From Candidatus Bathyarchaeota archaeon (GTDB lineage Archaea; Thermoproteota; Bathyarchaeia; 40CM-2-53-6; RBG-13-38-9), in NCBI GenBank assembly GCA_963807605.1, contig CAWECG010000001.1, positions 512,001 to 576,000 on the forward strand: a stretch of 64,000 nucleotides of DNA, written 5' to 3'. The notes under the pieces were generated by a model. That model worked only from the letters and a program-made list of their open reading frames with translations, ran no database searches and was not told the origin of the DNA. The translations under genes were made by a program, and so were the position numbers. Positions 1 through 64,000 of the stretch are shown here, piece after piece (position 1 is the first letter of the stretch; each line of letters begins with the position of its first letter).

Positions 1-2610
1 TGCCCGCGCAGTGCGCTTCTTAAATTGATCTATGGGGCTTCTGGTGAAAGTGATGCAAGGTTTGCTATCGGGACTGTAACGCACTCCGTGCTCGCTGAGC
101 TTGGGCGCGTTGAGGCTACCATTGTAGATGAAACGGATCCCGCCTTGCCTGTCGATGTTGTTGCTCAGCAGGTCTATCAGCAATGGTTGGAGGCCGCAGA
201 GGCCAAGATCGCGGACTCCTGGCGACTCTTCGCAGATGCTCGTATAAGCGTGCGGGAGGGCAAGAACGCTGTTCTTGAGAGGCTCAACGGTTTCTCACGT
301 CACCTAGCCGAAGAGATCCTCGCAGGATATCGTAGGCCGGACAGAATCGTTACTGGTCATCACATTACGAATCTCGATCTACCGCTTCAAGGAATCCCTG
401 ATGAATATAGAGTGTACAGCAATCCGTTGCATATTGAGATTCGCGAATTCAAGAGCTATGGAGGCTCTGCAGTCAGTGAGACGAATAAGTTGCAAGCTTG
501 TGGATATCAGCTTCTGTTGGAACAGATCTATCCTGATGCTGATTTTACAATTAGAGTGCTTTCCACAGACGACATTGTCAATGTCCGAATGACTGACAGC
601 AGACGTAACAAGCTTCATCAAGGTATTGCTGCTTTGCAGGAGATCTACGAGACCGCTCGAGGATCTGCACGACCGATTCCTCAACTTTGCGAAGTCTGTT
701 CAGTCAATAACGCCTGCAAATATTACTTCAATGATAATCTGCCAAAGCATATCAGGAGGTACCTGTGGCGGCTACGGATGGAGACCTTGGAAGACAAAGG
801 ACAAGATCAAGAATGGAGGTGGAGGAGCAAGATTCTCCCTCTAAACGTGAGAGTCGAGTTAGGATACTCTGATGGCGGTTACAGCATATCTGAGAAACAA
901 CCACGCAGCGTCCGCCTCTCGAAGGTTGAACCCGTCAACAACTTCCTACCTGGAGATACAGTAATCGTTAGTGGCGGCGACCCGCTGGCGACACCAAACT
1001 TCACAGGCGAAGTCTCAGATTTGGAGGAGAAGTTCATAACAATCACACCATATGGCGATCTGCCTCTAGGTCTACCCGATGAAGGATTGACAATAGACCA
1101 TTATGATGTCGATCTAACACGCCGTCAGCTCAGATCCATAGACATAGTCCATCGGTCAACCGGTCGAGCTGGTGAACTTGTAAGGCGAATCCTAGGGATT
1201 GAGAGCCCAAGAAGCGCAACGACATCGGGGGTTATTGGTTTTCTTGGAGATCTCAATCAAGAACAACAACAGGCTGTGAGATTATCCATGAATGCCCCGG
1301 ATTTCGCGGTAGTCCTTGGGCCTCCAGGAACAGGTAAGACAGCTGTGATAGTAGAAATACTAGCGCAGCTTGCAAGAGAAGGAAAACGAGCTCTGGCCGT
1401 TTCGGTTACCAACACAGCGGTCGATAATATTGTTGAGAGGCTCCTCGATCAAGGACATAAGTTCGGTATTAGATTCGGAAACTGGTACAAGATCAGAGAG
1501 CGTGCACTTCAAGTTGCTCTGATAAACATAGTCACGAATGAGGAAGATCGTGCACTCGCAGCCGTTGAAAAGATGGGCACTGCAGCGGCAGTCCTGACCA
1601 CCTGCAGTAGCGCTTCGCTGGATCTTGTTAAAGCAGGGCGATTTGACGTAGTTCTATTCGAGGAGTCCAGTCAGATCAGAATGCAAGACGCTTTTGCAGC
1701 ACTTGTCCAAGGTGAAAAGGTAATCATAATAGGTGATGACAAACAGCTTTCCCCTGTCTCCCGACTTCACAAACAAGTGAGCAGCCTTCTCGAGATAGCT
1801 TTAGAGACATTGGAAAGGCATAATCTCAGTCAAGAGCTAGTAACTCAACTTAAGGTTCAATATAGGATGCAGAAACAGATTTGCGAACTTATAAATCGCA
1901 AATTCTATGGGGACACACTCCTATCATCGCCCACCATTGAAAAAAGACCCTCGCTCCCAACGCCAACTCAACTCACTGGCCTGCTGCAACTGGACAATGC
2001 TCTAGATCCAGATATTGCCGTCGCAGTAATCAATGTCGAGGGAATAGAGGAGTACCGTGGGCTTAGCGTCTTGAATCGTGCAAATCTCGAGGTTGATACA
2101 CGCCTTGTCAATTCTCTCAGGTCAGCTGGATTGACTTCGAGTCAGATAGGTTTGATTACCCCCTACAAGGAACAACAGCGACTACTCTCAGCGAATCTTG
2201 CTGATGTAGTCGATATTGGAACTGTTGACAGTTTCCAAGGCCAGGAAAGAGCTGTTGTGATTCTTGATCTTGTGAGGGCTAACCCTGAAAGGAATGTTGG
2301 ATTCACACTTGATCCTAATAGGCTGAACGTCGCTCTAAGTCGCGTGCGTGAGAAACTTATCATTGTAACCAATCTGCCGACCTTTCAGGGTCACGAACAA
2401 TTTGACCAGGTGATGGAGATAATCAGGTCACTGCCAGGCACATGCATGGAAGGAATAACAGCCAGGCAAATTGGAATACAACTACCAGAGTACCGAAGAA
2501 GAATCGAGATGCAAGTCACACCCAGAATGGTAGATGTCGTGAATGAACCAGAAGAGTTGCCTCCAACAGCACCCATTTCCCCAGCAGGAAACTACATCGA
2601 TGTCTACTAA
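1..2610 (+). CDS. Dna2-like protein: N-terminal Cas4/RecB-type Fe-S PD-(D/E)xK nuclease fused to SF1B (Upf1/Dna2) helicase; 5' end outside window
   Basis: Frame is open from base 1 (CPRS..). Nuclease motifs CPR, GTVTH, GIPD, EFK, QACGY and CxxCxxxxxC. Helicase motifs GPPGTGKT, TNTAVDN, EESSQ, GDDKQL, QYRM, TPY, TVDSFQGQE, RLNVALSR. Confidence 0.85.
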   Translation, partial: CPRSALLKLIYGASGESDARFAIGTVTHSVLAELGRVEATIVDETDPALPVDVVAQQVYQQWLEAAEAKIADSWRLFADARISVREGKNAVLERLNGFSRHLAEEILAGYRRPDRIVTGHHITNLDLPLQGIPDEYRVYSNPLHIEIREFKSYGGSAVSETNKLQACGYQLLLEQIYPDADFTIRVLSTDDIVNVRMTDSRRNKLHQGIAALQEIYETARGSARPIPQLCEVCSVNNACKYYFNDNLPKHIRRYLWRLRMETLEDKGQDQEWRWRSKILPLNVRVELGYSDGGYSISEKQPRSVRLSKVEPVNNFLPGDTVIVSGGDPLATPNFTGEVSDLEEKFITITPYGDLPLGLPDEGLTIDHYDVDLTRRQLRSIDIVHRSTGRAGELVRRILGIESPRSATTSGVIGFLGDLNQEQQQAVRLSMNAPDFAVVLGPPGTGKTAVIVEILAQLAREGKRALAVSVTNTAVDNIVERLLDQGHKFGIRFGNWYKIRERALQVALINIVTNEEDRALAAVEKMGTAAAVLTTCSSASLDLVKAGRFDVVLFEESSQIRMQDAFAALVQGEKVIIIGDDKQLSPVSRLHKQVSSLLEIALETLERHNLSQELVTQLKVQYRMQKQICELINRKFYGDTLLSSPTIEKRPSLPTPTQLTGLLQLDNALDPDIAVAVINVEGIEEYRGLSVLNRANLEVDTRLVNSLRSAGLTSSQIGLITPYKEQQRLLSANLADVVDIGTVDSFQGQERAVVILDLVRANPERNVGFTLDPNRLNVALSRVREKLIIVTNLPTFQGHEQFDQVMEIIRSLPGTCMEGITARQIGIQLPEYRRRIEMQVTPRMVDVVNEPEELPPTAPISPAGNYIDVY

Positions 2611-3883
2611 CAGCGCAAAACCTGATTTCAAATTCATCCATCTTGCTGATACACATTTGGGGCTTAATTGGCCCGCGATCGGAAGACACGAAAAGATCCA
2701 GATTCCTGTCTACGGAAAAGCCTTCGCAACGATAGTGGATGCTGCAATAGAGCAGCATGTTGACTTTGTCGTCCACGCGGGAGACCTCGTCGACCGACCT
2801 CGCCCCCCAACAACTGCTTGGAACAGACTCCTCCAAGAACTTCCAAGACTAAAAGAAGCTGAAATTCCCTTTATCATAACGGTTGGATCGCACGATAAAC
2901 CAGAATCGTACTTTGATAGAGCAGGCGGAGACGTCCTTCATCTGCTTGATTCAAGACTGGGTCTGGTGAGAAGGGTTGACACGGATCAGGATCCATTTGT
3001 AAACATCAACACGAAGGGCGGCAAGAAGGTCACAGTCTACGGTCTAGGTGATCATGGTCGAGAACAGGTGGAACACTTACAACAGCTAAGCAAGCACATG
3101 AATGAAGAAAACGATTTTAGCGTTCTTCTCATGCACGGATCAGTATCTTCAATATCGCCAGTAATCGGCCCCATTATCGAGACTGAGACAATTAGCCAAC
3201 TTCTATCCAAGAGATATGTAGACTATGTTGCACTAGGACACAATCACAAGAGATGGGAGCACAAAGACCTGCATATCTATAATCCAGGTTCTCCCGAGTA
3301 CACGAGTTTTGCCGATGCTCCGACAATAACATACGTGATAGATGGAACAACCCTGAAAGAAGATAGCCGAGAGCCAGCCGAACATGGCTACTACCTTGTA
3401 GAGGTTACAGGAGAAATTGTCAAAGCACAATTCAATACGCTGCCAACTAGAGATGTAAAGAATATCCAAGTGAGATTCAACAGGGCTTCACCTTCTCAAG
3501 TGATTGAAGGATCCAAAAAGGCAATCTCCCAGAATATGTCCGATTCAAGTATTATACGCCCTATCCTAAGAGGTACACTACATCCTTCCGCGTCCAGAAG
3601 TGAGATCGACATTCGCGAGATTCTAGCACTCAGGGAGAAAATACTATTCCTCGATTACCCACTAATCGATCTTGACGATGCCCCGGTTAAGATTCAGGCC
3701 GCGGAAGGATCCATTCAGCGGCTTTTCAATCAATATTTAGAATCTAAGCTAGGACAAAATGCTAAAGAAATCTCGGATATCGCGGTGAAGCTTCTAGAAC
3801 TCTACGCCCATAAGAGCAGGACAACGAATCAAGAAGCACTGAGCCTTATTGATGGGTGGCATCCAAATGATAAGAAGGCTTGA
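2600..3883 (+). CDS. mre11: Mre11/SbcD-family metallophosphoesterase nuclease
   Basis: Motifs DTH, GDLVD, GSHD, GHNH, NPGS; ATG at 2600 overlaps the helicase stop; adjacent to rad50. Confidence 0.85.
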   Translation: MSTNSAKPDFKFIHLADTHLGLNWPAIGRHEKIQIPVYGKAFATIVDAAIEQHVDFVVHAGDLVDRPRPPTTAWNRLLQELPRLKEAEIPFIITVGSHDKPESYFDRAGGDVLHLLDSRLGLVRRVDTDQDPFVNINTKGGKKVTVYGLGDHGREQVEHLQQLSKHMNEENDFSVLLMHGSVSSISPVIGPIIETETISQLLSKRYVDYVALGHNHKRWEHKDLHIYNPGSPEYTSFADAPTITYVIDGTTLKEDSREPAEHGYYLVEVTGEIVKAQFNTLPTRDVKNIQVRFNRASPSQVIEGSKKAISQNMSDSSIIRPILRGTLHPSASRSEIDIREILALREKILFLDYPLIDLDDAPVKIQAAEGSIQRLFNQYLESKLGQNAKEISDIAVKLLELYAHKSRTTNQEALSLIDGWHPNDKKA

Positions 3884-5969
3884 GCTGCGCAACTTCGCTA
3901 CACATCAAGATACGGAGATAGAGTTTGGAGGCGGAAAGAACGTCATCATTGGTGCGACAGGCTCAGGCAAGACAAATCTTCTGCAGGCATTGGACTTTGC
4001 CTTCATGGGTGAGGTGCCAGGAGCCAGCTTAGCAGAACTGGTTGCAGATAATTCTGATACAGCAGAAGTGATACTTGATTATGTCGAACCAAGAACAGGC
4101 CAGAACTATAGAATACACCGAATCTTGACTCGCGAAGCGGACGGAAAACTCAGCCATGAGTGCTCGCTGACAAATATCGATACTAACGAAACAGTCAAGA
4201 AACCGATACCTGTTCAGACGATGCTGGAAACACTTGGAGTCGTACCATCCGTATTTAGACATGTTATCCATGTCGCACAAGGAAGCTTCTCTGAGCTACT
4301 CGAAGAGACTCAAGAACGCAAGAATACTATGGATAGACTCTTCGAGATATCACAGCTTGAGATAGCTTATCAAGAACTGGGCCACCAAGGCGGCCCTATA
4401 AACCAGATAGATTTAAGAAAACACGGCAATCTCCAGAAGAAAAGCGGACTTGAAGCAATTGCCTCCACACTAGACAATGAGAGAACACTCCTTGGAAGAC
4501 TACTCAAGGAACGAAACGAAAAACAGTCAAATCTGCACGAAATCACGAAGGAACACGATAGACTCGAACAGACATCCAAAAAGAACTTGGAAACACTATC
4601 AGCACTTCAGCATCTCGAACAAAAAATTAGATTTGCAGGCGCCATCTTTGCAAGTAGCTTGGAACAAGAAAAAAGACTGACCTCAAAACTGCGTCAATTA
4701 CTCGCGGAGGAGATTTGCAACACAATAGAGAAGCAGACATCAACCGAAACCATGGCCTATCTTGGAACTGTCAAAGCAAATCTCAACAAACTACAAGCGG
4801 AAGTCAATTCTCTTAACGAAACCCATAGGCGGATTGTTGAACAGGTCGCCTCCAATCTATCACAAACTAATCTCACCTTAGAAGAGAAGACAAATGCCTC
4901 TAACCAGATAACTGTAATTCAGACATATCTGGAGGGTAAAGGCGAACAGCCGCAAATCGAATGTGACAAATGTGGCAGCCTACTCACCAAGAAACAATGG
5001 GAGAGGCACATCAAGGACAAACAGAAGGAATTGGATAGCCTCAAGAAGAAGATCACTGAACTCCGCGAGAAAAATGAGACAGACAAGAGCCTTGCTGACA
5101 ATTGCCTGAAGAAGCTGGAGGAAACTGACTCCAACGTTAGAAACCTTACGAATGTAGCTCTTTTGTTGGAACAACTTATCACACCACGTAAAGAACTCGA
5201 GAAAGCCTCAGTTTCTCAGACGCAACTAGAGTTAGACAGAGCCAAACTTGTTAATGAATTGAGGATCATGTTGCAAGCCGAACCCACAGCAGCCGATCAA
5301 GAGATCATGGATCAAGCCCTTACGCTTCGGCACAGGATTGAGACATTAACCAGACAAGTTTCCGACTTAACTAACGACTTGCAACGGTATGATGAGAATC
5401 ATCTGAAACCTCAAGAGAAGCGTGTCGCAGACGCACAGGAAGCAGTGGTTCAACTTAGGAAACTCGAACCTGAGATCAAACTAGATGAACAAAGAATATC
5501 ATTGCTGCAGATGATAAGAGCCGCTTTGAGAGAGATCCAACCTGCCGTACGAAGGAACTTCGTCTCAAGGATTACTCAAAGTGCGAATGATTACCTTGCA
5601 CGGCTTTATGGTGGTTCTGAGATACGGAACTTTGAACTTATGGATGACTATGAATTCTTTGTAACGAGGGCAGGATACAGGCGACACGCCAACAGGCTAA
5701 GCGGAGGTCAACAAGTCCTTGCAAGCATGGCATTCCTCCTAGCTCTGAGCGAAGTACTGAGCCAGCTAGATTTCCTCATTCTTGACGAACCAACAACACA
5801 CCTTGACACAAACAGAAGAATAGAGCTTGTAACAGTTCTCGAGAACCTGCGGCGCGTTCCCCAGCTCATAATAGTCGATCATCACCCAGAACTATTTGAG
5901 GCAGCGGACACGCGTTTTCGAATCTCACTTACCCCAGAGGGGCATAGTCAACTAGATCAGCTTAACTAG
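3867..5969 (+). CDS. rad50: Rad50/SbcC ABC-type ATPase with coiled coils and zinc hook
   Basis: Walker A GATGSGKT, Q-loop, central CDKC hook, signature LSGGQ, Walker B LILDEPT, H-switch; overlaps mre11 by 17 bp. Confidence 0.9.
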   Translation: MIRRLELRNFATHQDTEIEFGGGKNVIIGATGSGKTNLLQALDFAFMGEVPGASLAELVADNSDTAEVILDYVEPRTGQNYRIHRILTREADGKLSHECSLTNIDTNETVKKPIPVQTMLETLGVVPSVFRHVIHVAQGSFSELLEETQERKNTMDRLFEISQLEIAYQELGHQGGPINQIDLRKHGNLQKKSGLEAIASTLDNERTLLGRLLKERNEKQSNLHEITKEHDRLEQTSKKNLETLSALQHLEQKIRFAGAIFASSLEQEKRLTSKLRQLLAEEICNTIEKQTSTETMAYLGTVKANLNKLQAEVNSLNETHRRIVEQVASNLSQTNLTLEEKTNASNQITVIQTYLEGKGEQPQIECDKCGSLLTKKQWERHIKDKQKELDSLKKKITELREKNETDKSLADNCLKKLEETDSNVRNLTNVALLLEQLITPRKELEKASVSQTQLELDRAKLVNELRIMLQAEPTAADQEIMDQALTLRHRIETLTRQVSDLTNDLQRYDENHLKPQEKRVADAQEAVVQLRKLEPEIKLDEQRISLLQMIRAALREIQPAVRRNFVSRITQSANDYLARLYGGSEIRNFELMDDYEFFVTRAGYRRHANRLSGGQQVLASMAFLLALSEVLSQLDFLILDEPTTHLDTNRRIELVTVLENLRRVPQLIIVDHHPELFEAADTRFRISLTPEGHSQLDQLN

Positions 5970-5978
5970 CCTAACGTA

Positions 5979-6299
5979 CTATTTTCCCGCGTGCGCAGAA
6001 TGGTGCGGGGAGTGGGATTTGAAGCGAGTACGCCTTAGAGCAAGCATGGTAACTGTGAGCGAGGCCACGAGTGGGAAGATGTATATGGGATACTCTGGAA
6101 TCGGCGTTGAGCCCGCAAACGCATACACCTTACCATCATATGAGCCTACGTATACAACGGTTCCTGAAACAGCAGGAGAAGAATTGACGTTGTTGCCTGT
6201 TGTGTAACTCCATACCTTGGCTCCTGTAGTAGCATTCAACGCATACACATTATCATCCACTGAGCCTACGTACACGATACCTCCTGAAACAGCAGGAGA
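5979..6299 (-). pseudogene. 3' fragment of a PQQ-like beta-propeller surface protein with IPEYP-TM-basic C-terminal anchor
   Basis: Two SPAVxxGxVYVGSxDxxVYA repeats, then IPEYP, a hydrophobic stretch and RRTR. The reading frame loses homology exactly at the (CG)5 run 6300-6309. Confidence 0.75.
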
Positions 6300-6376
6300 C
6301 GCGCGCGCGTTCATGCATCGAAAATACAGCCGAATGTTACCTGACGAGCTATCATGATCACTCCTGTAAGCTAGCG

Positions 6377-6482
6377 GCGAGCGTAGCGAGCCGGTACTAA
6401 AAGAAAGAGAGGGTTTGGGAGATTCTTCTCCCAAATTGAGGGGGGAAGAGATTGTGTTTGTGCTCACCAAGGGGCACACAAC
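6377..6482 (-). repeat. TGGTGAG-box repeat, alpha arm (copy a); inverted partner of 8621-8788
   Basis: GCGAGCGTAGCGAGCC..AGAGAGGGTTTGGGAGATTCTTCTCCCAA..TGTGCTCACCAAGGGGCACACA matches the reverse complement of 8621-8788. Confidence 0.85.
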
Positions 6483-6516
6483 TGTAATGGCTAGCTAAGG
6501 TTAAGGACGTTCGTAA

Positions 6517-7062
6517 CTATGGCAGTCCTGGCTGACTCGGTGGTAAGGCGAATTTTATGAATGGAAAGCCTGTAGCCACATGACAGTTATTGCATCCTTC
6601 TATTCCATTGTTGTATGCTGTCTCGAACTGATTCCAATCCTTCGCGTCTATAGCCTTGTCCAGAGGGTCGAGGTAGGCACTTTCGAAAGCCTTGAGTAAA
6701 GGCGCTCTCCCCGGCCTCGTAGTCTCCCCCACCTCCTGTATCTCCCTAGCTTCTGTCAACTGGTATTTTGCAAGATCCCAATTACCAGCCTTAGCTGCAT
6801 AGTAGATTTCATAATATCTCTGGCCGTACTCGATCATTACAGTGCCCAACCCAGGCTGAAGTTCAGCAATCTGGCCCAATGTCAGATTACCATGCGAAGT
6901 TTTCAACGTAACGTTTTCAGCTCCACTGTAGGGTAGCTGCGAAACTTGAGCAGCTCGAAAGTTCAAGACCAAAGATGTGGTTGCAACTCCGAGAGCCACA
7001 AACGCAATGATTATTGCAACAGCAATACTACGTTGCATAATAGATTGATTTTTCAATGGCAA
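6517..7062 (-). CDS. Membrane-anchored monoheme c-type cytochrome-like protein
   Basis: N-terminal hydrophobic helix, helical body, C-terminal CNNCH heme motif. Confidence 0.6.
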   Translation of the reverse strand: MPLKNQSIMQRSIAVAIIIAFVALGVATTSLVLNFRAAQVSQLPYSGAENVTLKTSHGNLTLGQIAELQPGLGTVMIEYGQRYYEIYYAAKAGNWDLAKYQLTEAREIQEVGETTRPGRAPLLKAFESAYLDPLDKAIDAKDWNQFETAYNNGIEGCNNCHVATGFPFIKFALPPSQPGLP

Positions 7063-7167
7063 ATTTAAGCTTGGTGTGCACTTAACACAGCGTGTGCGCT
7101 AGAAACCATAAACTATCAAACTTTCAACAATTACAGCCATACATTATGTTTGTTGCCTGTGTGTTCT

Positions 7168-7316
7168 GCGAGCGTGGCGAGCAGTCATCATTGGTGGGTT
7201 GTGTGGCCTTATCTGGTGAGCACACACCACACAGCGAAAGCAACCCTCACGGACTTAACAGGACCATGGCTTGATGTATGTGTGGGTCTACTGGTGCGGG
7301 CACTGTAATTGAACCG
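7168..7316 (+). repeat. Two degenerate TGGTGAG-box repeats (copies b, c)
   Basis: GCGAGCGTGGCGAGC (7168), TGTGTGG..CTGGTGAGCACACAC (7200-7227), TGTGTGGGTCTACTGGTGCGGGCACTGTAATTGAACCG (7279-7316). Confidence 0.7.
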
Positions 7317-7367
7317 AATGACGGAAAGCATATTACGAGCACAGGTGTAGGAGGAGTAAGATGTGTC

Positions 7368-7655
7368 ATGAAATTCCTACTACGATTGCATATGCCAACA
7401 GAACACGGAAACAAAATGCTACAAGACCCCAACTTTCCAAAGAAACTAGAAGGCGTCCTCAACCAGATCAAACCTGAGGCAGTATACTTCACCCCAATCG
7501 AAGGCGAACGGGGCATCTACATGATAGTCAACCTGCCCAGCGCCGACATGATCGCAACAATAACCGAACCACTCTGGATGACCTTCAACTGCAAACTAGA
7601 TATTCAACCAGTCATGGAGCTAAAGGACCTACAACTAGGACTGCAAAAGAAGTAA
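7368..7655 (+). CDS. Small conserved hypothetical protein (GYD/DUF3303-like dimeric alpha-beta barrel)
   Basis: GGAGG upstream of ATG 7368; KPEAVYF..GERG pattern; followed by a hairpin and T-tract. Confidence 0.6.
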   Translation: MKFLLRLHMPTEHGNKMLQDPNFPKKLEGVLNQIKPEAVYFTPIEGERGIYMIVNLPSADMIATITEPLWMTFNCKLDIQPVMELKDLQLGLQKK

Positions 7656-7719
7656 ACTTACAGTGGGCTGTGCCCCACTCTCCCCTTTTTCCTTCATCAT
7701 TATTACAAAGACGTCTGTG

Positions 7720-7797
7720 ATTTGAACCGCCGTTTCAGGCGTTTTTCGTGTGTGTGCTCACCAAGGGACACACACAACCTGGTCTAACGGTTCAAAT
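7720..7797. repeat. 78-bp MITE-like unit (copy d) with 10-bp terminal inverted repeats and internal GTGTGTGT/ACACACAC hairpin
   Basis: ATTTGAACCG...GTGTGTGTGCTCACCAAGGGACACACAC...CGGTTCAAAT. Confidence 0.8.
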
Positions 7798-7872
7798 TCT
7801 AAACGCCCTCACCATCTGTTGCACATGTTTTTTTTAAGGAAGTTGCTTGTCCCTATTCTAGGGAAGTCTGCA

Positions 7873-8553
7873 ATGGAACTTGATTTGGATTCATGGGAAC
7901 AACGAGTCGCGAATCCAAAGGCGTTGGGTGATGCAGGGAAGACTCTGTGGAAGAAAATACAACCTGTTCTCAACGACGTTTTGGATGAGATAAAAAAGAA
8001 CGGGAGAATTGAAACAATTTACGTAAAAGCTGAGATGGACAGACTCAGTGGCCCAATCAAAATGCTTGAAGAAATAACCGCAACTTACAACACGGTAATC
8101 CATATCTTTGAGAGACCGCAGGAAGAGCGGTTGCGATTCTTCCAGGCAATCCAACCATTCGGTTTCGAAGAAGCTAGTGTGACCCACATGCATCTAACGT
8201 TGGCGGTAGCGATCACTGTTCTTTCAACAGAACTCTTCAAGCTAGTCCTGCTATTTCATATGAAAGATGTAAGCCCTGATGTCTCAAAATTCAATATCAC
8301 AATGCAAAGTTCTGCTCCCAAAACTTGGCCGCTGCTCAAGCTTTTCGTTGACAATGATTTTCGCAACGCCTTAGCGCACGGTACGTACGCTATTGTCAAC
8401 AAGAAGATTGTCCTCTACAGGGATACAACGCTGATTCCATTTGAGGAAATGGAGCTTCACGAGTTCATGATGAGGAGCAAAGATCAGAATGTGCTGTTTC
8501 ACTGCCTCTTCCATGTCTTAGCGGCTAAGAAAAGATTGGGCTTCTTCACTTGA
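7873..8553 (+). CDS. Hypothetical helical protein with HEPN-like RxxxxH motif
   Basis: 226-aa ORF; FRNALAHG near the C-terminus. Confidence 0.55.
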   Translation: MELDLDSWEQRVANPKALGDAGKTLWKKIQPVLNDVLDEIKKNGRIETIYVKAEMDRLSGPIKMLEEITATYNTVIHIFERPQEERLRFFQAIQPFGFEEASVTHMHLTLAVAITVLSTELFKLVLLFHMKDVSPDVSKFNITMQSSAPKTWPLLKLFVDNDFRNALAHGTYAIVNKKIVLYRDTTLIPFEEMELHEFMMRSKDQNVLFHCLFHVLAAKKRLGFFT

Positions 8554-8596
8554 TCAGTTCGATTAACCAGACTTAGATCCGAAGAATGTGACTTCT

Positions 8597-8788
<192 letters not shown>

Positions 8789-8860
8789 GAGAGATGCACA
8801 CACAACGACGCGCGCGCTAAAGATCTTTAGACATCAAGTAACAGAAAGGTTGTCTTGCGA

Positions 8861-9250
8861 TTATGTTACTTTGATTGATTTTCGTCCTTCCCAGAGACCG
8901 TGTAGGTTGCAGTATTCCACTGCGTAGATCGTGCCACCTTTGTCGAGTTTCAGGTTCAGTCTGATATCTGGTTCACTGTAGACGGGCACAAGGTTCACTG
9001 CCGTTAGGAGAACTGGATTGAATGATCTGGTCTCTTCGTGGAGGTATATCTCAATTCTCCTTATCGAGTGTTCTACTGTGTTGGGGTGGGGACCGACGGT
9101 GATTCGAACTTCGAATGGTTTTCCAGCTGTGATTGTGTCCGGGGCGGTTATTTTGGGGGTGTGTGACTCGACTTTGCTGATTGCTTCACCTGCCGCGGTC
9201 TCAGGCGTGTATATCATTTTACCAAACGCATCCATCTTGTCCTCACTCAT
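8861..9250 (-). CDS. Class II superoxide reductase-like (SORL/desulfoferrodoxin Fe-binding domain) protein
   Basis: ESHTP, HPNTVEHSI and YCNLHGLW motifs. Confidence 0.8.
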   Translation of the reverse strand: MSEDKMDAFGKMIYTPETAAGEAISKVESHTPKITAPDTITAGKPFEVRITVGPHPNTVEHSIRRIEIYLHEETRSFNPVLLTAVNLVPVYSEPDIRLNLKLDKGGTIYAVEYCNLHGLWEGRKSIKVT

Positions 9251-9409
9251 CTCCTATATTTAGTGTCAATCATCTTATGTAAACCTAGCGTGGACTGGCT
9301 AGTGCGCGCTTTCAGCTTTCATTTAGTTCATTTAGACGTACTTTGATACTAAGGCGAGTATGCCTCTGCATTCAATAATTGGGAAGATCCTCTCCTCCAC
9401 ATCAGGGGG

Positions 9410-9706
9410 ATGTCTCCTCTCTCAGAAATCGATTTGGATCTAGTTGACTGGAAGATACTGAAGATAGTTGAGAACGATAGCTCAATCACTGACACAGCAA
9501 TCGCAGGAAAGGCCCGCCTAGATAGAGGCCCTGTATTGGGCAGACTCAAGACTCTTGAAACTCACGGATACCTGAGGCTTCAGTGGATAACAAATGCTGG
9601 TTTGAGAATTTGTGGGGCCTATCTAACGACCAAAGGAATCGAACTATTGTATAAAAGAGATAGGGATTCAGAAAAGACTCGCTTGGAAAGATCTCGTCTA
9701 GACTAA
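9410..9706 (+). CDS. Winged-helix (AsnC/Lrp- or MarR-like HTH) transcription regulator
   Basis: LDLVDWKILKIV..IA...RLKTLETHGYL..LTTKG pattern. Confidence 0.6.
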   Translation: MSPLSEIDLDLVDWKILKIVENDSSITDTAIAGKARLDRGPVLGRLKTLETHGYLRLQWITNAGLRICGAYLTTKGIELLYKRDRDSEKTRLERSRLD

Positions 9707-9765
9707 ATCATGTTCTTGGTGCTCTCTTCTGATCTATCTAGATCAGGGAAAGTGAGAGCATCCAG

Positions 9766-9805
9766 AATTGAACCGTTAGGTATTGGTGTGTGTGCTCACC
9801 AGCTA
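9766..9805 (-). repeat. TGGTGAG-box repeat, beta arm (copy f)
   Basis: Reverse complement reads TAGCTGGTGAGCACACACACCAATACCTAACGGTTCAATT, nearly identical to 56324-56361. Confidence 0.85.
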
Positions 9806-9895
9806 TGGCCAAGACCGAATCGCTGCACCGAAGTATCACACTCAAATACTCATCATTTGATAGGTCTCAATACAATCTAAACGTAGTGATGCTTT

Positions 9896-10312
9896 GTGAT
9901 AGAAAATGTGAAGCCTGAAATCATAGAGGCTATGCTTGACGCCATGCCAGTTGAGATATCGTTTGTTGATGAGAATGACCAAGTGAGATACTTCAACAAG
10001 AATGGCAACAGAATCTTTCCAAGACCTAGAAGCATAGTAGGTAAGAAAGTTCAGCAATGTCATCCTGGAAAAAGCTTACACATCGTTGAGAAGATACTTC
10101 AGGATTTTAGAAACAAGAGCAGGAAGAGTGCACCTTTCTGGATAGACCTTAAGGGAAGAAAGATACTGATCAGGTACTTTCCAGTTTGGGATAAGGAAGG
10201 AAACTACAAAGGTTGCTTAGAGGTGTCTGAAGATATCACCGACGTGCAGAAGCTGACAGGTGAGAAGATACTTCTGGACGAAGAAACCACTGAAGCTTCC
10301 AGCAAGACCTGA
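9896..10312 (+). CDS. Stand-alone PAS domain protein (PAS_10/DUF438 C-terminal-like)
   Basis: LDAMPVEISFVDENDQVRYFN..IFPRP..VGKKVQQCHP motif. Confidence 0.8.
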   Translation: MIENVKPEIIEAMLDAMPVEISFVDENDQVRYFNKNGNRIFPRPRSIVGKKVQQCHPGKSLHIVEKILQDFRNKSRKSAPFWIDLKGRKILIRYFPVWDKEGNYKGCLEVSEDITDVQKLTGEKILLDEETTEASSKT

Positions 10313-10330
10313 AGCAGTGATAAATGTCAC

Positions 10331-10437
10331 ATGTGTGTGTGGGTCCCTTGGTGAGCACACACACACACACACAACAAAAAAAAATCAACGCCTAACGGTT
10401 CAAATTACAGCGCTCTCACCAAGGGATACACACACAT
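10331..10437. repeat. Full symmetric unit of the TGGTGAG family: box-beta arm-core-gamma arm-inverted box (copies g, h)
   Basis: ATGTGTGTGTGGGTCCCTTGGTGAG(CA)n..GCCTAACGGTTCAAATTACAGCGCTCTCACCAAGGGATACACACACAT. Confidence 0.9.
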
Positions 10438-11577
10438 TACCCACTCGACTGAATGCATGAGAAAAGAATACCCTGCAGTTCTTGCACTTTTAGCATCAGG
10501 TTTGCTGTTTCCATTCTTAAAGGATTCTCTCATTTTCTCGATCTCAACGCTCACTTGAGCTGAAAATATTTCTAGGTTTAATTCCATCAATCCATTGACT
10601 TTGCGAACCTCAGCCTCGTACTCCGAGAACTGTGTGTCAAGTTCCATGCTTCGTATCAGGAAGTCAGCTATATCCTTCTTAGTTTCGTATCCCTCATAAG
10701 TTCTTGTCCAGTTGCTCAAGAGATCGTATTTCAAAGGACGATATTCCGGAGAAGTCAGCTCGCTTACACCAAAGAATCTCTTAAAATTCATCTCTAGAGG
10801 CTCATACAGTTCCTTATTAAGATCCTTTTGAATCTCTCCTACTCTTTTTAAAATATAGTCAGGTTCGATATCATCCCATCTTTTCAAACAAGATTGAAAA
10901 TTACCGACCAACTCCTCGTCGATTACTCCTCCATCCAAATTCGGAAAGTTCTTCTTCTCTTTCATAACTATTCGACCTATCCTCTCTCGTATTGTTTGGC
11001 GTGTCCGAATATCGATTCTGCCGATGGGCATTCCTGGTTTCAGTGTGGAGCAGAAATCTGAAAATCGTTTCTTGTTTTGCTGATCTGCTTGACATAACAC
11101 GTCCTTTATTCGATCTGGCTTCACAGGTTTGAAATCAAAGTTCTTCTTCCAGTCGCAAAATTTCAAAGATGAGTTAACCTCGACTATCAAGCACTCTTTA
11201 TCTCTAATTGGAACGTACGTCGTTTTTTCTAATTGTTTGCCATCAATCTTGAGGGAATAATCGTGCATTTTGAAAAAGGGTCTGAACTCCTTTGAGCAAT
11301 TAAACTCTATATTAGGCCTGAAGGCGCCAGTACGAGGACCATGATTGAGGTATACAAGTCTAGTTGGGGTAAACCCAAATCTGTCTGGAATGAAGTGGTT
11401 GAAGTAATCTTGGGGAATTCTGTCCAGTACAAATTCTGGTTTCTCACAGATCTTTATGTCGGGACCCCTAAGCCTCTGACTGAGCTCAAAGAAAGCGATG
11501 ATCACCGTAAATGCCGTAAAGATAGCGATAATGGCATTCGAGTATTGATTCAAGATATCAAGGAGAGTTTGGACCAC
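10405..11577 (-). CDS. Hypothetical membrane-anchored protein; likely +1 indel near 10520, probable true stop ~10437 abutting the repeat
   Basis: N-terminal TM helix, 390-aa ORF; an alternative-frame tail (ESLRMETANLMLKVQELQGILFSCIQSSG*) ends at the repeat boundary. Confidence 0.6.
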   Translation of the reverse strand: MVQTLLDILNQYSNAIIAIFTAFTVIIAFFELSQRLRGPDIKICEKPEFVLDRIPQDYFNHFIPDRFGFTPTRLVYLNHGPRTGAFRPNIEFNCSKEFRPFFKMHDYSLKIDGKQLEKTTYVPIRDKECLIVEVNSSLKFCDWKKNFDFKPVKPDRIKDVLCQADQQNKKRFSDFCSTLKPGMPIGRIDIRTRQTIRERIGRIVMKEKKNFPNLDGGVIDEELVGNFQSCLKRWDDIEPDYILKRVGEIQKDLNKELYEPLEMNFKRFFGVSELTSPEYRPLKYDLLSNWTRTYEGYETKKDIADFLIRSMELDTQFSEYEAEVRKVNGLMELNLEIFSAQVSVEIEKMRESFKNGNSKPDAKSARTAGYSFLMHSVEWVMCVYPLVRAL

Positions 11578-11800
11578 GGTTTTTCTCCGTCTTCACAAGT
11601 TTTGTGCCCAGATGTGTTCCGAGGCCCTTGATTATGTTGTTGCAGATGGGACATCGGGAACCTTTGTAGAAATAGTGAGCCGCGCCGACGGCTAACCCCC
11701 GTAGACCATCTACAGCACCGCCCAGAACTAGATCTGAGGTGCCTTTCTTCGGTTCAACCCATCTTTGGCAATATGGACAGTATTCCAATGTTGGGAACAT
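11558..11800 (-). CDS. Small CxxC...CxxC (LITAF-like zinc ribbon) membrane-associated protein
   Basis: CPYC..hydrophobic Gly-rich stretch..CPIC. Confidence 0.55.
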   Translation of the reverse strand: MFPTLEYCPYCQRWVEPKKGTSDLVLGGAVDGLRGLAVGAAHYFYKGSRCPICNNIIKGLGTHLGTKLVKTEKNRGPNSP

Positions 11801-11891
11801 CTCCGCTAGGGTTCTTCAAATATTGACATATTCGGACTAAGGGATAATCAGCATTTTGTTGATGGTCCGGGCGCAAACGCAGATTCATATT

Positions 11892-12578
11892 CTACGCCTT
11901 CTCCGCCTGTTCCATGAACTTCTTAGCCAGTTCCTTGTCTCCCTGATCAAGCGCTTTCATTGCGCTTCGCAGAAGTTCATCTTTAGTCAATGGAACTGTT
12001 TCAGATTTGGCCTTGCCTAAAGGTTTAAACTCAAGAATTCGACCTTTCAATTTCTGAATGAACTCACTGGAATCCTCATCCCGCAAAAGTAACTCTAATC
12101 TTTGAGACCGTGTTACTAAGATCAGTCTTGTCTTTTGCTGGACATCTTTCTCAACCTCTACATCATCAATGTCTTTGTAGCCTATTCGCCAAGACTGGTC
12201 ACCGAAAAGGGAAGATCCACATTCAAACCATATTGCATCTCTGCCTAGACTAGCAGACCCATGAAAGACTCCTCTTTCGTGAGGACGCTCTGCCACAATT
12301 GTCATATCTCTCTTCTCCTTCTCCTTGCCTGACGTACCTGTAGTACTGATTACATCTTTGGTCAGTGACGGTCTCAAAGTTGGCTGAGCTTTTGGACGCG
12401 CAGCGGCAGCATATATGAGGGCACCTAACAATCCTGTGAAGAAGGTCAGAGCTATCCATGCTTCTCTATTCTCCTTATCTTCACTGCCCTTAATGACGGC
12501 TATCAGGGGTAGAAGCCAGAGAATAAAAGCAATGGCGCCCCAAAGAAGTGTGATTCCAGAATAATTGTATAAGGGCAA
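11892..12578 (-). CDS. Membrane protein with PLDc_N-like N-terminal hairpin, PH-like middle and conserved C-terminal tail (paralog 1)
   Basis: WIALTFFTGLLGALIY; tail PLTKDELLRSAMKALDQGDKELAKKFMEQAE shared with 12759-13421. Confidence 0.7.
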   Translation of the reverse strand: MPLYNYSGITLLWGAIAFILWLLPLIAVIKGSEDKENREAWIALTFFTGLLGALIYAAAARPKAQPTLRPSLTKDVISTTGTSGKEKEKRDMTIVAERPHERGVFHGSASLGRDAIWFECGSSLFGDQSWRIGYKDIDDVEVEKDVQQKTRLILVTRSQRLELLLRDEDSSEFIQKLKGRILEFKPLGKAKSETVPLTKDELLRSAMKALDQGDKELAKKFMEQAEKA

Positions 12579-12610
12579 TTGTTCTCCAATAACAGTCTAC
12601 CACGAAAGCC

Positions 12611-12626
12611 GCAGATTTAAGACTTG
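12611..12626 (-). promoter_or_regulatory. Candidate BRE/TATA promoter (CAAGTCTTAAATCTGC)
   Basis: Identical 16-mer at 42050-42065; both copies lie ~30 bp upstream of a minus-strand TTG start. Confidence 0.5.
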
Positions 12627-12758
12627 GTCACTGAAGTTCGCTCTTACCTCCGCTATTATGTCTCCCTGAAAAAGCCGATGTCTATTTGTGATTGAGGCTT
12701 TCGAGTCGAAGATAGCGCGCGCGGGAAGTTAATGACTTGATAGAGTCTAGGCTTTCAA

Positions 12759-13421
12759 CTAGCTAATTGACTCTGCCTGGTCCATGAATCTCTTTGCGAG
12801 CTCTTTGTCTCCTTGGTCTAGTGCTTTCATGGCGCTTCGTATGAGTTCCTCTTTGGTTAACGGTGTTGTTTCACGCTCGTTCATCTCTTGAATTCGAGGC
12901 AGTGCTTTTATTTCCATAATTGTGGACCGCCACTCTTCTGAGTTAAGGCCCAATTCACCCCAAACAGAAAACCCGCCAGCCCAATCATATGTGTAGGCAG
13001 CCCCGTTCTGAAGTTGGATAATCATCCTATTTCCCCCTTTTTTCATTTCGACATTAGAGATTGAGCTGACAGGGTAGGTATGGTGTCCGCTGGTACCTTT
13101 CATTGGATTGAATGCCATTAGGGTGCCGTCAAGAGACAGCCTGCCCAATACATTGGATTCTTGGTTCCTGCATATTGACTTGAGCAAGCGTGCGCTAGAA
13201 GGTGATGGAGTACCCGTAGGTGATGGTGCTACCTCAGCCTTCTGGGGGCGAGACGCGGCCCAATATATGAGAGCGCCTAACAATCCTGTGAAGAAAGTCA
13301 GGGCGATCCATGCCCCTCGATTCTCCGCATCTCTACTGTCCACGATGACATCTACGAGAGGAAGAAGCCAGAGAAAAACCGAACCTATAACACCAAGCAC
13401 AATCATGATGCCATAATCCAT
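12759..13421 (-). CDS. Membrane protein with PLDc_N-like N-terminus and conserved tail (paralog 2)
   Basis: Same N- and C-terminal blocks as 11892-12578, unrelated middle. Confidence 0.7.
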   Translation of the reverse strand: MDYGIMIVLGVIGSVFLWLLPLVDVIVDSRDAENRGAWIALTFFTGLLGALIYWAASRPQKAEVAPSPTGTPSPSSARLLKSICRNQESNVLGRLSLDGTLMAFNPMKGTSGHHTYPVSSISNVEMKKGGNRMIIQLQNGAAYTYDWAGGFSVWGELGLNSEEWRSTIMEIKALPRIQEMNERETTPLTKEELIRSAMKALDQGDKELAKRFMDQAESIS

Positions 13422-13536
13422 TCACAACCCCCTGCCTGGTCGGAGATCCAGTGGTCGTGCGCGCGCGCGTCCGAAGATCAATGCCCACCAATTCAGAATA
13501 TTCCTCTCTTGAGCCCGTCGTCGGTCGTCGTTTTTG

Positions 13537-13577
13537 GTGTGTGTGTGTCCTTTGGTGAGAGCACTCTAATTTGAACC
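13537..13577 (+). repeat. TGGTGAG-box repeat, gamma arm (copy i); inverted partner of 10397-10435
   Basis: 35/39 identity to the reverse complement of GGTTCAAATTACAGCGCTCTCACCAAGGGATACACACAC. Confidence 0.85.
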
Positions 13578-13827
13578 CATGAAGGTCTCCACCACAGGAA
13601 GTGAGTGCCAGCGCGCGCTTGCCTTGATAACTCGTCTGACATCCGCGGGACCGCAGAATAGTCCTCTCTCCAAGGAACGGCGCTGACAAATATTACGCAT
13701 ACGCGTAAATACAGCCAGGTGTTCCACTCACCATAATAGATCGCTTTTCTTTAGGTTTCTAGAGTGTGTATTTGCTGGGTTTTGAAGCGTACGTCTCGCA
13801 ATTGATGCCGGTGGAGTTCTGTGGAAG

Positions 13828-15198
13828 CTAGGAAATCCCAGCGCCTCTGTTGATCCTTTTCCAGTAGTAGCGGTAGGGAAGACCAGTCTTCTTTCGGATA
13901 GGAGTCCTCTCTATCTCAATTAACCACTTGGACTCCAGTCTCTGAGCCTCTCCAAATGCTTCCTCTGTAATCTGGGCAAGGATAGCCTTCTTGTCGCTCG
14001 AGAGTTTGTCGGCATCGATGTTTGATCGAGCTTGGAAGACGCGGGTCAAATATTCTATTTCGAAATGTCGTTGGTCTTGTCGTATAATCTTTATCCTAGA
14101 TTGGTAGTCTTCTAGAATCTTCCGATGGAGACGTTCGTGTAACCACCAGAGACTCTTGTCGTCCCAAACTCCTCTAGGTGTTGATCCTAAGTCAGGTAAC
14201 CCATTCTCGATAAAGACAGGTTTGAATAGTGAGGTGCAAGGCGCCGCCGTTCCCGTCAACCAATGAGTCTGAAGCTCAGGGAGGAGATGGCCAACGTATG
14301 AGGAGGTTGTTTGTGTAGGAACAAAAACTGGTCTTGCGTGAATACAGATCGATTCCATACTGCCTTTTGAGGGATCCCATGCCTCCTCCTTTGATGGATC
14401 GTTCAGATTGTGACTGCGAAGAATCCGCATCATCAATAGGACGTCGATTTTCCCCTTATGTTCTGTGAGCTCTCTTGTTGTTAACGTATGTCTTGCGAAT
14501 CCTTTTCCTCCCCATGTTCTCCTGTCAAGTATTCCTGCGGTGAAACACTTTCTGAAGCTAAAATCTGATTTGGATGAACAGTAACCTTTTTTCACAGCGT
14601 GTGAAATCAGGTCAGGATGAATTCTGTCGTAATTTGAACCTATTGTGAGGCAATTGGATATCGTTCGGATCTCCTTGACTCTCTCAGCAATCCAGAATCG
14701 GTCAGCAGTCTCAAGAGCCCAGGCTTCGTTGAGATCAGCTATTAAGAAGCTGTTGTGATACTTCATCTTCTTATCTTCAAAGCCGCAAATTCCGCCCTGA
14801 CCATACCGCTCAACCAGTGAAATGATTGTCTCAAGAGCCTCCGTGGCGGTTTTGGTTCTTTCCAACGCCACACGCATCATATCCATCCCCAGAAGACCGC
14901 TCTCCCTTTCAGGTTCCTTGGTGAATACAGCTTCGTTTCCCATTGCTACACCATATTCATTTGCACCCATCTCACAACCGAACATCCAGTGGGGAGAGCT
15001 GAGAATTACTGCATACGTCTCCTCAACCTGCGGTATCTCAAGATAAGTGCACTTTAGCTTCTCAGTGTCCGGATCGTGTTTCTGTCGGGGGAAGAAGAGT
15101 AAGGTATGGCCTTCATTTGGTTCTCTGTCGGAGTTCTTTGCAAGAATCACCGAACCGTCATCGGTACTATTCTTGAGTGCCACTAGGGTGTCACACAT
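13828..15198 (-). CDS. Peptidase C69/secernin-family dipeptidase (Ntn hydrolase)
   Basis: N-terminal MCDT, AKNSDREPNE, GCEMGANEYGV, YHNSFLIAD. Confidence 0.9.
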   Translation of the reverse strand: MCDTLVALKNSTDDGSVILAKNSDREPNEGHTLLFFPRQKHDPDTEKLKCTYLEIPQVEETYAVILSSPHWMFGCEMGANEYGVAMGNEAVFTKEPERESGLLGMDMMRVALERTKTATEALETIISLVERYGQGGICGFEDKKMKYHNSFLIADLNEAWALETADRFWIAERVKEIRTISNCLTIGSNYDRIHPDLISHAVKKGYCSSKSDFSFRKCFTAGILDRRTWGGKGFARHTLTTRELTEHKGKIDVLLMMRILRSHNLNDPSKEEAWDPSKGSMESICIHARPVFVPTQTTSSYVGHLLPELQTHWLTGTAAPCTSLFKPVFIENGLPDLGSTPRGVWDDKSLWWLHERLHRKILEDYQSRIKIIRQDQRHFEIEYLTRVFQARSNIDADKLSSDKKAILAQITEEAFGEAQRLESKWLIEIERTPIRKKTGLPYRYYWKRINRGAGIS

Positions 15199-15370
15199 GG
15201 AGATATCAAATCCCGATCATAGGCAGAAGACAAAGGATTCTATGCGCGCGCTAGTAGGTTTTCTGGCGAGCCTCTTTAATCCAGAAGCTGGTTTGCTGAG
15301 AGAGTATGGAACCCATCCAGTAGCGCGCGCCCGGGAACCACGAGGAGTCTGTCGTGTATTTTCATCGCGC

Positions 15371-17920
15371 TCAAAGTCCTTCTCGCTTGTAGAAGAGTCG
15401 CTTGGTTTGCTCCGCGCCCAGAACGTATAGTCCAACAATAATCGCAGTGAAGAGAAGGAAAGTAAGCGAGATAGGAACAAATCCAAACAACGTTCCTAGG
15501 GCCGTAAAGGGTAGAAGCACAGTTGCAATTACCACGCATAATGTCGCAAACAGAAGATATTTGCTAGGCTTACTTCTGAAGAACGATTGTTGAGTGCGAA
15601 TTACTAACACAATCAGAGTGGCAGAGGCCACTGATTCAATGAACCAACCTGTTCTGAACTGATCCGTTGTTGCATGCAAAATGAAGAGAAGTACACCGAA
15701 TGTTAGGTAGTCGAAGACCGAACTAAGGAGACCGAAAGTCATCATGAAGTCCCGGATGAATTTTACGTTCCAGCGTCTGGGTTTCTGTACCATGCCACTG
15801 TCAACGCTATCTGTGGGTATGGTCATTTCAGGGAAGTCTGTCATGAGATTTGTAAGCAGAACTTGCGTGGGCAGCAAGGGTAGGAAGGATAAGAAGAGTG
15901 AAGCTCCGGCCATGCTGAACATGTTTCCGAAATTGGCACTCGCAGCCATGAACACGTACTTGAGAGTGTTAGCGAAAGTCTTTCGACCATCTTGCACACC
16001 CTGTACTAGAACACCCAAGTCTTTCTCAAGTAATACGATGTCAGCAGCCTCCTTAGCTACATCTACTGCAGTGTTCACCGAGATTCCGACGTCTGCAGTA
16101 TGGAGTGCTGAGGCGTCATTGATTCCATCTCCGATGAAGCCTACAACATATCCTGCTTTCTTGAACGCTAAGATAATTCGCTCTTTATGGTTGGGATCGA
16201 CTTCGGCGAACACGTCAGTATCTTTGACTCGTTGAAGGAGCGCTTCGTCACTCATAAGATGGATTTCAGGGCCTGTTAGAACACGTGAACTGGTTAGTCC
16301 TACCTGTGTGCTCAGAGATGCCGCGACGAATCTGTTGTCTCCCGTTATGATCTTTAACGCAATTCCAAGGTTCTGTAGGTTTTGTAGAACTGTCTTAATC
16401 ATCGGCTTAGGCGGATCAAACAATAGCAAGAAACCCAAGAAAATCATCTGAGTTTCTTGATCCTTGTCGATGCGGTCAGCAGGAACGTTCTTGTATGCCA
16501 CGCCAAGCAGCCGGAAACCTTGACCGCTTAAGTCTTCGAAGCGTTGCTGGATTTTCTCACGAACATCTGCAATTTGAACGACCCCATTCGGGGTCTCTGC
16601 TTGGGCGCAGGCGTCGAGTACGTTTGGTACCGCGCCCTTTGTCGTCATGATATGCACGTTATCCTTTGACACTAGGATACTGAGCCTCTTCCGCACAAAA
16701 TCGTATGGGACTTCATCAATTTTCTTGTAAGAAGTGAGGTCGAAGGTACTCTTTGCTCGAATTGCTTCGTCTATGGGGTTTGCAAAGCCGCTCTCAAAAT
16801 TGGCGTTCAGACATGCGTATAGGAGAACCTTTTCGCTAGTGTTGCCTTCGATATCAATGGCGGATTGGACCTGTACTTGTCCTTCGGTTAGGGTTCCCGT
16901 CTTGTCCGAACAGAGAAGGTTCATGCTGCCAAAGTTTTCAATTGAGACAAGTCGTTTCACGATAACTTTCTGCTTTGCCATTTCCTTCGCGCCGTGCGCG
17001 AGATTTACGGTTACTATGGCGGGTAGTAGTTGTGGTGTTAAACCAACTGCGAGTGCCACTGAGAAGAGAAAGGATGCAAGGATTGGTCGTCCCAAGTAGG
17101 CGTTTACAGCGAAGATCATGATTGCCATGATTAGAGTGATTTCCATAAGGAGGTAGCCGAATTGCCTGACGCCACGCTCGAATCCAGTCTCTGGCGGTTT
17201 AAGCGCAAGACTTTCAGAGATTTTTCCGAATTCAGTTTTCTTCCCGGTTGTTACGACAAGAGCTTTGCCAGTACCGCTGACAACATGAGTTCCCATGAAC
17301 AGAGTGTTTGAGCGAGCGCTCAAAGGTGCGTCAGGCGTAAGGATCCCGACGGATTTTTCTTCGGGGTAAGTCTCACCCGTAAGCGTCGCTTCATCAACGA
17401 AAAGATCCCTAACTTCGATGAGTGCGCAGTCACCGGGAACCATGTTCCCTGCGTTCAGTATCACAATATCTCCTGGTACGATTTGCTCTAGAGGAATTTG
17501 ACTTGGTTCTCCGTTGCGTAGCGCAGTCGTATTGATCTGTACGATTGAAAGTAACTTCTTCACGGCATCGCTTGCGCCGCGCTCCTGCCAGAACCCGAGT
17601 ATACCGCTGACGAATACGATGACCAAGATAATTGCTGCACTTGCTCGATCCTGCAGAAAGATGGAAAGTATAGCTGCAACGAGCAAGATGAGTACGAGAG
17701 GGCTTCTGAATTGATTAAGAAGAAGTGTGATGACGTCAGTTTTCTTCTTTTCCTTTAACAGATTGTATCCATATAACGAGAGCCGTCGTTGAACTTCATC
17801 ATTAGTCAAACCTTCAGGGGTCGTCTGAAGCTGTTCAAATAGCTCTGCGCTGGGAATGCTCCAGAAAGGTTTCTCATCAGAGCTGATTGTACCCCTCTCC
17901 CAAAATTTGTACCATAACAA
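15371..17920 (-). CDS. mgtA: Magnesium-translocating P-type ATPase (P3B)
   Basis: LTGE, AVGLTPQLLP, CSDKTGTLT, GDGIND, SANFGNMFS, FRTGWFIES. Confidence 0.9.
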   Translation of the reverse strand: MLWYKFWERGTISSDEKPFWSIPSAELFEQLQTTPEGLTNDEVQRRLSLYGYNLLKEKKKTDVITLLLNQFRSPLVLILLVAAILSIFLQDRASAAIILVIVFVSGILGFWQERGASDAVKKLLSIVQINTTALRNGEPSQIPLEQIVPGDIVILNAGNMVPGDCALIEVRDLFVDEATLTGETYPEEKSVGILTPDAPLSARSNTLFMGTHVVSGTGKALVVTTGKKTEFGKISESLALKPPETGFERGVRQFGYLLMEITLIMAIMIFAVNAYLGRPILASFLFSVALAVGLTPQLLPAIVTVNLAHGAKEMAKQKVIVKRLVSIENFGSMNLLCSDKTGTLTEGQVQVQSAIDIEGNTSEKVLLYACLNANFESGFANPIDEAIRAKSTFDLTSYKKIDEVPYDFVRKRLSILVSKDNVHIMTTKGAVPNVLDACAQAETPNGVVQIADVREKIQQRFEDLSGQGFRLLGVAYKNVPADRIDKDQETQMIFLGFLLLFDPPKPMIKTVLQNLQNLGIALKIITGDNRFVAASLSTQVGLTSSRVLTGPEIHLMSDEALLQRVKDTDVFAEVDPNHKERIILAFKKAGYVVGFIGDGINDASALHTADVGISVNTAVDVAKEAADIVLLEKDLGVLVQGVQDGRKTFANTLKYVFMAASANFGNMFSMAGASLFLSFLPLLPTQVLLTNLMTDFPEMTIPTDSVDSGMVQKPRRWNVKFIRDFMMTFGLLSSVFDYLTFGVLLFILHATTDQFRTGWFIESVASATLIVLVIRTQQSFFRSKPSKYLLFATLCVVIATVLLPFTALGTLFGFVPISLTFLLFTAIIVGLYVLGAEQTKRLFYKREGL

Positions 17921-18171
17921 TACATCGGCTGGCTATAAGTACACAACGCGGAAGCACTGGAAGGGGCACTTCCATGCAGCCTCTCATGAGATCAGCGCGC
18001 GCTTAGATAAACACCTTGGGCCTGTACATTGTCCCGCACGAGGATTTTGGTGACTATTGATGCTTTCTTCTGGCATGCTTAACTTGGTCATGCTTCAAAG
18101 ATGGGGCAGGGGATTCTGACCCCAATTTACCCGTAGACTCAGCCTTGGGGACACGGATAAGAGGGTCCGTG

Positions 18172-18558
18172 TTAGCCGACTATCTGAGTTATTTCCTTGA
18201 TAATCTCGTTTTCAACGTGGCGGGTCCACAGCATTTCAGGAACATCGATTCCAAGGAAGAGAACGGACAGTAACAATGTTTCGACGGCTGCGACTGCAAG
18301 ATTTTGTATCAATTTTCCGATTCCAACATGCACTGTGAAATCGTTCGGTTGCCCTGAAAGGGTTATTGTGAACGCCCGATCGGCGGTGATAATGTCTCGC
18401 AGTATCCCAGCCTTTTGAGCCTGAATCACTTGTCCTAACGGAGCCGTGGTGGACTGGACCTTGTATCCTTCAACCTGTAGTTGTTTAACTATTTGTTGCG
18501 ATAGTTGGGTCAGATCCTTATTCTTTCCTTGAAAACGCAATACTTTCTCTGAAACCAT
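18172..18558 (-). CDS. Conserved hypothetical protein
   Basis: 128-aa ORF with natural composition, ATG start and upstream AT-rich promoter-like sequence. Confidence 0.6.
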   Translation of the reverse strand: MVSEKVLRFQGKNKDLTQLSQQIVKQLQVEGYKVQSTTAPLGQVIQAQKAGILRDIITADRAFTITLSGQPNDFTVHVGIGKLIQNLAVAAVETLLLSVLFLGIDVPEMLWTRHVENEIIKEITQIVG

Positions 18559-18648
18559 TTAAAATTCACCACAAATATAACTACGATACCGTCTAATTAA
18601 CGTTTGACGTGGCGAGCCTGAAGGTCAATTCCATCGTACCCTTGGGAT

Positions 18649-18837
18649 TCAAGTTTGGGTCTTCTTCTTGCCTTTTGGTACATAGTCGAAGAAACGTTCT
18701 GTGACACCATCCCCGGTCCATTCTGCACGCAATCTTGTACGGCGTTCCGCTTTACGCATCTCTTACAGTGGCCTGCGGTTGAGATCGCGTGCGCTCCCCC
18801 CGTTCAGCTCAGCTTCAACTTCGAATCCTTCCGCTGT
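18649..18837 (-). pseudogene. 3' fragment of a small conserved hypothetical protein (..GFEVEAEL.G.SARDLNR..RLRAEW..ERFFDYVPK), with an internal stop
   Basis: Coding-like frame starts immediately after the GCGCGCGC at 18839-18846; one in-frame TAA. Confidence 0.5.
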
Positions 18838-18904
18838 AGCGCGCGCTTCGTTCCAGTTCTTCTTTATCGTTGCTTTTCTTTTCCGTCATGAGTTGAATTT
18901 TGGC

Positions 18905-19189
18905 CTATAGACTTTTGAATGCGCCCTTCAACTCCGTGATAGGCGACTTCAGGTTGAGCGCGTCCTTGATGCTTTCTATCGAAGTGGTTGGAACTCTTCC
19001 CTTTGCATGACGCAGTACAATCATCTTGCCTAGAACCTCTTTTGCCGCCTCTTTCCGGAACTCAACTATAATGTTGGTCACCTTCATTTCGGAAGGGTCG
19101 AATTCCAAGTCCTTAACTTTTCCAAGATTAACCATGTCTTTGCTGTAAACCACGATGTTCTTGATGTTGCTAGCAAACAAACACGACAC
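18905..19189 (-). CDS. PRC-barrel domain protein
   Basis: VYSKD..LGKVKDLEFD..VTNIIV..IESIKD pattern. Confidence 0.75.
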   Translation of the reverse strand: MSCLFASNIKNIVVYSKDMVNLGKVKDLEFDPSEMKVTNIIVEFRKEAAKEVLGKMIVLRHAKGRVPTTSIESIKDALNLKSPITELKGAFKSL

Positions 19190-19284
19190 CTAAGAATCGT
19201 ATTGATATCACAGACCTAAAAGAGTATGCTGAATCTTAGTCTTGCTACGTGGCTTACGCACGCGCTATATCGATGTTCGCGCGC

Positions 19285-20389
19285 AGGGTTGTCCCGATAT
19301 TCTTTGAGTTGACACGGAAAGATCCATAAGGGTTGAGCCCCGCACCCTTCTACTTGGAGGAGATTCCAGATAGAAGGGTACGAGACTCTGGAGTCACTGC
19401 TGAGTAATCTGGATTTATCATTTGTTGAACGTCTAGTTGTTAGTTGCTATCATCAAGAAGGTCCAGGTAAACCTCCACGTAACCCTCTAGGACTCTTCAA
19501 GGCACACCTTGCCAGACGCTACCTCAGAATAAACAGTCTGCGTGAGCTTGAACGTCGCTTATGGATCGATGAGCGGCTACGTGACATATGCGACATAAGA
19601 TATGAGGAGCCAGCCTACGGTAGGACGGTACTCTCAAGATTCAACCAGCGACTAGGAACAAGAAGACTAAGACGCATAGTAAACAAACAGGTCAAGAAAT
19701 TACTGAAGAAGCGCTATGTAACACCAAGAATAGTTGCTATGGACGCCACCTTCATCAAAGCCTACAGCAGACGAAACATAAACAATAGAACAGGCTTCAG
19801 TGACCCTCAAGCACGTGTAGGAAGAGCCTACCGCACATACGGGTTAGGCTACAAACTACACCTAACAGTCGATACAGACACAGCCACACCCCTAACATTC
19901 CTAGTGACACCAGCAAACACTAACGAGAAGAAACCGAGCATACCACTCCTCAAAATGACAGTTAAAACCACAGCAACCAGAATCCGACAGCTAACCGCTG
20001 ACAGTCAATACTCCAGCAACAGACTCAGAGAGACCGCTAAAAAACACAGAATCAAGACCGCGATACCCTACCCAGCCAACCAGAAACCTGAAAGACAAAA
20101 CATCCTCAGAGTAACCAGCGACTTCAAAACACACGGCCCAGAAAACCTCAAACACATCTACAATAAACGCTCCATCATCGAGTTGGTCTTCGCATCACTC
20201 AAAGAACACCTCAACCTCAACAACCACAAGACACGAGGACTAGAAAACATCACCATCCACATCAGCTACTGCATACTATGCCTCCTCTACACCATAGAAG
20301 CCTCACACAACACCAAACAACCCACCAAAACCAGAAGCATAACCTACTGGACAAACCTAACATGAAAACGCTAATAACGGGACAACCCC
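19285..20389 (+). mobile_element. Insertion sequence (IS5/IS1182-like DDE), ~1105 bp, 16-bp TIRs, inserted in a (GC)n site
   Basis: Left GGGTTGTCCCGATATT (19286-19301); right AATAACGGGACAACCC (20373-20388); flanked on both sides by GCGCGC. Confidence 0.9.
19370..20365 (+). CDS. DDE transposase (~331 aa; DUF772-like N-terminus + DDE_Tnp_1)
   Basis: Frame open from 19337; SLRELERRL..LSRF N-terminal domain, DAT, GYKLH, ADSQY, YxxRxxIExxF; possible ATA start at 19370 after GGAGG. Confidence 0.85.
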   Translation: MEGYETLESLLSNLDLSFVERLVVSCYHQEGPGKPPRNPLGLFKAHLARRYLRINSLRELERRLWIDERLRDICDIRYEEPAYGRTVLSRFNQRLGTRRLRRIVNKQVKKLLKKRYVTPRIVAMDATFIKAYSRRNINNRTGFSDPQARVGRAYRTYGLGYKLHLTVDTDTATPLTFLVTPANTNEKKPSIPLLKMTVKTTATRIRQLTADSQYSSNRLRETAKKHRIKTAIPYPANQKPERQNILRVTSDFKTHGPENLKHIYNKRSIIELVFASLKEHLNLNNHKTRGLENITIHISYCILCLLYTIEASHNTKQPTKTRSITYWTNLT

Positions 20390-20466
20390 GCGCGCTATTT
20401 GAAGCCGTTCAGATGAAAACACTGCTTTAATAGACGTGACGAATGAAATAATAGAGTGGAAATAAA

Positions 20467-20781
20467 ATGCCGATAGATCCAGACTTCATGAAGAAGTCCA
20501 AGAAGCATGGCCAGCACAATGACCATGACGTTTGGGGCGAAGTGAAGCCGCCTGAAAAACTGGGAATTCACGGTACCAACGTAGCTGTAGACCATGAGGT
20601 GTGTACTGGCGATGCTATCTGCGTTGATGTCTGTCCAGTAAACGTATTCGAAATGATCGACAGCCCCGGACATCCAACCTCAGCCAGCAAATCAGATCCC
20701 GTCAGGGAGCCAGACTGCATCTTCTGCATGGCCTGTGAAACAGCATGTCCAACGAAAGCCATCAAAATAACTCCAAAATAG
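20467..20781 (+). CDS. Dicluster ferredoxin with N-terminal extension (zinc-containing ferredoxin-like)
   Basis: CTGDAICVDVCP and CIFCMACETACP; KLGIHGT.V motif with N-terminal histidines. Confidence 0.85.
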   Translation: MPIDPDFMKKSKKHGQHNDHDVWGEVKPPEKLGIHGTNVAVDHEVCTGDAICVDVCPVNVFEMIDSPGHPTSASKSDPVREPDCIFCMACETACPTKAIKITPK

Positions 20782-21030
20782 AAAACCAAAATATCAACTG
20801 CAATCTCCTCCAAGCGTCTACCTGAAATTTCAATGATAACTTCTGAAATCCCGAATAAGTTAGAAATAGGGGAAGGCCGCGCGCTCGATATACCTAAGAC
20901 TTGTTGCTGTTCACCAATGAAGAAGGTCGATTAAGGGCATAACTCTAGCCTGTTCACGCGTACCATGTACGTCTTATCACTTCACTTTTTTTTGACTCGT
21001 CCTATGATGAAAAATATGTGGGATATCCTG

Positions 21031-21374
21031 ATGATAAAGACAAAAAGGGTCTATGAAAGGCCATCAAGGGAAGATGGAACTAGAATTTTAGTCGATAGGT
21101 TATGGCCTAGAGGAATTAGTAAAGATGCTGCAAAAGTTGATGAGTGGATGAGGGAGATCGGGCCGTCCGACAAATTAAGAAAATGGTTCGGGCATGATCC
21201 CAAAAAATGGGACGGGTTTAGAAGAAGATACGTGGAAGAGTTGAAGCAGAAGAGCGACTTGACGAACAGATTAAGCTTGATATCGAAGAAAGGAACATTG
21301 ACCTAGTCTATTCAGCCAAGGATGAGCTTTTCAACCAAGCAGTAGCATTGAAACAGTTCTTAGAAGAAGCCTAA
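21031..21374 (+). CDS. DUF488/YeaO-family protein, -1 indel at ~21303
   Basis: KRVYE..DG.RILVDRLWPRG..LRKWFGH; the C-terminus LVYSAKDE..NQAVALK continues in another frame. Confidence 0.8.
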
Positions 21375-21463
21375 CTGTTCCAGCCTTGGTTGAGAGTTAG
21401 TTTGAGAATAGGAGCGCGCGCACAGGGTATTTGCAAACACAAAAGAGATTCACACTTGGGTGT

Positions 21464-21586
21464 TGGTGCTCCGGGCGGGATTTGAACCCGCGATCAGCGA
21501 CTCTGAGGAGGCTTTCCCCGCTCTAAGGCACGAAAGGCCGCTATGCTGTCGGCCCTGCCTTGCTAACCGGGCTACACCACCGGAGC
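21464..21586 (-). tRNA. tRNA-Glu(TTC) with two introns (D-loop, ~16-17 nt; canonical 37/38, 28 nt), encoded CCA
   Basis: Acceptor GCTCCGG/CCGGAGC, anticodon stem GCGGC/GTCGC with CT-TTC-G, T arm GCGGG-TTCAAAT-CCCGC. Confidence 0.9.
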
Positions 21587-21715
21587 ACCTTAGGAAAGCA
21601 AGCTCTTCAACCTTTAATCTCTTTCGAACTTTCCCGTGGAATAAGAAACTCAGCTTTCTATCTCTTGGAATTATAAGGAACAAAACGCCGATATCTTACA
21701 GCAACAAGGATTTCA

Positions 21716-21988
21716 CTATCTGATGTGGAAGTCTTGAAATTCCCCTTTCCACGACTCCCACTCAATTTCAGCATCCTCAACTTCAGCACCGGGAGGACCC
21801 CTCCTGCAAAACTCCAACATCCCGTCAACCTTTTCCTTATCTCCCTCGAAAACGGCTTCCACCCGCCCGTCTGGCAAGTTTCTAACCCAGCCCGAAACCC
21901 CTAGCAGTGAAGCACCCTTCCTCGTCTCGTGTCTGAAGAAGACACCTTGAACCAACCCACTGACGTAAACGTGCGCCCTAACCTTCAA
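21716..21988 (-). CDS. acyP: Acylphosphatase
   Basis: VSGLVQGVFFR, GWVRNLPDGRVE, GPPGAEV. Confidence 0.95.
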   Translation of the reverse strand: MKVRAHVYVSGLVQGVFFRHETRKGASLLGVSGWVRNLPDGRVEAVFEGDKEKVDGMLEFCRRGPPGAEVEDAEIEWESWKGEFQDFHIR

Positions 21989-22105
21989 CCAGCCTAGACC
22001 CCACACACCATTGCGAATTTACGTTAACAGCGCGCGCGCTCTAAGATTTCTGCTAACTAGTTCTAAGACCTGCCCAAATTTATCAGTTAAATATCCTGAC
22101 AAAAA

Positions 22106-22819
22106 CTACGACCGCTCACTCTCTAGGAGTGTAATTTGAGCAAAAAAGCCTGCAAACTCTCCTCTCAGGGCTCTAGAAGCCCCAGTAATCAAGGCGAAAT
22201 ATACTACCTTTGGCATATCCCATCCGGCCTCGTGGTACTCCTTTGCAATATCGATTTCGAAAGTGGACCAGGCATTCAGTTTCGCTTCTACAACCTTAAT
22301 CCTGTGATTGCCAATCATGAAAACGTCTGACTTCTGATCTGAGAAGACCACCCATAACAAATGTTGACCGTCGCTGATCTCTAAGCCAAAAGCAGTGTCA
22401 GGCATTTTCGTGGTCTTATCATAGACATATGGAAAGGTAGGGTAGACGGAGAGTTGCACACGTGAGTTAAAGAGCCTAGAAAGTTTATCAGCCTTGACTT
22501 CCTGTATTACTCGAACCATGGCCCAAACATACTGATCATTCATCCCATCTTGGAAGAGATGTATGCCCAAGCATCTTTGGCGATCCACAACATCCTGCCT
22601 CAAGTAGGCACTATCACCCGGGCCAAGAGATTGTTCAACATCCCAGTAGAGCAGGCCAGTTCTGCCGTTTCCAGAAGTATCAGAATAAATGTACTTCAGG
22701 TCAGTGTTGAGAAGGATCGGTTGCATGTAGACCTGCCCCTGATAGCTGATGAAGGCAAAAGCCAATACTGTGGCTGCTATCAGTATGCTAGCCGCTGAAA
22801 TGTAGCGGTAACCAACCAT
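22106..22819 (-). CDS. Secreted/anchored beta-rich hypothetical protein (paralog of 22862-23557)
   Basis: N-terminal TM; shared LLN.D..Y, QDG.ND.Y.WA, FG.EI.DG..LLW.VFSD, HRI.VVE blocks. Confidence 0.7.
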   Translation of the reverse strand: MVGYRYISAASILIAATVLAFAFISYQGQVYMQPILLNTDLKYIYSDTSGNGRTGLLYWDVEQSLGPGDSAYLRQDVVDRQRCLGIHLFQDGMNDQYVWAMVRVIQEVKADKLSRLFNSRVQLSVYPTFPYVYDKTTKMPDTAFGLEISDGQHLLWVVFSDQKSDVFMIGNHRIKVVEAKLNAWSTFEIDIAKEYHEAGWDMPKVVYFALITGASRALRGEFAGFFAQITLLESERS

Positions 22820-22861
22820 GGCGTCTCCCCCCTCAATATTGGTTAGGCCTCATCCTTTATT

Positions 22862-23557
22862 CTAGTCAACTAGAACTTTCGAAAAGTATCCTTGAAATGT
22901 TCCAGGAAGATTCCTCGTTGAACCCATCACAAGGCTGAAAGAGAGCGAATCAGGCTGCTTGCGGGTAAGCTTAGCATATTCTGCTCCAACATCTATCTCC
23001 CTGTATGACCATTGATGCAACGGAGTCTCCACAATAACAATCCTATGACTTGGCAGACTATAAGCTTCAGATTTCGAATCGGAGAAAACAAACCAGAGAA
23101 GGTTGCTACCATCATTAATCTCTACTCCAAACACATTCAGTGGCTGTCTCATCTCCCCAGCATATTTGTAGGAGAAATTAACATATAGCCAGATGCCAAT
23201 CTTAGACTTTAGAAATTCTCTGAGTGCTTGTCCCCTAATGTCCTGTCGGATATGCACGCTTGCCCAGGTATAAGAATCATTCAAGCCATCTTGATATACA
23301 CTGATCTTCATGCATTCTCTACCCGAAATACGGGTGGGTATGAGCGAGATACTGTCGTTGCCTCCTAGAAAGTAGTCGGTAGTCCACATGTACGGCTTTA
23401 ACCCACCTTGGGGTTCGCGCGTCCAATATCGAAAGTCATTATTCAAGAGGATTATGGAGGGTGACTCTTGACCGTAGTAGTTTGCGAAAGCGATGTAAAC
23501 TGATGCTCCACTAAGAATAATCGATGCTAGAAGGAGGGGCGGTCGCCAGTTTATCAT
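22862..23557 (-). CDS. Secreted/anchored beta-rich hypothetical protein (paralog of 22106-22819)
   Basis: As above; overlaps the stop of the upstream membrane gene (ATGA). Confidence 0.7.
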   Translation of the reverse strand: MINWRPPLLLASIILSGASVYIAFANYYGQESPSIILLNNDFRYWTREPQGGLKPYMWTTDYFLGGNDSISLIPTRISGRECMKISVYQDGLNDSYTWASVHIRQDIRGQALREFLKSKIGIWLYVNFSYKYAGEMRQPLNVFGVEINDGSNLLWFVFSDSKSEAYSLPSHRIVIVETPLHQWSYREIDVGAEYAKLTRKQPDSLSFSLVMGSTRNLPGTFQGYFSKVLVD

Positions 23558-24793
23558 CGTTCTTCAGCTGAGATCTGGGTTATAGCAACTATGAGCATTG
23601 GTATCCAGTAAATAAAATATGTCTGTAGTCCTCGGAACGAGAACCATAATATTAATGGTGGAAATGCCCAGAGAGCGAACTTCAATCTGTCAAAGTAGAG
23701 GTAGTAGTTAAGCAAGAGGACAAAAAAAACAGTCAGAGTACAGATCGTGTAGAAGGCTGGGGGCAGAGGTACGCCACTCACTTGGGAGATCATAGACAAC
23801 CCTTGCGAAAGGATAACTAAACCTGCAGATACAGGAGTCAAAACGCCGTCTATCCAGGCGGGTAAGTTCCAGACGATAAAACGGATATTTGGCACTAGGA
23901 AAGCAAGAGATGTGTACGACAAAAACATCAGACAACGTCTCTTACGGAGATTATTAGGTGCTGATCTCCACTGCCAAACAAGAAGGAATGGGAAGGCAAG
24001 CCAAGTAATCTGTTTGATTGCGCATGCTAATCCATAAGCCACGCCTGCTCTCAGAGGTTTATCGATTTCGAATGCAACTATTACAAGTGGTAGAACCCAA
24101 AGGAAGTCTGTTACAGAACCAGCAGTAAAATCAATGGCAAGATCTGACCCTGCAAGGATGGGGAGCAGACCAATAACCTTGAAGTGTGGAGGCAACTTCC
24201 TATACATTAGAAGAAGCGTAGCGAATTCAAATGCCAAAACGACGAAACGCATGTCTCGGGATACCGATCGCGACTGCAGGCACAAATATCAAGAAATGAA
24301 GTGCAGGATAATTCATAGTTGTGATTATCTTTCCAGTAGAGGTGAGTGTAAAAAATTCTGGATCTACCGAGAAGGCTGCAAGACCTTCGTGGAGGTCCGA
24401 ACCGTACGGGTTGTCTCCATGAAGCAGAACTTTGGCTGCTTGATGACTTAGAGCCATAGCATCAGTTCTATAAACGCCTTCGAACTCAACCACTGCTGTT
24501 ACGTATGTGCTGACAACAATTACAAATATTATTGCCAGAAGAGCAACAGTTGAACCCAATCTCAGATTAAGCGGCCTGAGTGTAGCCAAAAAGAATAGTG
24601 TAAAAGCAAACAAATACGTAGTTATAATAAGAATGACAACCTCAGGATGAGTTGTGATTTTGCCTCTTATCCAGTTCTGATGGCCCTCTGCGAGTAATAA
24701 GCCAGCTAGAAAGAGTAATGAAATCCTTACAACAAACTCACCAGACTTGCCGAGAGACATCATTATTGATGACCCTTCTTTGATAGTTCTCAT
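23554..24793 (-). CDS. GT-C fold polytopic membrane glycosyltransferase-like protein, split by a +1 indel at ~24260
   Basis: TDA..HQAA..LLHG.NPY, YPAL, then GLACAIKQ..W; the two ORFs join through a C-run. Confidence 0.65.
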
Positions 24794-25153
24794 ATCTCTT
24801 GCGCGCGCTATGAGTAGAATTGGATTTACTGGTACTTGAAGCTTAGTAACACTTTTTCTAGCGCGCGCTAGATACTGATTGCGGATCAGGAAACGATGAC
24901 GAGTGTATGTTTAAAACTCTGGCCTCTGGGGCGAGCACTACGGGACAGGGTCAACGTGGAACCCTGCGCGCGCGTGACCAGACTACTGAGATCATTATCA
25001 TGAGTTTTGGTTTACCGTTGACTCTTCTTAGAAGAGTGTGTGCACCACACTGCTATACTTAGACAAGCGAATCTTTCGGACTCGTAGATTATCTTGAAGA
25101 GGATAATTCTCTCTTAATGAGCTCTTAAAAAATGGGCTCACATTCCACCTGCT

Positions 25154-26272
25154 CTAGGAAACCCAGACCTGTAGCACAAATTGGTACCAGATAAGTAAGC
25201 TCGCTAACATAAAAAATGTGACTGCAACGGCCAAGGCTAACAGGTTTCTCATTCTAACAATCAACCAGACTGGAAAGATGAACGAGAAGAATCTTGGAAG
25301 AGAGTTATAGTTACCAAAGTACAGTAATGACAGATACACTGAGAGACTATAGATTGCAAGTTTACCGTCGATTCTAAAGACACAGAAGACTAGATACCCA
25401 GTGAAAATGATGAACGGCAGTAGGAAAAAATCGAATTTTGGGAATGCCAAGACATTACTGCTAAGGAACGGTGTGATGTAGCGTTGGAACCATCCAAACT
25501 CGAAAGCTTGCTTTATCCAGAATGACTGTTGCGTTGCAAAGGCAAATGCATCTCCAGTTGTAAGGTACAGATAGTACATCCAGCCGAGAAGGGCAGTAAT
25601 AGGCACTGAGATGATCGGAAACTGTTTGAATTTCCTCTTGAGAAGCAGATTAAGAGCTACGGGAATAACTATGGCTACTCCATACGGTCTTGTCAGGGTT
25701 GCGACGGTTGCTGCTAACATTGAAGAGATGAACCTGCCCCGAAGATGGAGATACCACGTGGCGAGTGTAGAAAAGAGGAAGAGGGACTCTGTATAAGAGA
25801 CTGTTGTGAAGAGGAAGACGTAGGGGAAGGTTGCAGTCAACAATGTTGAAGCAGCCGCCTCAGCTCTTGACATGTAATGTTCAGCAACAAGCTGAAGCAA
25901 AGGAATAGAGGCCAAGCCGAGTACAAAAGAGATGATGAAGGCTGAGAGCCAAAAGTCCCCTGTCATCAGTTCAACCGCCTTGCAGAGGACTGGGTAGGCT
26001 GGGAAGAAGACGTACATTGGAGGATAACTATACCACTCCTTGGCCAACTTGATATACCAGCCGGTGTCTTGTGCACTGAAAAGGTAGAGCCACAGTTGGG
26101 TTGGACCTAAAGTACCCCAAATACTCATCCACGGAGTTTTGAAGCTTCCCTGAATGCTGAGACGTTGATAGATAAAGAGTGAACTGAAAAGTTTCAGGAG
26201 ACTAACGATACTAACAGGGAAGATAAGGCGCACCTTCCCCTCAAGCATCTTCGCTGCAGTATCTTGCAACAT
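25154..26272 (-). CDS. PIG-V/GT76-like membrane mannosyltransferase
   Basis: QDTGWY..A..Y, FFPAYP, YTESLF, TRPYG, LPRF motifs; multiple TM helices. Confidence 0.75.
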   Translation of the reverse strand: MLQDTAAKMLEGKVRLIFPVSIVSLLKLFSSLFIYQRLSIQGSFKTPWMSIWGTLGPTQLWLYLFSAQDTGWYIKLAKEWYSYPPMYVFFPAYPVLCKAVELMTGDFWLSAFIISFVLGLASIPLLQLVAEHYMSRAEAAASTLLTATFPYVFLFTTVSYTESLFLFSTLATWYLHLRGRFISSMLAATVATLTRPYGVAIVIPVALNLLLKRKFKQFPIISVPITALLGWMYYLYLTTGDAFAFATQQSFWIKQAFEFGWFQRYITPFLSSNVLAFPKFDFFLLPFIIFTGYLVFCVFRIDGKLAIYSLSVYLSLLYFGNYNSLPRFFSFIFPVWLIVRMRNLLALAVAVTFFMLASLLIWYQFVLQVWVS

Positions 26273-26563
26273 ACCAAGAGACTCCAGAAGTAACTCAGGT
26301 ATTTCCTGAAGATAACAACTCCTTCTTTATGAGTTCCTTGATTGTGATGCTGAGGGTTCTTGTCGGAGCTTGCTCACGATCCTCGGAAGTGGCGTAGACT
26401 TCGAGCGCTAATAGGCGGGCCATGACCTTGAAGACTCGTTTGTAACCAAAATGCCGACCATAGCGGATCCTGCGCAGAAAGTAGAGGTCTAATCCTGAGA
26501 GCTGAAGGCCCCCTGCAGAACAAATATTCACTTAATGAAGTAAATCCGGACGCGCGCGCTTGT

Positions 26564-26766
26564 TTAGGCAATCCACTCCTTCGATACAAATTGGAACCAT
26601 ATAAGTAAGCTCATCAAAAGGAAAAAGGTAACCGCAACAACCAAAGCAAACAGGTTTCTCACTCTGGCGGCAAACCATACTGGAAAGATGAAGGAGAAGA
26701 ATCGTGGAAGTGAACTGAGGTTACCAAATTACAGTAATAAGAGACACGGTGAAAGACTGTAGACTA
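26564..26766 (-). pseudogene. 3' fragment of a second mannosyltransferase paralog, bracketed by (GC)n runs
   Basis: ..FGNLSSLPRFFSFIFPVWF..LLIWFQFV..W.* aligns with the C-terminus of 25154-26272; starts at GC run 26767-26774 and ends 4 bp before run 26551-26559. Confidence 0.85.
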
Positions 26767-26968
26767 GCGCGCGCTAAGCAACCAAATATGAAATATCCAA
26801 GTGGAAACTTAATATGCCAAAAAAATCCAGCTTGAATAATTAAGCCGGTACCAACGTTTCTCTATGTATTCTTCTCGTTTTTTTGGGCTATTCGATCTTT
26901 TCAAAAATAATAAGCCATCTCGGTCTACGTGAGAGCGCGTAAGGAATTGGCAGGAAAAAGGGGTCTCA

Positions 26969-27388
26969 CTATTCTCCGATGATTGTTATCAGGACTTCTC
27001 TCTCCGCAGGGCCGAGCATTTCAAGAAGATAGGCTGCCTGCCACTCTCCCAGCTGAAGTCTGCCCTTTCGAATGGGAATCTGTAAGCCACTTCCCAGGAC
27101 CATGCCCAACGTGTGGCTACGAACTATCTTAGGATCGAATCCTCGGGTTTCAAGATAATTAAGCCTCGTCTTGTCCAGAAAGTCTATTGAGTCAAAGAGC
27201 CTTGCTATGACAGGCTCCTCGCGCTTAACCCCTGTCGTCAGGAGAGCTGTCGTGTGTTTAGCAGATCCGAATAGAATACCCTCCTTGACACCTGACTCAG
27301 CGACTGCGTTAGCCAGTTGGTCGGTCACTTCAATAACCTGTCTTCCAGTCTCGGTCTTTAACCTCAGATCCTTAGTGAAGATCTTCAT
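26969..27388 (-). CDS. YjbQ/UPF0047-family protein
   Basis: HTTA, SH..G, LGEWQ..YL.E..GP..R motifs. Confidence 0.8.
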   Translation of the reverse strand: MKIFTKDLRLKTETGRQVIEVTDQLANAVAESGVKEGILFGSAKHTTALLTTGVKREEPVIARLFDSIDFLDKTRLNYLETRGFDPKIVRSHTLGMVLGSGLQIPIRKGRLQLGEWQAAYLLEMLGPAEREVLITIIGE

Positions 27389-29838
27389 TCAAATGCACTC
27401 TCCTCAGCAGTCTCAGGGCTCTGCCTCTCAACCGACAATCGCGAATGGAGGGCAGACTCCATCAGGACCTTCCGCTCGATCTGAGCCACCATCTGCCGGG
27501 TCTGCACGGCAACATCTTGATTGATGCTTATGCTATCTATCCCGTTACGTATCAGGAACTCTGTAAAGTCCGGAAACTCCGACGGTGCCTGACCGCATAT
27601 CGATACCTTTCCCCCATTCTTGTGGACAACTCTGATGAAGTGTTGAATGGCTCTCAGGACCGCCTCGTCGCGCTCGTCAAAGACCTTCGACAACTTGGAT
27701 GAGTCACGGTCGCATCCTAGAATAAGTTGTGTCAGATCATTACTCCCGATGCTGAAGGCATTCACGAGCTTCGCAAACTGATCTGCAAGGATGACGTTGG
27801 AGGGAACCTCACACATCATCCAGATTTCAAGATCATGACTTCGACTGAGACCCATCTCCGCCATTATCTGAAGGACTCTCCTAAGCTCGTTTGGAGTGCG
27901 GACGAAGGGGATCATAATGTGTAAGTTCTTGAATCCTCGCTCTTCACGGACCTTCTTTATTGCCTCAAGCTCAAGCCTGAAGGCAGGCTCGTAAGCTGGG
28001 TCGACGTATCTGCTTGCGCCCCGCCAGCCGAGCATGGGATTATCCTCTTGAATCTCGTACTTCTCACCGCCCTTCAGCGAACGATACTCATTGGTCTTCA
28101 GATCCGAGAGGCGCACGACGACGGGGCGAGGAGCGAAAGCCTCAGTCACTTTCGAAATCCCGTCAACCAATCCGTCGATGAACTTTTCAGGCCTCCCAGT
28201 CTCAATCAGGTGCATCGGATGTTCTCCAACGTAGGTCGCTAGGATGAATTCCATCCTCATCAGGCCGACACCATCCACTGGGAGCTTACCGGCTTCAGCT
28301 GCACGTTCCGGAACGCCGAGGTTAACATAGATCTTGGTGCCTGTGACAGGAGCCTCGGCCTGCGTGAATGTATATGGAGTGGCTTGTCTCGCCGGTAATG
28401 TCCCCTCCTCAAGTGCGGGCTTGGGCCCTAACGCTTCAGGCAACAACCCTTCGTAGACAGTTCCTCGCGAGGCATCGACGGTGATGTACTGGCCTGTTCG
28501 AAGTTTCTTTGTCCCATCACCGGTGCCGACTACACAAGGTATGCCCATCTCTCGGGAGACTATGGCGGCATGGCAGGTCATTCCACCTTGATCTGTCACT
28601 ATCGCGGCGGCCTTCCGCATGATGGGAACCCAGTCCGGAGTCGTCATATCTGTCACAAGAACCTCGCGGTCCTTGAATTCGGAGGACTTTTCCAAGTCAA
28701 GGATAATGTGAGCTTCACCCGCTGCAGTACCCGGTGATGCTGGAAGTCCAGTCAGAAGTTTTCTACGCTCGGTGGTCGGCTCGACTCTTTCTCTGATCTC
28801 CTTCGTCTCCTTCTTGACTGTGAAGATGTGCTCTTTCATCTTCTCAGTCCAGACCGTCTCCGGTCTACTCTGAACAATATACAACTTATTACTGTCAGCC
28901 TCCAGGGCCCACTCCATATCCTGTGCTATCTTGTAATGCTCTTCCAAGCTCACTGCATATCGGGCAAGTTCCTTGATCTGGTCATCGCTGAGGCAGGGCA
29001 CGTTCTGAAGGTCCGCAGGAACCTGTTTTTCCTCTGTTCCACCTTCAGGCTTTGCCAGGAGCATGGTCTTCTTGACGGCTATCTTCTTGCTTGCAATCTT
29101 GAGGTCTGACTTTGAGATGATATACTCGTCTGGAGTAATCCTGCCTTGGACGATGAATTCTCCCAAACCCCATGAGGCTTCGATGACGACAACCTTCCTA
29201 TCGCCTGTCACTGGATGAAGAGAGAACATTACCCCGCTGGCTTTTGCAGGAACCATCTTCTGCACTCCGACGCTGAGGTAGACCTTCTCATTGTCGAAGC
29301 CCTTCTCTTCTCGGTAAGTCGTTGCTCTGGGTGTGAAGAGGCTTGCAAAGCATTTCTTTACGCTCGTGAGTAATTCCTTGACTCCCTTTACGTTAAGGTA
29401 CGTATCCTGCTGACCTGCAAAACTTGCTCCTGGAAGATCCTCAGCCGTCGCTGAAGATCTGACGGCGACAAGTACCTCTTTCTGCCCCTCTGCGGTGCTG
29501 AGTTTGGTATAGTATGACGATATTTCCTCAGCAAGTCCGTCGGGCATATCGGCTGTCTCCATGATCTCTCTGACCTTTGAAGTCTTCTCGTTAAGTTGCT
29601 TGAGATCCTTTACATCAAGATCTGATAGGAGTGAAAAGACCCTGTCCCTAATGCCGCTCCTCTCAAGGAAGAACCTGTACGCATACGAAGTGACGGCAAA
29701 TCCTGGGGGAACTGGAACCGCTGCCTTAGTTATCATCTCTCCGAGATTGGCACATTTGCCACCGACAAGAGCTGTGTCCTCTTTACCGATCTCAGTGAAC
29801 GGCAGAACAAACCTTTTCTCTTTAGGAGTCTGGCTCAA
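27385..29838 (-). CDS. ppsA: Phosphoenolpyruvate synthase
   Basis: GGKCANLGE, AVRSSATAEDL, SFAGQQDT, GGMTCHAAIVSRE, NPMLGWRG, SIGSNDLTQ. Confidence 0.95.
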   Translation of the reverse strand: MSQTPKEKRFVLPFTEIGKEDTALVGGKCANLGEMITKAAVPVPPGFAVTSYAYRFFLERSGIRDRVFSLLSDLDVKDLKQLNEKTSKVREIMETADMPDGLAEEISSYYTKLSTAEGQKEVLVAVRSSATAEDLPGASFAGQQDTYLNVKGVKELLTSVKKCFASLFTPRATTYREEKGFDNEKVYLSVGVQKMVPAKASGVMFSLHPVTGDRKVVVIEASWGLGEFIVQGRITPDEYIISKSDLKIASKKIAVKKTMLLAKPEGGTEEKQVPADLQNVPCLSDDQIKELARYAVSLEEHYKIAQDMEWALEADSNKLYIVQSRPETVWTEKMKEHIFTVKKETKEIRERVEPTTERRKLLTGLPASPGTAAGEAHIILDLEKSSEFKDREVLVTDMTTPDWVPIMRKAAAIVTDQGGMTCHAAIVSREMGIPCVVGTGDGTKKLRTGQYITVDASRGTVYEGLLPEALGPKPALEEGTLPARQATPYTFTQAEAPVTGTKIYVNLGVPERAAEAGKLPVDGVGLMRMEFILATYVGEHPMHLIETGRPEKFIDGLVDGISKVTEAFAPRPVVVRLSDLKTNEYRSLKGGEKYEIQEDNPMLGWRGASRYVDPAYEPAFRLELEAIKKVREERGFKNLHIMIPFVRTPNELRRVLQIMAEMGLSRSHDLEIWMMCEVPSNVILADQFAKLVNAFSIGSNDLTQLILGCDRDSSKLSKVFDERDEAVLRAIQHFIRVVHKNGGKVSICGQAPSEFPDFTEFLIRNGIDSISINQDVAVQTRQMVAQIERKVLMESALHSRLSVERQSPETAEESAFE

Positions 29839-30012
29839 GACTGATCTAGTTATTATTCTCAGTTTCCCGAATTAAGTCTGATCTCATTATCGCTAAATAT
29901 CATTCAGAACGCGGGACCAGATTTACGAGCTAAGCGCGCGCTTAGAAAAGGATCTTTCAAATCCTTTGCGTTTAAGGGATAATTCCTAATATTGAGAGAG
30001 TGCCTCTAGGGG

Positions 30013-30990
30013 CTATTTCTTCTTTGTCCTTGCAGTCTTCCTTCTTACTCTGTAGACTGCTGCGCTCGCGATTCCAATGGCGATTATGGCAAGTATCAGG
30101 ATGGGATAGACGGTTTCTTGGGCCGAGATCGTAAACCCTGCCTGAGGACTTTGAGTCGTCGGGGGCACGACTCCTGTGGGCGGTGTTTGAGTGGGCGATG
30201 GTGGTCCTGTGGTGGATCCGCTGCCCCATAAGGAGGTTGAGTCCAAAAAGTAGTTGTAGGTTGTTACACGTGCGCCTTTCTCACTCGTAGCCTGTAACTT
30301 GTTTGACGATGATACTAGGAGGCCTGTGGTCCTTTCAAAGTTGAAGGTATAGTCTGCGGTGCCATTAGTGTCCAGCCATGGATCCTTTGCAGATGGACCT
30401 GAGTAGCGGAGTACTATAGCTGGGAGGCTTGACCCTTGAAAGTCTACGTTTCCAAGCGAGACGGTGCAGTTGATCTTTCCAGTGATGCTTTGGTAGGGAA
30501 TGTGCTGGCCTTCTGTGAGGGATGTTGATACGAATTCGATGGCGGGCATTCCAACTATGGCAGGATCCTGTTGCGTACTATTGTCCGTCTCATTCCTTAC
30601 GACGCGAGCTCTGTAGGTGAGGGTATCACTGTCGACCGCGGTTCTTTCAGTGAAGTTATAGAAATTAACTTTTGGTTCTTGTTTGAAATAGCCGGTGCCG
30701 TCTGTTGAGAAATTAGTCTCTTCGCTCTTCTCGATTACGAATGTGGAGGAGTTAAGAGGAACTATAATGGCGCGACCTCTGACCGCGATGGTATTTGTGA
30801 ACACTCCCGTGTAGTTGCCTGCCCCTTGTAGTTCGCTACTTGATGTGACATGATAAGTCCAATATGCATCTTTAGCAAGAGCACCATTCGCCGCACCTGC
30901 ATCTCCCATAACTAGCATGAACATCGATAGGGCTAGGAGAAAGACGAAGATGTTAACGCAGGTGATCTGGCGCAAGCTAATCCTCGACAC
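30013..30990 (-). CDS. Cell-surface protein: signal peptide, Thr-rich beta domain, Pro/Thr linker, C-terminal TM
   Basis: N-terminal hydrophobic segment, many NxS/T sequons, PT linker, TM plus basic tail. Confidence 0.75.
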   Translation of the reverse strand: MSRISLRQITCVNIFVFLLALSMFMLVMGDAGAANGALAKDAYWTYHVTSSSELQGAGNYTGVFTNTIAVRGRAIIVPLNSSTFVIEKSEETNFSTDGTGYFKQEPKVNFYNFTERTAVDSDTLTYRARVVRNETDNSTQQDPAIVGMPAIEFVSTSLTEGQHIPYQSITGKINCTVSLGNVDFQGSSLPAIVLRYSGPSAKDPWLDTNGTADYTFNFERTTGLLVSSSNKLQATSEKGARVTTYNYFLDSTSLWGSGSTTGPPSPTQTPPTGVVPPTTQSPQAGFTISAQETVYPILILAIIAIGIASAAVYRVRRKTARTKKK

Positions 30991-31069
30991 AATAGCGCTA
31001 TGACAGTCTCATATCCTCTTGATTGATAGACTGGTTCGCCTCAGCAATTAGCGTTTCTGAATTCTGATC

Positions 31070-31570
31070 TTAGAGAAACATTCGCATCTCTGTCGTGGGT
31101 TTGAAGCCAAAGGACTCGTAGAGTGGTCTGCTAGCCTCGACAGCATGAAGTGTGAGAGTCTTAAACCCATTCTCTTGGCAGTATTGAACAATTGTATTTA
31201 GGATTCTTCTTGCCAGACCGCGGCGTCTGTGCTCAGGCGCTGTGTATATACTATGAACGTAGACGTAGCGTAGGGTGTCGTCTTGGGGTCGGGGAGGTTG
31301 CTCGTATATCGAGATCCCGCCGCCTGCTACGGTTTTGTGGTCACTGGACTCTATCAGCCAAGCTTTCAAGGTTCCTGCCGGTTGAGCTTTCTCTAGGTAT
31401 TTTTTGTAGGCTCTATCCATGGCGTCGAGTGCCTTCTCGTCTTTGGCCCCTGTCGCCTCTATGAACATCGCTCTTCTTTGAAATACAAGAACTGGGATAT
31501 CATTCATCGTTGCTTCGCGGAGGACGTATTCGCCACGATCTTTAGCATCAGTCATTCCCAGCCTCTCCAA
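31070..31570 (-). CDS. GNAT-family N-acetyltransferase
   Basis: YTAPEHRRRGLA, LHA..RPLYESFGF. Confidence 0.9.
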   Translation of the reverse strand: MERLGMTDAKDRGEYVLREATMNDIPVLVFQRRAMFIEATGAKDEKALDAMDRAYKKYLEKAQPAGTLKAWLIESSDHKTVAGGGISIYEQPPRPQDDTLRYVYVHSIYTAPEHRRRGLARRILNTIVQYCQENGFKTLTLHAVEASRPLYESFGFKPTTEMRMFL

Positions 31571-31841
31571 AGTTGCGATTCTTTGCAGATTGTTTCTTGC
31601 AGTCTCTAAAGGCTTTCCTTTGATAAGAGACCACGCTATTCATGGTTCTGGAGTTCAAAAGAACCGGATAGGCTCAAGCTCAGGAGACTAACCACCACGC
31701 AGTCCTGGCGAAGAACCAGGGAATTACCGAATTCCAACAGTAGTCGTACTGCGAAGCAGAAAACATTATTTCTGCCATATGTTAGGCTCTAAGAATATCA
31801 ACAGGAATGGTATCGGTCATTTCCGACTTCGTGATAAGGAC

Positions 31842-32492
31842 ATGATGAAAAAGCAGCGGATGAAACAGTTAAAAACGAAAGAGAAGAGAAGGACAAGCCA
31901 AAAGCGTCTGCAAATCGCACTTGGAATCTTGTTCTTGGTGATATTATTGGGTGTTTACTTCTACACTTCAAGACCCAATATACTGGGTGTCAACATCCCG
32001 ACCTCAACACCGAATACAACGTCCAGATCCTCATCAAATAGGATTGCTGTAATAGAGACAAGCATGGGAACGATGGAGTTTGAACTCTTTGAAGATAAAG
32101 CCCCGATAACCACAGGCCACTTTATCGATTTAGCCCAGAGAGGTTTCTATAACGGTTTGATATTCCACAGGGTAGTCAAGGGTTTTGTAATACAGGGCGG
32201 CGACCCCACCGGCACAGGTAGAGGCGGCTCAGGAAAGAGCATTCCTGACGAGATAGTGCCTGAGCTGAAACACGACTCTATCGGGGTCTTATCTATGGCC
32301 AATGCGGGCCCCAATACTGGTGACTCACAGTTCTTCGTAACACTAGCCCCTGCGCCATCCCTAGACGGTAAATATTCAATTTTCGGAAAACTGATTCAGG
32401 GTCAGGACGTGCTTCTGGCAATAGGATCGGTGCCCGTGGGTGCCGGAGACAAGCCCTTGACCAATGTCACCATGAAGATCACGATCAAATGA
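31842..32492 (+). CDS. Membrane-anchored cyclophilin-type peptidyl-prolyl isomerase
   Basis: FHRVVKGFVIQGGDP, SMANAGPNT.SQFF; N-terminal basic + TM segment. Confidence 0.92.
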   Translation: MMKKQRMKQLKTKEKRRTSQKRLQIALGILFLVILLGVYFYTSRPNILGVNIPTSTPNTTSRSSSNRIAVIETSMGTMEFELFEDKAPITTGHFIDLAQRGFYNGLIFHRVVKGFVIQGGDPTGTGRGGSGKSIPDEIVPELKHDSIGVLSMANAGPNTGDSQFFVTLAPAPSLDGKYSIFGKLIQGQDVLLAIGSVPVGAGDKPLTNVTMKITIK

Positions 32493-32593
32493 TGAGAATG
32501 ATGTCTCCGAAGTAGAAGTTGGATGTCTGTCGATCCTAGTTCTGGAAAGTGTTATAATATTGCTTCGATCCTGTTAGTTCAGAGGATCTACTC

Positions 32594-33019
32594 TTGTCCG
32601 AGAAGGCCCGGCAATTACCAACAGTTTCTGAAGTAGTAGATGTCGATGAGAAACTCTCTGTAAGACTTCCGGAATCTGCTTGTAAAGCGCTTGAGATAGC
32701 CCCCGGAACAAAGCTTCTTCTAACCGCGGACTCGGCCGTAGGTGAGATTGTGATGAACGTGGCTGCTCGTGCTGGGGCATTGATGGCTGAGGCTAGGATG
32801 TTGATTGACAATCATCCAGGATCTATCGCGAAGATTACTGGAAAGATCGCACAGGAGAACATCAACATCGTGATGTTCCTATTGCCAGCTTCAACCAAGG
32901 ACACAATAAGTGGAACAATGCTTTTGGATCTGTCCCGAAGCAATAAGACGCTCAAAGAGCTTGAGAGGATCCTCTCGGAACTTGATGTTGTAAAGAATGT
33001 GACAACAAGACTCCTCTGA
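32594..33019 (+). CDS. AbrB-like N-terminus + ACT domain regulatory protein
   Basis: VDVDEK..VRLP...LEI.PG; DNHPGSIAKI...A..NINI. Confidence 0.7.
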   Translation: MSEKARQLPTVSEVVDVDEKLSVRLPESACKALEIAPGTKLLLTADSAVGEIVMNVAARAGALMAEARMLIDNHPGSIAKITGKIAQENINIVMFLLPASTKDTISGTMLLDLSRSNKTLKELERILSELDVVKNVTTRLL

Positions 33020-33093
33020 TGAACATGCTTCTATTGAAACTCGGAGCTTCCCAGAGATCTGGGACTTGACCGAAATGGAAGCGCGGACATCCC

Positions 33094-35052
33094 TTGTTTA
33101 GAACTACCCCTATGAAAAGGCTGTACGCGGCTGCTCCATTAACATGTGAGGATAGTCTGCTCAAGTCTTTAGGACGGACTGGCGCTGTCCACCTCGTGGG
33201 CGACTACTCTATCAAAGGCTTCAGGAAGGTCGAGACTGTAGAGAAATGCGATAAGTACATCAAACTCCAGCAGAGGATCGCATCTATTCTTGCCTCTATT
33301 CCGCCTGAAAGTACTGAGAGTAAGGGTTTTCTTGAGAATCTCAAGGCAAGCTTCTCTGTAATTCCTTCCGATCATCCATCAGCAAAGGTTGAATTGAAAG
33401 AGATTGAAGACTATGTTACAGACTTTGAGGCGAAACTGAATCGCAAAGTCGGCGTCCTAGAGAACCTTCGATCAGAAATCGGGAGGCTGAAGAATCTTGA
33501 AGAGAGGCTTCTCATCCTAGAAAAACACAATTTGAAGATAGACCAGCTAGGCAATTTCAGACACATATTCGTCAAGGCGGGCCTCATTCAGAGGGAGCTT
33601 GCCCCTAGGCTTGGAAGGTACGTAGAAGGCACCAGTGTGACATTCAGATCCTTCCCTGAGAACAGAAAGGAGGACTTTGTAGTCATAACTGGCTTGATGG
33701 ACGACAAATCCCACATAGAGAGTGCCTTACCGATCCTCAACTTCAGCGAACTAACCTTTCCGAGTGACGTAGACCCTGATCCCAAGGAGGCCTTACACGA
33801 AGTCTCAGCGGCAATCAGGCAGAAGACGAACGAGGCAGAAGAGATCGAGACGGCTTTAAGAGAAATGGGCAAGGAGTTTCGGGAAAGGGCAATAATCTAT
33901 GAGCCAGTAGTCCAAGGAATCTTGAGACTTGAGGAGGCCAGATCGAATCTTAGTAGAACTGAAAAGGTGAGCTTGGTCCACGGCTGGATCCCTGCTAACA
34001 GAGCGAAGGAAGTCACAGACGCGGTTCTAGATGCAACATCCGGGCTTGCTTTCGTTAAGCTCGGCGACCCAGCTCCGGATGATAACCCACCCGTCAGTAT
34101 GAATAACAAAGGTCCGCTGGGACCCTTTGAGCTACTTACCAAGCTTAGAGGGACACCGGATTATAGAGAGATCGACCCCACACCCATAATGGCTTTGCTC
34201 TTTACAGTCATGTTCGGCCTAATGTTCGGGGATATCGGTAACGGACTTGTCTTAGCCATAATTGGCTTGATCTTCTTTAATCTCCAACGTGACTTCCTCA
34301 GAATACCTGCAAGGGCTGTAAGGAAGCTTGGAGGAATTCTGCTGGCATGCGGAATATCGTCGATGATCTTTGGAGTACTATTCGGTGAAGTTTTCTTATT
34401 TGGAGGATTGATCAATCCCATCCTTTTCAGCCCATTCGACAACCAAATGGCAATCATAGTTGTTGCGCTTGTCTTCGGCGTTATACAAATAGCCTTGGGA
34501 CTGGTCTTGAAAATTGTAAATATGCTCAGGAAGGGAGAAGCCCACAGAGCCATATTCGCCGCAATTGTATTAGCTTACTATGTTGTAGGGGTTTTACTGG
34601 CAGTAGATTTTGTTTCAAATATGTCGTTTTCTGTCTTCACGGATAACCCAATCCTGACGGCGGCTGCAATTGGACTGCTGACATTGATCTTTGCTTTCCC
34701 AATGATTGAGGGCCTAATGGAGGGAGAGGTTAAGATTGTCGACAATTTGACGAGAGGGTTCGCGGAGTTCATTGAGACATTCATATCTACACTCACGAAT
34801 TCGATCTCTTACGTCAGGCTGGCGGCCTTCGCGATAGCTCATGGCGCTCTGGCAATGTCAGCTGTTATTCTGGCGTCAACTGTTGGAGCACCTTTGAGCT
34901 ATCTAATAATGAACTTCCTCGTGATCATGATTGAGGGCCTAGCCATCCTGATACAGTCTATGAGGCTCACCTATTACGAGTTCTTTACAAAATTCTTTTC
35001 TGGAGGGGGAAAGCCATACCGGCCTTTCACTCTGCCTCCTATCTTTACGTAA
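33094..35052 (+). CDS. atpI: A/V-type ATP synthase subunit I (a)
   Basis: GWIP, P.YREIDPT, FG.MFGD.G.G, NSISYVRL.A..H, RL.YYEFFTKF. Confidence 0.93.
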   Translation: MFRTTPMKRLYAAAPLTCEDSLLKSLGRTGAVHLVGDYSIKGFRKVETVEKCDKYIKLQQRIASILASIPPESTESKGFLENLKASFSVIPSDHPSAKVELKEIEDYVTDFEAKLNRKVGVLENLRSEIGRLKNLEERLLILEKHNLKIDQLGNFRHIFVKAGLIQRELAPRLGRYVEGTSVTFRSFPENRKEDFVVITGLMDDKSHIESALPILNFSELTFPSDVDPDPKEALHEVSAAIRQKTNEAEEIETALREMGKEFRERAIIYEPVVQGILRLEEARSNLSRTEKVSLVHGWIPANRAKEVTDAVLDATSGLAFVKLGDPAPDDNPPVSMNNKGPLGPFELLTKLRGTPDYREIDPTPIMALLFTVMFGLMFGDIGNGLVLAIIGLIFFNLQRDFLRIPARAVRKLGGILLACGISSMIFGVLFGEVFLFGGLINPILFSPFDNQMAIIVVALVFGVIQIALGLVLKIVNMLRKGEAHRAIFAAIVLAYYVVGVLLAVDFVSNMSFSVFTDNPILTAAAIGLLTLIFAFPMIEGLMEGEVKIVDNLTRGFAEFIETFISTLTNSISYVRLAAFAIAHGALAMSAVILASTVGAPLSYLIMNFLVIMIEGLAILIQSMRLTYYEFFTKFFSGGGKPYRPFTLPPIFT

Positions 35053-35104
35053 GCATTAAATATTGAAGGGAAAGCTTCACAATTGTATTGGCTGGTTATG
35101 TGAA

Positions 35105-35461
35105 TTGACTAAACAAAGACGAGGCAGAACCATATCCAAGAAGAATTTGATCCTTCTTACCCCATTCATCATAGCACTATTGGTCCTAGCCACTCAAGTG
35201 GCATCAACATCCGCGCAAGCTGAGCAGCAACCCTCTGGGGCTGCAGGATCCAAGTCATACGGTTTGGTCGCTGCAAGTCTGGCCGTCGGCTTATCTGGGC
35301 TGGGCGCTGGAGTGGCAATCTTTGGGTCAACCTCAGCCGGCATGGCAGCAGCGGTGGAGAGGCCTGAACTGACGACGTGGGTTTTAATCTTCGCAGGCTT
35401 GGGCGAAGGGCTTGCAATCTACGGCCTTGTTGTAGCTATCATGATTCTTGGAAAAATCTAA
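35105..35461 (+). CDS. atpK: A/V-type ATP synthase subunit K (c), single hairpin with N-terminal leader
   Basis: GLSGLGAGVA..ERPE..GLGEGLAIYGL; start codon uncertain. Confidence 0.9.
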   Translation: MTKQRRGRTISKKNLILLTPFIIALLVLATQVASTSAQAEQQPSGAAGSKSYGLVAASLAVGLSGLGAGVAIFGSTSAGMAAAVERPELTTWVLIFAGLGEGLAIYGLVVAIMILGKI

Positions 35462-35502
35462 AGCTGCGCTTAGCAATCCTCTGTTTCTGTTGAGGTTCCT
35501 TT

Positions 35503-36534
35503 TCAGATCAAGAGTCTTCTCTGGAGTTCCTCCTCGGGAACCTTAAGATCTAGTGCCGTAGCTATTGTGACTAGGTTTCTTGCCTCCCTCTCACACATGA
35601 GGAGGTAGGCAACTACATATCCCAACTCTAAGAACAAGTTCTTCAGCGCAGATGAAGCGTCTTGGTAAAGTCTTTTGGAGATGACGTTCTCCAAGCTTAT
35701 GGCTGGCTCCTTGGACCTCCTAATGATCTCGTCTGCAACATCGTGATATGTGGTTCCGGCCAAGATCTCCGGAGCATCTTCCAGCCCAGCTTGAGCCAGT
35801 TTTCTCAGATCGAATTTGCTGAGTCTGTAATAGATTGGAATCATCATTTCCTCAATGAGTCTAGGTGCAAGCGCCCTCAGCTGTAATGTAAACACCAGTT
35901 GAAGATTCCAAAGGTCGACCTCTTCACCTACAAGCGTTTTGAGACCTTCTCTTTCAATCAGCCCCTCCATCTTCTCCCATAGCTTGGTGAAGTATATTCT
36001 GTGAAGAAGTGACTCAAGAACTATGGGGGACCCCACCCTTTTGTATGTGTCCAGTCCTTCTGCTACAGATGCGTAGTCTGTTTCTCGTAGAAGTGAAACT
36101 GCTTCTTCAACGTTCTCAGCCTTGGCGAGGGCTGGGAAGTTGACGAACGTGTGTTCTCTGCTTAATGGTATTAGGTGGTATTCCTCGATCTTCTCTTGGG
36201 CGTGTTTGGCTCTAATAATCCTTTTGAGGTTTTCAACCTCAATTCTGGCTGCATATGCGTCGAGGAACTCTTTGATTCTTCCTCTTGTATCGTTTGTGAG
36301 GGTGAAGAATCTCTGTACAAGGGCCTTTAGGAATACGTTCTCCAACTTCACTGAATCGATCTCTTCCCTTGAGAGTTTGCTGATCTCAGCTGCATAGTCA
36401 CTCCTGAGCAGTTGATCAAACATCTCTGTGAGACTTCTTGACTTCGACATTGTCTTGATACTTTCAGAAGTGAGAAGGTGGGTTCTCCTGCCATGGGTTC
36501 TTGTGATCAGGTAGATAGTGGATGGTGTTCTCAC
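35503..36534 (-). CDS. atpC: A/V-type ATP synthase subunit C (d)
   Basis: EVENLKRIIRAK, EVDLWNL, YL..EREARNL; operon context. Confidence 0.85.
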   Translation of the reverse strand: MRTPSTIYLITRTHGRRTHLLTSESIKTMSKSRSLTEMFDQLLRSDYAAEISKLSREEIDSVKLENVFLKALVQRFFTLTNDTRGRIKEFLDAYAARIEVENLKRIIRAKHAQEKIEEYHLIPLSREHTFVNFPALAKAENVEEAVSLLRETDYASVAEGLDTYKRVGSPIVLESLLHRIYFTKLWEKMEGLIEREGLKTLVGEEVDLWNLQLVFTLQLRALAPRLIEEMMIPIYYRLSKFDLRKLAQAGLEDAPEILAGTTYHDVADEIIRRSKEPAISLENVISKRLYQDASSALKNLFLELGYVVAYLLMCEREARNLVTIATALDLKVPEEELQRRLLI

Positions 36535-37145
36535 TGGTGCGACCTCTTGATCACTTGTTTTACACGTTTGGCTCTGAAGAATTCTTCAAGAGACTCCTCT
36601 TCCAGTCTGCCTTCCACGTATCTGATGAGTTCGAGCAGCCCAGGTATCAGGACCCTCTCAAGAGCATTCACCTTGCGATTCGTCATCATCAACTCGTAGG
36701 CTATGCTTTCAATGCGTGATTCAGCTTCTGCCAACTGGATCAGGTCTTTCATCAGGGCGTTGAGTTCTGAGGCTGCCTGGTAGGCGGATGGGCTTGATAT
36801 GGAGTTTATGTTGGCTTCCTTCTCGACTAGGACTTCCGGGACTATTACTCCCATTATGCTCCAAGGCCGGAGCTGCACTTCCATCTTACTTACTATTGTA
36901 GCTTGGGAGGCTAAGCTAGAATATCCTAGATTCAGGTACGCGGCTTTGAGGGTTTCATATGCTTGCATAAGTCTGCTGTCAAGCTTGTTCCGCTCAGCTA
37001 CCCTGGAGAGGAGTTTGTTTGTTTCAGATGCAAGGTGGTCTCTCTTCATCTTTAGGAGTTCTTTGCCTTTCTTTGTGAATTCGATCTGCTCTCTGAGCCT
37101 GAGTAGAATTCCTCTTGATACTGCCGCTCTTCCAGCAGCGCTCAC
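36531..37145 (-). CDS. atpD: A/V-type ATP synthase subunit D
   Basis: G..LLK.KRD.L, IMGV.VP, TNRKVNALE..IP. Confidence 0.92.
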   Translation of the reverse strand: MSAAGRAAVSRGILLRLREQIEFTKKGKELLKMKRDHLASETNKLLSRVAERNKLDSRLMQAYETLKAAYLNLGYSSLASQATIVSKMEVQLRPWSIMGVIVPEVLVEKEANINSISSPSAYQAASELNALMKDLIQLAEAESRIESIAYELMMTNRKVNALERVLIPGLLELIRYVEGRLEEESLEEFFRAKRVKQVIKRSHQ

Positions 37146-37155
37146 AATACAAGAC

Positions 37156-38580
37156 CTACTCTGGTTGGGTCGCGGCTTCTTTCTCTGGGTAGTATTTCTC
37201 TATGTATTCTTCGTGAATCCTAGTCAATGCCTTCTCAGGAAGTATGGAGAGCAACTTCCACGCAATGCTGAGTGTCGTCTCTATAGTTCTATTCTCGTAC
37301 TCGCCTTGACTGATGAAGTGTGTCTCGAAGCTGTCTGCGAACTTAAGGTAGAGTTTCTCATCCTCACTGAGGCCTACCTCGCCGACTATTCTTGATAAAT
37401 CTCGGGCTTGCCGGCCTCTCGAGTATGCACCATAGAGTTGGTCAGCCACATCGCCATGGTCATCCCTTGTCTTGCCTTTTCCTATCCCTTTCCTCATCAA
37501 TCTTGAAAGTGAAGGTAGAACATTTATCGGCGGGTATATTCCTCTCATGTAGAGTTCACGGTCAAGAAAAACCTGTCCTTCGGTTATGTATCCACTCAAG
37601 TCAGGTATCGGATGCTGGATATCTCCACCAGGCATGGTCAAAATTGGCATCTGTGTAAGGGATCCCGGCAGACCCTCGATGATTCCAGCCCTCTCATATA
37701 TCGAGGCCAAGTCGCTGTATAGGTATCCTGGATAACCCTTCCTGCTTGGCACCTCCTCCCTTGCAGCGCTCAGCTCTCTAAGGACCTCAGCGTAGTTCGT
37801 CATGTCGCTGAGTATGACAAGAACATGCATACCAAGCCTGAATGCGATATACTCGGCTGCTGTGAGGGCTATACGTGGTGTGAAGAGTCTCTCGATGGCA
37901 GGGTCATCAGCCAAGTTCAGGATGATGACTGAACGTTCGAGGGCCCCCGAATCTCGAAACTCGCCCATGAAGTACTCGGCCTCATCATGTCTGAGCCCCA
38001 TTGCTGAGAAGACGAGGGCAAACTCCTCCTTCTCGCCAAGGACGGTGGCTTGTCTTGAGATCTGTGCTATTACCCGGTTGTGCGGCATACCGCTCTCAGA
38101 GAATAGCGGGAGTTTCTGCCCTCTCACCAAGGACAACATTCCGTCTATGGCCGAAATTCCGGTCTGAATGAAATTGTTAGGGTAGATCCTCGCTCGGGGA
38201 TTTATTGGAGAGCCGTTTATGTCCTCCATCTCACTGGAGATGATTGCTGGCGACCCGTCTACTGGCTCGAAGATGCCGTTAAAGATCCTTCCTAGAATCT
38301 CGTCTGAAAGCGGGATTTTGAAGGCTGAGCCTGAGAAGCTTATGACAGAGTCTGCCTGCAAACCCATCTCGCCCCCGAAGATTTGGATCACAGCCTTTCC
38401 CCTACCCACCTCTAAGACCCGGCCCATCCTGTCGACTCCGTCTGGCGCCCGGACGGTAACTAGCTCGTCATAACCAACATTCTCAACATTATCTATCATC
38501 AAGAGTGATCCTCTGACTTCCTGGAGTCCACGATAAACAAGGCCATGGGTTGACGACAACATAGATTCCATGATCCTCAC
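37156..38580 (-). CDS. atpB: A/V-type ATP synthase subunit B
   Basis: [47 protein letters not shown]. Confidence 0.96.
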
Positions 38581-38583
38581 CTC

Positions 38584-40416
38584 TTAGGAGACTCCATACT
38601 CCTGCCTGAGCTTGGTCATCTCACCCTCGATCTCTTCAGATAACCTCTGTAATCCTTGGATTCCGCTCTTGTCTTCTTTGGCTCTCTCGAGCTTGGACAC
38701 CTGAGGCAGGGACTTGATCCTTTCTGCTGGAACACCCTTCTGGACCAATTGACTTGCTTGGTCATAGAAGTCCAGAAGCGTCTGAAGTAATGCCGCCTGT
38801 TTCTCCATCTCGCAGAAGGCGTCGACCTCGTGGTAAGCGAACTGTCTCAAGAAGGCTTCCTTTATCAGCTCAGACTCAAGCAGAATTAATCGTTGATCAT
38901 CAGGAAGCGAGCGTTCACCCATTATCCTTGCGATCGACTCTATCTCAGAGGATTCACTCAAGATCTTCAGAGCTCTTCCTCTGAGTTGGCTAAAATCTGT
39001 TCGTAGCCTCTTCTTCCAGTAGTCGGCAATCTCTTCCGCATATTGACTGTAACTCTGAGCCCATGAACCCAGTAGCCGGTCGACATAGAGACTGTAGCTT
39101 TTCAGCCAGTGGATGGCGGGGAAGTGTCTGCTGTAGGCAAGGTCTCTATCCAAGGCCCAGAAGACTCCAGTGAACCTTAAAGTGTGTATGGTGACTGGTT
39201 CGTTGAAGTCTCCTCCGGGGGGCGAGACAGCGCCTATTATCGAGACTGATCCCTGACGGTCAGGTTTTCCTAGAGCTTTGATCCTTCCGGCCCGTTCATA
39301 GAACTCTGCCACTCTGTCTGGAAGGTATGCGGGGTAGCCGCCTTCGGCAGGCATCTCTTCTAGTCTGCCTGAGATCTCTCTGAGAGCCTCAGCCCACCTT
39401 GAGGTAGAGTCGGCCATCATCGCCACGTCATAACCTTGATCTCTATAGTATTCTCCCATCGTGACGCCGAGGTAAATGCTTGCCTCCCTTGCGGCTACAG
39501 GCATGTTGCTGGTGTTGGCTATCAGGATCGTTCTCTCCATGAGAGGCCTTTTGGTTCTTGGGTCTATCAGTTCTGGGAAGTCCGTCAGGACCTCACACAT
39601 TTCATTGCCTCTTTCTCCGCAACCAACATAGACGATCACCTGAGCGGCGCACCATCTGGCGAGTTGGTGAAGCATCACGGTCTTTCCAGTGCCGAAACCG
39701 CCGGGTATGCTTGCTGTGCCCCCTTTCGGAAGCGGGAAGAAGGTGTCTATGACTCTTTGTCCAGTTACAAGCGGCTCGTCCAGTGGCAATCTTCCTTGAG
39801 GGGCGAAGGGTCTTGGTATCCTGATCGGCCATTCCTGCATCAGCTTCACATCTGTCTTCTTCCCATCCTTCTCAAGAGTAACCACAGGATCCTCTACTGT
39901 GTAATCGCCTTCCTTTATCAAAACAACCCTGCCGGAGACTTTTGGAGGAATCAGTATCTTATGGGTTAGAACAGGCATCTCCTGGACAGTCCCAATGATG
40001 TCGCCTGGACCTGCAATCTCACCTTTGCTTATTGAGGGCTTAAAGTGCCACTTCTTGTCTCGTGGGAGAGTGTTGACTCTTACACCCCTGGTTATGAAGG
40101 GCCCTGTCTGGAGTCTAATCTTGTCGAGTGCTCTTCCCAGACCATCAAGTATATTGTTCAGCAGGCCTACGCCCAGCTCGGCAACTAGACGCTTGCCACT
40201 ACCAATAATCTCTTCGCCAGGTCTCAGACCTGTTGTGTTCTCGTATAATTGGGCGGTGAACTCTTCGACTCCAACTCTTATGACCTCGCCTATCAGGCCT
40301 TCCTTTCCAACTTCAACTATTTCGCCCATCTCGATGTCTTTGATTCCGGAGCCTACCACTATAGATCCACTGATCCACCTTATCTTTCCAATTCTGGATT
40401 TCGTCAACTTGCTCAC
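38584..40416 (-). CDS. atpA: A/V-type ATP synthase subunit A
   Basis: [40 protein letters not shown]; no intein. Confidence 0.96.
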
Positions 40417-40417
40417 C

Positions 40418-41038
40418 TTATCTGAAGAGTAGACTGTAGAGTTCTCCGCTCAAACTCTGTCTGGCTCCTGTGAGTCGAGCATCTAGCGTGTTATTGTAGT
40501 ATTGATGTTTGTCATAGGAGTGGATTATGACCCCGGGCGGGAAATCTGGTTGGCTTTCAATTTGCAGCTCAACCTCTTCGCCTTTTTCTTCGGTGATCCT
40601 TTTTGTTATCGCCTTCAGGTTCTTCCTTAGCAGTTCGCTTGCTTGAGGGTTAGACTGAATCGTAAACGTGGAACCTTTCATCTTGGTAGTGCCCTCAACG
40701 ACGAGACTTGTGAGGAAATCTCTGTAAGCGGGAGAGTCTGCTTCTTCTGCTAACACGTCAAGTCTCTTCCGGGCCTCATTGAATATACGATCGAGCCATT
40801 CCGCCTTTACTTTGGTCAATTCTCCCTTCTGATTCATTCGTAGGATAGCAAGCTCAGACCTCTCCCTCGAAAGATTCTCCATGGCCTGTTTTTGTTTATG
40901 TTCCTCAACAAGTGCGGCTGCTTTCTTCTTCGCATCTTCAATGATTGTTCTAGCTTCAGCCTGAGCTTTCTGGAGGATATCTTGGACTTCAGACTCGGTC
41001 TCCTTCTCGATGTGGGATCTTATCTGTAGGATACTCAA
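40418..41038 (-). CDS. atpE: A/V-type ATP synthase subunit E
   Basis: N-terminal coiled coil, GVII..NNTLDARL. Confidence 0.85.
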   Translation of the reverse strand: MSILQIRSHIEKETESEVQDILQKAQAEARTIIEDAKKKAAALVEEHKQKQAMENLSRERSELAILRMNQKGELTKVKAEWLDRIFNEARKRLDVLAEEADSPAYRDFLTSLVVEGTTKMKGSTFTIQSNPQASELLRKNLKAITKRITEEKGEEVELQIESQPDFPPGVIIHSYDKHQYYNNTLDARLTGARQSLSGELYSLLFR

Positions 41039-41355
41039 GACCCCACCTTCATAACGTCTTCAATAATCATCTTCACGGCTCGATCGAGGTTTTTCTCAGC
41101 CAGTTTCTTTAGAGAGATTATCTTCTGCTGGTGGTCTTGCTCGATCTTAAGCTTCTCTTCCTCAAACTCTCTATGTCTGTATGCTTGCGGTTCTGTCGAT
41201 GAGACAGAACTCTGAGCCTCAACAATGACACTGCCCGCTTCTTCCCTTGCTTTCTTTATTACTTCTTCTGCTGTGCTGCGAGCTTGTTTAATCCTATCCT
41301 CAGCCATCTTCTCTTCCTCGACAAGTCTTGTCAGTTCTTCTACATCCGCAGACAA
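41035..41355 (-). CDS. atpH: A/V-type ATP synthase subunit H (G)
   Basis: 106-aa charged helical protein (EE..AE..I..AR..AE) between F and E. Confidence 0.75.
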   Translation of the reverse strand: MSADVEELTRLVEEEKMAEDRIKQARSTAEEVIKKAREEAGSVIVEAQSSVSSTEPQAYRHREFEEEKLKIEQDHQQKIISLKKLAEKNLDRAVKMIIEDVMKVGS

Positions 41356-41358
41356 ATT

Positions 41359-41685
41359 CTAAACCTCAAACTTCAATTCTGCCCCAACAGATTCGCTTAT
41401 TAAATCATGCAGCTCCCGGGTTCGTTGACCTGTAGGTCCTTGAAGATCCGGAATCACCGCGAAGACCGGTCTCCCTTTGCCCAAGGACACAATCTTCGCT
41501 TTTTCTCTATGAAGTTCTCTTGAAAGCCGCTCAGTGAGGATGATCACGTCATATTTTCCTTCAGAGACGAGATTAGAAAGAAGAGTCCTCGCCTCGTCCG
41601 TACTCTTTATGGGGAAAGCTTCAGCTCCCGCAAGTCTAAATCCTGCCGCAAGGTGTTTGTCAGCTATTATTGCTACTTGTGTCAA
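41359..41685 (-). CDS. atpF: A/V-type ATP synthase subunit F
   Basis: IIAD...GFRLAG, VIILTE, P....IP. Confidence 0.9.
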   Translation of the reverse strand: MTQVAIIADKHLAAGFRLAGAEAFPIKSTDEARTLLSNLVSEGKYDVIILTERLSRELHREKAKIVSLGKGRPVFAVIPDLQGPTGQRTRELHDLISESVGAELKFEV

Positions 41686-41765
41686 TTGCGGCTAGCTTCA
41701 CCTCAGACCATTGTTAACTATGGCGACATATGTTTGTTGAGGCTTTGATTCCCAGTTTTCTAAAG

Positions 41766-42020
41766 CTAGCGGCGCCTCGACTTTCTGTATCTTTGAGGTG
41801 CCTGCTCAGTCTGATATACAGGACCGTAAGACGCAACGTCTGTTAACCCGACGTGACTGGTCATGCCTGCTGTGGGCGAGGTTTGATATACTCCCCAGTC
41901 TTGATGTTGCCTCTCCCAACTCATATGCACGCTATAGCAATCTGAACAGAATTGTTTCTTGCAGTAAGGGCATTCCTCTAACTTGTCCGGCTTCTTGCCA
42001 CACTTCTCACAGAGGTCCAA
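41766..42020 (-). CDS. Small AN1-like zinc finger protein
   Basis: CEKC..CPYC..FC..C..H; promoter-like 16-mer upstream. Confidence 0.6.
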   Translation of the reverse strand: MDLCEKCGKKPDKLEECPYCKKQFCSDCYSVHMSWERQHQDWGVYQTSPTAGMTSHVGLTDVASYGPVYQTEQAPQRYRKSRRR

Positions 42021-42103
42021 ATTCTAACCCCAATCAGTTTTGTGTCTGGGCAGATTTAAGACTTGTAGCATATCGATGGTCGAATTCAGATCTGCGAAAT
42101 TTC

Positions 42104-42568
42104 TCACCAAGGACTGTTTATGACGGTCACAGGGCAGGTTGAGTTAAGAATTATCTTGTCTGAAGTGGTTATTCCAAAACGCCTCTCGAATTCACTTTTC
42201 CTTCGAACACCCAGCACGATAAGGTCTACATTCTCTTTCTGCGCTATCCTAAGAATTTCCTCAGGGGGGTAGCCTTCCAGCAGTATCGTGCGAGACCTTA
42301 CCGACTCTCTTGAACACATCCTCTCAACCTGCTTTAGGTACTCCTCACCTTCCTTCCGGTATTGGCCGGCGAAGTCGTGGGAGACCTCTCCCAGATGGCG
42401 TCTCTCCTCGAATACCCTGGATACTTGGCTTGGCAAGACATGGACACCTATAATCTCTGCGCCCGTTATCTTGGCCAATCCAGCTGCATATTGACAGGCC
42501 TTGATTGAGTGAGCCAGCCCAGTGGTCGGAACAAGTATCTTCCTTATGGAGATCGAGCCGTCAACCAT
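42104..42568 (-). CDS. Universal stress protein
   Basis: KILVP, G.PPEEI, DLIVLG, CPVTVI. Confidence 0.9.
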   Translation of the reverse strand: MVDGSISIRKILVPTTGLAHSIKACQYAAGLAKITGAEIIGVHVLPSQVSRVFEERRHLGEVSHDFAGQYRKEGEEYLKQVERMCSRESVRSRTILLEGYPPEEILRIAQKENVDLIVLGVRRKSEFERRFGITTSDKIILNSTCPVTVINSPW

Positions 42569-42810
42569 TTTTGTTCACAACTAGAGATTGACCCGATATC
42601 TATGTTAACACAGCAAAACAAGTATTTTCTCTATCTTAGCTAATATCAGTTTTGTTGAACAGCCCTGGCGCGCCTTTCCAGCTAATGTGGTCACACTTGC
42701 CATTTCAAAGCTCGTAGTCCTTCCGTAAGCACATACTTTTGTCTGATCAGCAAGTTGCATGAGCTCATTCCGTACGTGTGAACCTGTTATCAACTGTGGA
42801 GACATTGTTC

Positions 42811-43160
42811 CTAGGTCATCTGGAAAAAACAGAGTCTCTCTACAGATGAGCTGGATATAATGTAGCCTCCATCTGAAGACATTGTGGCAGTGTATCCGGA
42901 ATAGTTCCCCACAAAATTGCCTTGCTTATCAAATACGGTTATTGCGGAAACGATAGCACCGGATTTCACCTCTTTTATGATTTGTATCATGACATTGCCA
43001 GTATCTGCTGAGAATGAGAAGGGAAGCGCCACTCCCCCCTTGTTCCACAACATCTTTCCCGCTTTATCGTAGAAGCACAGTTGGGAAGACCATCCATGAT
43101 AATAGCTCGCGTTCGTGCCTACGGCGGCTATGTAGCTCCCGTTCACGGTCGAGGCTGCTT
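42811..43160 (-). pseudogene. 3' fragment of a beta-propeller-like protein cut at a GC run
   Basis: S.NGSYIA..YDKAG..LW..SSDGGYI repeats; starts at GCGCGCG 43161-43167. Confidence 0.5.
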
Positions 43161-43394
43161 GCGCGCGAGCAAAGATCCTGAAGTACAATCAAGAGATAGG
43201 ATACAAAGCATCTGATCTTTCACATGTCTTTGATTACACGCAGCCACATCGATCGTGGGCGTGGACTAGAAGATCATTGAGGTAATGGCTTTGATACAGA
43301 TAAGACTGCCCAAACATGCGCGTACCCCACCTAACATGTAACAAAAACAGTCATGGAATATTTTGACTCTTCAGAGCAACTTCGTAGATTGTAT

Positions 43395-43691
43395 TCAGGT
43401 TACTCTAGTTATGAGGGCTGTTACCCCACCGATCAAAACCAGAAACCCGCCAAGATTTCCACCGACTATTCCAATCACAACCAAAACTAGGGTCCAATGG
43501 AAGGTCCCAGTCTTCGGGCTGAGGACCAAGGCCGCTATACCGCAGAACAGCACGCGTGCTATTTGTACATAGGCCATTGCGGCCAGAGTCGCTGAAGGGT
43601 AGAAAAGCGAAGATAATGCTAAGACCATCATCAGTACTGCTCCCACAATCACGAAAAGTCTGGCAGCTTTAAGGAGTGACTTCTTGTCCGT
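43395..43691 (-). CDS. Small hydrophobic membrane protein
   Basis: 3-4 TM segments ending GG..GG.LVLIGG. Confidence 0.55.
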   Translation of the reverse strand, partial: TDKKSLLKAARLFVIVGAVLMMVLALSSLFYPSATLAAMAYVQIARVLFCGIAALVLSPKTGTFHWTLVLVVIGIVGGNLGGFLVLIGGVTALITRVT

Positions 43692-43833
43692 CATCTTGAC
43701 GATTCCCCCTCTGACCACTACTGGATCCCTATTTATTCTATACTCCAAATCTTCTCAGGATCAAAAAAGTGGACTGGCGATCATTACAATTCATATACCG
43801 ATTACTCTGGTAGTATGGACGAGGCGAGTCACA

Positions 43834-44790
43834 ATGAGCATAAAGAATGTTGCATGCGTCGGAGTCGGGACGATCGGCCACAGTTGGGCAACTCTATTCG
43901 CGATCAAAGGTTATGATGTCACTGCATATGATATGAGTCCGGAGTTGCTCAGGAGCGCTATGGACAGAATCAAGGCAAGTGCAGAGTTCCTCGCTGAGAA
44001 AGGTCTGATAGCTAAGAGAGATGCAGAGGCGGCGCTGGGCAGGATTAGAATCACTTCTGAAATGTCCAAGTGTGTTTCAGGAGCAGACTATATTCAGGAG
44101 TCGGCCTTTGAAAGCTACGACGTCAAGAAAAAGATTTTTTCAGAGATTGATAGAGTAAATAGTTCCGCAATAATAGCTACAAGCTCCTCAGGCTTACTGA
44201 TGACTGAGATTCAGAAAGCTGTCACAAAGCCTGAGAGATGTCTTGTCGCCCATCCGTGGAACCCTCCTCTTTTGTTAAGGCTTGTCGAGCTTGTGCCTGG
44301 AGAGAAGACCTCACAAGAGGCCATTCAGACAACTTATGAATTTATGGAGAAACTGGATAAGACGCCTGTTGTGGTCAAGAAAGAAGTTCCAGGATTTATA
44401 GGAAACCGCCTTCAGGCTGCCCTCTGGCGTGAAGCCCTAAACCTGGTTAATAATGGTGTGGCGTCTGTTGAGGATGTTGATAGAGCCTGCTGGGCTGGCC
44501 CTGGATCAAGATGGGCGATCATGGGACCTTTTCTGACTCTTCATCTTGGAGGAGGGCCTGGAGGTTTGAAGTACCACATAGATACTATTCAAAACGGCTT
44601 CAATGAATACTGGAAAAGCATGGACGACTGGAAGCAGCTACCCTATCATGCAGCCAAGAAGGCAATTGATGGCGTGGAGCAATTACCGATAGTCAAGGAG
44701 AAGACCCTTCCGGAGATGGTCAAATGGAGAGATGACAAACTGGTGAAGATAGTTAAACTTCAGGAGAGAACGGTGAGAACCAATGAGTAA
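43834..44790 (+). CDS. 3-hydroxyacyl-CoA dehydrogenase family protein (L-carnitine/gulonate dehydrogenase-like)
   Basis: GVGTIGHSWA, QES.FE, TSSSGL, AHP.NPP, GFIGNRLQAALWREA. Confidence 0.88.
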   Translation: MSIKNVACVGVGTIGHSWATLFAIKGYDVTAYDMSPELLRSAMDRIKASAEFLAEKGLIAKRDAEAALGRIRITSEMSKCVSGADYIQESAFESYDVKKKIFSEIDRVNSSAIIATSSSGLLMTEIQKAVTKPERCLVAHPWNPPLLLRLVELVPGEKTSQEAIQTTYEFMEKLDKTPVVVKKEVPGFIGNRLQAALWREALNLVNNGVASVEDVDRACWAGPGSRWAIMGPFLTLHLGGGPGGLKYHIDTIQNGFNEYWKSMDDWKQLPYHAAKKAIDGVEQLPIVKEKTLPEMVKWRDDKLVKIVKLQERTVRTNE

Positions 44791-45217
44791 AGACAAATCT
44801 GGAAGAAAGATAAAGTTCCACCATGTTGCCATATTGGTCAAGACTCATACCATAGAGGATCTGTTAACAGGCTTCATCAACCTGCCAGGGCGCACTTGGT
44901 ACAACAAGGATCAGGGTGTAGATGTTACATTTCTGCCTCTGGGGAATGCTTACATTGAGATGGTCTATCCCCACGGCAACGAGGGCTTGGAGAAGTCCCT
45001 GCAGAATCGTGGCGAGGGAATTTATCACTTCTGTTTTGAGGTTGACGATCTGGATTACTGGGCTAAGAAGTGTGATGAGAGGGGCTACAAGGTCGTCAGC
45101 AGAGACAGCAGATGCTTCTTCATACACCCTAAGACCTTCGGCGGAATCTTGGTGGAATTCGTCAACTGGCCAGAAGGCGACCCCATGGGTGAACTAACTC
45201 TCATGGACAAGACGTGA
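44783..45217 (+). CDS. VOC family protein (methylmalonyl-CoA epimerase-like)
   Basis: HHVAI, IE, GEGIYHFCFEVDD, FIHPK..GG.LVE. Confidence 0.8.
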   Translation: MSKDKSGRKIKFHHVAILVKTHTIEDLLTGFINLPGRTWYNKDQGVDVTFLPLGNAYIEMVYPHGNEGLEKSLQNRGEGIYHFCFEVDDLDYWAKKCDERGYKVVSRDSRCFFIHPKTFGGILVEFVNWPEGDPMGELTLMDKT

Positions 45218-45261
45218 TAACGAACGGACAACAATACAGTTACGGTCAGTCGTCGATCATC

Positions 45262-45615
45262 TTAGCCGTGATGATTGGAAATATCATCGCTGACTGAGAG
45301 GAATTGCTTCACAAACCTCTCAGCATTCTTGTCCGTTCCAGCGCCCTTCAGCGTTGTCTGTGATACCAGGTGATGATAGAACTCGTGGAGGACAACGGCA
45401 GGGTTACATAAGATCTCACTATTCGCAAAGACGATTATTCTCTGTTTTTCCACGTAACAGGCTGCGACGTTTCGATGACCTTTGACAGTCCCAACTCGAA
45501 ACTGTGGAGACGAGACACCGTAACCAGAGCTGAGTGAGTCGAGCGCTGAACTCAACTCGCCATCAAGTATCTTCCGAACTACTGAAGCTCTTAACGTGAT
45601 GTCTAGAGTCCTCAT
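45262..45615 (-). CDS. Small zincin-like HExxH protein
   Basis: VLHEFYHH motif. Confidence 0.55.
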   Translation of the reverse strand: MRTLDITLRASVVRKILDGELSSALDSLSSGYGVSSPQFRVGTVKGHRNVAACYVEKQRIIVFANSEILCNPAVVLHEFYHHLVSQTTLKGAGTDKNAERFVKQFLSVSDDISNHHG

Positions 45616-45628
45616 TCCATGTAGATCC

Positions 45629-46366
45629 TCAACGATCCTTCAGACCTTCCAACTTTCCAAGTTGATGAACGACTTCGCCGATCTCACTGACGAGAAGGTC
45701 AAGAATGACTTCACCCTTTAGACTTGTTGCTTTAGTAGCGTCACCGATTATTCCGAGTTTCATAAAGTCTTTAGGATTCCTTGAGACAAGGTGTGGGGGA
45801 AATGACGGGATCTCTGACGCAGCCTTCTCCATCTTTACATGTTGGGGTGCGAGAGCTAGCATTATCGACGTCTCAACCTCACCCGCGTGGCCGAATGGCT
45901 CCTCTATGAATCCGTCAGGCAGCTTCTTCAGCATCTCTGGGAGTCTGGTTATTGCGATGTTCAGATCATCATGCTTCTTGAGGAGTTCTTGGGCCGAAAC
46001 CTCTAGGCCCACAAGCTGAGCGGACCCAAGATGCCCTGGCAGAAAGATCATGTTCCTCAGGCCAGCGGAGTACAGGCTCTCGACAATATCAACGACTAGT
46101 AATCTTAGAGTGTCTAGGCTGATCGTTACTGTTCCGGGAAAAGACTCACTTCTTCTGCAGACTCCGTAGCATATGGGCGGTGCAACAAGAGCTGCGGTCT
46201 TCGCTCCTACACGTTTTGCTATTTCGTAGGCCACCAGGTAGTCTGTGGATAAAGGGAGATGATGCCCGTGCTCCTCAGTCGAGCCGAAAGGAATGATTAC
46301 GGTCTGTGTCTCCTTGATCTTCGTCTCGAGTTCTTTCCAAGTCATGTCCTCCATAAGATAGAGCAC
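45629..46366 (-). CDS. Creatininase/creatinine amidohydrolase family protein
   Basis: GSTEEHGHHLPL.TD, FPGT, GH.G, HAGEVETS. Confidence 0.9.
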   Translation of the reverse strand: MLYLMEDMTWKELETKIKETQTVIIPFGSTEEHGHHLPLSTDYLVAYEIAKRVGAKTAALVAPPICYGVCRRSESFPGTVTISLDTLRLLVVDIVESLYSAGLRNMIFLPGHLGSAQLVGLEVSAQELLKKHDDLNIAITRLPEMLKKLPDGFIEEPFGHAGEVETSIMLALAPQHVKMEKAASEIPSFPPHLVSRNPKDFMKLGIIGDATKATSLKGEVILDLLVSEIGEVVHQLGKLEGLKDR

Positions 46367-46889
46367 CTGAAATGCACCTGTTCTCTGTGAGAATGAATTG
46401 TTGCGTTTTGTTCTTAAATGGTATATGAGAGCTCAAGAAGCTCAAGTAACTTGTTGACCGTTAGATGAAAGAAGAGAACGCGCGCGCTTTACCGCATGGA
46501 GGGCACTTGGCATTAATTGATTTTGAGAATGATATTTTAAGATTCAAGAAGTAAGAATTGTCTTTTCGTGAACGAGTTCTAATGGAATTTGAAGAGGAGA
46601 CGAGTTCATCAAGAAATAGCCGGCAGCCCGGCAGTGGGTAGAGCGTTACCGCAAATCACTAAACACAGAAATTGACCTTCCTGCTATTGTGGGAACGGTT
46701 GATACGCTTACTGGAATTGAAAGCACGCGAGTATTTGTTAGGGTCGGCAATGGCTAAGCGTATTATGTCGACTGTTAGCCAGAATAATCTGCTGTGGGGA
46801 TGCCGATATGCTACCCATTCGTGAGCGTCGAGTTGAGTAATCAATAATAATAGCCACTGAAACTCTCGAAGCGAATGCGAAGGTAACCT

Positions 46890-48059
46890 GTGATGCGACG
46901 CCCCAACCACGAAGACATAGCCTCTGAAAGGCCACGTTACCCACCGAAGTTTTCCTGGTGGTCTCCTCTAGTCACAAAGCTTGTTCAAAAAGAGGACTTA
47001 AGCTTCAAAGAGGTTGAGGATGCCACTCTCAGGATCTTGAAGCTGATCGAGAAGAGGGATCCTAATGCACCTGTCGTGATGGCGAGTTTCTTTGGAGGCC
47101 TATCCACGAAAGGGTCGACTGTCGAAGAACTTGCGGCCATGAACTCAGCTATGGAGAAGACGAAGCGTGTTAGATTCAACTTCCTGGTCAAGAAGCCCAT
47201 AGTCACGGCGGGAGGGACTGGTGGAGATACGCTAAAGACAATCAACGTGACCACCCCCGCAGTTCTCCTAGCCTCAGCAGCTGGAGCTATCGCCGTGAAA
47301 AGCGGCGCAAAGGCGTTCAGCTCAAAGACAGGCGCCACAGATCTGGCTCTGACCATGGGGATAAACGTCAACGCGAAACCCCAAATTGTCAAGAGGTGCG
47401 TGGAGAGGACTGGAACAGCAGTATGGTCCTCTGCCGTAGTTTATCCTTGGATGAACCCTCTTGTGGACCTGAGAAACAGCGCCTCTGCACCCGTATTCTT
47501 CCCTTTGATGGGGTCACTGAGATTGATGATAGCAACGTCTCTGAATCCTTTCTCAACCAAGCGTCAGGTTAGAGGGATCTCTACACCTCAGACCCAGCTT
47601 GTGGCCGATGTATTCTCAAAGGTAGGGTACGATCGAGCATTGATTCCTCTAGGTTATGGCGACGATGAGAACATACGGATAGATGAGTTCTCAAATCTCG
47701 GAAAAACTGTTGTCTCTGAGCTCTTTTCCAACGGCAAGATCGAGACCTATCAAGTCGGACATGAAGATCTAGGTGTAAGAAGAGGATCCCCCAATGAGAT
47801 AGTGGCCAGAGAGACACATCGGGAGAATGCGAAGGTTGCCTTGAACATTCTTTCTGGTAGAGATCACAGTAGTCGGAGGGATCTTATCACGATCAATGCT
47901 GCGGCAATCCTGTATCTTGCAGACGAAGCTGGCTCAATTAAGGAAGGACACGAGCTAGCCTCAAATGCTATTGATGAGGGGAAAGCGATCATTAAGGTTG
48001 AGGAGTTGGTCGGTTGCAGCCGTGGAGACCCTAAGAGGTTTGCAAAACTCCTAGTGTAA
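46890..48059 (+). CDS. Anthranilate phosphoribosyltransferase-like protein (divergent)
   Basis: GTGGD, INVTT, KSG..SSK.GA.D, NP..Q, DE, NAA. Confidence 0.75.
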   Translation: MMRRPNHEDIASERPRYPPKFSWWSPLVTKLVQKEDLSFKEVEDATLRILKLIEKRDPNAPVVMASFFGGLSTKGSTVEELAAMNSAMEKTKRVRFNFLVKKPIVTAGGTGGDTLKTINVTTPAVLLASAAGAIAVKSGAKAFSSKTGATDLALTMGINVNAKPQIVKRCVERTGTAVWSSAVVYPWMNPLVDLRNSASAPVFFPLMGSLRLMIATSLNPFSTKRQVRGISTPQTQLVADVFSKVGYDRALIPLGYGDDENIRIDEFSNLGKTVVSELFSNGKIETYQVGHEDLGVRRGSPNEIVARETHRENAKVALNILSGRDHSSRRDLITINAAAILYLADEAGSIKEGHELASNAIDEGKAIIKVEELVGCSRGDPKRFAKLLV

Positions 48060-48096
48060 AATCTAACCCGGCCCAGATCATTGTTCTGAATAGGCA

Positions 48097-48767
48097 TCAA
48101 TTCTTAGAGACCTTGTACTCTAGAATTATTGTGTCGCCCACAATTTCATGATTCTTCAGGGAGAGTTTCAGAGAGTGCTCAATATCTAGGTAGCCTTCCC
48201 CGCCTACAAATGTCGGGGCTGCTCGACCTCCCCACACTGAAGGTGTGATCCAGACTGAAGATTCTCATCAACCAATCGCTCTTTCACGAAGCTCCATCTG
48301 ACCTCTGATCCACCCTCCACAAGCAACTTCCTCACACCTCTTCGGTAGAGAAGATCAAGTAATCCTTCTAGGGGGATCGTTCTTTCACAGTCGAAACGCA
48401 TCACTTCAACACCTCTCTCCACCATTTTGGCGGTCCTTTCGGCCGGCGCGGCAGCAGACACCGCGACGATAGTGGCCGCGTCCTCGATTTTGAATATCTC
48501 CGACTGCAAAGGTGAAGAGGCCATGCTGTCGAGAACTACTCTTAAAGGATTCTTACCGCGGACGGCTCTAACAGTAAGACGCGGATTATCCTCAATGACT
48601 GTTCCAGAACCAACAAGAACAGCGTCAACCTCCGCTCGAAGCTGATGCAGCCTGCCAAGCAACCTCTCTCCCATGAGCTTGGCAAGGAGCCTACCGTTCC
48701 TGTTAGCCGGCGCAGTCTTGCCGTCTAGGCTCATAAAGCCCCCGAGAATAACGTATGGCCTAGTCAT
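48097..48767 (-). CDS. RibD-like pyrimidine reductase (arfC/Rib7 family), with several indels after ~48265
   Basis: SLDGK, LRAEVDAVLVG..T..DNP.L, LLVEGG, LVDE; the C-terminus (ITP.VWGG..APT..G) is in shifted frames. Confidence 0.75.
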
Positions 48768-48922
48768 AGTACCCCGACACACAGTACTAGTACTACGGGC
48801 CTAGATTCTAAATGTATATCGTGCAGTGTTGCCAGTGACTTGCCAACATTGCAGAGTCCACACTTGTCACGAAACCTTTTACTAGCTAAACATTGCAGCA
48901 AACGGAACAAGAGTTGCATTCC

Positions 48923-50311
48923 ATGGGAAGCCTAGACATTTTCTTCAAACCAAAGAGTGTTGCAGTAGTAGGAGCATCACCAAAACCTGAGAAACTAGGA
49001 TACATTGTCATTGAGAACCTTCTCAAGATGGGATACCCCGGCAAGATCTATCCGGTGAACCCAAATTACACTGAGATCCAAGGTTTCAGAGCTTATCCTA
49101 GCGTGAAAGCCATCCCCGGATCCGTGGACGTCGGCATTATCCTTGTTCCAGCCGAAGCCGTTGTCGAGGTTTTGAGGGAGACTGCTGAGAAAGGAGTAAA
49201 ACATGTGGTGATAAGCTCAGGGGGATTCAGTGAGGTTGATGAGCAAGGGGTCGAGAGACAGCGGGAGATTCTTGAGATCGCTAAGAAATCAGGGATGAGG
49301 ATTATTGGGCCGAACACGACGGGCATTGTGAGTATCCCAGATCGTTTCTCCACCACCTTTGTGAGGGGCTACATTAGACCAGGCCTAGTTGCCTATGTTG
49401 CCCAGACAGGCATATTCGCAGGTTTAACTTCCAGTTTGATATCTTCTCGAGAATACTTTGGAATCAGCAGAATCATAGGACTGGGGAATAAGGTAGATGT
49501 GGACGACTCCGAAGCTTTGGAGTATCTGGAGAATGATCCTGAGACTAGGGTCATACTCATGTATATTGAGGGATTGAAAGATAGCAGGCGATTCATGGAA
49601 GTCGCCAGAAGGGTCTCTCGGAAGAAGCCTATACTGGCATTGAAATCCGGGAGGACAACCGCAGGCGCGAAGGCTTCGCATTCTCACACTTCCTCGCTCG
49701 CAGCCAACGATGCAATTGTAGACGGGGCATTCAAGCAAGTTGGCATAATTCGCGTGAGTAATTATATGGATCTTGTGAACTACGCGAAAGCCTTTGTCTA
49801 TCAAAAACCGCCCCGTGGCAAACGTGTAGGAGTCATCACACCTTCCGGCGGACTGGGTGTCATGGCGGCTGATGTATGCCAGACAGTGGGCTTGGATTTG
49901 GCGAGTTTCTCGGATCAGACGCAGAATAATCTCAAAGAGGCAAGTCCCTCATATATTGAGATTGGGAATCCCTACGATATTTGGCCCTCAATCGTGAAGA
50001 TTGGTGCAGATGCCGCTTACAAGATTGGCTTGGAATCCATGTTCAGGGATCAGAATATTGACGCAATCCTCGCTGGGTTCGGGCCGGCAGAGGGCTTCGA
50101 GCTAGAGGATCCATCTTTCATCTCTGCTACGTCAAAGGAGAATCCGGACAAGCCAATCGTGACTTTTGCAACAGGCGATTGGGGTAAGGTCGAGAAAATC
50201 CGTGAGACTCTCGAGAAACAAAGCATTCCAGTGTATTATTCACCAGAGGAAGCAGCTCAAGCGTTAACTGTCATGCATAGGTATTCAAGAATAAGGTCGG
50301 GCTCCAAGTGA
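48923..50311 (+). CDS. ADP-forming acyl-CoA synthetase alpha subunit
   Basis: PKSVAVVGAS, GPNT.G, GNK.DVD, SHT.SLA phospho-His, NP.D. Confidence 0.88.
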   Translation: MGSLDIFFKPKSVAVVGASPKPEKLGYIVIENLLKMGYPGKIYPVNPNYTEIQGFRAYPSVKAIPGSVDVGIILVPAEAVVEVLRETAEKGVKHVVISSGGFSEVDEQGVERQREILEIAKKSGMRIIGPNTTGIVSIPDRFSTTFVRGYIRPGLVAYVAQTGIFAGLTSSLISSREYFGISRIIGLGNKVDVDDSEALEYLENDPETRVILMYIEGLKDSRRFMEVARRVSRKKPILALKSGRTTAGAKASHSHTSSLAANDAIVDGAFKQVGIIRVSNYMDLVNYAKAFVYQKPPRGKRVGVITPSGGLGVMAADVCQTVGLDLASFSDQTQNNLKEASPSYIEIGNPYDIWPSIVKIGADAAYKIGLESMFRDQNIDAILAGFGPAEGFELEDPSFISATSKENPDKPIVTFATGDWGKVEKIRETLEKQSIPVYYSPEEAAQALTVMHRYSRIRSGSK

Positions 50312-50585
50312 ACTATGCACACGCAGACCATGCAACATGCTTTGAAGTGTTGCGCGTGCGTTTAACCGTCAGATTATGTTATTGTGTGGATAGCGCGCGC
50401 TTTAGAGTATCAGAATTTGAACTATGATTTGTGTGCGTTCACAACCATAGCGACGACAACATACCCTGGTGCTAACATGCGCACTACTCATTGTCAACTC
50501 AATCAGGAAAAGCCCAAATCGATATTAGTTACTGACGTTGTAATAGTCGCTGCTAAGCCACTGGTACAGATAGTATGAACGACTT

Positions 50586-50691
50586 GGGCCGGTAGTTCAG
50601 CTTGGTATACATATTGGCCAATGAACGTCCGGTTCGCATGAACCTCTGAGAAACCGGAAGGTCGCGGGTTCAAATCCCGCCCGGTCCACCA
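50586..50691 (+). tRNA. tRNA-Ala(CGC) with two introns (D-loop ~15 nt; 37/38, 14 nt), encoded CCA
   Basis: Acceptor GGGCCGG/CCGGTCC with G3:U70, anticodon stem TCCGG/CCGGA with TT-CGC-A, T arm GCGGG-TTCAAAT-CCCGC. Confidence 0.9.
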
Positions 50692-50695
50692 CCAT

Positions 50696-50782
50696 GAATC
50701 CTAGGCTGTCGGAATATTCGAGTTTTACGCTTGGATGCGCCTCATGTCTAGGTTCTAATGTTTGAATGTTTAGGGTCTAAGG
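50696..50782 (+). repeat. ~90-bp imperfect inverted repeat, left copy (partner 54092-54186)
   Basis: Reverse complement shares TTAGACCCTA.ACAT, TTAGAACCTA and GAATATTCCGACA.CCT, the last two with identical 29-bp spacing. Confidence 0.7.
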
Positions 50783-50956
50783 ATACGAATCACGGCCGCT
50801 GTTTAGATTAGCGTGCCCTCTCTATCAGATTCTTTCTCTGACCAGCGTAAGTTTAAGACCCCAGTCCTTATTTGAGATTGTTTCAGAACCCAGTACGCGC
50901 GCGTCGTAGAAGAATCGGATTTTGCTCAAGTTGAATAGGCCTCTCGCCTTGGTTAG

Positions 50957-52177
50957 TTATCTGGCCATTGCTCTGTTGAAGATTGGCACAGCGATTGCCA
51001 TAGTGACCACTGAGTATGCTAGGAGCACCAGCAGATCAGGCATGATGATGTTCACACTCGCATTCAGTATGACTACTTTTTTGAGAGCATCCGCGGCGTA
51101 GTAGAGAGGGAAGGCTTTGCCGATGTATTGTACGGGTACAGGTAACTGGTTGATTGGGAACAGTATCCCGCTGAGAAACATCATTGGGAACTGAAGTAGC
51201 GTTGTCATCATCTGTGCTGTTTCCTGTTCAGGAGCGAGAGAGGTCATGATTATGCCGACGCCGATGAAGCTGGCTACACCAAGCACCATGACAAGAAGCA
51301 TGATAACAGGACTGCCGTAAATCACTACTCCGAACAATAACATTGATAACCCAAGTATTAGGAATCCTTGAATTAATCCCCGTGTTGTTTGCGCTGCAAT
51401 CTTCCCTATGATAACGGATTGTCTGGGAATGGGTGCGACAAGTAATCCGTCCATTGTTCCTTGTTCTTTTTCTCTAGAGATGGCGGAGCTGACTCCGTTT
51501 AATGCTCCTGTGATAACGGTTAACGCCATGAATGACGGAGCTAGATATTCGAAGGATGTTGGGACACCTGGGATTAATGGAATGTTCGTCATGCTGATCG
51601 GTTGAAGAGCGAATGTTGGGTTACCTTTTGGGTCTAAGTTTTGCTGAAGGTATTGTGTTGATATTTGGCTTTCGATTGCTCCGAGAATTTCTGCGACTTC
51701 ACTTTGAACGGCGGCGGCTACTGTTGGATTTGTTTGGTCAACTGTTATTTGTATTGTGGCCTGCGCGTCAGCCTGAATTGCAGCGCTGAATCCTTGGGGT
51801 ATGATCACTATTCCTGACAGGTGGCCTTTCACAATTCCGTTTCTGGCTGTTGAGTAATCGGTCATTTCATTTACTCTGAATATTCCTTGGGATTCAGCAA
51901 TGTGAATGAATTGAGCGCCAACATTACGCGCTATTTGTCCGCTATCCTGTTGAATCATGGCTAACTCCAAGTTTGGGTATGGTGACGGTATTTGGCCACT
52001 GTACGGATTTACTTGAACTGGGGGTGGGTAAATGAAACCGAACATTGTCATGAAAAGCAGGGGCATCATGATGAAGAAGACGAGAAGCATCTTTGCTCGC
52101 CATAAATCGAGCAGGTCGCGTTTAGCGATTTCAGTGGTAACTTTCCATCCGCTCACCTGCCTTGCTTTAGTTTGCAC
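50957..52177 (-). CDS. ABC-2 type exporter permease
   Basis: EKEQGT..LLVAP, FP.MFLSG..FP, PL.YA.DAL. Confidence 0.9.
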   Translation of the reverse strand: MQTKARQVSGWKVTTEIAKRDLLDLWRAKMLLVFFIMMPLLFMTMFGFIYPPPVQVNPYSGQIPSPYPNLELAMIQQDSGQIARNVGAQFIHIAESQGIFRVNEMTDYSTARNGIVKGHLSGIVIIPQGFSAAIQADAQATIQITVDQTNPTVAAAVQSEVAEILGAIESQISTQYLQQNLDPKGNPTFALQPISMTNIPLIPGVPTSFEYLAPSFMALTVITGALNGVSSAISREKEQGTMDGLLVAPIPRQSVIIGKIAAQTTRGLIQGFLILGLSMLLFGVVIYGSPVIMLLVMVLGVASFIGVGIIMTSLAPEQETAQMMTTLLQFPMMFLSGILFPINQLPVPVQYIGKAFPLYYAADALKKVVILNASVNIIMPDLLVLLAYSVVTMAIAVPIFNRAMAR

Positions 52178-52179
52178 GT

Positions 52180-52992
52180 TTACATTCTCCCTACAGCTTT
52201 CATACTAACGCGGTCTGAAGCTGAATCACGTAGCTCTCGGCCTGTAACAGTCAGGAAAACTTCAAGCATCGACTCTGTACCATACTCGTTCTTAAGACCC
52301 GCAACAGTCCCCGTTGCCATGATTTTTCCATGATCCATAATCGAAATGCAATCCGATAATTCGTCTGCTTCTTCCATTATGTGGGTAGTCAGAATGATCG
52401 TATGTCCCTTCTTCTTCAGGTCTAGTATTGTGTCCCTGACAAACTTCGTGCTTTGCGGGTCAAGCGCAGTGGTTGGCTCATCTAGAAAGATGATTTCAGG
52501 ATCGTGAATTAAGGCGCGGATCACATTCATTCTTTGTCTCATCCCGCTTGAGAAGCCACCTACGCTTCGGTCTTTGAAGGGCGTCAGCTTCACCATATCC
52601 AATAATTCCTCGACCTTCGACTTCAATTCTGCCTTATCTATTCCGTAGAGTTTGCCGAAGAAAATTAGGTTCTGTTCAGCCGTCAATCGTGTGTACATGA
52701 TTAGTTTCTCTGAGACTAGTCCGATTCGTTTTCGAACCTCATTGGCTTCACTATCAATGTTAAATCCTGCAACCCTCCCTGTGCCTGAAGTTGGCTTAAG
52801 TAACGTGCAAAGCATACGAATGGTAGTACTTTTTCCTGCGCCATTCGGCCCAAGAAACCCATAGATTGTCCCCCTTCGGACGGCAAGGTCGACGTGGTCG
52901 ACTGCTGTGAAGCTACCGAATTTCTTCGTCAGACCATGAGTCTCAATCGCATACTCGGATAGTGGAGCCAATTCGGTTCTCTGGGGAGTCAT
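52180..52992 (-). CDS. ABC exporter ATP-binding protein (DrrA-like)
   Basis: GPNGAGKST, FSSGMRQR, FLDEPT, TTH.MEEA. Confidence 0.93.
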   Translation of the reverse strand: MTPQRTELAPLSEYAIETHGLTKKFGSFTAVDHVDLAVRRGTIYGFLGPNGAGKSTTIRMLCTLLKPTSGTGRVAGFNIDSEANEVRKRIGLVSEKLIMYTRLTAEQNLIFFGKLYGIDKAELKSKVEELLDMVKLTPFKDRSVGGFSSGMRQRMNVIRALIHDPEIIFLDEPTTALDPQSTKFVRDTILDLKKKGHTIILTTHIMEEADELSDCISIMDHGKIMATGTVAGLKNEYGTESMLEVFLTVTGRELRDSASDRVSMKAVGRM

Positions 52993-53082
52993 TATGATGC
53001 CTCTGTCGATTGTTATTGTGTCTCCGAGTGCATTACGTTTAGCAGGGCTATCGTGTTATTCCTTATTCGTGCGGTTTGATAC

Positions 53083-53152
53083 ATCGATACGATACTATCT
53101 TATCGATAGTTGGTAATATTTAAATACGTCGCCTGATGTATCGATACGATAC
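53083..53152. promoter_or_regulatory. Divergent promoter with candidate PadR operators
   Basis: 13-bp direct repeat ATCGATACGATAC at 53083 and 53140 (palindrome GTATCGATAC) flanking TATTTAAATA. Confidence 0.55.
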
Positions 53153-53168
53153 AGGTGCGGCGATGCTC

Positions 53169-53564
53169 ATGGCGAAGGGATTCCAGACGGGCCCTTATGA
53201 GGTAATGTTCTTTCTGGCGTTGAAGGATGGACCCGCCTATGGGTATGAACTGGCCACACGATTCAAGAGGATGACTAGGGGCCACATTAAGGTTAGTTTC
53301 GGTACCATATACCCTTTCCTACGTCGCATGGAGCGGAGAGGAATAATCAAATCGAGTCGAAAGGAAAGGTCTGGCAGAGTATACTATGCACTAACTCCGA
53401 AAGGCCGAACGGCTCAAGAAAGGGTTTTGAAGCAAATCAAGAAGTCTCAAAAGGAATGGGAGGAGAAGTTGCTGGGTATTCTAGCAATGCATGCAGAAGT
53501 GTTTGGACGTAGAGCGCTTCACGACCTGTTGGAACGTGGAAAACTCTTGGCGAAAACGTCATGA
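53169..53564 (+). CDS. PadR-family transcriptional regulator
   Basis: GPAYGYEL, GTIYP.L.RME..G, Y.LT.KG. Confidence 0.9.
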   Translation: MAKGFQTGPYEVMFFLALKDGPAYGYELATRFKRMTRGHIKVSFGTIYPFLRRMERRGIIKSSRKERSGRVYYALTPKGRTAQERVLKQIKKSQKEWEEKLLGILAMHAEVFGRRALHDLLERGKLLAKTS

Positions 53565-53649
53565 TAGGATGTCTGGTGAAAGCATGAAACTGCGGGGCCC
53601 CTTGGAGGAGCAACGGGCACCCAATCGCCGGTCGGTCAGTTTTTTTGCA

Positions 53650-53990
53650 TCAGCAATGGGCCTTTTTCTGTTCTGTAGGTTCACTGATGAGTAATGGTTT
53701 CTTGTTCCATCTGATCACCCAATCGGCGAGTTGGAGTAGCAGTGCATGCAGCTCCCGGCCTTTCTTGGTGAGTGAGTACTCGACTCTTGGAGGAGTTTCA
53801 GGGTACACTCTTCTCTGAACTATTCCCCGTTGTTCCAGCTCCTTTAGCCGCTCCGTTAAGCTGGTGGCACTTATCGAGCCAAGCCTCTTCTTCAGCTCGT
53901 TGAATCTACACCAGAAATGATGAAGAAATTTCCACAGGATCTGCCGCCGATGATTTCCAAGATGGAGGAGATCATGGCAGGAGTGGAAAC
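53650..53990 (-). pseudogene. HxlR-family regulator with disrupted N-terminus
   Basis: RFNELK..IS..L.ERLKELE..G.V.R.VY...PPRVEYSLT; the ILEIIGGR segment is in another frame. Confidence 0.7.
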
Positions 53991-54091
53991 CTATGATCTC
54001 AAAACTTACCGAGTCAAAATAGAGGAGGATAGTATATTCGTGAAAGTTGAATAACAAGCACATCCTAATTTGGACATTTTTTATTCATAAT

Positions 54092-54186
54092 CTTAGACCC
54101 TAGACATCCTAAGATTCAAAACTTTAGAACCTAAGCGAATTGGCCTCCTGAATGTAAAGTCTGAATATTCCGACACCCTGTGAATC
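54092..54186 (-). repeat. ~90-bp imperfect inverted repeat, right copy (partner 50696-50782)
   Basis: See 50696-50782. Confidence 0.7.
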
Positions 54187-54476
54187 CCTACTTTGGGCTG
54201 TTTTTCAGCCTGTCCCCAACCTTCTTTCTGCTCTTTCTTAGCTGAAACTCTGCTTGGTTGACAGTTCAAAACTATAGTCTAAAGCTATCCTGGCCCACCA
54301 AAATTCTTGAAGTATGCCATATGCCCCTGCACCAAGTCCTGGTACAACGATGCCCATCATGACGCGCGCCAGCCCCGTCCGATCATGGAATTGGAAACGA
54401 TGTGTGGTCGTGCTAGCCAAGATTTGTATTGGCTATTCCTTTAATACGGTCGTCGCAAATTTCATCACGAGACAAG

Positions 54477-55367
54477 ATGAGATTAGAAGACATTAAGAGA
54501 GTGGGTGTGCTCGGATGCGGATTAATGGGGAGCGGCATTGCTCAAGTATGTGCGCAGAATGGATACTATGTGTACGTACGCGAATTGAGTTCTGACCTTT
54601 TAGCGCGTGGGCTAGGTTCGATTAAGGAATCAATCTACAAGCATATGGTGGAAAAAGGAAAAATTAGGAGCGAGCAGGCTGAGGCCATACTATCCAGAAT
54701 TAAAGGAACTGCCGATATGGCCGAAGCTGTTATGAATGTCGATATCGTCATAGAGACGACCCCGGAAGATTTGGAGACGAAGAAAGAAGTCTTTGCGGAG
54801 GTGGAGAAATTTTCGCCCCACCATACCATCTTCGCCTCAAATACCTCATCACTAATGATTACTGAGATCGCTTCAGCCATCAAGCGAAAAGAGAAACTCA
54901 TAGGTATGCACTGGTTCTATCCACCACAAGTCATGAAATTAGTGGAAGTAACCAGGGGTATGCTGACCTCTGACGAGACCTATAACATAATCAACGAGTT
55001 TTCAGTTAAGCTAGGAAAAGTTCCGGTTACTTCGAGAGACTCTCCAGGCTTCGTAGTCGTGAGGCTGCTGGCCGGATTTATGGCTGATGCCATACGATGC
55101 GCTGAGGCGGGAGTAATGAGCCTAGAAGATATCGATAAAGCCTGCAAGCTGGGACTTAACCATCCTATGGGACCATTCGAACTTATGGACTTTACAGGGC
55201 TAGATACATATTTGAGAATCTATGAGTATATCTACAAGAAAACAGGGGACCCAAGATTTCATCCACCATTGCTTCTGGAAAAAATGGTTGCCAGCGGACA
55301 TCTGGGAAGAAAAAGCGGCAGAGGCTTCTATCATTACGATTCAGAACGGCCCACCAACGAGAAATAA
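54477..55367 (+). CDS. 3-hydroxybutyryl-CoA dehydrogenase family protein
   Basis: GCGLMGSGIA, ASNTSS, GMH.F.P, PMGPFEL.D..GLD, G.LGRKSG.GFY. Confidence 0.92.
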   Translation: MRLEDIKRVGVLGCGLMGSGIAQVCAQNGYYVYVRELSSDLLARGLGSIKESIYKHMVEKGKIRSEQAEAILSRIKGTADMAEAVMNVDIVIETTPEDLETKKEVFAEVEKFSPHHTIFASNTSSLMITEIASAIKRKEKLIGMHWFYPPQVMKLVEVTRGMLTSDETYNIINEFSVKLGKVPVTSRDSPGFVVVRLLAGFMADAIRCAEAGVMSLEDIDKACKLGLNHPMGPFELMDFTGLDTYLRIYEYIYKKTGDPRFHPPLLLEKMVASGHLGRKSGRGFYHYDSERPTNEK

Positions 55368-55691
55368 ATGGCGCGCGCGTCTCGCTACAAGAGAATCAAG
55401 GTCACAAAGAAGATTCAAGAAATACGTGTCGGAATCGCTGAGCAGCAGCCCCCAGAAAGTGAAGCGGGCCCCCACATTTTTCGACATAATCATCCTTGTA
55501 GAGTCTTGTTTCGAGTTTTGGCGAGGATGAAATGTGGTCTTTGAAGAGTTCGAACAGGTTTGTGTACTTAGCTAACCGGTCCAAAATGCGCTGTTTGATG
55601 TTCTGGTTGTCCATGATTCTACTACTGCCTCCATTCAGCCATAGTTCACGTTCCGAAACTGGGTTAAAGTTTCACGATCAAATATGATATT

Positions 55692-56300
55692 ATGCGTGAT
55701 GGGATGGCCGTGAAACAAGAAACCGATGATGTCCGAAAATTCAACCGCAGATCAGCGACGTACGAGAATTCATTTGAACAGTGGCTCATCTTCGATCGAG
55801 TGCAAAGAGCGGTGCTGGGCTTGGTCGAAGGCGAAGCTAATCCAGAAAGTATCTTGGATGTCGGCTGCGGAACTGGGCGACTGCTACGCAAAGCTAGGGA
55901 GCGTTGGCCTAATGCGCGACTGATTGGTGTTGACCCTGCGGAAGGAATGATAGAGAAGGCTCGTCTCTTGACACCCAACGCCACCTTCTATGTGAGCATG
56001 GCAGAGTCTCTGCCTCTAGCCGATGCGTCAGTCAACCTAGTTTTTAGCACTTCCTCTTTTCACCACTGGCGAGACAACGTTCAGGGAGTGCGTGAAGTCA
56101 GGCGTGTTCTGCGTCCTGGGGGGCGCTTCTTCTTGGCGGATATTTGGCCACCCTTGGGATTGTCTAAGATCTACCGTCACTTCAGGCCTAATAACCCCGC
56201 CAGAGTGCGAGATGTTTTTGTTCAGACCGGCTTGAACATTCAAGCGCAACGAAAGTTAATGGGGCGATTCCTACTCGTTACAGCTGGGATACGACAGTAA
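55692..56300 (+). CDS. Class I SAM-dependent methyltransferase
   Basis: ILDVGCGTG, GVD...M, AE.LP, RVLRPGG. Confidence 0.9.
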   Translation: MRDGMAVKQETDDVRKFNRRSATYENSFEQWLIFDRVQRAVLGLVEGEANPESILDVGCGTGRLLRKARERWPNARLIGVDPAEGMIEKARLLTPNATFYVSMAESLPLADASVNLVFSTSSFHHWRDNVQGVREVRRVLRPGGRFFLADIWPPLGLSKIYRHFRPNNPARVRDVFVQTGLNIQAQRKLMGRFLLVTAGIRQ

Positions 56301-56323
56301 CTTAGCGGGGTATGCCGTATACC

Positions 56324-56361
56324 TAGCTGGTGAGCACACACAATCAATACCTAACGGTTCA
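56324..56361 (+). repeat. TGGTGAG-box repeat, beta arm (copy j)
   Basis: TAGCTGGTGAGCACACACAATCAATACCTAACGGTTCA. Confidence 0.85.
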
Positions 56362-56895
56362 GAGTATCCCTACGAGAGTCAGAATTCCCAGTACCATGAA
56401 TATGATAGCTGACACTCTTTTGACTTTGTCAATTGAAACTCGCCTGCTTAATTGGTTCGCTAAAACTATGCTCAACCCACTGACAAAGGCTAATGCCGAC
56501 AATGCGCCCAGAAATACAGCCAGTGGCTCCACAAAACGCGCGGCAAGGGCGATTGTCACAATTTGGGTTTTGTCGCCAAGCTCTGTCAATATTACCATTG
56601 CTGATGAAGCGAGAAAGGGGTTTTTCACATTGGGTTGTTTGAGACCTGTTCTAACATTCGCCTTGAGCATAATCAACCCAATGACTAGGAACATCAAACC
56701 AGACGCGAACTTTAGTATCGAAAATGGAATCATCGTTAGAAGCGCTTGTCCTATTAGAACCGCCGAGCCTTCCATAATAGTGAAACCAAGAATTATGCCT
56801 AGGAAGATCGAAAGGGGTTTCTTAGTGCTTGCGGCCAGCGTAATCATGCCGAGCTGGGTTTTGTCACCAAATTCAGCCATCGCGATAGACAGCAA
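56359..56895 (-). CDS. TMEM165/GDT1 (UPF0016) Ca/Mn transporter
   Basis: Two E(F/L)GDKTQ motifs; the frame stays open ~14 codons upstream. Confidence 0.92.
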   Translation of the reverse strand: MLSIAMAEFGDKTQLGMITLAASTKKPLSIFLGIILGFTIMEGSAVLIGQALLTMIPFSILKFASGLMFLVIGLIMLKANVRTGLKQPNVKNPFLASSAMVILTELGDKTQIVTIALAARFVEPLAVFLGALSALAFVSGLSIVLANQLSRRVSIDKVKRVSAIIFMVLGILTLVGIL

Positions 56896-56991
56896 AGATA
56901 TTACGAAAGCCTCAACTATTCGATCTAAGATTTTTATCTCCCAACCCTGGGGATTTCTGAAGTTGTTCTACTCCCTTAAGAATCTACACCC

Positions 56992-57020
56992 TGGCTGGTG
57001 AGCACACACAAAAAAAATAA
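56992..57020 (+). repeat. TGGTGAG-box repeat, truncated beta arm (copy k)
   Basis: TGGCTGGTGAGCACACACAAAAAAAA followed by TTAGCGCGCGCTAA. Confidence 0.75.
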
Positions 57021-57073
57021 CCTGCTTAGCGCGCGCTAATAATCTTATAAACGCAATGCAACCATAGCATATT

Positions 57074-57307
57074 TTGTGGATTAATTTGAACGAGATCTTT
57101 TCTATGGTAGCGCCTTTACTTCAGGCTTCTGCGTCATCTATGCTGAATTCTGCTTACAAGTGGTTGCTGACACTGAATCCAATCGTTCTGATAATTCTAG
57201 GCGTGATCGTATTCTTCGCGGGCAAGCTAGCGAAATGGGTTGGCGTCATAATGGTTATCGTAGGAATAATCTTCCTCGCCTTGCCCTACCTATTAAAACT
57301 CATTTAG
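57074..57307 (+). CDS. Small two-helix membrane protein
   Basis: Highly hydrophobic 77-aa ORF with a TATA-like TTATAAA upstream. Confidence 0.5.
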   Translation: MWINLNEIFSMVAPLLQASASSMLNSAYKWLLTLNPIVLIILGVIVFFAGKLAKWVGVIMVIVGIIFLALPYLLKLI

Positions 57308-57332
57308 GCCACAACGCGTGTGATTTCTGTTA

Positions 57333-57721
57333 TTACTCGAGGAGCCGCCAGACAAGTGCGGCGATGAGTCCTCCAATGATAGGGGCGACCCAGAATAACC
57401 AGAGCTGGCTCAAGGCGACACTCCCAACTACGACTGCTGGACCCAGGCTTCTAGCCGGATTCACAGACGTGCCCGTTACCGGAATCCCGACGAGGTGGAT
57501 GAGGACAAGACTCAGTCCAATGGAAATACCCGCGAAACCCTTGGGAGCTCTCTCCCCAGTCGATCCATAGATAACAAGCAAAAAGATGAATGTCAAAATG
57601 ACTTCCGTGGCGAATCCGGAAATCATAGAGAATCCGCCTGGCGAGGCCTGATCGTATCCGTTCTGACCTAACCCATTAACAGCGAGACTGTATCCGGGAT
57701 TTCCAACGGCAACGCCATAAA
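57333..57721 (-). pseudogene. aqpZ: C-terminal half of aquaporin Z-like channel
   Basis: LY.VA.G..G..NGY..SPGG.S...TEV..GTSVNPARS.GPA..WVAPIIGG; only the second NPA is present; starts at (GC)6 57722-57733. Confidence 0.88.
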
Positions 57722-57787
57722 GCGCGCGCGCGCTAACCTAATGGTACACAAAAAAATAAGAGAGGCCAGAAGCGTGCGCTAATTGTG

Positions 57788-57955
57788 CTAAGCTGGTTTG
57801 ATAGCGCTCTGTAACTTGGACATTAAGTCCGGGGAAAGGGCAGCCATTCCATGAGTCTTAGCGTGTTCCATCCCTTGTTTAAGTAGATCGTCTTTGGTCT
57901 CCGCATTCAACTCAGTGGTGCACCCTGATATTGGACACTTCAATTTGAAAGCCAC
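57788..57955 (-). CDS. DUF1059 small metal-binding protein
   Basis: LKCP..GC...AET.D.L....EHA..H.M. Confidence 0.7.
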   Translation of the reverse strand: MAFKLKCPISGCTTELNAETKDDLLKQGMEHAKTHGMAALSPDLMSKLQSAIKPA

Positions 57956-58207
57956 AGTAGTCACCTCGCTAATAATAACCACTTATGCAGCGTATATAGG
58001 ATGCCTCTAGTTGGCTGATACATGCTACGATTCGGGGTACGTCCAAAGGACTTCTGTTAGTTCTTCGCTCAACTGAGCCTCGTACGCCATCAGGTTTCTG
58101 AGGGCTTTGACTATTGAGATTCCCTTGAAGGGCGCGCGAATTTGAATTGCCGTTCTAGTGGACGCGTCAACTCTGCTTAGTCCGTACAAATATCCGATGG
58201 ACGTTGA

Positions 58208-59676
58208 CTATTCTTCTTGGACAATCCACGCTTTCGGGATATTCTTCGCCTTGTAGAATTGCCATTTGATGTGACGAATGATATTCGCTAGAAATACTTC
58301 TCCTTGATGGTAAGTTCTCTCCAGAACCGCGTCTCTGGACAGAAAGACTTCCTTCAACTCTTGTTGTTCTTTCTTCGGCGCGAAGAACACGTATATGGGA
58401 ACACCAATCGCGAACAGAATGGCAGAGGTTAGGATCTGTTGGCCATTTACTTGTGTCATCAAGAAGAGCGAAAAGATTACACCCAACGCTGGGATTACTG
58501 TGACTTGCCAAGTTCTGGTTCGTGCATTTGTATGCCTCCTTTCAAGCAGAAAGGCGGATATGCACGTTGCTAAATAAGCGAAGGAGAGCAGAAACACCGA
58601 GCTGTTGATTAGCGCAACAAGCTGTTCGTAATGCTTGCAACAAAAGCCGTTGCGCACAGAACAATTATGCCTATGTACGGTGTGTGATATGATCTCTGCA
58701 ATCGGCTGAATGCTCTAGGTAGCAGTCCGTCGATTGACATTGCAAAGGCTAGCCTAGACGTCCCAATACTCCCGGATTCGTCTGCCCCGAGAATGGAGAC
58801 AAGTGCACCTATCGTCAATATCAGTCCTCCAAGCATTGCCGCGGTCGACGAAACGCCCAACACGTTCGCAGCAGCAACGGCCAACGGTGCTGATGACGAG
58901 GCCAGAGTCCGTTGATCTACCACCCCGATCACAACAACATTAGTAACAATATAGAACACTGCGACGATCAGCATGCCCAAAATAAGAGCCTTAGGTAGAG
59001 TCTTCCTCGGATGTTGAATTTCATCCGCTGGCAGACTGGAAAGCTCAAAACCAGCATAGGCCCAGAAAATCAGCACTAACGTTTGTCCTACGTTCGAAAG
59101 ATCACCGTGCAGGAACGGTTGGAAGTGCGCAGCCGCTAAACTGGGCTGCAATCCCATGAATACCACGCCTAAACATATGAGAAGCAACAGAGGACCCAGT
59201 TTCACAATAGTCAAGAAGTCATTGAACTTCCCGGCCGTCTTGACTCCGTAAATGTTGGTCAAAATGATCGTAACAATAAACGCTCCTTTCAGTAGCAATT
59301 GAGATAGCGGATCCAAGTTCGGATCCAATGCAAGAAAATATTGAGTGAAGGCGACTGGAAATACTGCTAATGAAAACCATTCAGCCAAAAGAAGGGCCCA
59401 GCCTACCATGAAACCCCCAAATGACCCTGCCACCTCTTTCGTGTAAGCATAGGAGCCGCCGACCCTGGGTAGGTAAGTGGCGCAGTAAGCGAAACATAGG
59501 GCGATCACAATTGCAATGATTCCCCCAACGATCCAAATCAGAAGGGAAGCAGGTCCAAGAAGTCTAGCACTAAGTGCGGGGACCACAAAGATATCCGCAC
59601 CAATAGCTGAACCAATCACGAGACTTGTAGTGTCAAACGTGTTCAGCTGCCGGCGTAGAGTCACTTTCCTAGTCAA
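58208..59676 (-). CDS. APC-family amino acid permease, -1 indel at ~58615
   Basis: GSAIGADIF, GGSYAY, FWAYAGFE, SR..FAM..DG.LP; the two ORFs overlap at NSL(V)AL. Confidence 0.85.
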
Positions 59677-59731
59677 ATCAACTCACGCAGCAGGATCAAC
59701 ACCAAAGATCCACCATAGAGAAGAGCGTATG

Positions 59732-60026
59732 CTACCTGTTCGTGGGATGCCTTACCGCGCTGCTGGTTCCGGTTTGACACTGGTTCCGTGCTAATGAACA
59801 CAGGGGGTCCCAGAAAGACAAGACTGCGGGCACCGTATCAAGGATTTTCAGGAGTTCTGGAGGCAGATACTCTTTCCTCACAATAACCTCGTAGAAATAT
59901 TCGTCGAACCATTCATCCATCAAGTACATGTATCCTTGATCCCCCTATCGCGGGTCCCCAGCCGTTTTCAACTCGCCATTTCCTTGGCTTGCCATGCTCA
60001 TCGAGGTCAACCCTCGTAATCACCAT
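59732..60026 (-). pseudogene. pepC: C-terminal fragment of aminopeptidase C / bleomycin hydrolase (C1B)
   Basis: AMVIT.VDLDE.GKP.KWRVEN.WG..GY..DEWFDEY.YE..V.K.YLP..WDP..SLA; starts at GC run 60027-60035; one indel in a G-run. Confidence 0.8.
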
Positions 60027-60181
60027 CGCGCGCGCTTTCCTGTGTAGTTTTCGATTGGGTACGTTTTCCTGTCGGTGCTATTGGCTTAGGTGTTTAGGCG
60101 CTAATTGCTTAAGCCCTTTCGAGTTGTGCGCCCTCAGCCGTGCTACTTGCGCTTGCTGAGTTAAACAACCAAACCTCTATA

Positions 60182-60676
60182 CTATTTTTTTTCATTCAAT
60201 AGGATTTCGACAGTCCACTTTGCAGTTTTCCCCACAACATTTTGGCACTTGTCTCCCTTTGCCTTGTTGAATTCTTCATGTTCCTTGGGGTCCCAGAGGT
60301 TGAAAGACCTTCCAATAATTTTCGTCTGGACATCTTTGCAGATGGCGCTTCCAAACTCTTCTATGAACCGGTCATGGAGCTTCTTGCCCAGTACCATGCC
60401 CTTCTCTCTTTCTCCAAGATTCGAGAAATCTGCCCTGCCATACCTTTGGCTTATCGCTGCCACTCCGCCTGACAAGGCGCCACATGTGCCATCTCCTGCA
60501 CGGACCAATCCTCCAGCTAGACCGTCCATCGTCTTAAAGATCTCACGGCTTCGACCTCCCAAGACTTCGCTCACAGCTGCAAAGGCACATTGTGAGCAAC
60601 CTCCATGAGCCTTGGTATAGTTGAAACCCAAATCATAAGCACGTTTCATCAAGTCTTCTTTGCTTGATTTCACCAA
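60182..60676 (-). CDS. C_GCAxxG_C_C family redox protein
   Basis: GCSQ, TCGALSGG, F.EEFGS.IC, KC. Confidence 0.85.
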   Translation of the reverse strand: MVKSSKEDLMKRAYDLGFNYTKAHGGCSQCAFAAVSEVLGGRSREIFKTMDGLAGGLVRAGDGTCGALSGGVAAISQRYGRADFSNLGEREKGMVLGKKLHDRFIEEFGSAICKDVQTKIIGRSFNLWDPKEHEEFNKAKGDKCQNVVGKTAKWTVEILLNEKK

Positions 60677-61041
60677 ATATGTCACCAGACCACTTTGCAT
60701 TCGCACTGTTTGGCCAACGGTAGCATTAGCAATCTCTAAAAACATTTTGGATAGTGTGTACGCGTGGATACCTGCGGAATGTGAAGGTCAAGGATTTGAC
60801 TCTTGGGCGCCTGACGCGCACGTCATTTATATGGGTAATCAGTCAGAGGATAGAGCGCGGGCTATCACCGCATCGACGATAGAACAAACCTAAGCCAGAT
60901 AATCGAGTTTCGTCGTCGCTCACGAAAAGAGTTGCACACACAATTTCGTTACACTAGGAAAAAGAACCGCAGGTCTGGGATGCGGATCCAAGACATACGC
61001 GCGCGAAACGTTAAGTAAGCATCAGGAGCACGTTTCTAGAG

Positions 61042-61227
61042 GTGATGAGCTTAGTGATTACTTTGAAATGTCCTATTGGCGAGTGTATCTTTGAGATAGA
61101 TGCTCACACCTTTGAAGAAGCAATTAGGAAGGCTAGAGATCACGCGAAGGCACAACACAAAATGACTGATCTCCCTCCACACATTATAGAAAAAATTGCA
61201 CAAGCGTTTAAGCCCACAATATGGTGA
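61042..61227 (+). CDS. DUF1059 small metal-binding protein (paralog of 57788-57955)
   Basis: LKCP..C.F...A.T.EE.....HA...H.M. Confidence 0.7.
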   Translation: MMSLVITLKCPIGECIFEIDAHTFEEAIRKARDHAKAQHKMTDLPPHIIEKIAQAFKPTIW

Positions 61228-61671
61228 GCTCGCGCACAACTAACACTACGGACGCGCCCCTCGGATTCCACTGAGGGTCAACAAAGACAAATCATGTTTT
61301 TGCCGAGTTGCGATGTCCCAAGAATGACGAATTCACCTAATTATCCAATTGCGTACGGGCGGCTCACTATAATCTGCTTGTTGAACACCTGCGAAATTGT
61401 TTGCCCGCATTACGTGGGTTACAATTGTGGCTACACTCTGTGCAGATTAATCCTGATTGGTCTCGCCAGAGGATATCACGCCGAGACGATGTTCTCCAAA
61501 AGGACCGCACACACAAATCGTAGGAGCCAGCCCGCAGGATATAAGCGGAGTTTAAGCTTCTTTCAACACCAGAGGTCATCTTCAGAAAACTTAATGATAG
61601 CAAGGAAAGATGAGAGAATTTCAAACATGAATATAATCAACCAATCGTTTTGTTATCCCTATTAAGATCGT

Positions 61672-62571
61672 TTAGAACAAGATGTGGTAAACTCCTACCA
61701 ATATCAAAGCTGCACCGATTAATCTAGTCAAGTATGTGCGAATGGAATGGTTTTCGCCCAAGACCTTCGGATTTATTCTGGACACCAAAACACCGATGAT
61801 AACCGTGAAAAGCCCCTGCGTGGCAACGAAGGCTTCGGTTAATGATACTGAAAATTTCACAGCGAAAAACATTGCAGCAAGGCTAATGTAAAGCAGAGTG
61901 ATTTCCAGAATGGCAGACGGTATTGCTTGTTTCCATTTCTCCTTGAAACTTACAATTTCATTTTTCTTCATCACGAAAGGCATGAAAATCAGAAGCAGAG
62001 GAATCTGCATAATGTGAAACCAGCTAAGATAATTGATGTAATCCATTCCCTGTAGTACAGGTTTGCTTGCAATGCCCATGAAAGCGAATATGAGACAGGT
62101 TGCGAAGAATAGACCAAGAGACTTGCTCTTGATCAGATTCTTGAAAGTTATACCCTCATTCCAAGAGGTCAACATGGCGCCGAAAACAATCAACAAAATC
62201 CAGCCAATTATTTGGAAACCGTAAAACTCATGTAACAAGATGAAACTCAACGGAATTACGAATATTGGCCTTGTACTCAAAACAGGATTGGCAGTTGTAA
62301 TATCGCCAATGCTTAGACCATACACGAAAATCAATCCTCCAGTGAAAGCCGCTGATGATGCGATTGTTGTAAGAACCAAGGAATTTACGGATGGAAATAC
62401 TATCGGAGATATTGACCAAGAGACGACTGGGAACACCGCAAGGCTTAGTGCAGTGTAAAGATAGAACCAAGAGACGGCCTGCATTTTGTTTTCTATTGCA
62501 TACTTGCTTACAAGGTTACGGAGAGCAAAGAACAGGCCTGCTACGATAGCCGCAATCATGAAAAATTCCAT
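61672..62571 (-). CDS. EamA/DMT-family transporter
   Basis: 10 TM segments in two repeats, L.E....G..LI..G motifs. Confidence 0.8.
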   Translation of the reverse strand: MEFFMIAAIVAGLFFALRNLVSKYAIENKMQAVSWFYLYTALSLAVFPVVSWSISPIVFPSVNSLVLTTIASSAAFTGGLIFVYGLSIGDITTANPVLSTRPIFVIPLSFILLHEFYGFQIIGWILLIVFGAMLTSWNEGITFKNLIKSKSLGLFFATCLIFAFMGIASKPVLQGMDYINYLSWFHIMQIPLLLIFMPFVMKKNEIVSFKEKWKQAIPSAILEITLLYISLAAMFFAVKFSVSLTEAFVATQGLFTVIIGVLVSRINPKVLGENHSIRTYLTRLIGAALILVGVYHILF

Positions 62572-62822
62572 TGAACCACTACAAGACATTTTGGAGGTTG
62601 GGCAAGACACGGGCCTTTTCTACAAGGCTTCGGGTCATCTATTAAAATGTTTAACATTTTGATTTCAGATTTGGGCGCGAGGTCATGAAAAGGACTCCTA
62701 TTGATAGTGCGTGGCGAGCTTCCTCCGCGCGCGCGTAAGATAACGATACAATTCGCCATCTGCACACGGAGTCGAAGCAAATTTAGTAGGCCCTTTATAG
62801 GCGAACTTGCCAACTCAAAGTC

Positions 62823-63770
62823 ATGATCAAATTCGGCTTCCAACATCCTAGCTTTACATACGATGGTGAAGGCCACAAAATTTTTGCTTCGGTGAAAACA
62901 AAAGCCAAACTCGCAGAGGAACTAGGCTTCGACAGCTTCTGGGTCATGGATCATTTCTTTCAGATTCCAAGAGTCGGCGAAATTGAAGAGCCGATGATGG
63001 AGGGCTGGTCGACCATATCGGCCCTCAGCCAAGTTACCGAGAAGATAAGAATAGGGACCCTCGTGTCAGGCAACATATACCGCAATCCAGCCCTTCTTGC
63101 CAAGATGGGTGCCACAGTGGACATTATTTCGAATGGTCGGCTGAACATGGGCGTAGGGGCAGGCTGGTTCGAGACCGAAGCCAAGGCATACTCGATACCC
63201 TACTATAACGTGGGTGAGAGACTCAAGAGACTCAAGGAAACCTTACAGATAATCCGAGGAATGTGGAGCTCCAAGAAATTCTCATTCAAAGGGGACTATT
63301 ATCAGATTGAAGATGCTCTCTGCGAACCAAAGCCAATCCAGAAACCTTACCCGCCCATATGGATCGGAGGGAACGGTGAGAAGGTCACCTTAAAGCTGGT
63401 TGCGAAGTACGGTGATGCTTGCAACCTTTTCGGAGGACCTAAGACTATTAAGCGCAAACTGGATGTTCTGGCTGCACACTGCAAGACTGTTGGAAGAAAT
63501 TACAACGAGATTCAGAAGACACGTTTAGGCCACATTATCTTGGGCAAGAACGAGTCTGAAGTGAAGGTCATGCTTGCAAAGGAACGCCATCCCGGGGTGA
63601 GTGACGAAGAGTACACAGCCTACGCCACCTATGGAACTCCCGATCAGGTAGTCGGCAAGGTACAGGATTTAGTCGACGCAGGTTTGGATTACCTCATTTT
63701 CAATGCCCACTTTCCCAACGAAGAGAAGATCCTCCGTCTCTTCGCCGAGAAGGTGATTACCGAATTTTAA
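62823..63770 (+). CDS. LLM-class F420-dependent oxidoreductase
   Basis: GFDSFWVMDHF, YRNPALLAK, GAGW.E.E, PIWIGG.GE. Confidence 0.92.
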   Translation: MIKFGFQHPSFTYDGEGHKIFASVKTKAKLAEELGFDSFWVMDHFFQIPRVGEIEEPMMEGWSTISALSQVTEKIRIGTLVSGNIYRNPALLAKMGATVDIISNGRLNMGVGAGWFETEAKAYSIPYYNVGERLKRLKETLQIIRGMWSSKKFSFKGDYYQIEDALCEPKPIQKPYPPIWIGGNGEKVTLKLVAKYGDACNLFGGPKTIKRKLDVLAAHCKTVGRNYNEIQKTRLGHIILGKNESEVKVMLAKERHPGVSDEEYTAYATYGTPDQVVGKVQDLVDAGLDYLIFNAHFPNEEKILRLFAEKVITEF

Positions 63771-64000
63771 CACGGCGTGCAGCTGAAGCCGTACCAAACT
63801 AAACATGAAGGGCACTCGGCGTTGCGCTACTCTCTCTTACGTCGAATCGTGCGCCCCAGCATATTCCAGCGCTAAGCTCTTGTACTTCAAACTCTTGTGC
63901 GTTGAGATCCACGTGAGAACCCAGAGACGGCGTCTTGCACATATTTCCTATCGGCTTGTGAACGCACACAAATCATAGTTCAACCTCTGCACTCACTACA

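Follow-up and report, generated by a model that had tools for sequence, protein, structure and literature searches.

Overlapping genes for a Dna2-like nuclease-helicase, Mre11 and Rad50 in Bathyarchaeia, a candidate cassette for DNA-end resection

The 64,000-nucleotide stretch of Candidatus Bathyarchaeota archaeon DNA analysed here (the window; contig CAWECG010000001.1, positions 512,001 to 576,000 of the forward strand) opens with three genes on the + strand, referred to below as the trio, which encode a nuclease-helicase, an Mre11 and a Rad50. The initial annotation had described them as overlapping open reading frames, and starts at ATG 2600 and ATG 3867 give overlaps of exactly 11 and 17 nt. 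The features of the locus, in window coordinates, are as follows.

1-2610, + strand: nuclease-helicase open reading frame, 5' end open (ORF listing)
1-780, + strand: PD-(D/E)xK nuclease domain of the Cas4/RecB type with four cysteines (Pfam PDDEXK_1, Cas4)
1-3, + strand: Cys40, the first of the nuclease motifs; the others are D173 (in 397-408), ExK (in 439-456), QxxxY (in 493-510) and CxxCx5C (688-717)
781-1215, + strand: linker between nuclease and motor, probably a barrel (1B-like) according to an alignment with IGHMBP2
1216-2418, + strand: SF1B helicase core of the Upf1/Dna2/IGHMBP2 type (AAA_11/AAA_12, PDB profile matches)
1318-1341 and 1660-1674, + strand: helicase motifs Walker A (GPPGTGKT) and motif II (EESSQ)
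2419-2610, + strand: C-terminal tail past the helicase, with conserved LPxYR and terminal YxDxY-like motifs (invariant alignment columns)
2600-2610, + strand: overlap of the nuclease-helicase stop with the Mre11 start, 11 nt
2600-3883, + strand: Mre11 gene, 427 aa from ATG 2600; an in-frame ATG also at 2543
2879-2902, + strand: interval containing Mre11 motif III (GSHD)
3867-3883, + strand: overlap of the Mre11 stop with the Rad50 start, 17 nt
3867-5969, + strand: Rad50 gene, 700 aa from ATG 3867; a TTG at 3849
4962-4973, + strand: Rad50 zinc hook (CDKC); further Rad50 motifs are LSGGQ (in 5694-5717) and Walker B (in 5772-5798)

The window edge truncates the nuclease-helicase gene, whose start codon lies just upstream, and the first codon of the window is that of the first Fe-S-type cysteine. 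On contig C1 of this genome (G000) the full gene runs from position 511884 (GTG) to 514610 and encodes 908 aa, with ATG first occurring at codon 6. The sequence GGGTGG lies 9 nt 5' of the Rad50 ATG at 3867. Overlaps of this kind between stop and start codons point to joint production of the three proteins. The genes upstream had been proposed as the place to look for herA and nurA; neither is directly upstream, where there is instead a C1 peptidase gene in divergent orientation. The C1 peptidase was found in 0 of 15 family relatives, the flank being specific to the strain.

The first protein carries the fusion initially described, a four-cysteine nuclease of the Cas4/RecB type joined to an SF1B helicase, with the C..CxxCx5C and EESSQ motifs both present. 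Pfam places the nuclease part (PDDEXK_1, E 1.6e-8; Cas4, E 1.8e-4) N-terminal to the helicase part (AAA_12, E 7.4e-42; AAA_11, E 2.4e-27), while a UvrD-helicase match (E 4.9e-7) is limited to the Walker A region, residues 418-510. In profile searches against PDB the helicase matches IGHMBP2 (224.9 bits) and Dna2 (206.1 bits), and it is to these 5'-3' SF1B enzymes that it comes closest; the nuclease-domain profile has no match among PDB sequences at E<=10. Nuclease residues D173, E188, K190, Q204 and Y208 and cysteines C269, C272 and C278 are invariant across 25 family sequences, in which C40 is conserved in at least 90%, and all of these residues, the four cysteines included, are invariant in an alignment of 16. 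The cysteines follow the iron-staple pattern, one N-terminal and then CxxCx5C, and are predicted to bind an Fe-S cluster. Residues 339-437, in the linker, align with residues 66-168 of IGHMBP2, a region that we take to be the 1B barrel. The conserved C-terminal tail is a candidate docking peptide.

Eukaryotic Dna2 likewise consists of an Fe-S PD-(D/E)xK nuclease, a linker and an SF1B helicase (mouse Dna2 structure 5EAN), and a eukaryote-like resection module had been one of the two initial proposals for the trio. The term holds for the layout only: the helicase belongs to a separate clade and the Pfam Dna2 model is not reached. A FastTree phylogeny of 74 helicase cores, cut from their proteins, puts the trio family in a clade by itself (support 100), apart from that of eukaryotic Dna2 (8 rows, support 99), in a tree whose deeper forks lack resolution. 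The Pfam model, PF08696, has no match to the nuclease-helicase at E<=0.01; it is carried by 1 member (P0046) among the 49 family members listed, and a second Bathyarchaeia Dna2-like protein (G038) scores 32.7 bits against it. Over its full length, nuclease included, the trio protein aligns by hhalign (probability 100, 740 columns) with an archaeal Dna2-like protein that does match PF08696. Between the nuclease profile and eukaryotic Dna2 the hhalign probability is 2.9%, which is not significant, and the nuclease motifs are collinear. In ESM features the clusters of eukaryotic DNA2 come nearest once the protein's own cluster is set aside, an observation that serves as a lead only. The protein is Dna2-like in layout and is not established as a Dna2 ortholog.

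The second and third genes contain the domains expected of their names, Metallophos in the former and SMC_N, AAA_23 and SbcC_Walker_B in the latter (Pfam). The calcineurin-type phosphoesterase motifs I-V of Mre11 (DxH, GD, GNH[DE], H, GHxH) can all be recognized, with GSHD at motif III, and D17, H19, G61, D62, G96, H98, H179, H214 and H216 are invariant among 25 sequences, D99 being conserved in at least 90%. Rad50 also has a Walker A, a Q-loop and an H-loop. Across 37 Rad50 proteins of the family, conservation of its motifs, C372 and C375 included, is 97% or higher. The ATPase, zinc hook and Mre11 phosphoesterase motifs are therefore all intact by sequence. The best NCBIfam match of the trio Mre11 is Mre11_Sulfo (110.5 bits), under the cut-off of 500, and Bathyarchaeia Mre11 proteins linked to the canonical nurA-herA-mre11-rad50 cluster are below it as well, with 81-101 bits. 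For Rad50 the cut-off is 700, and the trio protein scores 159.3 bits, its cluster-linked counterparts 163-165.

The initial annotation had taken three features, the GSHD motif, the short Rad50 and the EESSQ of the helicase, as marks of a divergent second copy. Mre11 linked to the canonical cluster in Bathyarchaeia reads GSHD too, canonical Rad50 in this class is 675-731 aa long against 700 aa in the trio, and EESSQ found no support as such a mark. Judged by these comparisons, GSHD and the short Rad50 are traits of the lineage and do not mark the trio as a divergent spare. A second Mre11-Rad50 pair is indeed present in the genome, as had been supposed; against archaeal Mre11/Rad50 models the pair of the trio outscores it, and that second pair is SbcCD-like. 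Trio Mre11 proteins form a clade separate from those linked to the canonical cluster in Bathyarchaeia (identity 20-22%), and these two separate clades led us to reject the idea that they arose by recent duplication of their canonical counterpart in Bathyarchaeia.

Whether the trio occurs in other genomes bears directly on its meaning, and it does. Among related loci, 50 of the 53 that extend at least 300 bp downstream have Mre11 after the nuclease-helicase, and 44 of the 47 that extend at least 1700 bp have Rad50 next in order; this recurrence argues that the arrangement is not due to chance. At the three synteny exceptions the nuclease-helicase gene is truncated or decayed. Stop-start overlaps, or gaps of no more than 8 nt, are seen again in relatives, and the identities of the three proteins drop together across loci (79/75/69, 66/60/50 and 49/41/35%). 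Such near-perfect synteny, gene overlap and co-varying divergence weigh against the view that the three genes are mere neighbours of independent function, the helicase acting on RNA in the manner of Upf1/IGHMBP2, as does the conserved fusion to a DNA-type Fe-S nuclease. IGHMBP2 is among the best PDB and NCBIfam sequence matches and the best PADLOC match is the MkoA helicase, both in keeping with independence, but this view is already disfavoured and we consider it extremely improbable.

The trio family occurs in Bathyarchaeia alone, and only sporadically, in 12 of 401 genomes of the class and in 4 of 41 relatives; a scan of genome contigs with the single nuclease-helicase protein returned one unrelated match only. 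Carrier genomes are larger (median 2.3 Mb versus 1.5 Mb), and this, together with the patchy spread, makes the trio look accessory and not core. The same distribution speaks against a role in replication-associated processing, in which the Dna2-like enzyme would cut back long flaps or reversed forks and Mre11-Rad50 would act at stalled forks instead of in double-strand-break resection. Eukaryotic Dna2 acts on flaps and forks too, and two flanks of the trio contain Cdc6 fragments and a PolB gene. PAB0067 (1308 aa), the Dna2-like protein of Pyrococcus, is described as pulling down RPA and was proposed to act in a flap pathway (PMC3820547). A replication factor would, however, be expected to be universal in the lineage, and the conserved neighbours include no replication gene, so that we give this role little credence.

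An accessory module could also be an immune one. Much as RecBCD does in bacteria, it would destroy incoming linear DNA, Mre11-Rad50 recognising the ends, whether free or hairpin, and the Dna2-like enzyme degrading the molecule; it would spread as an accessory immune module. This would make the trio an archaeal counterpart of the anti-phage role of RecBCD. The patchy distribution, the larger carrier genomes and decayed copies at five loci (L046, L047, L048, L095 and L104) are all consistent with this, although indel errors in low-contig assemblies may account for part of what looks like decay. The flanks are variable, and some loci adjoin restriction-modification genes (type I and Eco57I-like), integrases, HNH genes, a stand-alone Cas4, UvrD with a PD-(D/E)xK nuclease, Schlafen or EVE domains or a phage metallopeptidase. 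Many loci, however, have housekeeping genes around them (ADH, peptidases, thermosome, ribosomal protein L3, a RadA fragment), and most flanking genes overall are metabolic or housekeeping. A parallel is offered by Bad, a bacterial DNA2-like helicase-nuclease of Geobacillus, which according to its authors always adjoins a type III-like methyltransferase and may have a role in restriction (PMC7430649). Against a defence role, the viral contigs searched hold no family member, the 31 weak matches (21-47% identity) covering the Walker A/helicase N-terminal region only. The initial annotation had allowed that the trio might match a described defence system; no component has a full-length match in PADLOC-DB 2.0 and no PADLOC model fits, since the matches to MkoA, Cas4, mad3 and LmuB cover generic helicase, Cas4 and ABC-ATPase parts and Mre11 has none. 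Carriers, moreover, mostly lack another Mre11. The evidence leans to repair, and we regard defence as a possible but doubtful alternative.

In this genome the 11 kb before the trio and the 28 kb after it contain neither herA nor nurA, and the four-gene nurA-herA-mre11-rad50 cluster was not found. A NurA-like/HerA-like pair lies elsewhere (C4:589914-592466), as detected by tblastn with the proteins of relatives, which marks the negative Pfam NurA search of this genome as a false negative. Every carrier examined retains such a stand-alone pair, and the simple proposal that the trio replaces a missing HerA-NurA was rejected for this reason. The canonical cluster is present in the Bathyarchaeia genomes G321, G099 and G013, the first two of which have it complete in addition to the trio. 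The cluster-type HerA of G321, used as a query, matches 5 of 41 relatives; it is hence no general detector, and its negatives in trio carriers say little. An extra Mre11 is found in 5 of 13 trio genomes, versus any Mre11 in 30 of 37 non-trio relatives (Fisher p 0.011, kinship ignored), and when NurA-linked Mre11 only is counted the figures are 2 of 13 versus at least 15 of 37 (p 0.17, not significant). In most carriers, this genome included, the trio supplies the sole archaeal-type Mre11-Rad50, and it therefore seems to take the place of the nurA-herA-mre11-rad50 cluster.

Our preferred explanation, to which we assign a probability of roughly 55%, is that the trio is one self-contained DNA-end-processing machine, an alternative end-resection cassette. 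Mre11-Rad50 would locate and open DNA ends. The Dna2-like enzyme would then pass the liberated 5' strand, now single, through its iron-sulfur nuclease, with the SF1B motor running 5' to 3' as the nuclease cuts, and so leave a 3' tail for RadA. Domains, motif conservation, synteny and distribution are what the analysis demonstrates. The enzymatic activities and polarity of this scheme, like a physical complex and a role in homologous recombination, are what we infer the trio to have. The cassette as a whole would move among Bathyarchaeia lineages.

Archaeal break repair is taught as the work of Mre11-Rad50 with HerA-NurA, while eukaryotes use MRN with Dna2 or Exo1. How the archaeal arrangement gave way to the eukaryotic one is a question raised in a 2026 review of NurA (PMC13748450). 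Our literature search found no description of the trio; the lists of prokaryotic DNA2-like proteins in supplementary figures S1-S3 of PMC7430649 may already include proteins of its family. As an end-resection cassette, the trio would offer a compact three-protein system, comparable with HerA-NurA, for the cooperation of Mre11-Rad50 with a 5'-3' nuclease-motor, as well as a testable function for the sporadic DNA2-like proteins of prokaryotes. A bolder proposal, which we hold to be unlikely, is that it adds to RecBCD/AddAB and HerA-NurA a third class of DNA-end resection holoenzyme, put together independently. The Dna2-type nuclease-motor of this holoenzyme would dock on Mre11-Rad50, possibly through the conserved C-terminal tail, and the trio would have displaced herA-nurA-mre11-rad50 in archaea repeatedly. 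If so, the way in which eukaryotes share the work between MRN and Dna2 would already have been tried out in archaea.

Several known systems can be set beside the trio. Eukaryotic Dna2 works after MRN/MRX, requires Sgs1/BLM and RPA, and is encoded by a gene unlinked to theirs; it has the same domain order as the trio protein but is 1050-1450 aa long, versus about 900 aa. Bad and PAB0067 are prokaryotic proteins laid out like Dna2, each with four Fe-S cysteines, and are described as sporadic and of obscure cellular role (PMC7430649, PMC3820547). By description only, they differ from the trio in that Bad has a methyltransferase and not Mre11-Rad50 as its neighbour (PMC7430649), and that the available part of the PAB0067 account describes no linkage to Mre11-Rad50 (PMC3820547).

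On our best reading, the trio has its analogues in the addBA-sbcDC genes of Bacillus and in herA-nurA-mre11-rad50. In B. subtilis, addB-addA-sbcD-sbcC is reported as a putative repair operon in which a helicase-nuclease is followed, as in the trio, by an Mre11 homologue and then a Rad50 homologue (PMC1533848), and AddB is described as bearing the same iron-staple RecB-type nuclease (PMC7430649). AddAB is, however, a two-subunit, UvrD-like SF1A enzyme, whereas that of the trio is one Upf1/Dna2-like SF1B polypeptide with a helicase core of AAA_11/AAA_12 and without the UvrD-like SF1A character of AddA/AddB; the trio, moreover, has an archaeal host and a patchy distribution. The herA-nurA-mre11-rad50 operon for end resection, known in Sulfolobus and Pyrococcus (PMC8708640, PMC13748450), likewise unites Mre11-Rad50 with a dedicated motor and a 5' strand nuclease, and the presumed output in both cases is a 3' tail. 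There the motor is a hexameric HerA ATPase and the nuclease an RNase-H-fold NurA, whereas in the trio both parts would fall to one polypeptide, an SF1B helicase joined to a PD-(D/E)xK Fe-S nuclease.

The nuclease-helicase, Mre11 and Rad50 genes at the start of the window form a real, conserved three-gene operon that is apparently undescribed so far. The ORF listing places the three genes, all co-directional, as follows.

Reading frames of the operon (window coordinates)
1-2610, + strand: ORF 1, nuclease-helicase, open at its 5' end
2543-3883, + strand: ORF 2, Mre11
3849-5969, + strand: ORF 3, Rad50

Reading the junctions reproduced the 11-nt and 17-nt overlaps reported in the initial annotation: the nuclease-helicase TAA ends at 2610 and the ATG of the next gene lies at 2600, while the Mre11 TGA ends at 3883 and the Rad50 ATG, with GGGTGG 9 nt ahead of it, lies at 3867. 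The window, which corresponds to G000:C1:512001-576000, opens within the first gene, at the codon for the first of its four cysteines; the full gene occupies positions 511884-514610 of C1 (908 aa) and starts with GTG, the first ATG being codon 6. Neither herA nor nurA, the neighbors it had been proposed to look for, is present upstream; there, a 450-nt AT-rich spacer separates the operon from a divergent C1-peptidase gene. This peptidase gene was found in none of 15 family relatives (0/15), and the region in this genome (G000) is therefore strain-specific.

In the spacer (L002 11490-11620 = G000:C1:511490-511620), T(A/G)(G/T/A)TAAGGCTTGT occurs three times alongside several inverted repeats that contain AAGCTT; all of these may be regulator sites. 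Within the window the flanks of the trio are metabolic; a PQQ beta-propeller ORF at 5979-6479 appears fragmentary, and a DDE transposase (DDE_Tnp_1) lies at 19739-20365, 14 kb 3' of the trio. An amino-acid permease 5' of the window (L002 7872-9344) is seemingly split into 378-aa and 81-aa frames. Elsewhere in the genome, the SMC gene ahead of scpA (C4:112678-116230 = L020 6678-10230) also consists of two overlapping frames, of 956 aa (head and hinge) and 237 aa (C-terminal head), the result of a frameshift or of a sequencing error.

The idea that the trio is a conserved unit was borne out by comparison of loci. A word-index protein search returned 49 clusters that are 48% or more identical to the nuclease-helicase, mostly over its full length, below which identity drops to 31% and matches cover the helicase alone. 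We compared 64 loci (8 genome and 56 metagenome, including some near-duplicates from similar samples). Where 300 bp or more lie beyond the nuclease-helicase match, the Mre11 gene is present in 50 of 53 loci, and where 1700 bp or more do, the Rad50 gene is present in 44 of 47; the three exceptions (L095, L104, L047) all have a truncated or broken nuclease-helicase gene. Gene order is invariably nuclease-helicase, Mre11, Rad50, the junctions overlap or almost touch, and the three proteins diverge in step across loci. In the most divergent branch of the family (L096 and L099, at 49% identity), the nuclease-helicase and Mre11 genes are separated by a 113-aa ORF (L096 10848-11189), for which a Pfam search gave no significant match.

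All three proteins retain their expected motifs. The N-terminal ~280 residues of the nuclease-helicase match PDDEXK_1 (E 1.6e-8) and Cas4 (E 1.8e-4) in Pfam, followed by AAA_11 (E 2.4e-27) and AAA_12 (E 7.4e-42), an Upf1/Dna2-type SF1B core. In a 25-member family alignment, C40 is nearly invariant and full invariance is seen for C269, C272, C278, D173, E188, K190, Q204, Y208, GPPGTGKT and motif II EE(A/S)SQ; none of the four cysteines varies in a separate 16-member alignment of the nuclease domain. The second protein is an Mre11 (Metallophos E 1.8e-16; Mre11_Sulfo 110.5 bits, under the 500-bit equivalog cut-off) with every metal-binding motif invariant in 25 relatives, motif III being GSHD. 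The third protein is a 700-aa Rad50, and 97% or more of 37 relatives share each of its motifs: Walker A, Q-loop, LSGGQ signature, Walker B, H-loop and CDKC hook.

The reading as a eukaryote-like module holds for the layout, which the nuclease-helicase shares with Dna2, and fails for orthology: the protein is not a eukaryotic-type Dna2 orthologue. It does not reach the Pfam Dna2 model, and in a FastTree phylogeny of 74 helicase cores the family forms its own long-stemmed clade (support 100), outside both the eukaryotic Dna2 (99) and IGHMBP2-like (99) clades, with deeper forks unsettled. Against solved structures, the family profile matched by its helicase part only, scoring 224.9 bits against IGHMBP2 and 206.1 bits against mouse Dna2, and the nuclease profile alone gave no match at E<=10. 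Comparison of the nuclease profile with an eight-protein eukaryotic Dna2 alignment was non-significant (hhalign probability 2.9%, E 0.015), with the CPR cysteine, GT..H, catalytic D, ExK, QxxxY and CxxCx5C in register. By ESM features, eukaryotic DNA2 clusters rank right after the protein's own cluster, which we treat as a lead only. A 973-aa Dna2-like protein in another Bathyarchaeia genome (G038:C11) reaches PF08696 at 32.7 bits and aligns with the trio protein along its entire length, with 28% identity over 740 columns and a probability of 100. Unlike the trio, its operon (L159 9629-17363, - strand) pairs it with a UvrD-like helicase (675 aa) and an SMC/Rad50-like ATPase (841 aa), with no Mre11 seen.

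The initial annotation had also read GSHD and the short Rad50 as marks of a divergent copy. Both are lineage traits, because Bathyarchaeia Mre11 linked to the canonical nurA-herA-mre11-rad50 cluster also has GSHD and the Rad50 there is 675-731 aa. Such clusters occur in G321:C16, G099:C1 and G013:C12, and G321 and G099 carry the trio as well. The trio Mre11 forms its own clade (support 100), apart from cluster-linked Bathyarchaeia Mre11 (99) and the SbcD-like protein of G000. As for another mre11-rad50 in G000, a second pair does exist, and a search of the genome for the canonical four-gene cluster did not find it. The pair (G000:C3:364973-368651 = L019 8973-12651) is SbcCD-like: its genes share an 11-nt overlap and encode a 391-aa protein carrying GNHE (SbcD model 85.4 bits, above the 77.65-bit cut-off) and one of 837 aa that has a CPVC hook. 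A search of 40 relatives gave no close orthologue, the best matches being 33-36% identical. A stand-alone NurA-like/HerA-like pair, missed by the Pfam NurA search of G000, lies at C4:589914-592466 and is 76-88% identical to that of family relatives. Surveyed with Mre11_Sulfo (E<=1e-5), 5 of 13 trio-bearing genomes have an additional Mre11, compared with 30 of 37 non-trio relatives having one (Fisher p = 0.011, kinship uncorrected). Two of those five are NurA-linked, and at least 15 of the 30 have NurA within 4 kb (p = 0.17, likewise uncorrected). These contrasts suggest, without proving, that the trio usually substitutes for the canonical cluster.

The nuclease-helicase family was found in 4 of the 41 nearest relatives and in 12 genomes of a class-wide sample of 401; a 401-genome phylum sample yielded G000 alone plus one helicase-only match. 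Source names, where stated, are Bathyarchaeia, and no member was found in the viral contigs searched. Copies in G303, G333 and G027 are frameshifted or contain stops, some of which may be assembly error. Genomes of carriers are larger, with a median size (rounded sizes) of 2.3 Mb (n=13) versus 1.5 Mb in non-carriers (n=37). Flanks vary between loci, and many neighbors are metabolic or housekeeping genes; others are R-M genes, integrases, HNH, stand-alone Cas4, or UvrD with a PD-(D/E)xK nuclease. The patchy distribution and some of these neighborhoods fit a role as a defence module, which we consider possible, if rather unlikely. In 9 of the 64 loci (L041, L044, L046, L056, L058, L059, L062, L063, L081), an MBL-fold nuclease gene (some beta-CASP/RMMBL) is found no more than four genes away from the trio. 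Six loci have a UvrD-like helicase and PD-(D/E)xK nuclease pair near the trio, and three have Hjc-related endonucleases.

A literature search, exclusive of the supplements of PMC7430649, returned no paper on an archaeal Dna2-like gene linked to mre11-rad50. Sections of two reviews (PMC8708640, PMC13748450) describe, for archaea, HerA-NurA alone with Mre11-Rad50, and parts of a Cas4 phylogenomics study (PMC5704561) cover UvrD-Cas4 fusions and leave Rad50 and SbcC unmentioned there. Related enzymes described in excerpts of other papers are Bad, a sporadic bacterial DNA2-like enzyme adjoining a methyltransferase gene (PMC7430649), and PAB0067, a Pyrococcus Dna2-like protein that interacts with RPA (PMC3820547). 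Mre11-Rad50 together with a Dna2-style nuclease-motor would constitute a DNA-end resection machine, and we regard this, with a probability of roughly 0.55, as the most economical mechanism for the trio, which would be the counterpart of both addBA-sbcDC and herA-nurA-mre11-rad50.

Follow-up and report, generated by a model that had tools for sequence, protein, structure and literature searches.

The window, a 64,000-nucleotide stretch from the genome of a soil-dwelling Candidatus Bathyarchaeota archaeon, raises the question of why short runs of alternating G and C recur between its genes. The original prediction counted about 26 runs of 8-12 bp against roughly 1 expected by chance, and held that they mark the junctions of a gene mosaic. 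The count was reproduced: between 6300 and 62735 lie 26 maximal runs of alternating G and C, each 8-12 nt long. Overlapping matches to GCGCGCGC numbered 28, against a mean of 0.30 (largest value 3) in 100 dinucleotide-preserving shuffles of the window.

Form and placement of the unit

In the 2.65-Mb genome GCGCGCGC is the top-ranking octamer, with 298 copies, 17 times the third-order Markov expectation. 263 of these (∼88%) lie outside genes as defined by a crude codon-usage gene model, which covered 78% of the genome and was also used for the controls. The extragenic runs are grouped in variable islands of the genome. Within the window no intact long gene contains a run, as had been predicted; ORFs that do are chimeric or truncated (6300, 57722) or short and without a Pfam family. 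The predicted gap over the ATP-synthase region was also recovered, with no run of 8-12 nt from 29941 to 46479, and the extended palindromes at 24857, 29930 and 57026 are present as quoted.

The true unit is (T)A followed by 8-10 alternating G/C and T(A), a palindrome of 10-12 bases around GCGCGCGC. Among 147 exact 8-mers the preceding base is A in 86% and the following base is T in 83%. Genome counts of A(GC)nT were 508 for n = 2, 44 for n = 3, 106 for n = 4 and 5 for n = 5, and n = 4 with any flank pair other than A/T occurred at most 14 times each. Both sequence phases occur, with run lengths of 8-11 nt and a modal length of 8. Five genera of the family carry the unit; it is missing from a further genus of that family, g5.

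HIP1 (GCGATCGC) of cyanobacteria is common within genes and tied to DNA methyltransferases (PMC5861425, PMC4390886). Like the present unit it is an octamer palindrome of very high abundance whose consensus extends slightly further, is lineage-wide and has been discussed with recombination. The unit differs in that 88% of its copies are intergenic and in that no C5 methyltransferase was found in motif-rich genomes.

Homology ends and rearranged genes at the units

Of the ends of self-BLAST homology, 3.4% are no more than 5 bp from a run, compared with 1.1% for random intergenic positions (∼3-fold). At 22 of 320 runs (6.9%) truncated paralog or protein homology comes to an end, compared with 11 of 1500 random intergenic controls (0.7%); paralog families make the events in these junction counts non-independent. 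Junction association is stronger for longer runs, being 4.9% at 6 nt and 17.8% at 9 nt (random sites 1.6%), and reaches 13.3% for (GC)n of at least 8 nt against 3-6.5% for other low-complexity 8-mers; for (CA)n tracts it is only weak. The predicted role of the runs as junction markers was thus borne out, and examination for chimeric joins, synteny across runs and truncation at random positions did not overturn it.

The crossover sits at the unit's outer edge. Offsets of the junction side peak at -1 (12) and 0 (9), so that 21 of 50 are flush or one base outside. The A and T of the unit are retained regardless of which flank is replaced: of 35 junction sides, 28 have A next to the run on the replaced side, and for 12 of those the partner offers no template for it. 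Partner sequences contain no GCGC, and short microhomology is common at the joints. Where paralogs span a run, the run stands in place of 5-6 bp. A 22-bp deletion adjoins a run that was retained, and one unit can serve more than one event. Units decay through C-to-T changes and are not maintained as functional sites are; paralogs of runs differ by changes of this type only, and single-transition variants of the unit are 2- to 3-fold above expectation.

At least four genes had been predicted to be truncated at a run, and four were confirmed. The 10-nt run at 6300..6309 cuts off a PQQ beta-propeller repeat fragment (6111..6305, minus strand) within a chimeric 166-aa ORF, of which only residues 59-123 match PQQ_2 and Beta-prop_ACSF4. 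Homology to C1:338504-340615 and C3:456549-457409, in DNA and blastx comparisons alike, stops at 6299-6305, and these paralogs continue without a run. The unit at 15323..15330 truncates a stub of a PPK2 gene, whose 35-nt gene-start remnant (15331..15365, minus strand) aligns with nucleotides 1-35 of the intact PPK2 genes of L029 and L033. Contigs of 7 relatives lose homology at 15330-15339, and X4 has a loose end at 15330. An aquaporin gene is cut off at the 12-nt unit 57722..57733, leaving a C-terminal half (57348..57665, minus strand) that matches only positions 116-222 of 222 of the Pfam MIP profile. A C1-like peptidase gene survives as a C-terminal stub (59789..60026, minus strand) matching only positions 398-437 of 438 of Peptidase_C1_2; it is 81% identical to C1:509542-509782, within an intact paralog. 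The 8-9 truncations that had been thought probable were not confirmed, as most fragments adjoining runs have no Pfam match.

This last stub ends at the unit 60027..60035, which joins two unrelated segments, each with a run-free paralog elsewhere, both flanks having been replaced. The segment beyond is an 820-bp copy (60036..60855) with a C_GCAxxG_C_C gene. It is 98.3% identical to C3:577492-578311 and is a trimmed version of the run-to-run interval there. Its right joint is a degenerate unit at 60856..60862, probably a mutated run. The unit at 60998..61005 differs from its paralog (r78 and r237) by two CpG-type transitions.

The modules named in the original prediction were largely recognized, namely Peptidase_C69, mgtA, ppsA plus UPF0047 (yjbQ) and C_GCAxxG_C_C; the match to a mannosyltransferase was weak, and the predicted GT cluster was not confirmed. 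The Peptidase_C69 gene (13828-15198) has two units downstream, overlapping short ORFs without a Pfam family (13459-13469 and 13611-13618, together 13459..13618), and one upstream at 15244..15251, 46 bp from its start. The mgtA gene, a Mg2+ P-type ATPase (15371..17920, minus strand), lies between the unit at 15323, which forms the 3′ edge of its module, and a unit 75 bp upstream at 17995..18002. Near the latter X8 record 29 ends at 17991, and L027 homology fades ∼55 bp upstream of the mgtA start codon. Below the ppsA-UPF0047 module are two units (26551-26559 and 26767-26774, together 26551..26774), and 96 bp upstream of ppsA is the last unit before the run-free ATP-synthase region (29934..29941).

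Further units lie between convergent genes, 44 bp beyond the desulfoferrodoxin gene (8809..8817), in intergenic DNA (12715..12723 and 21414..21421), on either side of a tRNA gene (50393-50400 and 50896-50903, together 50393..50903), 7 bp beyond the stop codon of a full-length 3-hydroxyacyl-CoA dehydrogenase gene (55371..55379) and within a 14-bp extended palindrome (57029..57036). The series ends at 62726..62735.

Strain-variant contigs share a unit and then diverge. X11 record 13 matches the window to 18848, at the unit 18839..18846, and its next 240 nt are dissimilar, whereas X1 record 2 spans this unit. Upstream of the full-length acylphosphatase gene (unit 22030..22039) X4 record 22 matches to 22035, followed by 289 dissimilar nt. 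Three units occupy 24801..24974 (24801-24808, 24861-24868, 24966-24974), and in X1 record 6 position 24801 is joined to 25230. The unit at 46479..46487 lies in a divergent-promoter spacer. Both G000 and G001 carry the unit in the orthologous spacer, and in G001 synteny breaks after it; G002 is without the unit and synteny is kept.

Integron attC sites are imperfect palindromes of 60-140 bp cut by an integrase. Integron cassettes resemble the present arrangement in that a palindromic site, repeated through variable DNA, divides modules of 1 to 4 genes. They differ in that no integrase or array platform is associated with the units, and in that fragments come in with arbitrary ends, gene stubs among them.

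Mobile elements, enzymes and run-poor relatives

Three mobile-element families insert in the center of the unit, and those of IS5 type duplicate 4 bp (GCGC). The arrangement TA-GCGCGC / IS / GCGCGC-TA is common to all seven copies of IS family 2, with no duplication outside. In the window a member of this second family (19285..20389, plus strand; transposase match 19379-20368 with one in-frame TGA) splits a unit into halves at 19278..19284 and 20390..20395. X1 record 3 is the empty-site allele and has an intact 9-nt run; the occupied site has 7 + 6 nt, which gives the 4-bp duplication. IS family 1 and a MITE-like element likewise have half-runs on either side, and every copy of both IS5-type families and of the MITE-like element is located in a run. 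The predicted option of a transposon footprint was weakened, because the runs are the target of IS elements and not their remains.

REP/BIME elements are bacterial extragenic palindromes targeted by insertion sequences (PMC1525189). As with the unit, there are hundreds of short intergenic copies of these palindromes, several IS families target them specifically, and they are associated with rearrangement. The unit differs in being a perfect, loopless GC palindrome of 10-12 bp, so that it cannot form the REP stem-loop, and in that homology ends flush with it; a link to a RAYT-type transposase is not shown. IS1272 inserts by replacing inverted repeats (PMC5678879) and IS insertion into DNA breaks is described (PMC11708052), which again places IS copies in palindromic targets and at rearrangement joints. 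In contrast, the IS5-type elements here duplicate an ordinary 4 bp in the palindrome center and leave the palindrome restorable, and most joints are marked by solo units rather than by an IS.

The dedicated genome-shuffling system of the original prediction was not supported. Genes beside runs showed no enriched family and no nuclease or recombinase linked to runs, and the search for an enzyme making or using the unit, or for a protein binding it, found none. Motif abundance across 31 relatives was tracked by neither IS5-type transposase, Ku nor C5 methyltransferase. A search run without a positive control found no Z-alpha domain. Relatives poor in runs shuffle the mgtA module as well: mgtA proteins of 88-93% identity occur there in at least 4 different neighborhoods, so runs are dispensable for shuffling. 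In L030-L032 the mgtA-PPK2 stub is truncated within 2 bp of the break in the window, yet there is no run.

Origin and use of the unit

We tentatively favor, at a little under an even chance, the explanation that the runs are short extragenic palindromic units at fixed spots of variable DNA which are repeatedly used for breakage and rejoining. The unit is read as a reusable break-and-join hotspot and a landing pad for mobile elements. The intact run of the IS empty-site allele, the strain contigs that diverge after a common unit and the spacer common to G000 and G001 point to units that already existed. Breaks might be favored at the unit edges by structure (Z-DNA-prone, a very stable GC clamp, flanked by A.T) or by a bound protein. 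Loose DNA fragments with arbitrary ends would then be joined between neighboring units, which would yield the gene mosaic, and units could multiply by riding in copied or imported segments. Z-DNA-forming (CG)n tracts are fragile sites, and yeast mitochondrial DNA has GC clusters; both are short alternating or GC-rich noncoding elements at deletion or rearrangement end points. They are longer or more complex than the units here. Formation of Z-DNA in vivo by a mere 8-10 bp is doubtful.

A repair scar is unlikely. The unit would be a fixed GC patch left by the joining of two broken ends, for instance if tailing or templated synthesis made self-complementary GC tails that then annealed. At each new joint of a copied fragment with arbitrary ends lies a unit that the donor, run-free at those points, does not have (window 60027/60856, C1:377806/378826, C3:74515/75024), which a patch at the joint fits as well as replacement between two old units. 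The untemplated A in 12 junctions, the replacement of 5-6 bp, the occurrence of both phases and of lengths from 8 to 11 nt, and a PPK2 stub differing from that of L030-L032 essentially by the 8-nt run also agree with a patch. However, no known end-joining product resembles a filler of fixed sequence and size, the replacement cases may have either polarity, and units predate events, as with the IS target and the run kept beside a deletion. Ku is present in the source genome but was not found in motif-rich relatives, and the sole PolX match was sub-threshold.

That the units are by-products of the IS5-type elements is improbable. Transposases using units would create, lengthen or multiply them, for instance when excision leaves the 4-bp GCGC duplication behind or when post-excision breaks at the run are misrepaired. 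The exclusive location of these elements in runs is consistent with this, as are the modal run length of 8 (6 + 6 - 4) and the excess of A(GC)4T over A(GC)3T, expected from a one-step GCGC duplication. IS elements also have a known part in the repair of breaks, accompanied by large deletions and duplications but not by duplication of the target (PMC11708052; bioRxiv 10.1101/2024.06.02.596822). Such an origin predicts breaks in the unit center, whereas crossovers lie at the outer edge with the A/T of the replaced side kept and GCGC is missing from the partners. The transposase was not found in motif-rich G003, G004, G007 and G010 (120-227 motifs), although MAGs often drop repeats, while G012 combines 9 matches with just 7 motifs.

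A function kept by selection, whether as binding site or as signal (boundary element, terminator, promoter element), with the junction link secondary, is very improbable. The strongly intergenic position, the sharing by five genera and the proximity to gene ends (23 units have a stop codon, and 3 a start codon, at most 20 bp away) would suit it. Against it, units favor none of divergent, convergent and tandem spacers, the conserved operons of the window and genus g5 are without them, many copies have decayed, and a sequence-specific protein would discriminate between the two phases. Flush homology ends are also unexpected for a signal.

Chimeric joins or linker sequence from assembly or library preparation, which would resemble short palindromes at junctions, can be dismissed, because the runs recur in independent metagenome contigs from studies of soil and peat, which also span a junction, many relatives that were assembled independently show enrichment of the unit, and units decay by mutation and act as IS targets.

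Abundance and form of the GC unit

Alternating G/C stretches were counted in the genome under study (G000; 2.65 Mb in five contigs, C1-C5; positions without a contig prefix are window positions). The window holds 26 maximal runs of 8-12 nt, and the core octamer palindrome GCGCGCGC gave 28 overlapping matches there against a mean of 0.30 in shuffles. Genome-wide it is the commonest octamer, with 298 copies (17-fold above a third-order Markov expectation) and 320 maximal runs. (CA)n/(TG)n octamers occur at ∼7 times expectation in the same genome, 137 of 179 being intergenic.

For 147 exact 8-mers the preceding base was A in 86% and the following base T in 83%, T and A were favoured one step further out, and sequence conservation ended at +/-2 bases. 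Counts of A(GC)nT were 508 (n = 2), 44 (n = 3), 106 (n = 4) and 5 (n = 5), while every flank pair other than A...T was present at most 14 times at n = 4. The opposite phase was enriched too, as A(CG)4T and A(CG)5T. With CG alternation in both phases between A and T, the unit may by its sequence be a Z-DNA-prone fragile site, at which such a tract would adopt Z-DNA and provoke breaks. The narrow conservation, the strict flanks and the A(GC)nT profile point to a unit of 10-12 bp with the structure (T)A + 8-10 alternating G/C + T(A), and to neither a microsatellite nor part of a longer repeat. A slippage microsatellite was ruled out by the great excess of n = 4 over n = 3 together with the A...T flanks; a longer repeat or MITE around the runs was rejected on the unconserved outer flanks and on short inter-run intervals that have no common sequence.

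Homology breaks and truncated genes

The original prediction held that the runs mark the junctions of a gene mosaic, with truncation at runs exceeding that at random intergenic sites. Flanks of each run were compared with the genome's own proteome by blastx, a match being counted where homology stopped at the site and the matched protein extended at least 30 residues further. The predicted excess was confirmed, with 22 of 320 runs matching against 11 of 1500 random sites (Fisher p ∼4e-8 at 9-bp tolerance). Of the self-BLAST ends in G000, 3.4% were no more than 5 bp from a run, compared with 1.1% for random intergenic positions. In most paralog pairs the run was present in one copy only and the other copy continued run-free. 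For solo runs of 6, 8 and 9 nt the association increased with length, at 4.9%, 9.6% and 17.8% respectively, the control for this series (random intergenic 8-mers) giving 1.6%. For (GC)n of at least 8 nt the value was 13.3%, against 3-6.5% for comparison 8-mers ((CA)n, (TG)n, homopolymers, other GC-only 8-mers and mixed alternating 8-mers).

Homology ended flush with the run at 9 of 50 junction sides and one base outside it at 12. When 35 junction sides were oriented with the ended paralog homology at the left, the base beside the run was A on the replaced side in 28 and T on the far side in 27. The A beside the run was untemplated by the partner sequence in the 12 cases at offset -1, and junction overlaps of 1-4 nt were found above chance frequency. 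As A and T are kept on either exchanged side, breaks fall immediately beyond the A(GC)nT unit, no matter on which side the exchange took place.

Four independent studies of soil and peat supplied Logan metagenome contigs that cover parts of window positions 6000-25999 (contigs are cited by X label and record number). Contigs of strains and relatives part from the window at units: matches ended at 18848 (X11 record 13), 22035 (X4 record 22) and 17991 (X8 record 29), a joint was located at 24801 (X1 record 6) and a loose end at 15330 (X4). At 18848 and 22035 the two strain contigs have the unit in common with the window and diverge beyond it. A strain variant in X1 record 3 has 86 other letters in place of 20860-21453 (594 bp); its right break is 33 bp from the unit at 21414, and hence not flush.

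Truncated genes were found at four runs in the window, in agreement with the minimum originally predicted; the larger figure of probably 8-9 stayed unverified because most of the other run-adjacent fragments gave no Pfam match. A PQQ-propeller repeat fragment begins at the run at 6300, within a chimeric ORF. At 15330 a PPK2 gene stub keeps 35 nt before the run. The ∼40 bp following the mgtA stop codon were common to the window and all seven fetched relatives, and in the relatives L029 and L033 an intact PPK2 gene begins with these bases. In the relatives L030-L032 the truncation is no more than 2 bp away from the PPK2 break of the window, yet no run is present. The MIP gene is cut at 57722, leaving only positions 116-222 of the 222-position Pfam MIP profile. 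At 60027 both flanks of the unit have been replaced: the last ∼40 residues of a C1-like peptidase remain on one side (intact paralog C1:509533-511023), and an 820-bp copy 98.3% identical to C3:577492-578311 starts on the other. Acylphosphatase and 3-hydroxyacyl-CoA dehydrogenase genes beside runs are of full length.

mgtA at 88-93% identity was found in four or more different neighbourhoods, and the contigs concerned have 0-1 runs per 20 kb, so modules are also shuffled where units are lacking. The closest homologues of the window mgtA (15371-17920) beyond Bathyarchaeia are ∼69% identical and named Deltaproteobacteria, Thermodesulfobacteriota or Syntrophales, which suggests an old transfer from bacteria.

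Several comparisons bear on whether units existed before the breaks. One paralog pair retained the unit beside a directly adjoining 22-bp deletion, and another has units in both copies with unlike outer flanks. In the orthologous spacer at 46479 the unit is present in G000 and in its relative G001, where synteny breaks after it; the G002 spacer has no unit and synteny is kept. The reading ranked highest, in which our confidence approaches an even balance without reaching it, is that the unit is a reusable break-and-join hotspot and a landing pad for mobile elements. A seam-marking palindrome of 10 bp would provide a handle for mapping gene gain, loss and truncation in Bathyarchaeia MAGs, and a lead in the search for the responsible repair or recombination activity.

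Ranked second, and possible though rather unlikely, is a repair patch, the unit being added at the joint. The 820-bp copy (60036-60855) is a trimmed run-to-run interval of C3, shorter by 10 bp on one side and 179 bp on the other; its left joint carries a unit and its right joint a degenerate one. Units also occupy both ends of a copied metallo-beta-lactamase segment (C1:377813-378823), whose source is without them. These copied segments would fit either replacement between two old neighbouring units or the addition of a patch at every joint. Paralogs extending across a run have 5-6 bp at its position, a swap that may have gone in either direction. Against a patch, the sequence at the joints is constant, A(GC)nT, unlike the filler DNA of end joining, which is variable and either locally templated or untemplated.

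More doubtful is a putative dedicated site-specific cut-and-join activity that would recognise A(GC)nT, cut at its outer edges and ligate any fragment between neighbouring units. Such cassette exchange at a 10-bp socket would be common to a family of Bathyarchaeia, would build its flexible genome and would be exploited by IS5-type elements. C5 methyltransferase (PF00145) was not found in the motif-rich relatives and G000 gave a weak fragment only. Ku (PF02735) was detected in G000 at C1:590767-591306 (E = 8e-40, 268-aa frame), ∼15 kb past the window end, and elsewhere among 31 relatives only in the motif-poor genus g9; to our knowledge Ku is rare in archaea. Both were rejected as factors, as neither tracks the motif. 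PolX gave a sub-threshold match only, and a search for Z-alpha domains found nothing, as did its control. Gene-family enrichment beside units was not found in G000. A dedicated system also fits poorly with the mgtA shuffling on run-poor contigs, the run-free truncations of L030-L032 and the distribution of the IS transposase among relatives described below. In Bathyarchaeia, uncultured archaea that abound in soil and sediment, the way the flexible genome is built is poorly known. A dedicated enzyme, if one exists, would represent a cassette-exchange system of a new kind; otherwise the unit would be a clear natural case of genome architecture shaped by a tiny, DNA-structure-prone motif.

Mobile elements landing in units

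Two related IS families were found. Family 1 is IS5-type (1137 bp, seven copies; Pfam DUF772 + DDE_Tnp_1), and GC half-runs lie outside its inverted repeats, also in the relatives G001, G002, G008 and G012. The family 2 transposase is 41% identical to that of family 1 and is likewise present in seven copies, one within the window. Six of these have the form TA-GCGCGC / IS / GCGCGC-TA, and only the left flank of the seventh departs from it; duplication outside the half-runs was absent in all seven. The empty site of the window copy (X1 record 3) contains an intact 9-nt run and the occupied site 7+6 nt, while the remaining copies have 6+6 nt, that is 8 plus 4. IS5-type elements ordinarily duplicate 4 bp of target. 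Family 2 insertion thus makes the ordinary 4-bp duplication in the middle of a unit that was already there, and for IS5-type elements in archaea such a palindromic target is unusually strict. All seven family 2 copies in G000 (the window copy at 19379-20368) have one in-frame TGA in the transposase, which is missing from the G001 relative; either recoding or inactivation of the whole family of copies could account for it.

A MITE-like element, non-coding and built with long inverted arms, was present as one full copy (C5:62525-62654) and at least ten partial or one-ended copies (such as C4:3137-3470 and C3:1001395-1001616), its ends abutting GC half-runs. One apparent tandem duplication with a run at the joint (C5:32945-33000) involves the terminal repeat of this element and was dropped as evidence for a new unit.

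The third-ranked reading, that units are a by-product of IS5-type elements, is improbable. All 29 half-runs adjacent to IS inverted repeats are IS ends, and since the run is intact at the empty site, units are landing pads and not IS remains. GC runs at IS tips as the source were excluded for family 2 by the empty-site arithmetic and the missing outer duplication. A transposon excision footprint was rejected because the occupied site is 4 bp longer than the empty run, duplication outside the half-runs is absent, and the three elements have unlike inner inverted repeats. The transposase was not found in G003, G004, G007 and G010 despite 120-227 motifs, a soft negative as MAGs often lose repeats; G012 has nine transposase matches and seven motifs.

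Placement, lineage distribution and related systems

Placement was scored with a crude gene model covering 78% of the genome, by which 263 of 298 GCGCGCGC copies lie outside coding-scoring ORFs. Spacers holding a unit have a median length of 418 bp, against 165 bp for comparison. Unit density reaches 24 per 50 kb within islands and is 0-3 outside them, and units are usually spaced 1-4 kb apart; no runs were found in the conserved ATP-synthase region of the window (29941-46479). Among unit-bearing spacers there was no preference for divergent, convergent or tandem type, and a promoter or terminator role was rejected on that ground. Run paralogs differ from one another only by C-to-T type transitions, and single-transition octamer variants occur at 2-3 times expectation. 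This decay pattern points to turnover and not purifying selection, and decayed runs may feed part of the genome's (CA)n/(TG)n excess. That units are maintained as a functional signal is considered very unlikely.

Across the 31 relatives examined, GCGCGCGC is abundant in several genera of the family to which G000 belongs (G001 325, G010 227, G007 165, G004 158, G003 120), while genus g5 has 0-1 and the order's other families few. The A...T-flanked 10-mer follows the same pattern, its reversed control occurring 0-5 times, and one independent contig (X1 record 2) reads through the unit at 18839. Units are a lineage trait and no artefact, assembly error being a negligible explanation. Coding DNA of G000 and its same-genus relative G001 is 72-76% identical, too divergent for intergenic alignment, and exact-protein look-up gave no near-identical strains on record.

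Among the known systems compared, the unit behaves most like REP elements: as with REP/BIME it is extragenic, present in hundreds of copies and a target of IS elements (PMC1525189), but it is a loopless 10-12 bp rather than an imperfect stem-loop palindrome of ∼20-40 nt. REP/BIME are mobilised by an associated RAYT (a Y1 transposase); G000 has four Y1_Tnp matches. HIP1 is also a hyper-abundant octamer palindrome (PMC5861425, PMC4390886), but is abundant in coding regions, where only 35 of 298 copies lie here. HIP1 co-occurs with a cognate orphan methyltransferase; the search here with PF00145 gave no methylase link. The unit is not an integron attC site, as these are far longer (60-140 bp) and lie beside an integrase with attI, and no gene family is enriched beside units. 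A full-text literature search found no relevant archaeal papers on GCGCGCGC.

In the fragmented MAGs G002, G008 and G010 many units lie a few hundred bases from contig ends, suggesting that assemblies tend to break near units; a seam-marking palindrome would help explain where they do so. A tRNA gene of 103 nt (50586-50688; Rfam match of 50 bits, missed by ARAGORN), probably intron-containing, is flanked by two units in the window; its counterparts in relatives show 84-93% conservation and are located at the ends of contigs.

Follow-up and report, generated by a model that had tools for sequence, protein, structure and literature searches.

Small gene cassettes between tRNA-like repeats in a Bathyarchaeia genome: a probable relationship to casposons

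A 7.2-kb stretch of a Candidatus Bathyarchaeota genome, located in the 64,000-nucleotide window analysed here, consists of gene cassettes separated by short repeats that contain TGGTGAG. This heptamer occurs 19 times in the window, compared with 9.5 ± 3 times in shuffled sequences. The nine boxes of the original prediction, with orientations R,F,F,R,F,R,F,R,F, were all confirmed: 6463-6469 (-), 7214 (+), 7292 (+, TGGTGCG), 7757-7763 (-), 8638 (+), 9795-9801 (-), 10349 (+), 10415-10421 (-) and 13553 (+). Three more degenerate copies had been overlooked, namely 7808-7821 (-), a remnant at 9747-9756 (+) and a tRNA-end remnant near 5999-6030. The repeated unit is a 14-nt core of seven variable bases plus TGGTGAG. 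That these repeats bound gene cassettes was borne out by the map of the stretch:

6377-6462, minus strand: solo alpha end, assigned to an enzyme-less element family, with GT/CA tip (6453-6462), hairpin (6412-6437) and subterminal motif GCGAGCGTAGCGAGCC (6377-6392); the element body left of 6377 is cut off near a GC run at 6301
6463-6476, minus strand: core c1 (TGCCCCT+TGGTGAG)
6477-7206: cassette with a 181-aa ORF on the minus strand, without known family; CA tip at left, GCGAGCGTGGCGAGCA and GT tip at right
7207-7220, plus strand: core c2 (CCTTATC+TGGTGAG)
7221-7284: 64-nt mini-insert with CA and GT tips, flanked by two direct cores
7285-7322, plus strand: landing pad of core c2b (TGGTGCG variant) and a degenerate tRNA-like dock
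7323-7756, plus strand: cassette with a 125-aa ORF without known family; dock-like remnant (7716-7730) and GT tip (7748-7756) at its right end
7757-7770, minus strand: core c3 (TGTCCCT+TGGTGAG)
7771-7821, minus strand: landing pad of CA tip, spacer and dock (7771-7807) and the dock's own core c3b (7808-7821)
7822-8630, plus strand: cassette with a 267-aa ORF without known family; GCGAGCGTAGCGAGCC (8597-8612), spacer and GT tip at its right end
8631-8644, plus strand: core c4 (TATCTTC+TGGTGAG)
8645-8795, plus strand: solo alpha left end with (CA)34, hairpin and GGCTCGCTACGCTAGCC, followed by a GC run at 8810
8861-9706: cargo of a desulfoferrodoxin-type gene (8861-9250, minus) and a winged-helix regulator (9410-9706, plus)
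9747-9794, plus strand: core remnant c5b, dock (9757-9779), spacer and GT tip
9795-9808, minus strand: core c5 (CCATAGC+TGGTGAG), with unique DNA beyond
9809-10341, plus strand: PAS_10-domain gene segment with a GT tip at the right only
10342-10355, plus strand: core c6 (GGTCCCT+TGGTGAG), a direct repeat of c8 (12/14 bases)
10356-10428, minus strand: landing pad of (CA)9, A-run, dock (10392-10414) and the core c7 (10415-10428) that belongs to this dock; the pad is located immediately within the left tip of the unit 10356-13545
10429-13545, minus strand: four-gene cargo (390 aa, 80 aa and two paralogous PLDc_N-type membrane proteins); CA tip at left, (CGT)n run then GT tip at right
13546-13582, plus strand: landing pad of core c8 (TGTCCTT+TGGTGAG) and dock, followed by a GC run at 13611

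The cores stand in both relations to each other. Direct pairs are formed by c6 and c8 (12/14) around 10356-13545, by c1 and c3 (13/14), and by c2 and c2b around the 64-nt insert. Inverted cores flank four cassettes (6477-7206, 7822-8630, 9809-10341 and 10429-13545), and the six dock-less cores of the window alternate strictly. No ORF of 5979-13421 contains a Cas1 domain, and the units of the window could therefore only be non-autonomous.

The sequences next to the boxes had been described as three alternative arms, alpha, beta and gamma. All three exist, but beta and gamma are not alternatives: they overlap in GGTTCAAAT and form one 23-nt unit, the dock, of which they appear to be the two halves, together mimicking the 3' end of a tRNA. 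Read as CTCACCA plus the seven variable bases, the core would represent the last three acceptor bases, the discriminator A and CCA, followed by a 7-base trailer, and the dock seems to imitate the T-loop and the acceptor strand. In 44 of 50 docks, the spacing from TGGTGAG to AWTTGAA is exactly 9 nt, which is tRNA geometry (T-loop, 5 nt, 7 nt, A, CCA). The pairing of the T-stem is lost (0-3 of 5 pairs), and neither ARAGORN nor Rfam gave a match to a dock as a real tRNA gene. Relative to a forward-read core, the dock lies to the right 45 times and to the left once.

The CA and GT runs, found at the bounds of every window cassette, can be interpreted as the end tips of elements. Such tips are (CA)n/(GT)n in the stretch and (CGA)n, (CCA)n or GGGGATATAG elsewhere in the genome. 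Alpha looks like the inverted end, ~90 nt long, of a single family of elements without an enzyme, with a constant polarity of core, CA tip, hairpin and GGCTCGCTACGCTCGCC in all copies. A complete enzyme-less element with both alpha ends (~90-nt inverted repeats) and direct cores was found at C1:137965-139040, and a second complete enzyme-less element with direct cores at C3:455400-455930. The inverted pairs of like arms that had been proposed are real (69 nt at 84%, 34 nt at 74% and 40 nt at 90%), but they are not specific partners, because each arm is closer to copies elsewhere than to its supposed mate. Positions 13540-13610 share 97% identity with C3:50490-50560, and 8705-8796 share 89-90% with C1:137965 and C4:16610 and only 81% with 6375-6462.

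Genome-wide, about 134 core copies were counted in 2.65 Mb, as against 11 in the 7.2-kb stretch. Nearly all are intergenic; 11 of the 134 fall within ORFs of at least 120 aa, although such ORFs make up 78% of the genome. The seven variable bases differ strongly among the cores of one run, and the inserts between cores range from 6 nt to 10 kb, with very short inserts between direct cores both at 7221-7284 (64 nt) and elsewhere in the genome (35-60 nt). Among long matched-tip intervals with direct cores, 8 of 13 have cores that differ by at most one of the seven variable bases, where the background rate is 0.275.

The original prediction took the boxes for sites at which a tyrosine or serine recombinase, encoded elsewhere, makes crossovers that capture or invert the cassettes as in pdif modules or shufflons. 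In pdif/Xer modules, each site has a 6-nt spacer between two conserved binding arms of 11 nt, and the sites alternate strictly in orientation; a shufflon produces inversion isomers in the population by means of an adjacent dedicated recombinase. The strict alternation of the dock-less cores and the four cassettes between inverted cores fit this explanation, as do the recurrence of one cassette with the same rare core variant and the position of two of the five tyrosine-recombinase genes, 0.3-0.6 kb from a core (C1:288226 and the broken gene C2:56541). However, core orientation is random across the genome: adjacent cores are arranged as RF 27, FR 25, RR 27 and FF 22 times, or 52 alternating versus 49 same, a result that the prediction had itself named as counting against an inversion system. 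Nor was the proposed resemblance of the GTGTGTG/CACACAC arms to a tyrosine-recombinase site supported. The runs that flank cores are interchangeable, being (GT)n, (CGT)n, (GGT)n or CTATATCCCC, and the CA runs vary from 4 to 34 units, so that they are not fixed binding arms. The dock is one-sided, and the arm pairs are not mutual closest relatives. A domain search of the ORFs found no recombinase gene in or beside the stretch, and the other three tyrosine-recombinase genes lie 3-22 kb from any core. Recombinase crossover sites are thus a very improbable explanation. Of the earlier proposal, an enzyme encoded elsewhere stands, its only intact candidate being a Cas1, and the tyrosine-recombinase type does not.

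Like pdif modules and integron arrays, the stretch holds small accessory-gene cassettes separated by short repeated sites, whose orientation in this window alternates as in pdif modules. Unlike those systems, it lacks conserved paired binding arms and follows no rule of orientation across the genome, the search for tyrosine-recombinase genes found no Xer- or IntI-type gene in the arrays, and the junctions have transposon-type tips and duplications. An integron, which has an IntI gene and attI beside an attC array in one orientation, does not fit the mixed orientation and the lack of a tyrosine recombinase gene at the arrays.

Two cassettes of the stretch recur elsewhere. Positions 6464-7110 are 98% identical to C3:41385-42032, where the copy begins at the core and stops at a GC run. 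Both copies of this 181-aa cassette have the same rare core variant, which suggests that either the core moved with the cassette or the block was duplicated as a segment. Positions 7822-8612 are 97-100% identical to a stretch within C3:454502-455407, with different flanking docks, tips and cores. The pad at 13546-13582 recurs with 47 nt of flank at C3:50496. Similarity between cassette copies stops at repeat modules and GC runs. Elsewhere, nadA-nadB-nadC and TBP are among the ordinary genes that lie as cargo between cores, and some intervals may therefore be mere chromosome between insertions.

These boundaries and the ordinary metabolic genes would also be expected of a passive mosaic of short intergenic repeats (REP/BIME- or MITE-like), spread by an unknown enzyme and shuffled by ordinary recombination or end-joining, with the casposase only occasionally using the same tRNA-like site. 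The random core orientation agrees with such a mosaic, as do the 298 occurrences of GCGCGCGC (~25 expected), which sits at truncations within the stretch, and the strong hairpin folds predicted for inverted tips and cores (-19.8 kcal/mol, z = -4). On the other hand, a complete Cas1 element and several complete enzyme-less ones bear the marks of a transposon, namely inverted tips with direct 14-nt copies, and the repeats track casposase genes across genomes. Y1/HUH transposase genes, expected for a REP family, are not located at cores: the four PF01797 matches (C5:72411, C4:558457, C4:76255 and C4:636953) have no flanking cores, which speaks against REP/BIME repeats with a RAYT. The only insertion sequence of the window (19279-20396) has ends, GCGCGCAGGGTTGTCCCG, that are unrelated to the box, and decayed MITEs of this sequence likewise find no support. 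A passive mosaic is distinctly unlikely.

Only one enzyme gene was found between direct core copies that match perfectly, and it encodes a Cas1 of the casposase type. The canonical 9-kb element at C3:796420-805427 carries a 402-aa Cas1 between identical direct copies of GCTTTAGCTGGTGAG (15 nt, 15/15), with tips CGACGACGACG and CGTCGTCGTCG and a dock directly beyond the right copy. The best solved relative of this protein is the M. mazei casposase 6OPM (E 5.7e-72, residues 4-397); CRISPR Cas1 proteins matched at 1e-25 or worse. Of casposase-like Cas1 genes, the genome has a single intact one (C3:803495-804700) besides two fragments. No ORF of the 9-kb element contains a family-B polymerase domain, and the two PolB genes of the genome (PF00136 matches at C4:414041 and C3:239508) are far from any core. 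In the taxonomic family, all six genomes with at least three core+dock matches have a casposase match, compared with one of the nine others. In one of the related genomes (G013), a Cas1 gene lies ~1 kb from a CTATATCCCC tip, a core and a dock; in another (G002), one lies inside a CA-tipped interval with GGCTCGCTACGCGAGCC, whose flanking cores are inverted and of different classes.

Taken together, the anatomy of the stretch, the 9-kb Cas1 element, the counts across the genome and the observed co-occurrence of repeats and casposase genes point to a stack of small cassettes that has been rearranged and whose members look like relatives of casposons, the transposons driven by Cas1, with cargo genes but no integrase of their own (probability about 0.72). 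The TGGTGAG boxes are most likely 14-base landing-site copies, with end tips and tRNA-like docking sites, from transposons driven by a Cas1 integrase. The 14-nt core would be the integration target, duplicated at each insertion. Some elements bear a dock and core just inside one tip, and each of these therefore would bring a new landing pad in either orientation, which may receive further insertions and let the array grow. The integrase would act in trans, and the window's CA-tipped cassettes would be mobilised by the casposase. What speaks against this reading is that the inverted cores around four cassettes cannot come from simple target duplication. Further counter-evidence comes from the CGA tips of the sole intact Cas1 element, which differ from the CA tips of the window, from the inverted cores around the Cas1 interval of G002, from the rare core variant shared by both copies of the 181-aa cassette, from the strong differences between the variable bases of cores in one run and from the ordinary genes among the cargo. 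The inverted cores may be secondary, through a flip of a core between its inverted tips, recombination between tips, intramolecular transposition, or integration of two single ends at pads that face each other.

Family 2 casposons include the Methanosarcina mazei MetMaz elements and Aciduliprofundum boonei AciBoo-C1. The duplications that family 2 casposases generate are 14-15 bp long and lie at the extreme 3' end of a tRNA gene, of which 15-30 bp of upstream sequence is required, and tandem casposons with one shared duplication are known (PMC6977970, PMC4779613). The present system resembles them in its Cas1-type integrase, which is closest to the solved M. mazei casposase, in its inverted ends, in the repeated use of the same site, and in the choice of target, which is the 3' terminus of a tRNA-type sequence flanked on one side by upstream sequence. 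Direct 14-15-bp duplications occur at the Cas1 element, at the 8 of 13 matched-tip intervals and at c6/c8, c1/c3 and c2/c2b; they are absent at the four window cassettes between inverted cores, an arrangement shared by many cassettes here and unlike family 2. Other differences are the lack of a family-B polymerase in the Cas1 element, ends that are 8-12-nt simple repeats instead of the ~30-bp inverted repeats of published casposons, ~134 junctions per genome, most of them around small enzyme-less cassettes, and a target that the elements carry with them as a portable mimic of a tRNA, where family 2 uses a real tRNA gene.

Mimicry of a tRNA 3' end is also typical of the attachment sites of integrase-type elements that target tRNA 3' ends, and the arrays could be tandem remnants of these. 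In M. mazei, one tRNA-Leu site is common to integrase elements and casposons (PMC4779613). Direct dock+core units do occur in tandem (C3:454440-454556), and an integrase gene ends ~250 nt before an isolated dock+core (C1:288950-289008). Nevertheless, inverted terminal tips are present here and absent from integrase elements, only the 14-nt core and not the dock is repeated around complete elements, and most arrays have no integrase gene nearby. Attachment sites are scarcely probable at all.

The casposon-like cassettes share with MITEs mobilised in trans their shortness, inverted ends, target duplications and many copies against one or few enzyme genes; unlike MITEs, they carry one to four cargo genes and insert at one specific type of site, bringing a new copy along. 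CRISPR arrays are similar in the Cas1-family enzyme, the polar leader-like dock beside the repeat and the direct cores with very short inserts, and differ in that the repeat here is 14 nt, inserts reach from 6 nt to 10 kb and orientation is mixed.

The known casposons are rare, large elements with a polymerase, and they are the proposed ancestors of CRISPR adaptation. Here, ~134 junctions per genome, along with many small cassettes that have portable tRNA-like pads, appear to be tied to an integrase of the casposase kind. Should this link be correct, Cas1 enzymes are able to assemble arrays of accessory genes, and these genomes would be a natural system for the origin of a repeat-insert-repeat array from a transposon. 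A further version, which is doubtful, is that a polymerase-less Cas1 integrase runs open-ended gene stacking, in which cassettes carry their own tRNA-mimic pad and each insertion provides the next site. The inverted cores would then stem from a reaction undescribed for casposases, for example two element ends joining two facing pads and replacing the DNA between them. If true, this would be an archaeal Cas1-based counterpart of the integron and a living model of the pre-CRISPR array. The literature searched yielded no paper on casposon-derived mini-elements or Bathyarchaeia casposons. For annotation, the finding accounts for a repeat family that breaks the assemblies of related genomes.

The array at 6377-13577 is best read, with a probability of roughly 0.7, as a rearranged pile of casposon-like cassettes, most of them lacking an enzyme, at landing pads that mimic tRNA ends. 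The source genome (G000) is archaeal, with 2.65 Mb in five contigs (C1-C5); an archaeal 16S gene is present, and an intron-bearing tRNA lies at 50586-50688 of the window. The nine boxes originally placed in the window were all verified in position and orientation, and three additional degenerate copies were found (7808-7821, 9747-9756 and about 5999-6030). The window contains 19 copies of TGGTGAG, whereas shuffled sequences give 9.5 ± 3. The core of the box is 14 nt long and consists of TGGTGAG preceded by seven variable bases, which fall into two main classes (CCWTAGC or TGTCCCT). Genome-wide, about 134 cores were counted using a two-mismatch scan that also required a recognisable arm. They avoid genes, since 11 of the 134 lie inside ORFs of at least 120 aa, although such ORFs make up 78% of the genome. 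Other readings of TGGTGAG (Shine-Dalgarno site, splice-site look-alike, group II intron end) were dropped, as nothing consistent was seen after the motif.

With TGGTGAG read forward, a core has on its left a (GT)n, (CGT)n or (GGT)n run, CTATATCCCC, or else unique DNA. On its right stands either the reverse complement of such a left-type tip or a 23-nt sequence, the dock (AGCAYNNNRATTTGAACCGTTAG), which lies to the right of the forward core in 45 cases and to the left in one. When reverse-complemented, the dock and half of the core reproduce the layout of a tRNA 3' end, namely a T-loop (TTCAAAT), 5 nt, 7 nt, A and CCA. This spacing is exact in 44 of 50 docks, T-stem pairing is lost, and searches of the repeats using Rfam and ARAGORN returned no tRNA or other RNA family. 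Of the three outer arms distinguished earlier, beta and gamma are the two halves of one dock; alpha is composed of a CA tip, a hairpin and GGCTCGCTACGCTCGCC, in this order outward from the core without exception. The inverted pairing of like arms is real, but the arms are family members only and not dedicated partners. Every junction reads (GT)n, core, (CA)n, i.e. a 14-nt loop between inverted repeats. The CA tips behave like expanding microsatellites: the tip at 8645-8712 is (CA)34 and comparably long runs occur at the tips at C3:39693, C4:17372 and C4:19423, against 4-5 units elsewhere. The 108-nt two-armed unit had no match in plasmid or phage collections.

Three complete elements outside the window are listed below.

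Cas1 element and complete enzyme-less elements elsewhere in the genome
C3:796420-805427, 9-kb Cas1 element; tips CGACGACGACG / CGTCGTCGTCG, identical direct copies of GCTTTAGCTGGTGAG, dock immediately past the right copy
C1:137965-139040, complete enzyme-less element; inverted alpha ends, direct cores
C3:455400-455930, complete enzyme-less element; inverted ends, direct cores, own dock and core at least 8 nt inside the CA tip

The 9-kb element encodes a Cas1 of 402 aa and no family-B polymerase was found in it. The best match of this Cas1 among solved structures is 6OPM (E 5.7e-72, nearly full length), with CRISPR Cas1 proteins at 1e-25 or worse. The structure 6OPM is the casposase of M. mazei. 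This enzyme targets the 3' end of tRNA-Leu, where it creates duplications of 14 bp, and it depends on about 30 bp of the tRNA sequence upstream; tandem casposons with one common duplication are also on record (PMC6977970, PMC4779613). Thirteen long intervals combine direct cores with matching tips; in 8 of these 13, the two cores differ in at most one of the seven variable bases, the background rate being 0.275. Ordinary metabolic genes can occupy intervals between cores, as nadA, nadB and nadC lie between two cores at G000:C3:43284-49787, one of them with a CTATATCCCC tip.

The window array is flanked by a Rad50-like gene (stop 5969) and a peptidase gene (stop 13828), and each unit between them has cores with CA and GT tips at its borders.

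Units of the window array, in order
6377-6462, solo alpha end
Cassette with a 181-aa ORF, after the first alpha end
64-nt mini-insert at a landing pad, between the cassettes with the 181-aa and 125-aa ORFs
Cassette with a 125-aa ORF, after the 64-nt mini-insert
Cassette with a 267-aa ORF, starting at a landing pad
Second solo alpha end, with (CA)34
Desulfoferrodoxin-type gene and winged-helix regulator gene, one unit
PAS-domain gene, unit before the four-gene unit
Four-gene unit, last in the array

The unit at 10356-13545 lies between the direct cores c6 and c8 (12/14 match), at a landing pad formed by c8 and a dock. It has its own pad (dock and c7) just inside its left tip, which is why beta and gamma seem joined at 10331-10437. 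Two cassettes recur elsewhere: 6464-7110 has a copy of 98% identity at C3:41385-42032, and part of C3:454502-455407 matches the cargo 7822-8612 at 97-100% identity, although the surrounding docks, tips and cores differ. No cargo protein matched defence-system families, and a search of metagenome contigs gave no relatives of the 390-aa cargo protein. On the minus strand, 11892-12578 and 12759-13421 encode paralogous membrane proteins whose N-terminus is of the PLDc_N type (77-78% DNA identity, in two blocks); the conserved 3' part of both genes has copies of 83-93% identity at C4:585513, C3:57915 and C2:66274, and in the related genome G002. At 13518-13545, runs of (CGT)n and (GT)n are separated by T5 but by no core, which looks like a nesting or fusion of ends from two types of element.

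The original prediction had proposed a cassette capture or inversion system driven by a recombinase encoded elsewhere. Cassettes and an enzyme acting in trans are retained here; a tyrosine-recombinase or inversion system is not. Unlike recombinase binding sites, the arms flanking the core are variable in both sequence and length. No recombinase gene was found in the array, and of the five tyrosine-recombinase genes in the genome two lie near a core and three at 3-22 kb. At G000:C1:288226-289008, an isolated CA tip, dock and core stand about 250 nt beyond the end of a tyrosine-recombinase ORF of 405 aa, with a GGGGATATAG-type element end directly after them. HUH transposase genes were checked against the repeats and are unrelated. 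Alternating orientation does not hold as a rule: adjacent cores genome-wide are RF in 27 cases, FR in 25, RR in 27 and FF in 22, so that alternation is local to this window. Among dock-free cores, 35 adjacent pairs alternate and 25 have the same orientation.

Four window cassettes (6477-7206, 7822-8630, 9809-10341 and 10429-13545) and the Cas1-bearing interval of G002 are flanked by inverted cores. Staggered-cut duplication cannot give inverted cores, so these flanks are not a simple target duplication. Elements that carry a pad would import cores of both orientations, which would cover only part of the pattern. Secondary routes may have contributed: a single core could have been flipped, tips could have recombined with each other, transposition could have taken place within the same DNA molecule, or two single-end integrations could have entered facing pads. 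A strictly nested parse, in which each element lies between direct cores, fails for the four cassettes. If only c2 and c4 were flipped, c1-c5 would all point the same way, but differences between their variable halves would persist; for both reasons the nested parse is not claimed.

Within the same taxonomic family, a casposase match was found in all six genomes with at least three core-plus-dock hits and in one of the nine others, a co-occurrence that is supportive rather than a formal test, since the genomes, being related, do not count as independent. The distance between a Cas1 gene and CTATATCCCC, a core and a dock is about 1 kb in G013, and in G002 a Cas1 gene lies within a CA-tipped interval carrying the alpha-type subterminal motif. 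On contig C262 of G001, weak homologues of the membrane-protein genes from the window lie close to a Cas1 fragment, and no cores were found there. As for synteny, the G001 contig stops some 130 nt beyond the Rad50-like gene; the G002 region neighbouring the peptidase gene is without repeats, but is only 73% identical.

GC runs of the type GCGCGCGC number 298 genome-wide, where composition would predict about 25. In the window they occur at 6301, 8810, 12715, 13459-13461 and 13611, plus 22 more. Within the array they sit at the cut-off points of elements or genes; those at 6301 and 13611 form the outer edges of the array, and the C3 copy of the 181-aa cassette also terminates at such a run. Because the runs mark several truncations, end-joining or another process has also reshaped the array. 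A 1,118-bp insertion sequence (DDE_Tnp_1) at 19279-20396, with at least six other copies of 92-100% identity, was compared with the repeats and is unrelated to them. Its outer ends, (TA)GCGCGC...GCGCGC(TA), are half of the dispersed GC palindrome; either it targets this motif or the motif stems from its ends.

Thirty nucleotides past the stop of the Rad50-like gene, at 5999-6030, lies a GC-rich remnant resembling a tRNA 3' end (TGGTGCG GGGAGTGGGATTTGAAGCG), which may mark the original landing site, or one left unused, at the array edge; a similar segment adjoins an array at C1:141268-141474. A PQQ-type beta-propeller gene fragment consisting of 120-bp repeats (6110-6308, minus strand) ends abruptly at a GC run. 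Copies of 80-88% identity are found in two places: C1:338738-339643, where the neighbour is a Cas1 fragment (C1:340629), and C3:456569-456874, within a CA-tipped element with direct cores. In the operon at 25-5969, a fusion of a Cas4-like nuclease with an SF1 helicase matches the Mokosh MkoA model; an Mre11-like phosphoesterase is also encoded, as is an SMC/Rad50-like ATPase of 706 aa (matching the LmuB and mad3 models). The operon may serve as a module of defence type and not in housekeeping repair. At 56321-57002 there is another small cluster of cores, which have CA tips and a dock-like arm, and one further core is located just beyond the window end at C1:576043.

Follow-up and report, generated by a model that had tools for sequence, protein, structure and literature searches.

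How does an insertion sequence (IS) come to lie inside one of the short alternating runs of G and C that are scattered through an archaeal genome, and does such an element exploit these runs or create them? The question arises from a 64,000-nucleotide stretch of a Candidatus Bathyarchaeota archaeon genome (C1:512001-576000; hereafter the window), in which an IS, here termed IS-A, is bracketed by G/C letters on both sides. The initial annotation offered two roles for the element: it either uses a GC octamer as a safe harbour, or it is the enzyme whose cycles of insertion, adjacent deletion and excision generate the runs and the truncated genes around them. The octamer GCGCGCGC is indeed dispersed across the window, as had been stated there, with 28 copies observed against 0.3 expected from shuffles and 0/100 shuffles reaching 28.

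The host genome (G000; 2.65 Mb, 47% GC, 5 contigs) contains 298 octamer positions, compared with ~25 expected from base composition. Alternating G/C runs of at least 6 nt number 640 and cover ~0.2% of the genome, against 14 full IS copies (IS-A together with IS-B, a second element described below); runs of 12 nt occur only 4 times. The commonest long run takes the form (t)A-GCGCGCGC-T(a), with A before the exact 8-mer in 86% of cases and T after it in 82%. Around the exact 8-mer and its A/T neighbours nothing further is conserved, and the octamer is a bare dispersed motif rather than part of a larger repeat. When ORFs are mapped crudely by a greedy method (69-86% of each contig covered), 84% of the 8-9-nt runs lie outside ORFs and 16% inside, compared with 19% of the genome lying outside.

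Within the window the insertion reads ...gatgtt-CGCGCGC-AGGGTTGTCCCGATATT...AATAACGGGACAACCCC-GCGCGC-tattt (Table 1), and TA directly follows the right GC run, as it does in the dispersed motif. The earlier description of an IS with 16-bp inverted ends inside a GC run is borne out, the ends measuring 17 nt with 15/17 positions matching. A repeat finder extends the inverted arms to 23 nt at 91%, because the flanking GCGCGC is its own reverse complement. BLAST recovered 7 copies of IS-A in the genome, 4 of them at 99.8-100% identity and 3 at ~92%. All seven have the flanks (A/C)GCGCGC-IS-GCGCGC(T), and the duplicated tetramer is GCGC in 7/7 copies, as it is in most relatives. The genome offers 7120 GCGC tetramers, only 298 of which are octamer-centred, and 7/7 IS-A copies used such a position. 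Six further insertion sites found in JGI metagenome contigs all read ...GCGCGC immediately before the IS. A solo IS-A end also adjoins AGCGCGC at C3:384691. The claim that the window has a single IS stands within the tests made: in a genome self-comparison, none of the other IS-like repeat families maps into C1:512001-576000, and the other long window repeat (60036-61233) has no transposase ORF evident by eye.

Table 1. Features of IS-A and its flanks, in window coordinates.
Feature	Position	Strand	Remarks
Left flanking GC run CGCGCGC	19278..19284	.	Last 4 nt (19281-19284, GCGC) are the left copy of the target-site duplication
IS-A (insertion sequence)	19285..20389	+	1105 bp; contigs from a closely related strain lack it and exactly 4 further bases
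Left terminal inverted repeat AGGGTTGTCCCGATATT	19285..19301	+	Kept in all copies and in metagenome copies
RNA hairpin	19341..19382	+	Contains a GGAGG box of Shine-Dalgarno type and an in-frame ATA; just precedes the conserved coding region
Transposase gene	19388..20365	+	DUF772 and DDE_Tnp_1; conserved from 19388 (325 codons)
Right terminal inverted repeat AATAACGGGACAACCCC	20373..20389	+	Direct reading, inverted-repeat finder and copies
Right flanking GC run GCGCGC	20390..20395	.	First 4 nt (20390-20393, GCGC) are the right copy of the duplication

The transposase matches DUF772 (E 5e-8) and DDE_Tnp_1 (PF01609; E 1.8e-26, 93.6 bits against a cut-off of 23, residues 130-317), and it contains a Y-x2-R-x3-E-x6-K motif (YNKRSIIELVFASLK). 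Y258, E265, K272 and D119 are invariant in a 4-sequence alignment; the second D (ADSQY) is present in IS-A and is not invariant in that alignment. The best NCBIfam model is IS1182 (NF033551; E 2.7e-41), at 142 bits below its cut-off of 270 and with the match split into 3 stretches of the 488-position model, the best covering only profile positions 247-350. The best IS5 model, NF033581 (IS5_4), scores 81.4 bits, below its cut-off of 140, and the other IS5 models likewise stay below theirs (62 vs 110, 59.5 vs 140 and 38 vs 275 bits). Since no NCBIfam model reaches its cut-off, IS-A is an uncurated member of the IS5/IS1182 group, in an uncurated archaeal clade.

The transposase frame is open from 19337 (342 codons) to 20365, and no in-frame ATG, GTG or TTG stands ahead of 19739 (codon 118). 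With dN/dS at 0.21 over the first 117 codons, this part of the protein is under purifying selection; the value between subgroups is ~0.23 for the transposase. Upstream of the conserved coding region, the hairpin (inverted repeat I2) folds at -29.8 kcal/mol (z = -2.86) and its sequence is kept in relatives, including a conserved GGAGG followed 9 nt later by the in-frame ATA. The hairpin would likely act as a brake on translation. A short TTG-started frame overlaps the transposase frame in the -1 register (region 19309-19400), and a relative in another genome of the family (G012) is one base shorter at the start region, with an in-frame TTG further upstream. Translation might possibly begin at a weak, non-canonical ATA start or involve a +1 frameshift. 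Four near-identical copies at different loci, presence and absence between ~98%-identical strains, and dN/dS of ~0.23 indicate that IS-A has probably been active recently and that its transposase is functional.

Because GCGC is palindromic, filled sites cannot separate a 4-bp duplication from two G/C letters carried at each IS end, and an empty allele is informative in this respect. A search of sequencing runs returned 20, each with a share of the stretch of at most 0.18, and Logan contigs from 4 metagenome runs were aligned to window positions 17800-21900. The empty allele was found in one contig in each of 2 soil-metagenome runs (X1 and X2, from one study), with flanks ~98% identical to the window. 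Each contig covers 19118-19279 with 4 mismatches and 20389-20859 with 8 mismatches, joining 19279 directly to 20389, so that 1109 nt (1105 + 4) are skipped; 5 letters are ambiguous where the two parts meet. gttCGCGCGCGCtatt is the sequence of the empty site, in the context gatgtt-CGCGCGCGC-tatt. Flanking G/C letters number 7 + 6 = 13 in the filled allele and 9 in the empty one. As the empty site has a 9-nt run and four letters fewer, the element inserted into an existing run and duplicated 4 bp (GCGC). The 4-bp GCGC duplication and the empty site cGCGCGCGCta predicted from the filled allele are thus seen directly, at a single recovered site whose two runs, coming from one study, may not be independent. 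Precise excision could in principle have produced the empty allele, which would then not be ancestral; in either case a run is present where the IS is absent.

Other evidence on duplication length comes from relatives with asymmetric flanks (L101, 4+6; L106, 9+4; L105, 8+5), which fit a 4-bp duplication and not a 6-bp one. The 6-bp duplication that the initial annotation had considered also compatible is ruled out by these flanks together with the empty site. A TA duplication, as in IS630/mariner elements, was likewise rejected: the outer t and a occur at only 6/7 and 5/7 copies of IS-A and simply mirror the host motif's own flanks. No direct repeats were seen outside the GC runs in IS-A copies or relatives. 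The proposed comparison of empty sites in relatives succeeded only through metagenome contigs. Flank DNA searches of a same-genus genome (G001) and 4 family members gave no usable site, since genes there are only ~70% identical and synteny around the IS is lost; in the same-genus genome another gene lies upstream of the ferredoxin gene, and a PRC-barrel gene is absent from that place. Scanning JGI metagenome contigs with a gapped pattern of the empty site in the window gave no match.

The strain with the empty site differs from the window at a second place nearby, where 20860-21453 (594 nt) is replaced by 86 unrelated letters. This stretch, which resembles a GC-run-bounded cassette, holds a DUF488-like ORF at 20965-21306, with GC runs near its two ends (20878-20883 and 21414-21421), and it stops where the 3' end of a tRNA-like gene is reached. 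The tRNA-like gene (21455-21590, minus strand) has an encoded CCA end and an insert of ~70 nt, as seen by eye, and contigs of other organisms skip 53-75 nt within it. ARAGORN and Rfam (gathering threshold) reported nothing in the 17.5-22.5 kb region, the tRNA-like gene included.

A transposase search revealed a second element in the same genome, IS-B (~1.13 kb), whose transposase is 41% identical to that of IS-A. GC runs adjoin 7/7 of its full copies. Among copies that are 99.9% identical, the left flanks vary (AGCGCGC, CGCGCGC, CCAACGC), as do the right flanks (GCGCGCG, GCGCGG, GCGCGTT, ACGCGCG), and the runs therefore belong to the flank and not to the element. One copy (C3:246500) bears the direct repeat ACGC, which points to a duplication of 4 bp derived from the flank. 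Counting against our preferred explanation, one copy has a 1-nt mismatch between its two duplication copies. Truncated 3' fragments of IS-B lie at C1:233615-233886 and C3:48689-49076 of the host genome, where the breaks are joined to GC-rich letters (GCGCACGC and GCGCGGCCCC) that intact IS-B does not have at those places; these break points are compatible with the idea of GC filler at joints. An element of ~470 bp at C3:149305-149790 has IS-B-type ends (CAGCTTCTTGC...GCAAGAGGCT) and the flanks AGCGCGC and GCGCGCT. It has no transposase, and a small reverse-strand ORF is apparent by eye.

The GC flanks are not a general property of mobile-element junctions in this genome, since unrelated repeat families are not GC-flanked as a class. 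As controls we listed 42 copies from 4 such families, using the genome self-comparison and their repeat ends. Three families, 1.33-1.39 kb long, lack inverted ends and comprise 16, 9 and 9 copies (82-96% identical); their starts are TTGACAC, GTGACAT or GTGAAC and their ends ...TGTAA, ...TATAA or ...TTTAAG. These three, at C1:99462-100850, C1:597030-598357 and C1:230846-232196, are related to one another, with copies mostly on C4:480-720 kb, and are probably IS200/IS605-type (TnpB-like) elements. The fourth family is a 1079-bp IS with 8 copies (C1:152073-153151 and 7 others) at 99.5-100% identity, which has TGCTGTGTTGCG ends (TGCTGTGTTGCGCGACTAG) and clear 8-bp duplications at mostly AT-rich sites. 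One of its copies lies inside a short cgcgcgt, and short G/C stretches also occur in a few of the flanks in the other three families.

Three sources supplied relatives of IS-A: a profile search of genome contigs (49 loci, almost all in Bathyarchaeia metagenome-assembled genomes), a sample of genomes across the class, and JGI metagenome contigs. Other Bathyarchaeia genomes and metagenome contigs yielded 48 non-redundant relatives, in which alternating G/C letters adjoin both junctions over at least 4 nt in 43 cases, at least 5 in 40 and at least 6 in 30. The corresponding figures for 805 control windows in the same loci are 4.3%, 1.5% and 0.7%. Collecting all copies, as had been proposed to establish the target, thus gave GC flanks for 7/7 IS-A copies, 7/7 IS-B copies and 43/48 relatives, and the targets are not unrelated sequences. 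Subfamilies of the clade differ in their ends (ATGCGTGTTCCTAAATT, CAGC(C/T)TCTTGC, TAGGGTGTTGC, ATAAGTGTTCATTAATT and TGGCTTGTCCC), and all are bracketed by GC runs. The commonest flank pattern is 6+6, that is, an octamer target plus four letters; 7+7 (L048, L076) and 8+8 (L056, L077) also occur. Two observations count against the best explanation: with a constant 4-bp duplication the 8+8 elements would require 12-nt targets, which are rare, and one relative (L109) lacks a left GC run. The preference persists at protein identities as low as ~30% and in hosts where GC runs are scarce. Because it also holds where the octamer is not enriched, we attribute it to the IS clade and not to the host.

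Two loci contain different clade members back to back, sharing a single GCGCG(C) run (L051, OY970072.1, ~1.117 Mb; L120, Ga0315274_10230774). They suggest that half-runs from an earlier insertion were hit again, as would be expected if each half-run stays attractive. Another full clade member with GC-run flanks (L059, DATLAV010000246.1) lies on a contig binned as a Patescibacteria bacterium, which is either mis-binned or the result of a transfer outside the archaea.

If IS-A were the enzyme behind the mosaic, creating the runs, their variable lengths and the truncated genes through insertion, adjacent deletion and excision, its presence should go with the motif, and a correlation of this kind had been proposed as a check. 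Some observations favour this idea. Excision that rejoins both duplication copies would turn an 8-nt run into one of 12 nt, the broken IS-B copies and the solo IS-A end adjoin GC-rich junctions, and the two genomes of the host's own family with the most copies of AGCGCGCGCT also bear these ISs (the host with 106 and G001 with 119). Within this family, the clade transposase was found in three other genomes as well (G002, 28 copies; G008, 4; G012, 2), and it was not found in G003 (63), G010 (44), G013 (40), G009 (32), G007 (30), G004 (29) or G015 (16). Across a class-wide survey of 201 genomes there is no correlation between IS and motif. One family (f29) has 13-131 motif copies in 5/5 genomes with the clade transposase in 0/5, and the family that holds most of these ISs (f22) has the IS in 27/50 genomes with no motif enrichment over a reversed-pattern control. 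In fragmented metagenome-assembled genomes, where repeats often fail to assemble, the absence of an IS is weak evidence.

Run lengths speak against such an origin as well. Runs of at least 10 nt are frequent in IS-free, motif-rich genomes (67 + 177 hits in G083; 25 + 81 in G100), so that variation in run length needs no IS cycles. In the host, 640 runs stand against 14 IS copies and only 4 runs reach 12 nt, and precise excision merely restores the target. We therefore regard it as extremely unlikely that the IS makes the runs. The causal version of the initial proposal, in which the element creates the GC runs and truncated genes, is refuted by the motif-rich genomes in which the family was not detected (G003, G010, G013, G009, G007, G004, G015 and the five of f29); the runs exist without the IS, which can no longer count as the best candidate enzyme for the mosaic. 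The window's one mobile element cannot be the writer of its GC runs, and the writer must be sought elsewhere. The other version, in which the octamer serves as a landing site or safe harbour, is supported by the GC-run flanks, the 4-bp duplication, the empty site and the location of 84% of 8-9-nt runs outside ORFs.

Taken together, IS-A is very probably an active cut-and-paste DDE element from a clade that targets alternating G/C runs and duplicates GCGC over 4 bp, with the runs themselves being independent of the IS. In the model we propose, the transposase would pick an alternating G/C run as its target and cut it with a 4-bp stagger around GCGC, usually at the centre of a GCGCGCGC octamer. 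Gap repair would then leave the element between two GCGCGC half-runs, giving the 6+6 pattern; the window copy is flanked 7+6 because its target was a 9-nt run. The host motif (t)A-GCGCGCGC-T(a), being mostly intergenic, would provide a large set of low-cost landing sites, and the runs would arise by some other, IS-independent process. The transposase itself may read the sequence. Landing in runs may also lower the cost to the host, as an IS confined to runs that lie mostly outside ORFs would seldom hit a gene. A variant of this model, in which the transposase reads Z-DNA or a B-Z junction, or in which the run is marked by the host machinery that writes or binds runs, and the letters GCGCGCGC are not themselves read, seems unlikely to us. 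If true, it would explain the tendency to insert at the exact centre of 8-, 10- and 12-nt runs (6+6, 7+7 and 8+8), and the GC runs of the hosts would be a sink that keeps the clade out of genes.

It is also conceivable that the GCGCGC hexamers belong to the IS as its extreme tips, travel with it and are uninformative about the target. The hexamer is self-complementary and lengthens the inverted repeat to 23 nt, and almost all members of the clade have it on either side, including those in hosts where runs are few. This possibility nonetheless predicts an empty allele with no run, and a 9-nt run was found there. Flank lengths moreover vary among 99.9%-identical IS-B copies and among relatives (4+6, 6+6, 7+7, 8+5, 9+4), no direct repeat is seen outside the runs, and one IS-B duplication is ACGC, all of which makes it highly improbable that the hexamers belong to the element. 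That the runs were instead written de novo at the junctions by host end-joining, as a GC filler, is very unlikely too, despite the two truncated IS-B copies with GC-rich break letters (GCGCACGC, GCGCGG) that are foreign to the intact IS. Every IS end is complete, the flanking runs are regular and for the most part symmetric, the run is already present in the empty allele, and the alleles differ by exactly 4 bp. Other mobile families in the genome lack junction GC runs as a class, and the pattern holds in hosts that show no motif enrichment. DDE strand transfer, furthermore, leaves no free ends to fill. The IS junctions show ordinary target duplications and not filler. Random insertion followed by survival only of the copies in harmless GC-run spacers would fit the mostly intergenic position of the runs, but we find it hardly credible: ~19% of the genome is non-coding on the crude ORF map, runs of at least 6 nt make up only ~0.2%, and 14/14 local and ~90% of foreign copies lie in runs, always at GCGC. 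The 1079-bp control IS, by comparison, survives at ordinary AT-rich sites. We thus retain the model of run targeting with a 4-bp duplication.

Curated IS models miss this clade, which is conserved throughout a class of uncultured archaea and which, with its unusually sharp, GC-only palindromic target, makes a natural experiment. IS copies mark former GC runs and can help to date them, and the 6+6 signature helps the annotation of these elements. A transposase with an 8-bp preference is also a possible starting point for studies of target recognition in the IS4/IS5 superfamily. A literature search covering GCGCGCGC in archaea, IS targets in Bathyarchaeota and IS1182 targets found no prior description.

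Among known elements, IS-A resembles the IS5 group in size (~1.1-1.2 kb), in its single DDE_Tnp_1 transposase with an N-terminal DUF772 region and a YREK motif, in terminal inverted repeats of ~16 nt, and in the 4-bp duplication of a palindromic tetramer. IS5 of E. coli duplicates 4 bp of a palindrome-like tetramer with the consensus YTAR/CTAG. IS-A differs in that its tetramer, GCGC, is not CTAG-like and flanking G/C letters are preferred too, giving an effective site of 6-8 bp, and in its score against IS5 models (81 bits vs a curated cut-off of 140). IS1182 (NF033551) is the best-scoring curated model and shares the DUF772 and DDE_Tnp_1 architecture; the IS-A protein has 325-342 aa and the element 1.1 kb, compared with a 488-position model, and the score is 142 vs 270 bits. 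An obligatory short palindromic target that is duplicated on insertion is also known from piggyBac (TTAA) and from Tc1/mariner/IS630 elements (TA). These differ from IS-A in having transposases of unrelated superfamilies and AT-only, far more frequent targets.

The closest functional likeness is with ISs that target REP or BIME repeats, namely IS1397, ISKpn1, IS621, ISPa11, ISPpu9/10, ISRm22 and ISNm1106, whose association ratios range from 5/5 to 10/10; members of the IS4 and IS5 families, with the same Pfam transposase domain, are among them (Tobes & Pareja 2006, PMC1525189). In both systems every copy, or nearly every copy, lies inside a short, dispersed, mostly extragenic palindromic repeat that is independent of the IS. 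For the elements described here, the association is 7/7 for IS-A, 7/7 for IS-B and 43/48 for relatives, compared with 4% of controls, and unoccupied runs exist. Judged from these sequences, the IS-A clade appears to be an archaeal counterpart of the REP-targeting ISs in function. Its target is nevertheless distinct, a bare alternating GC run of 8-10 nt instead of a REP stem-loop of ~35 nt, its host is an archaeon, and its preference is clade-wide and persists where the host shows no enrichment of the motif.
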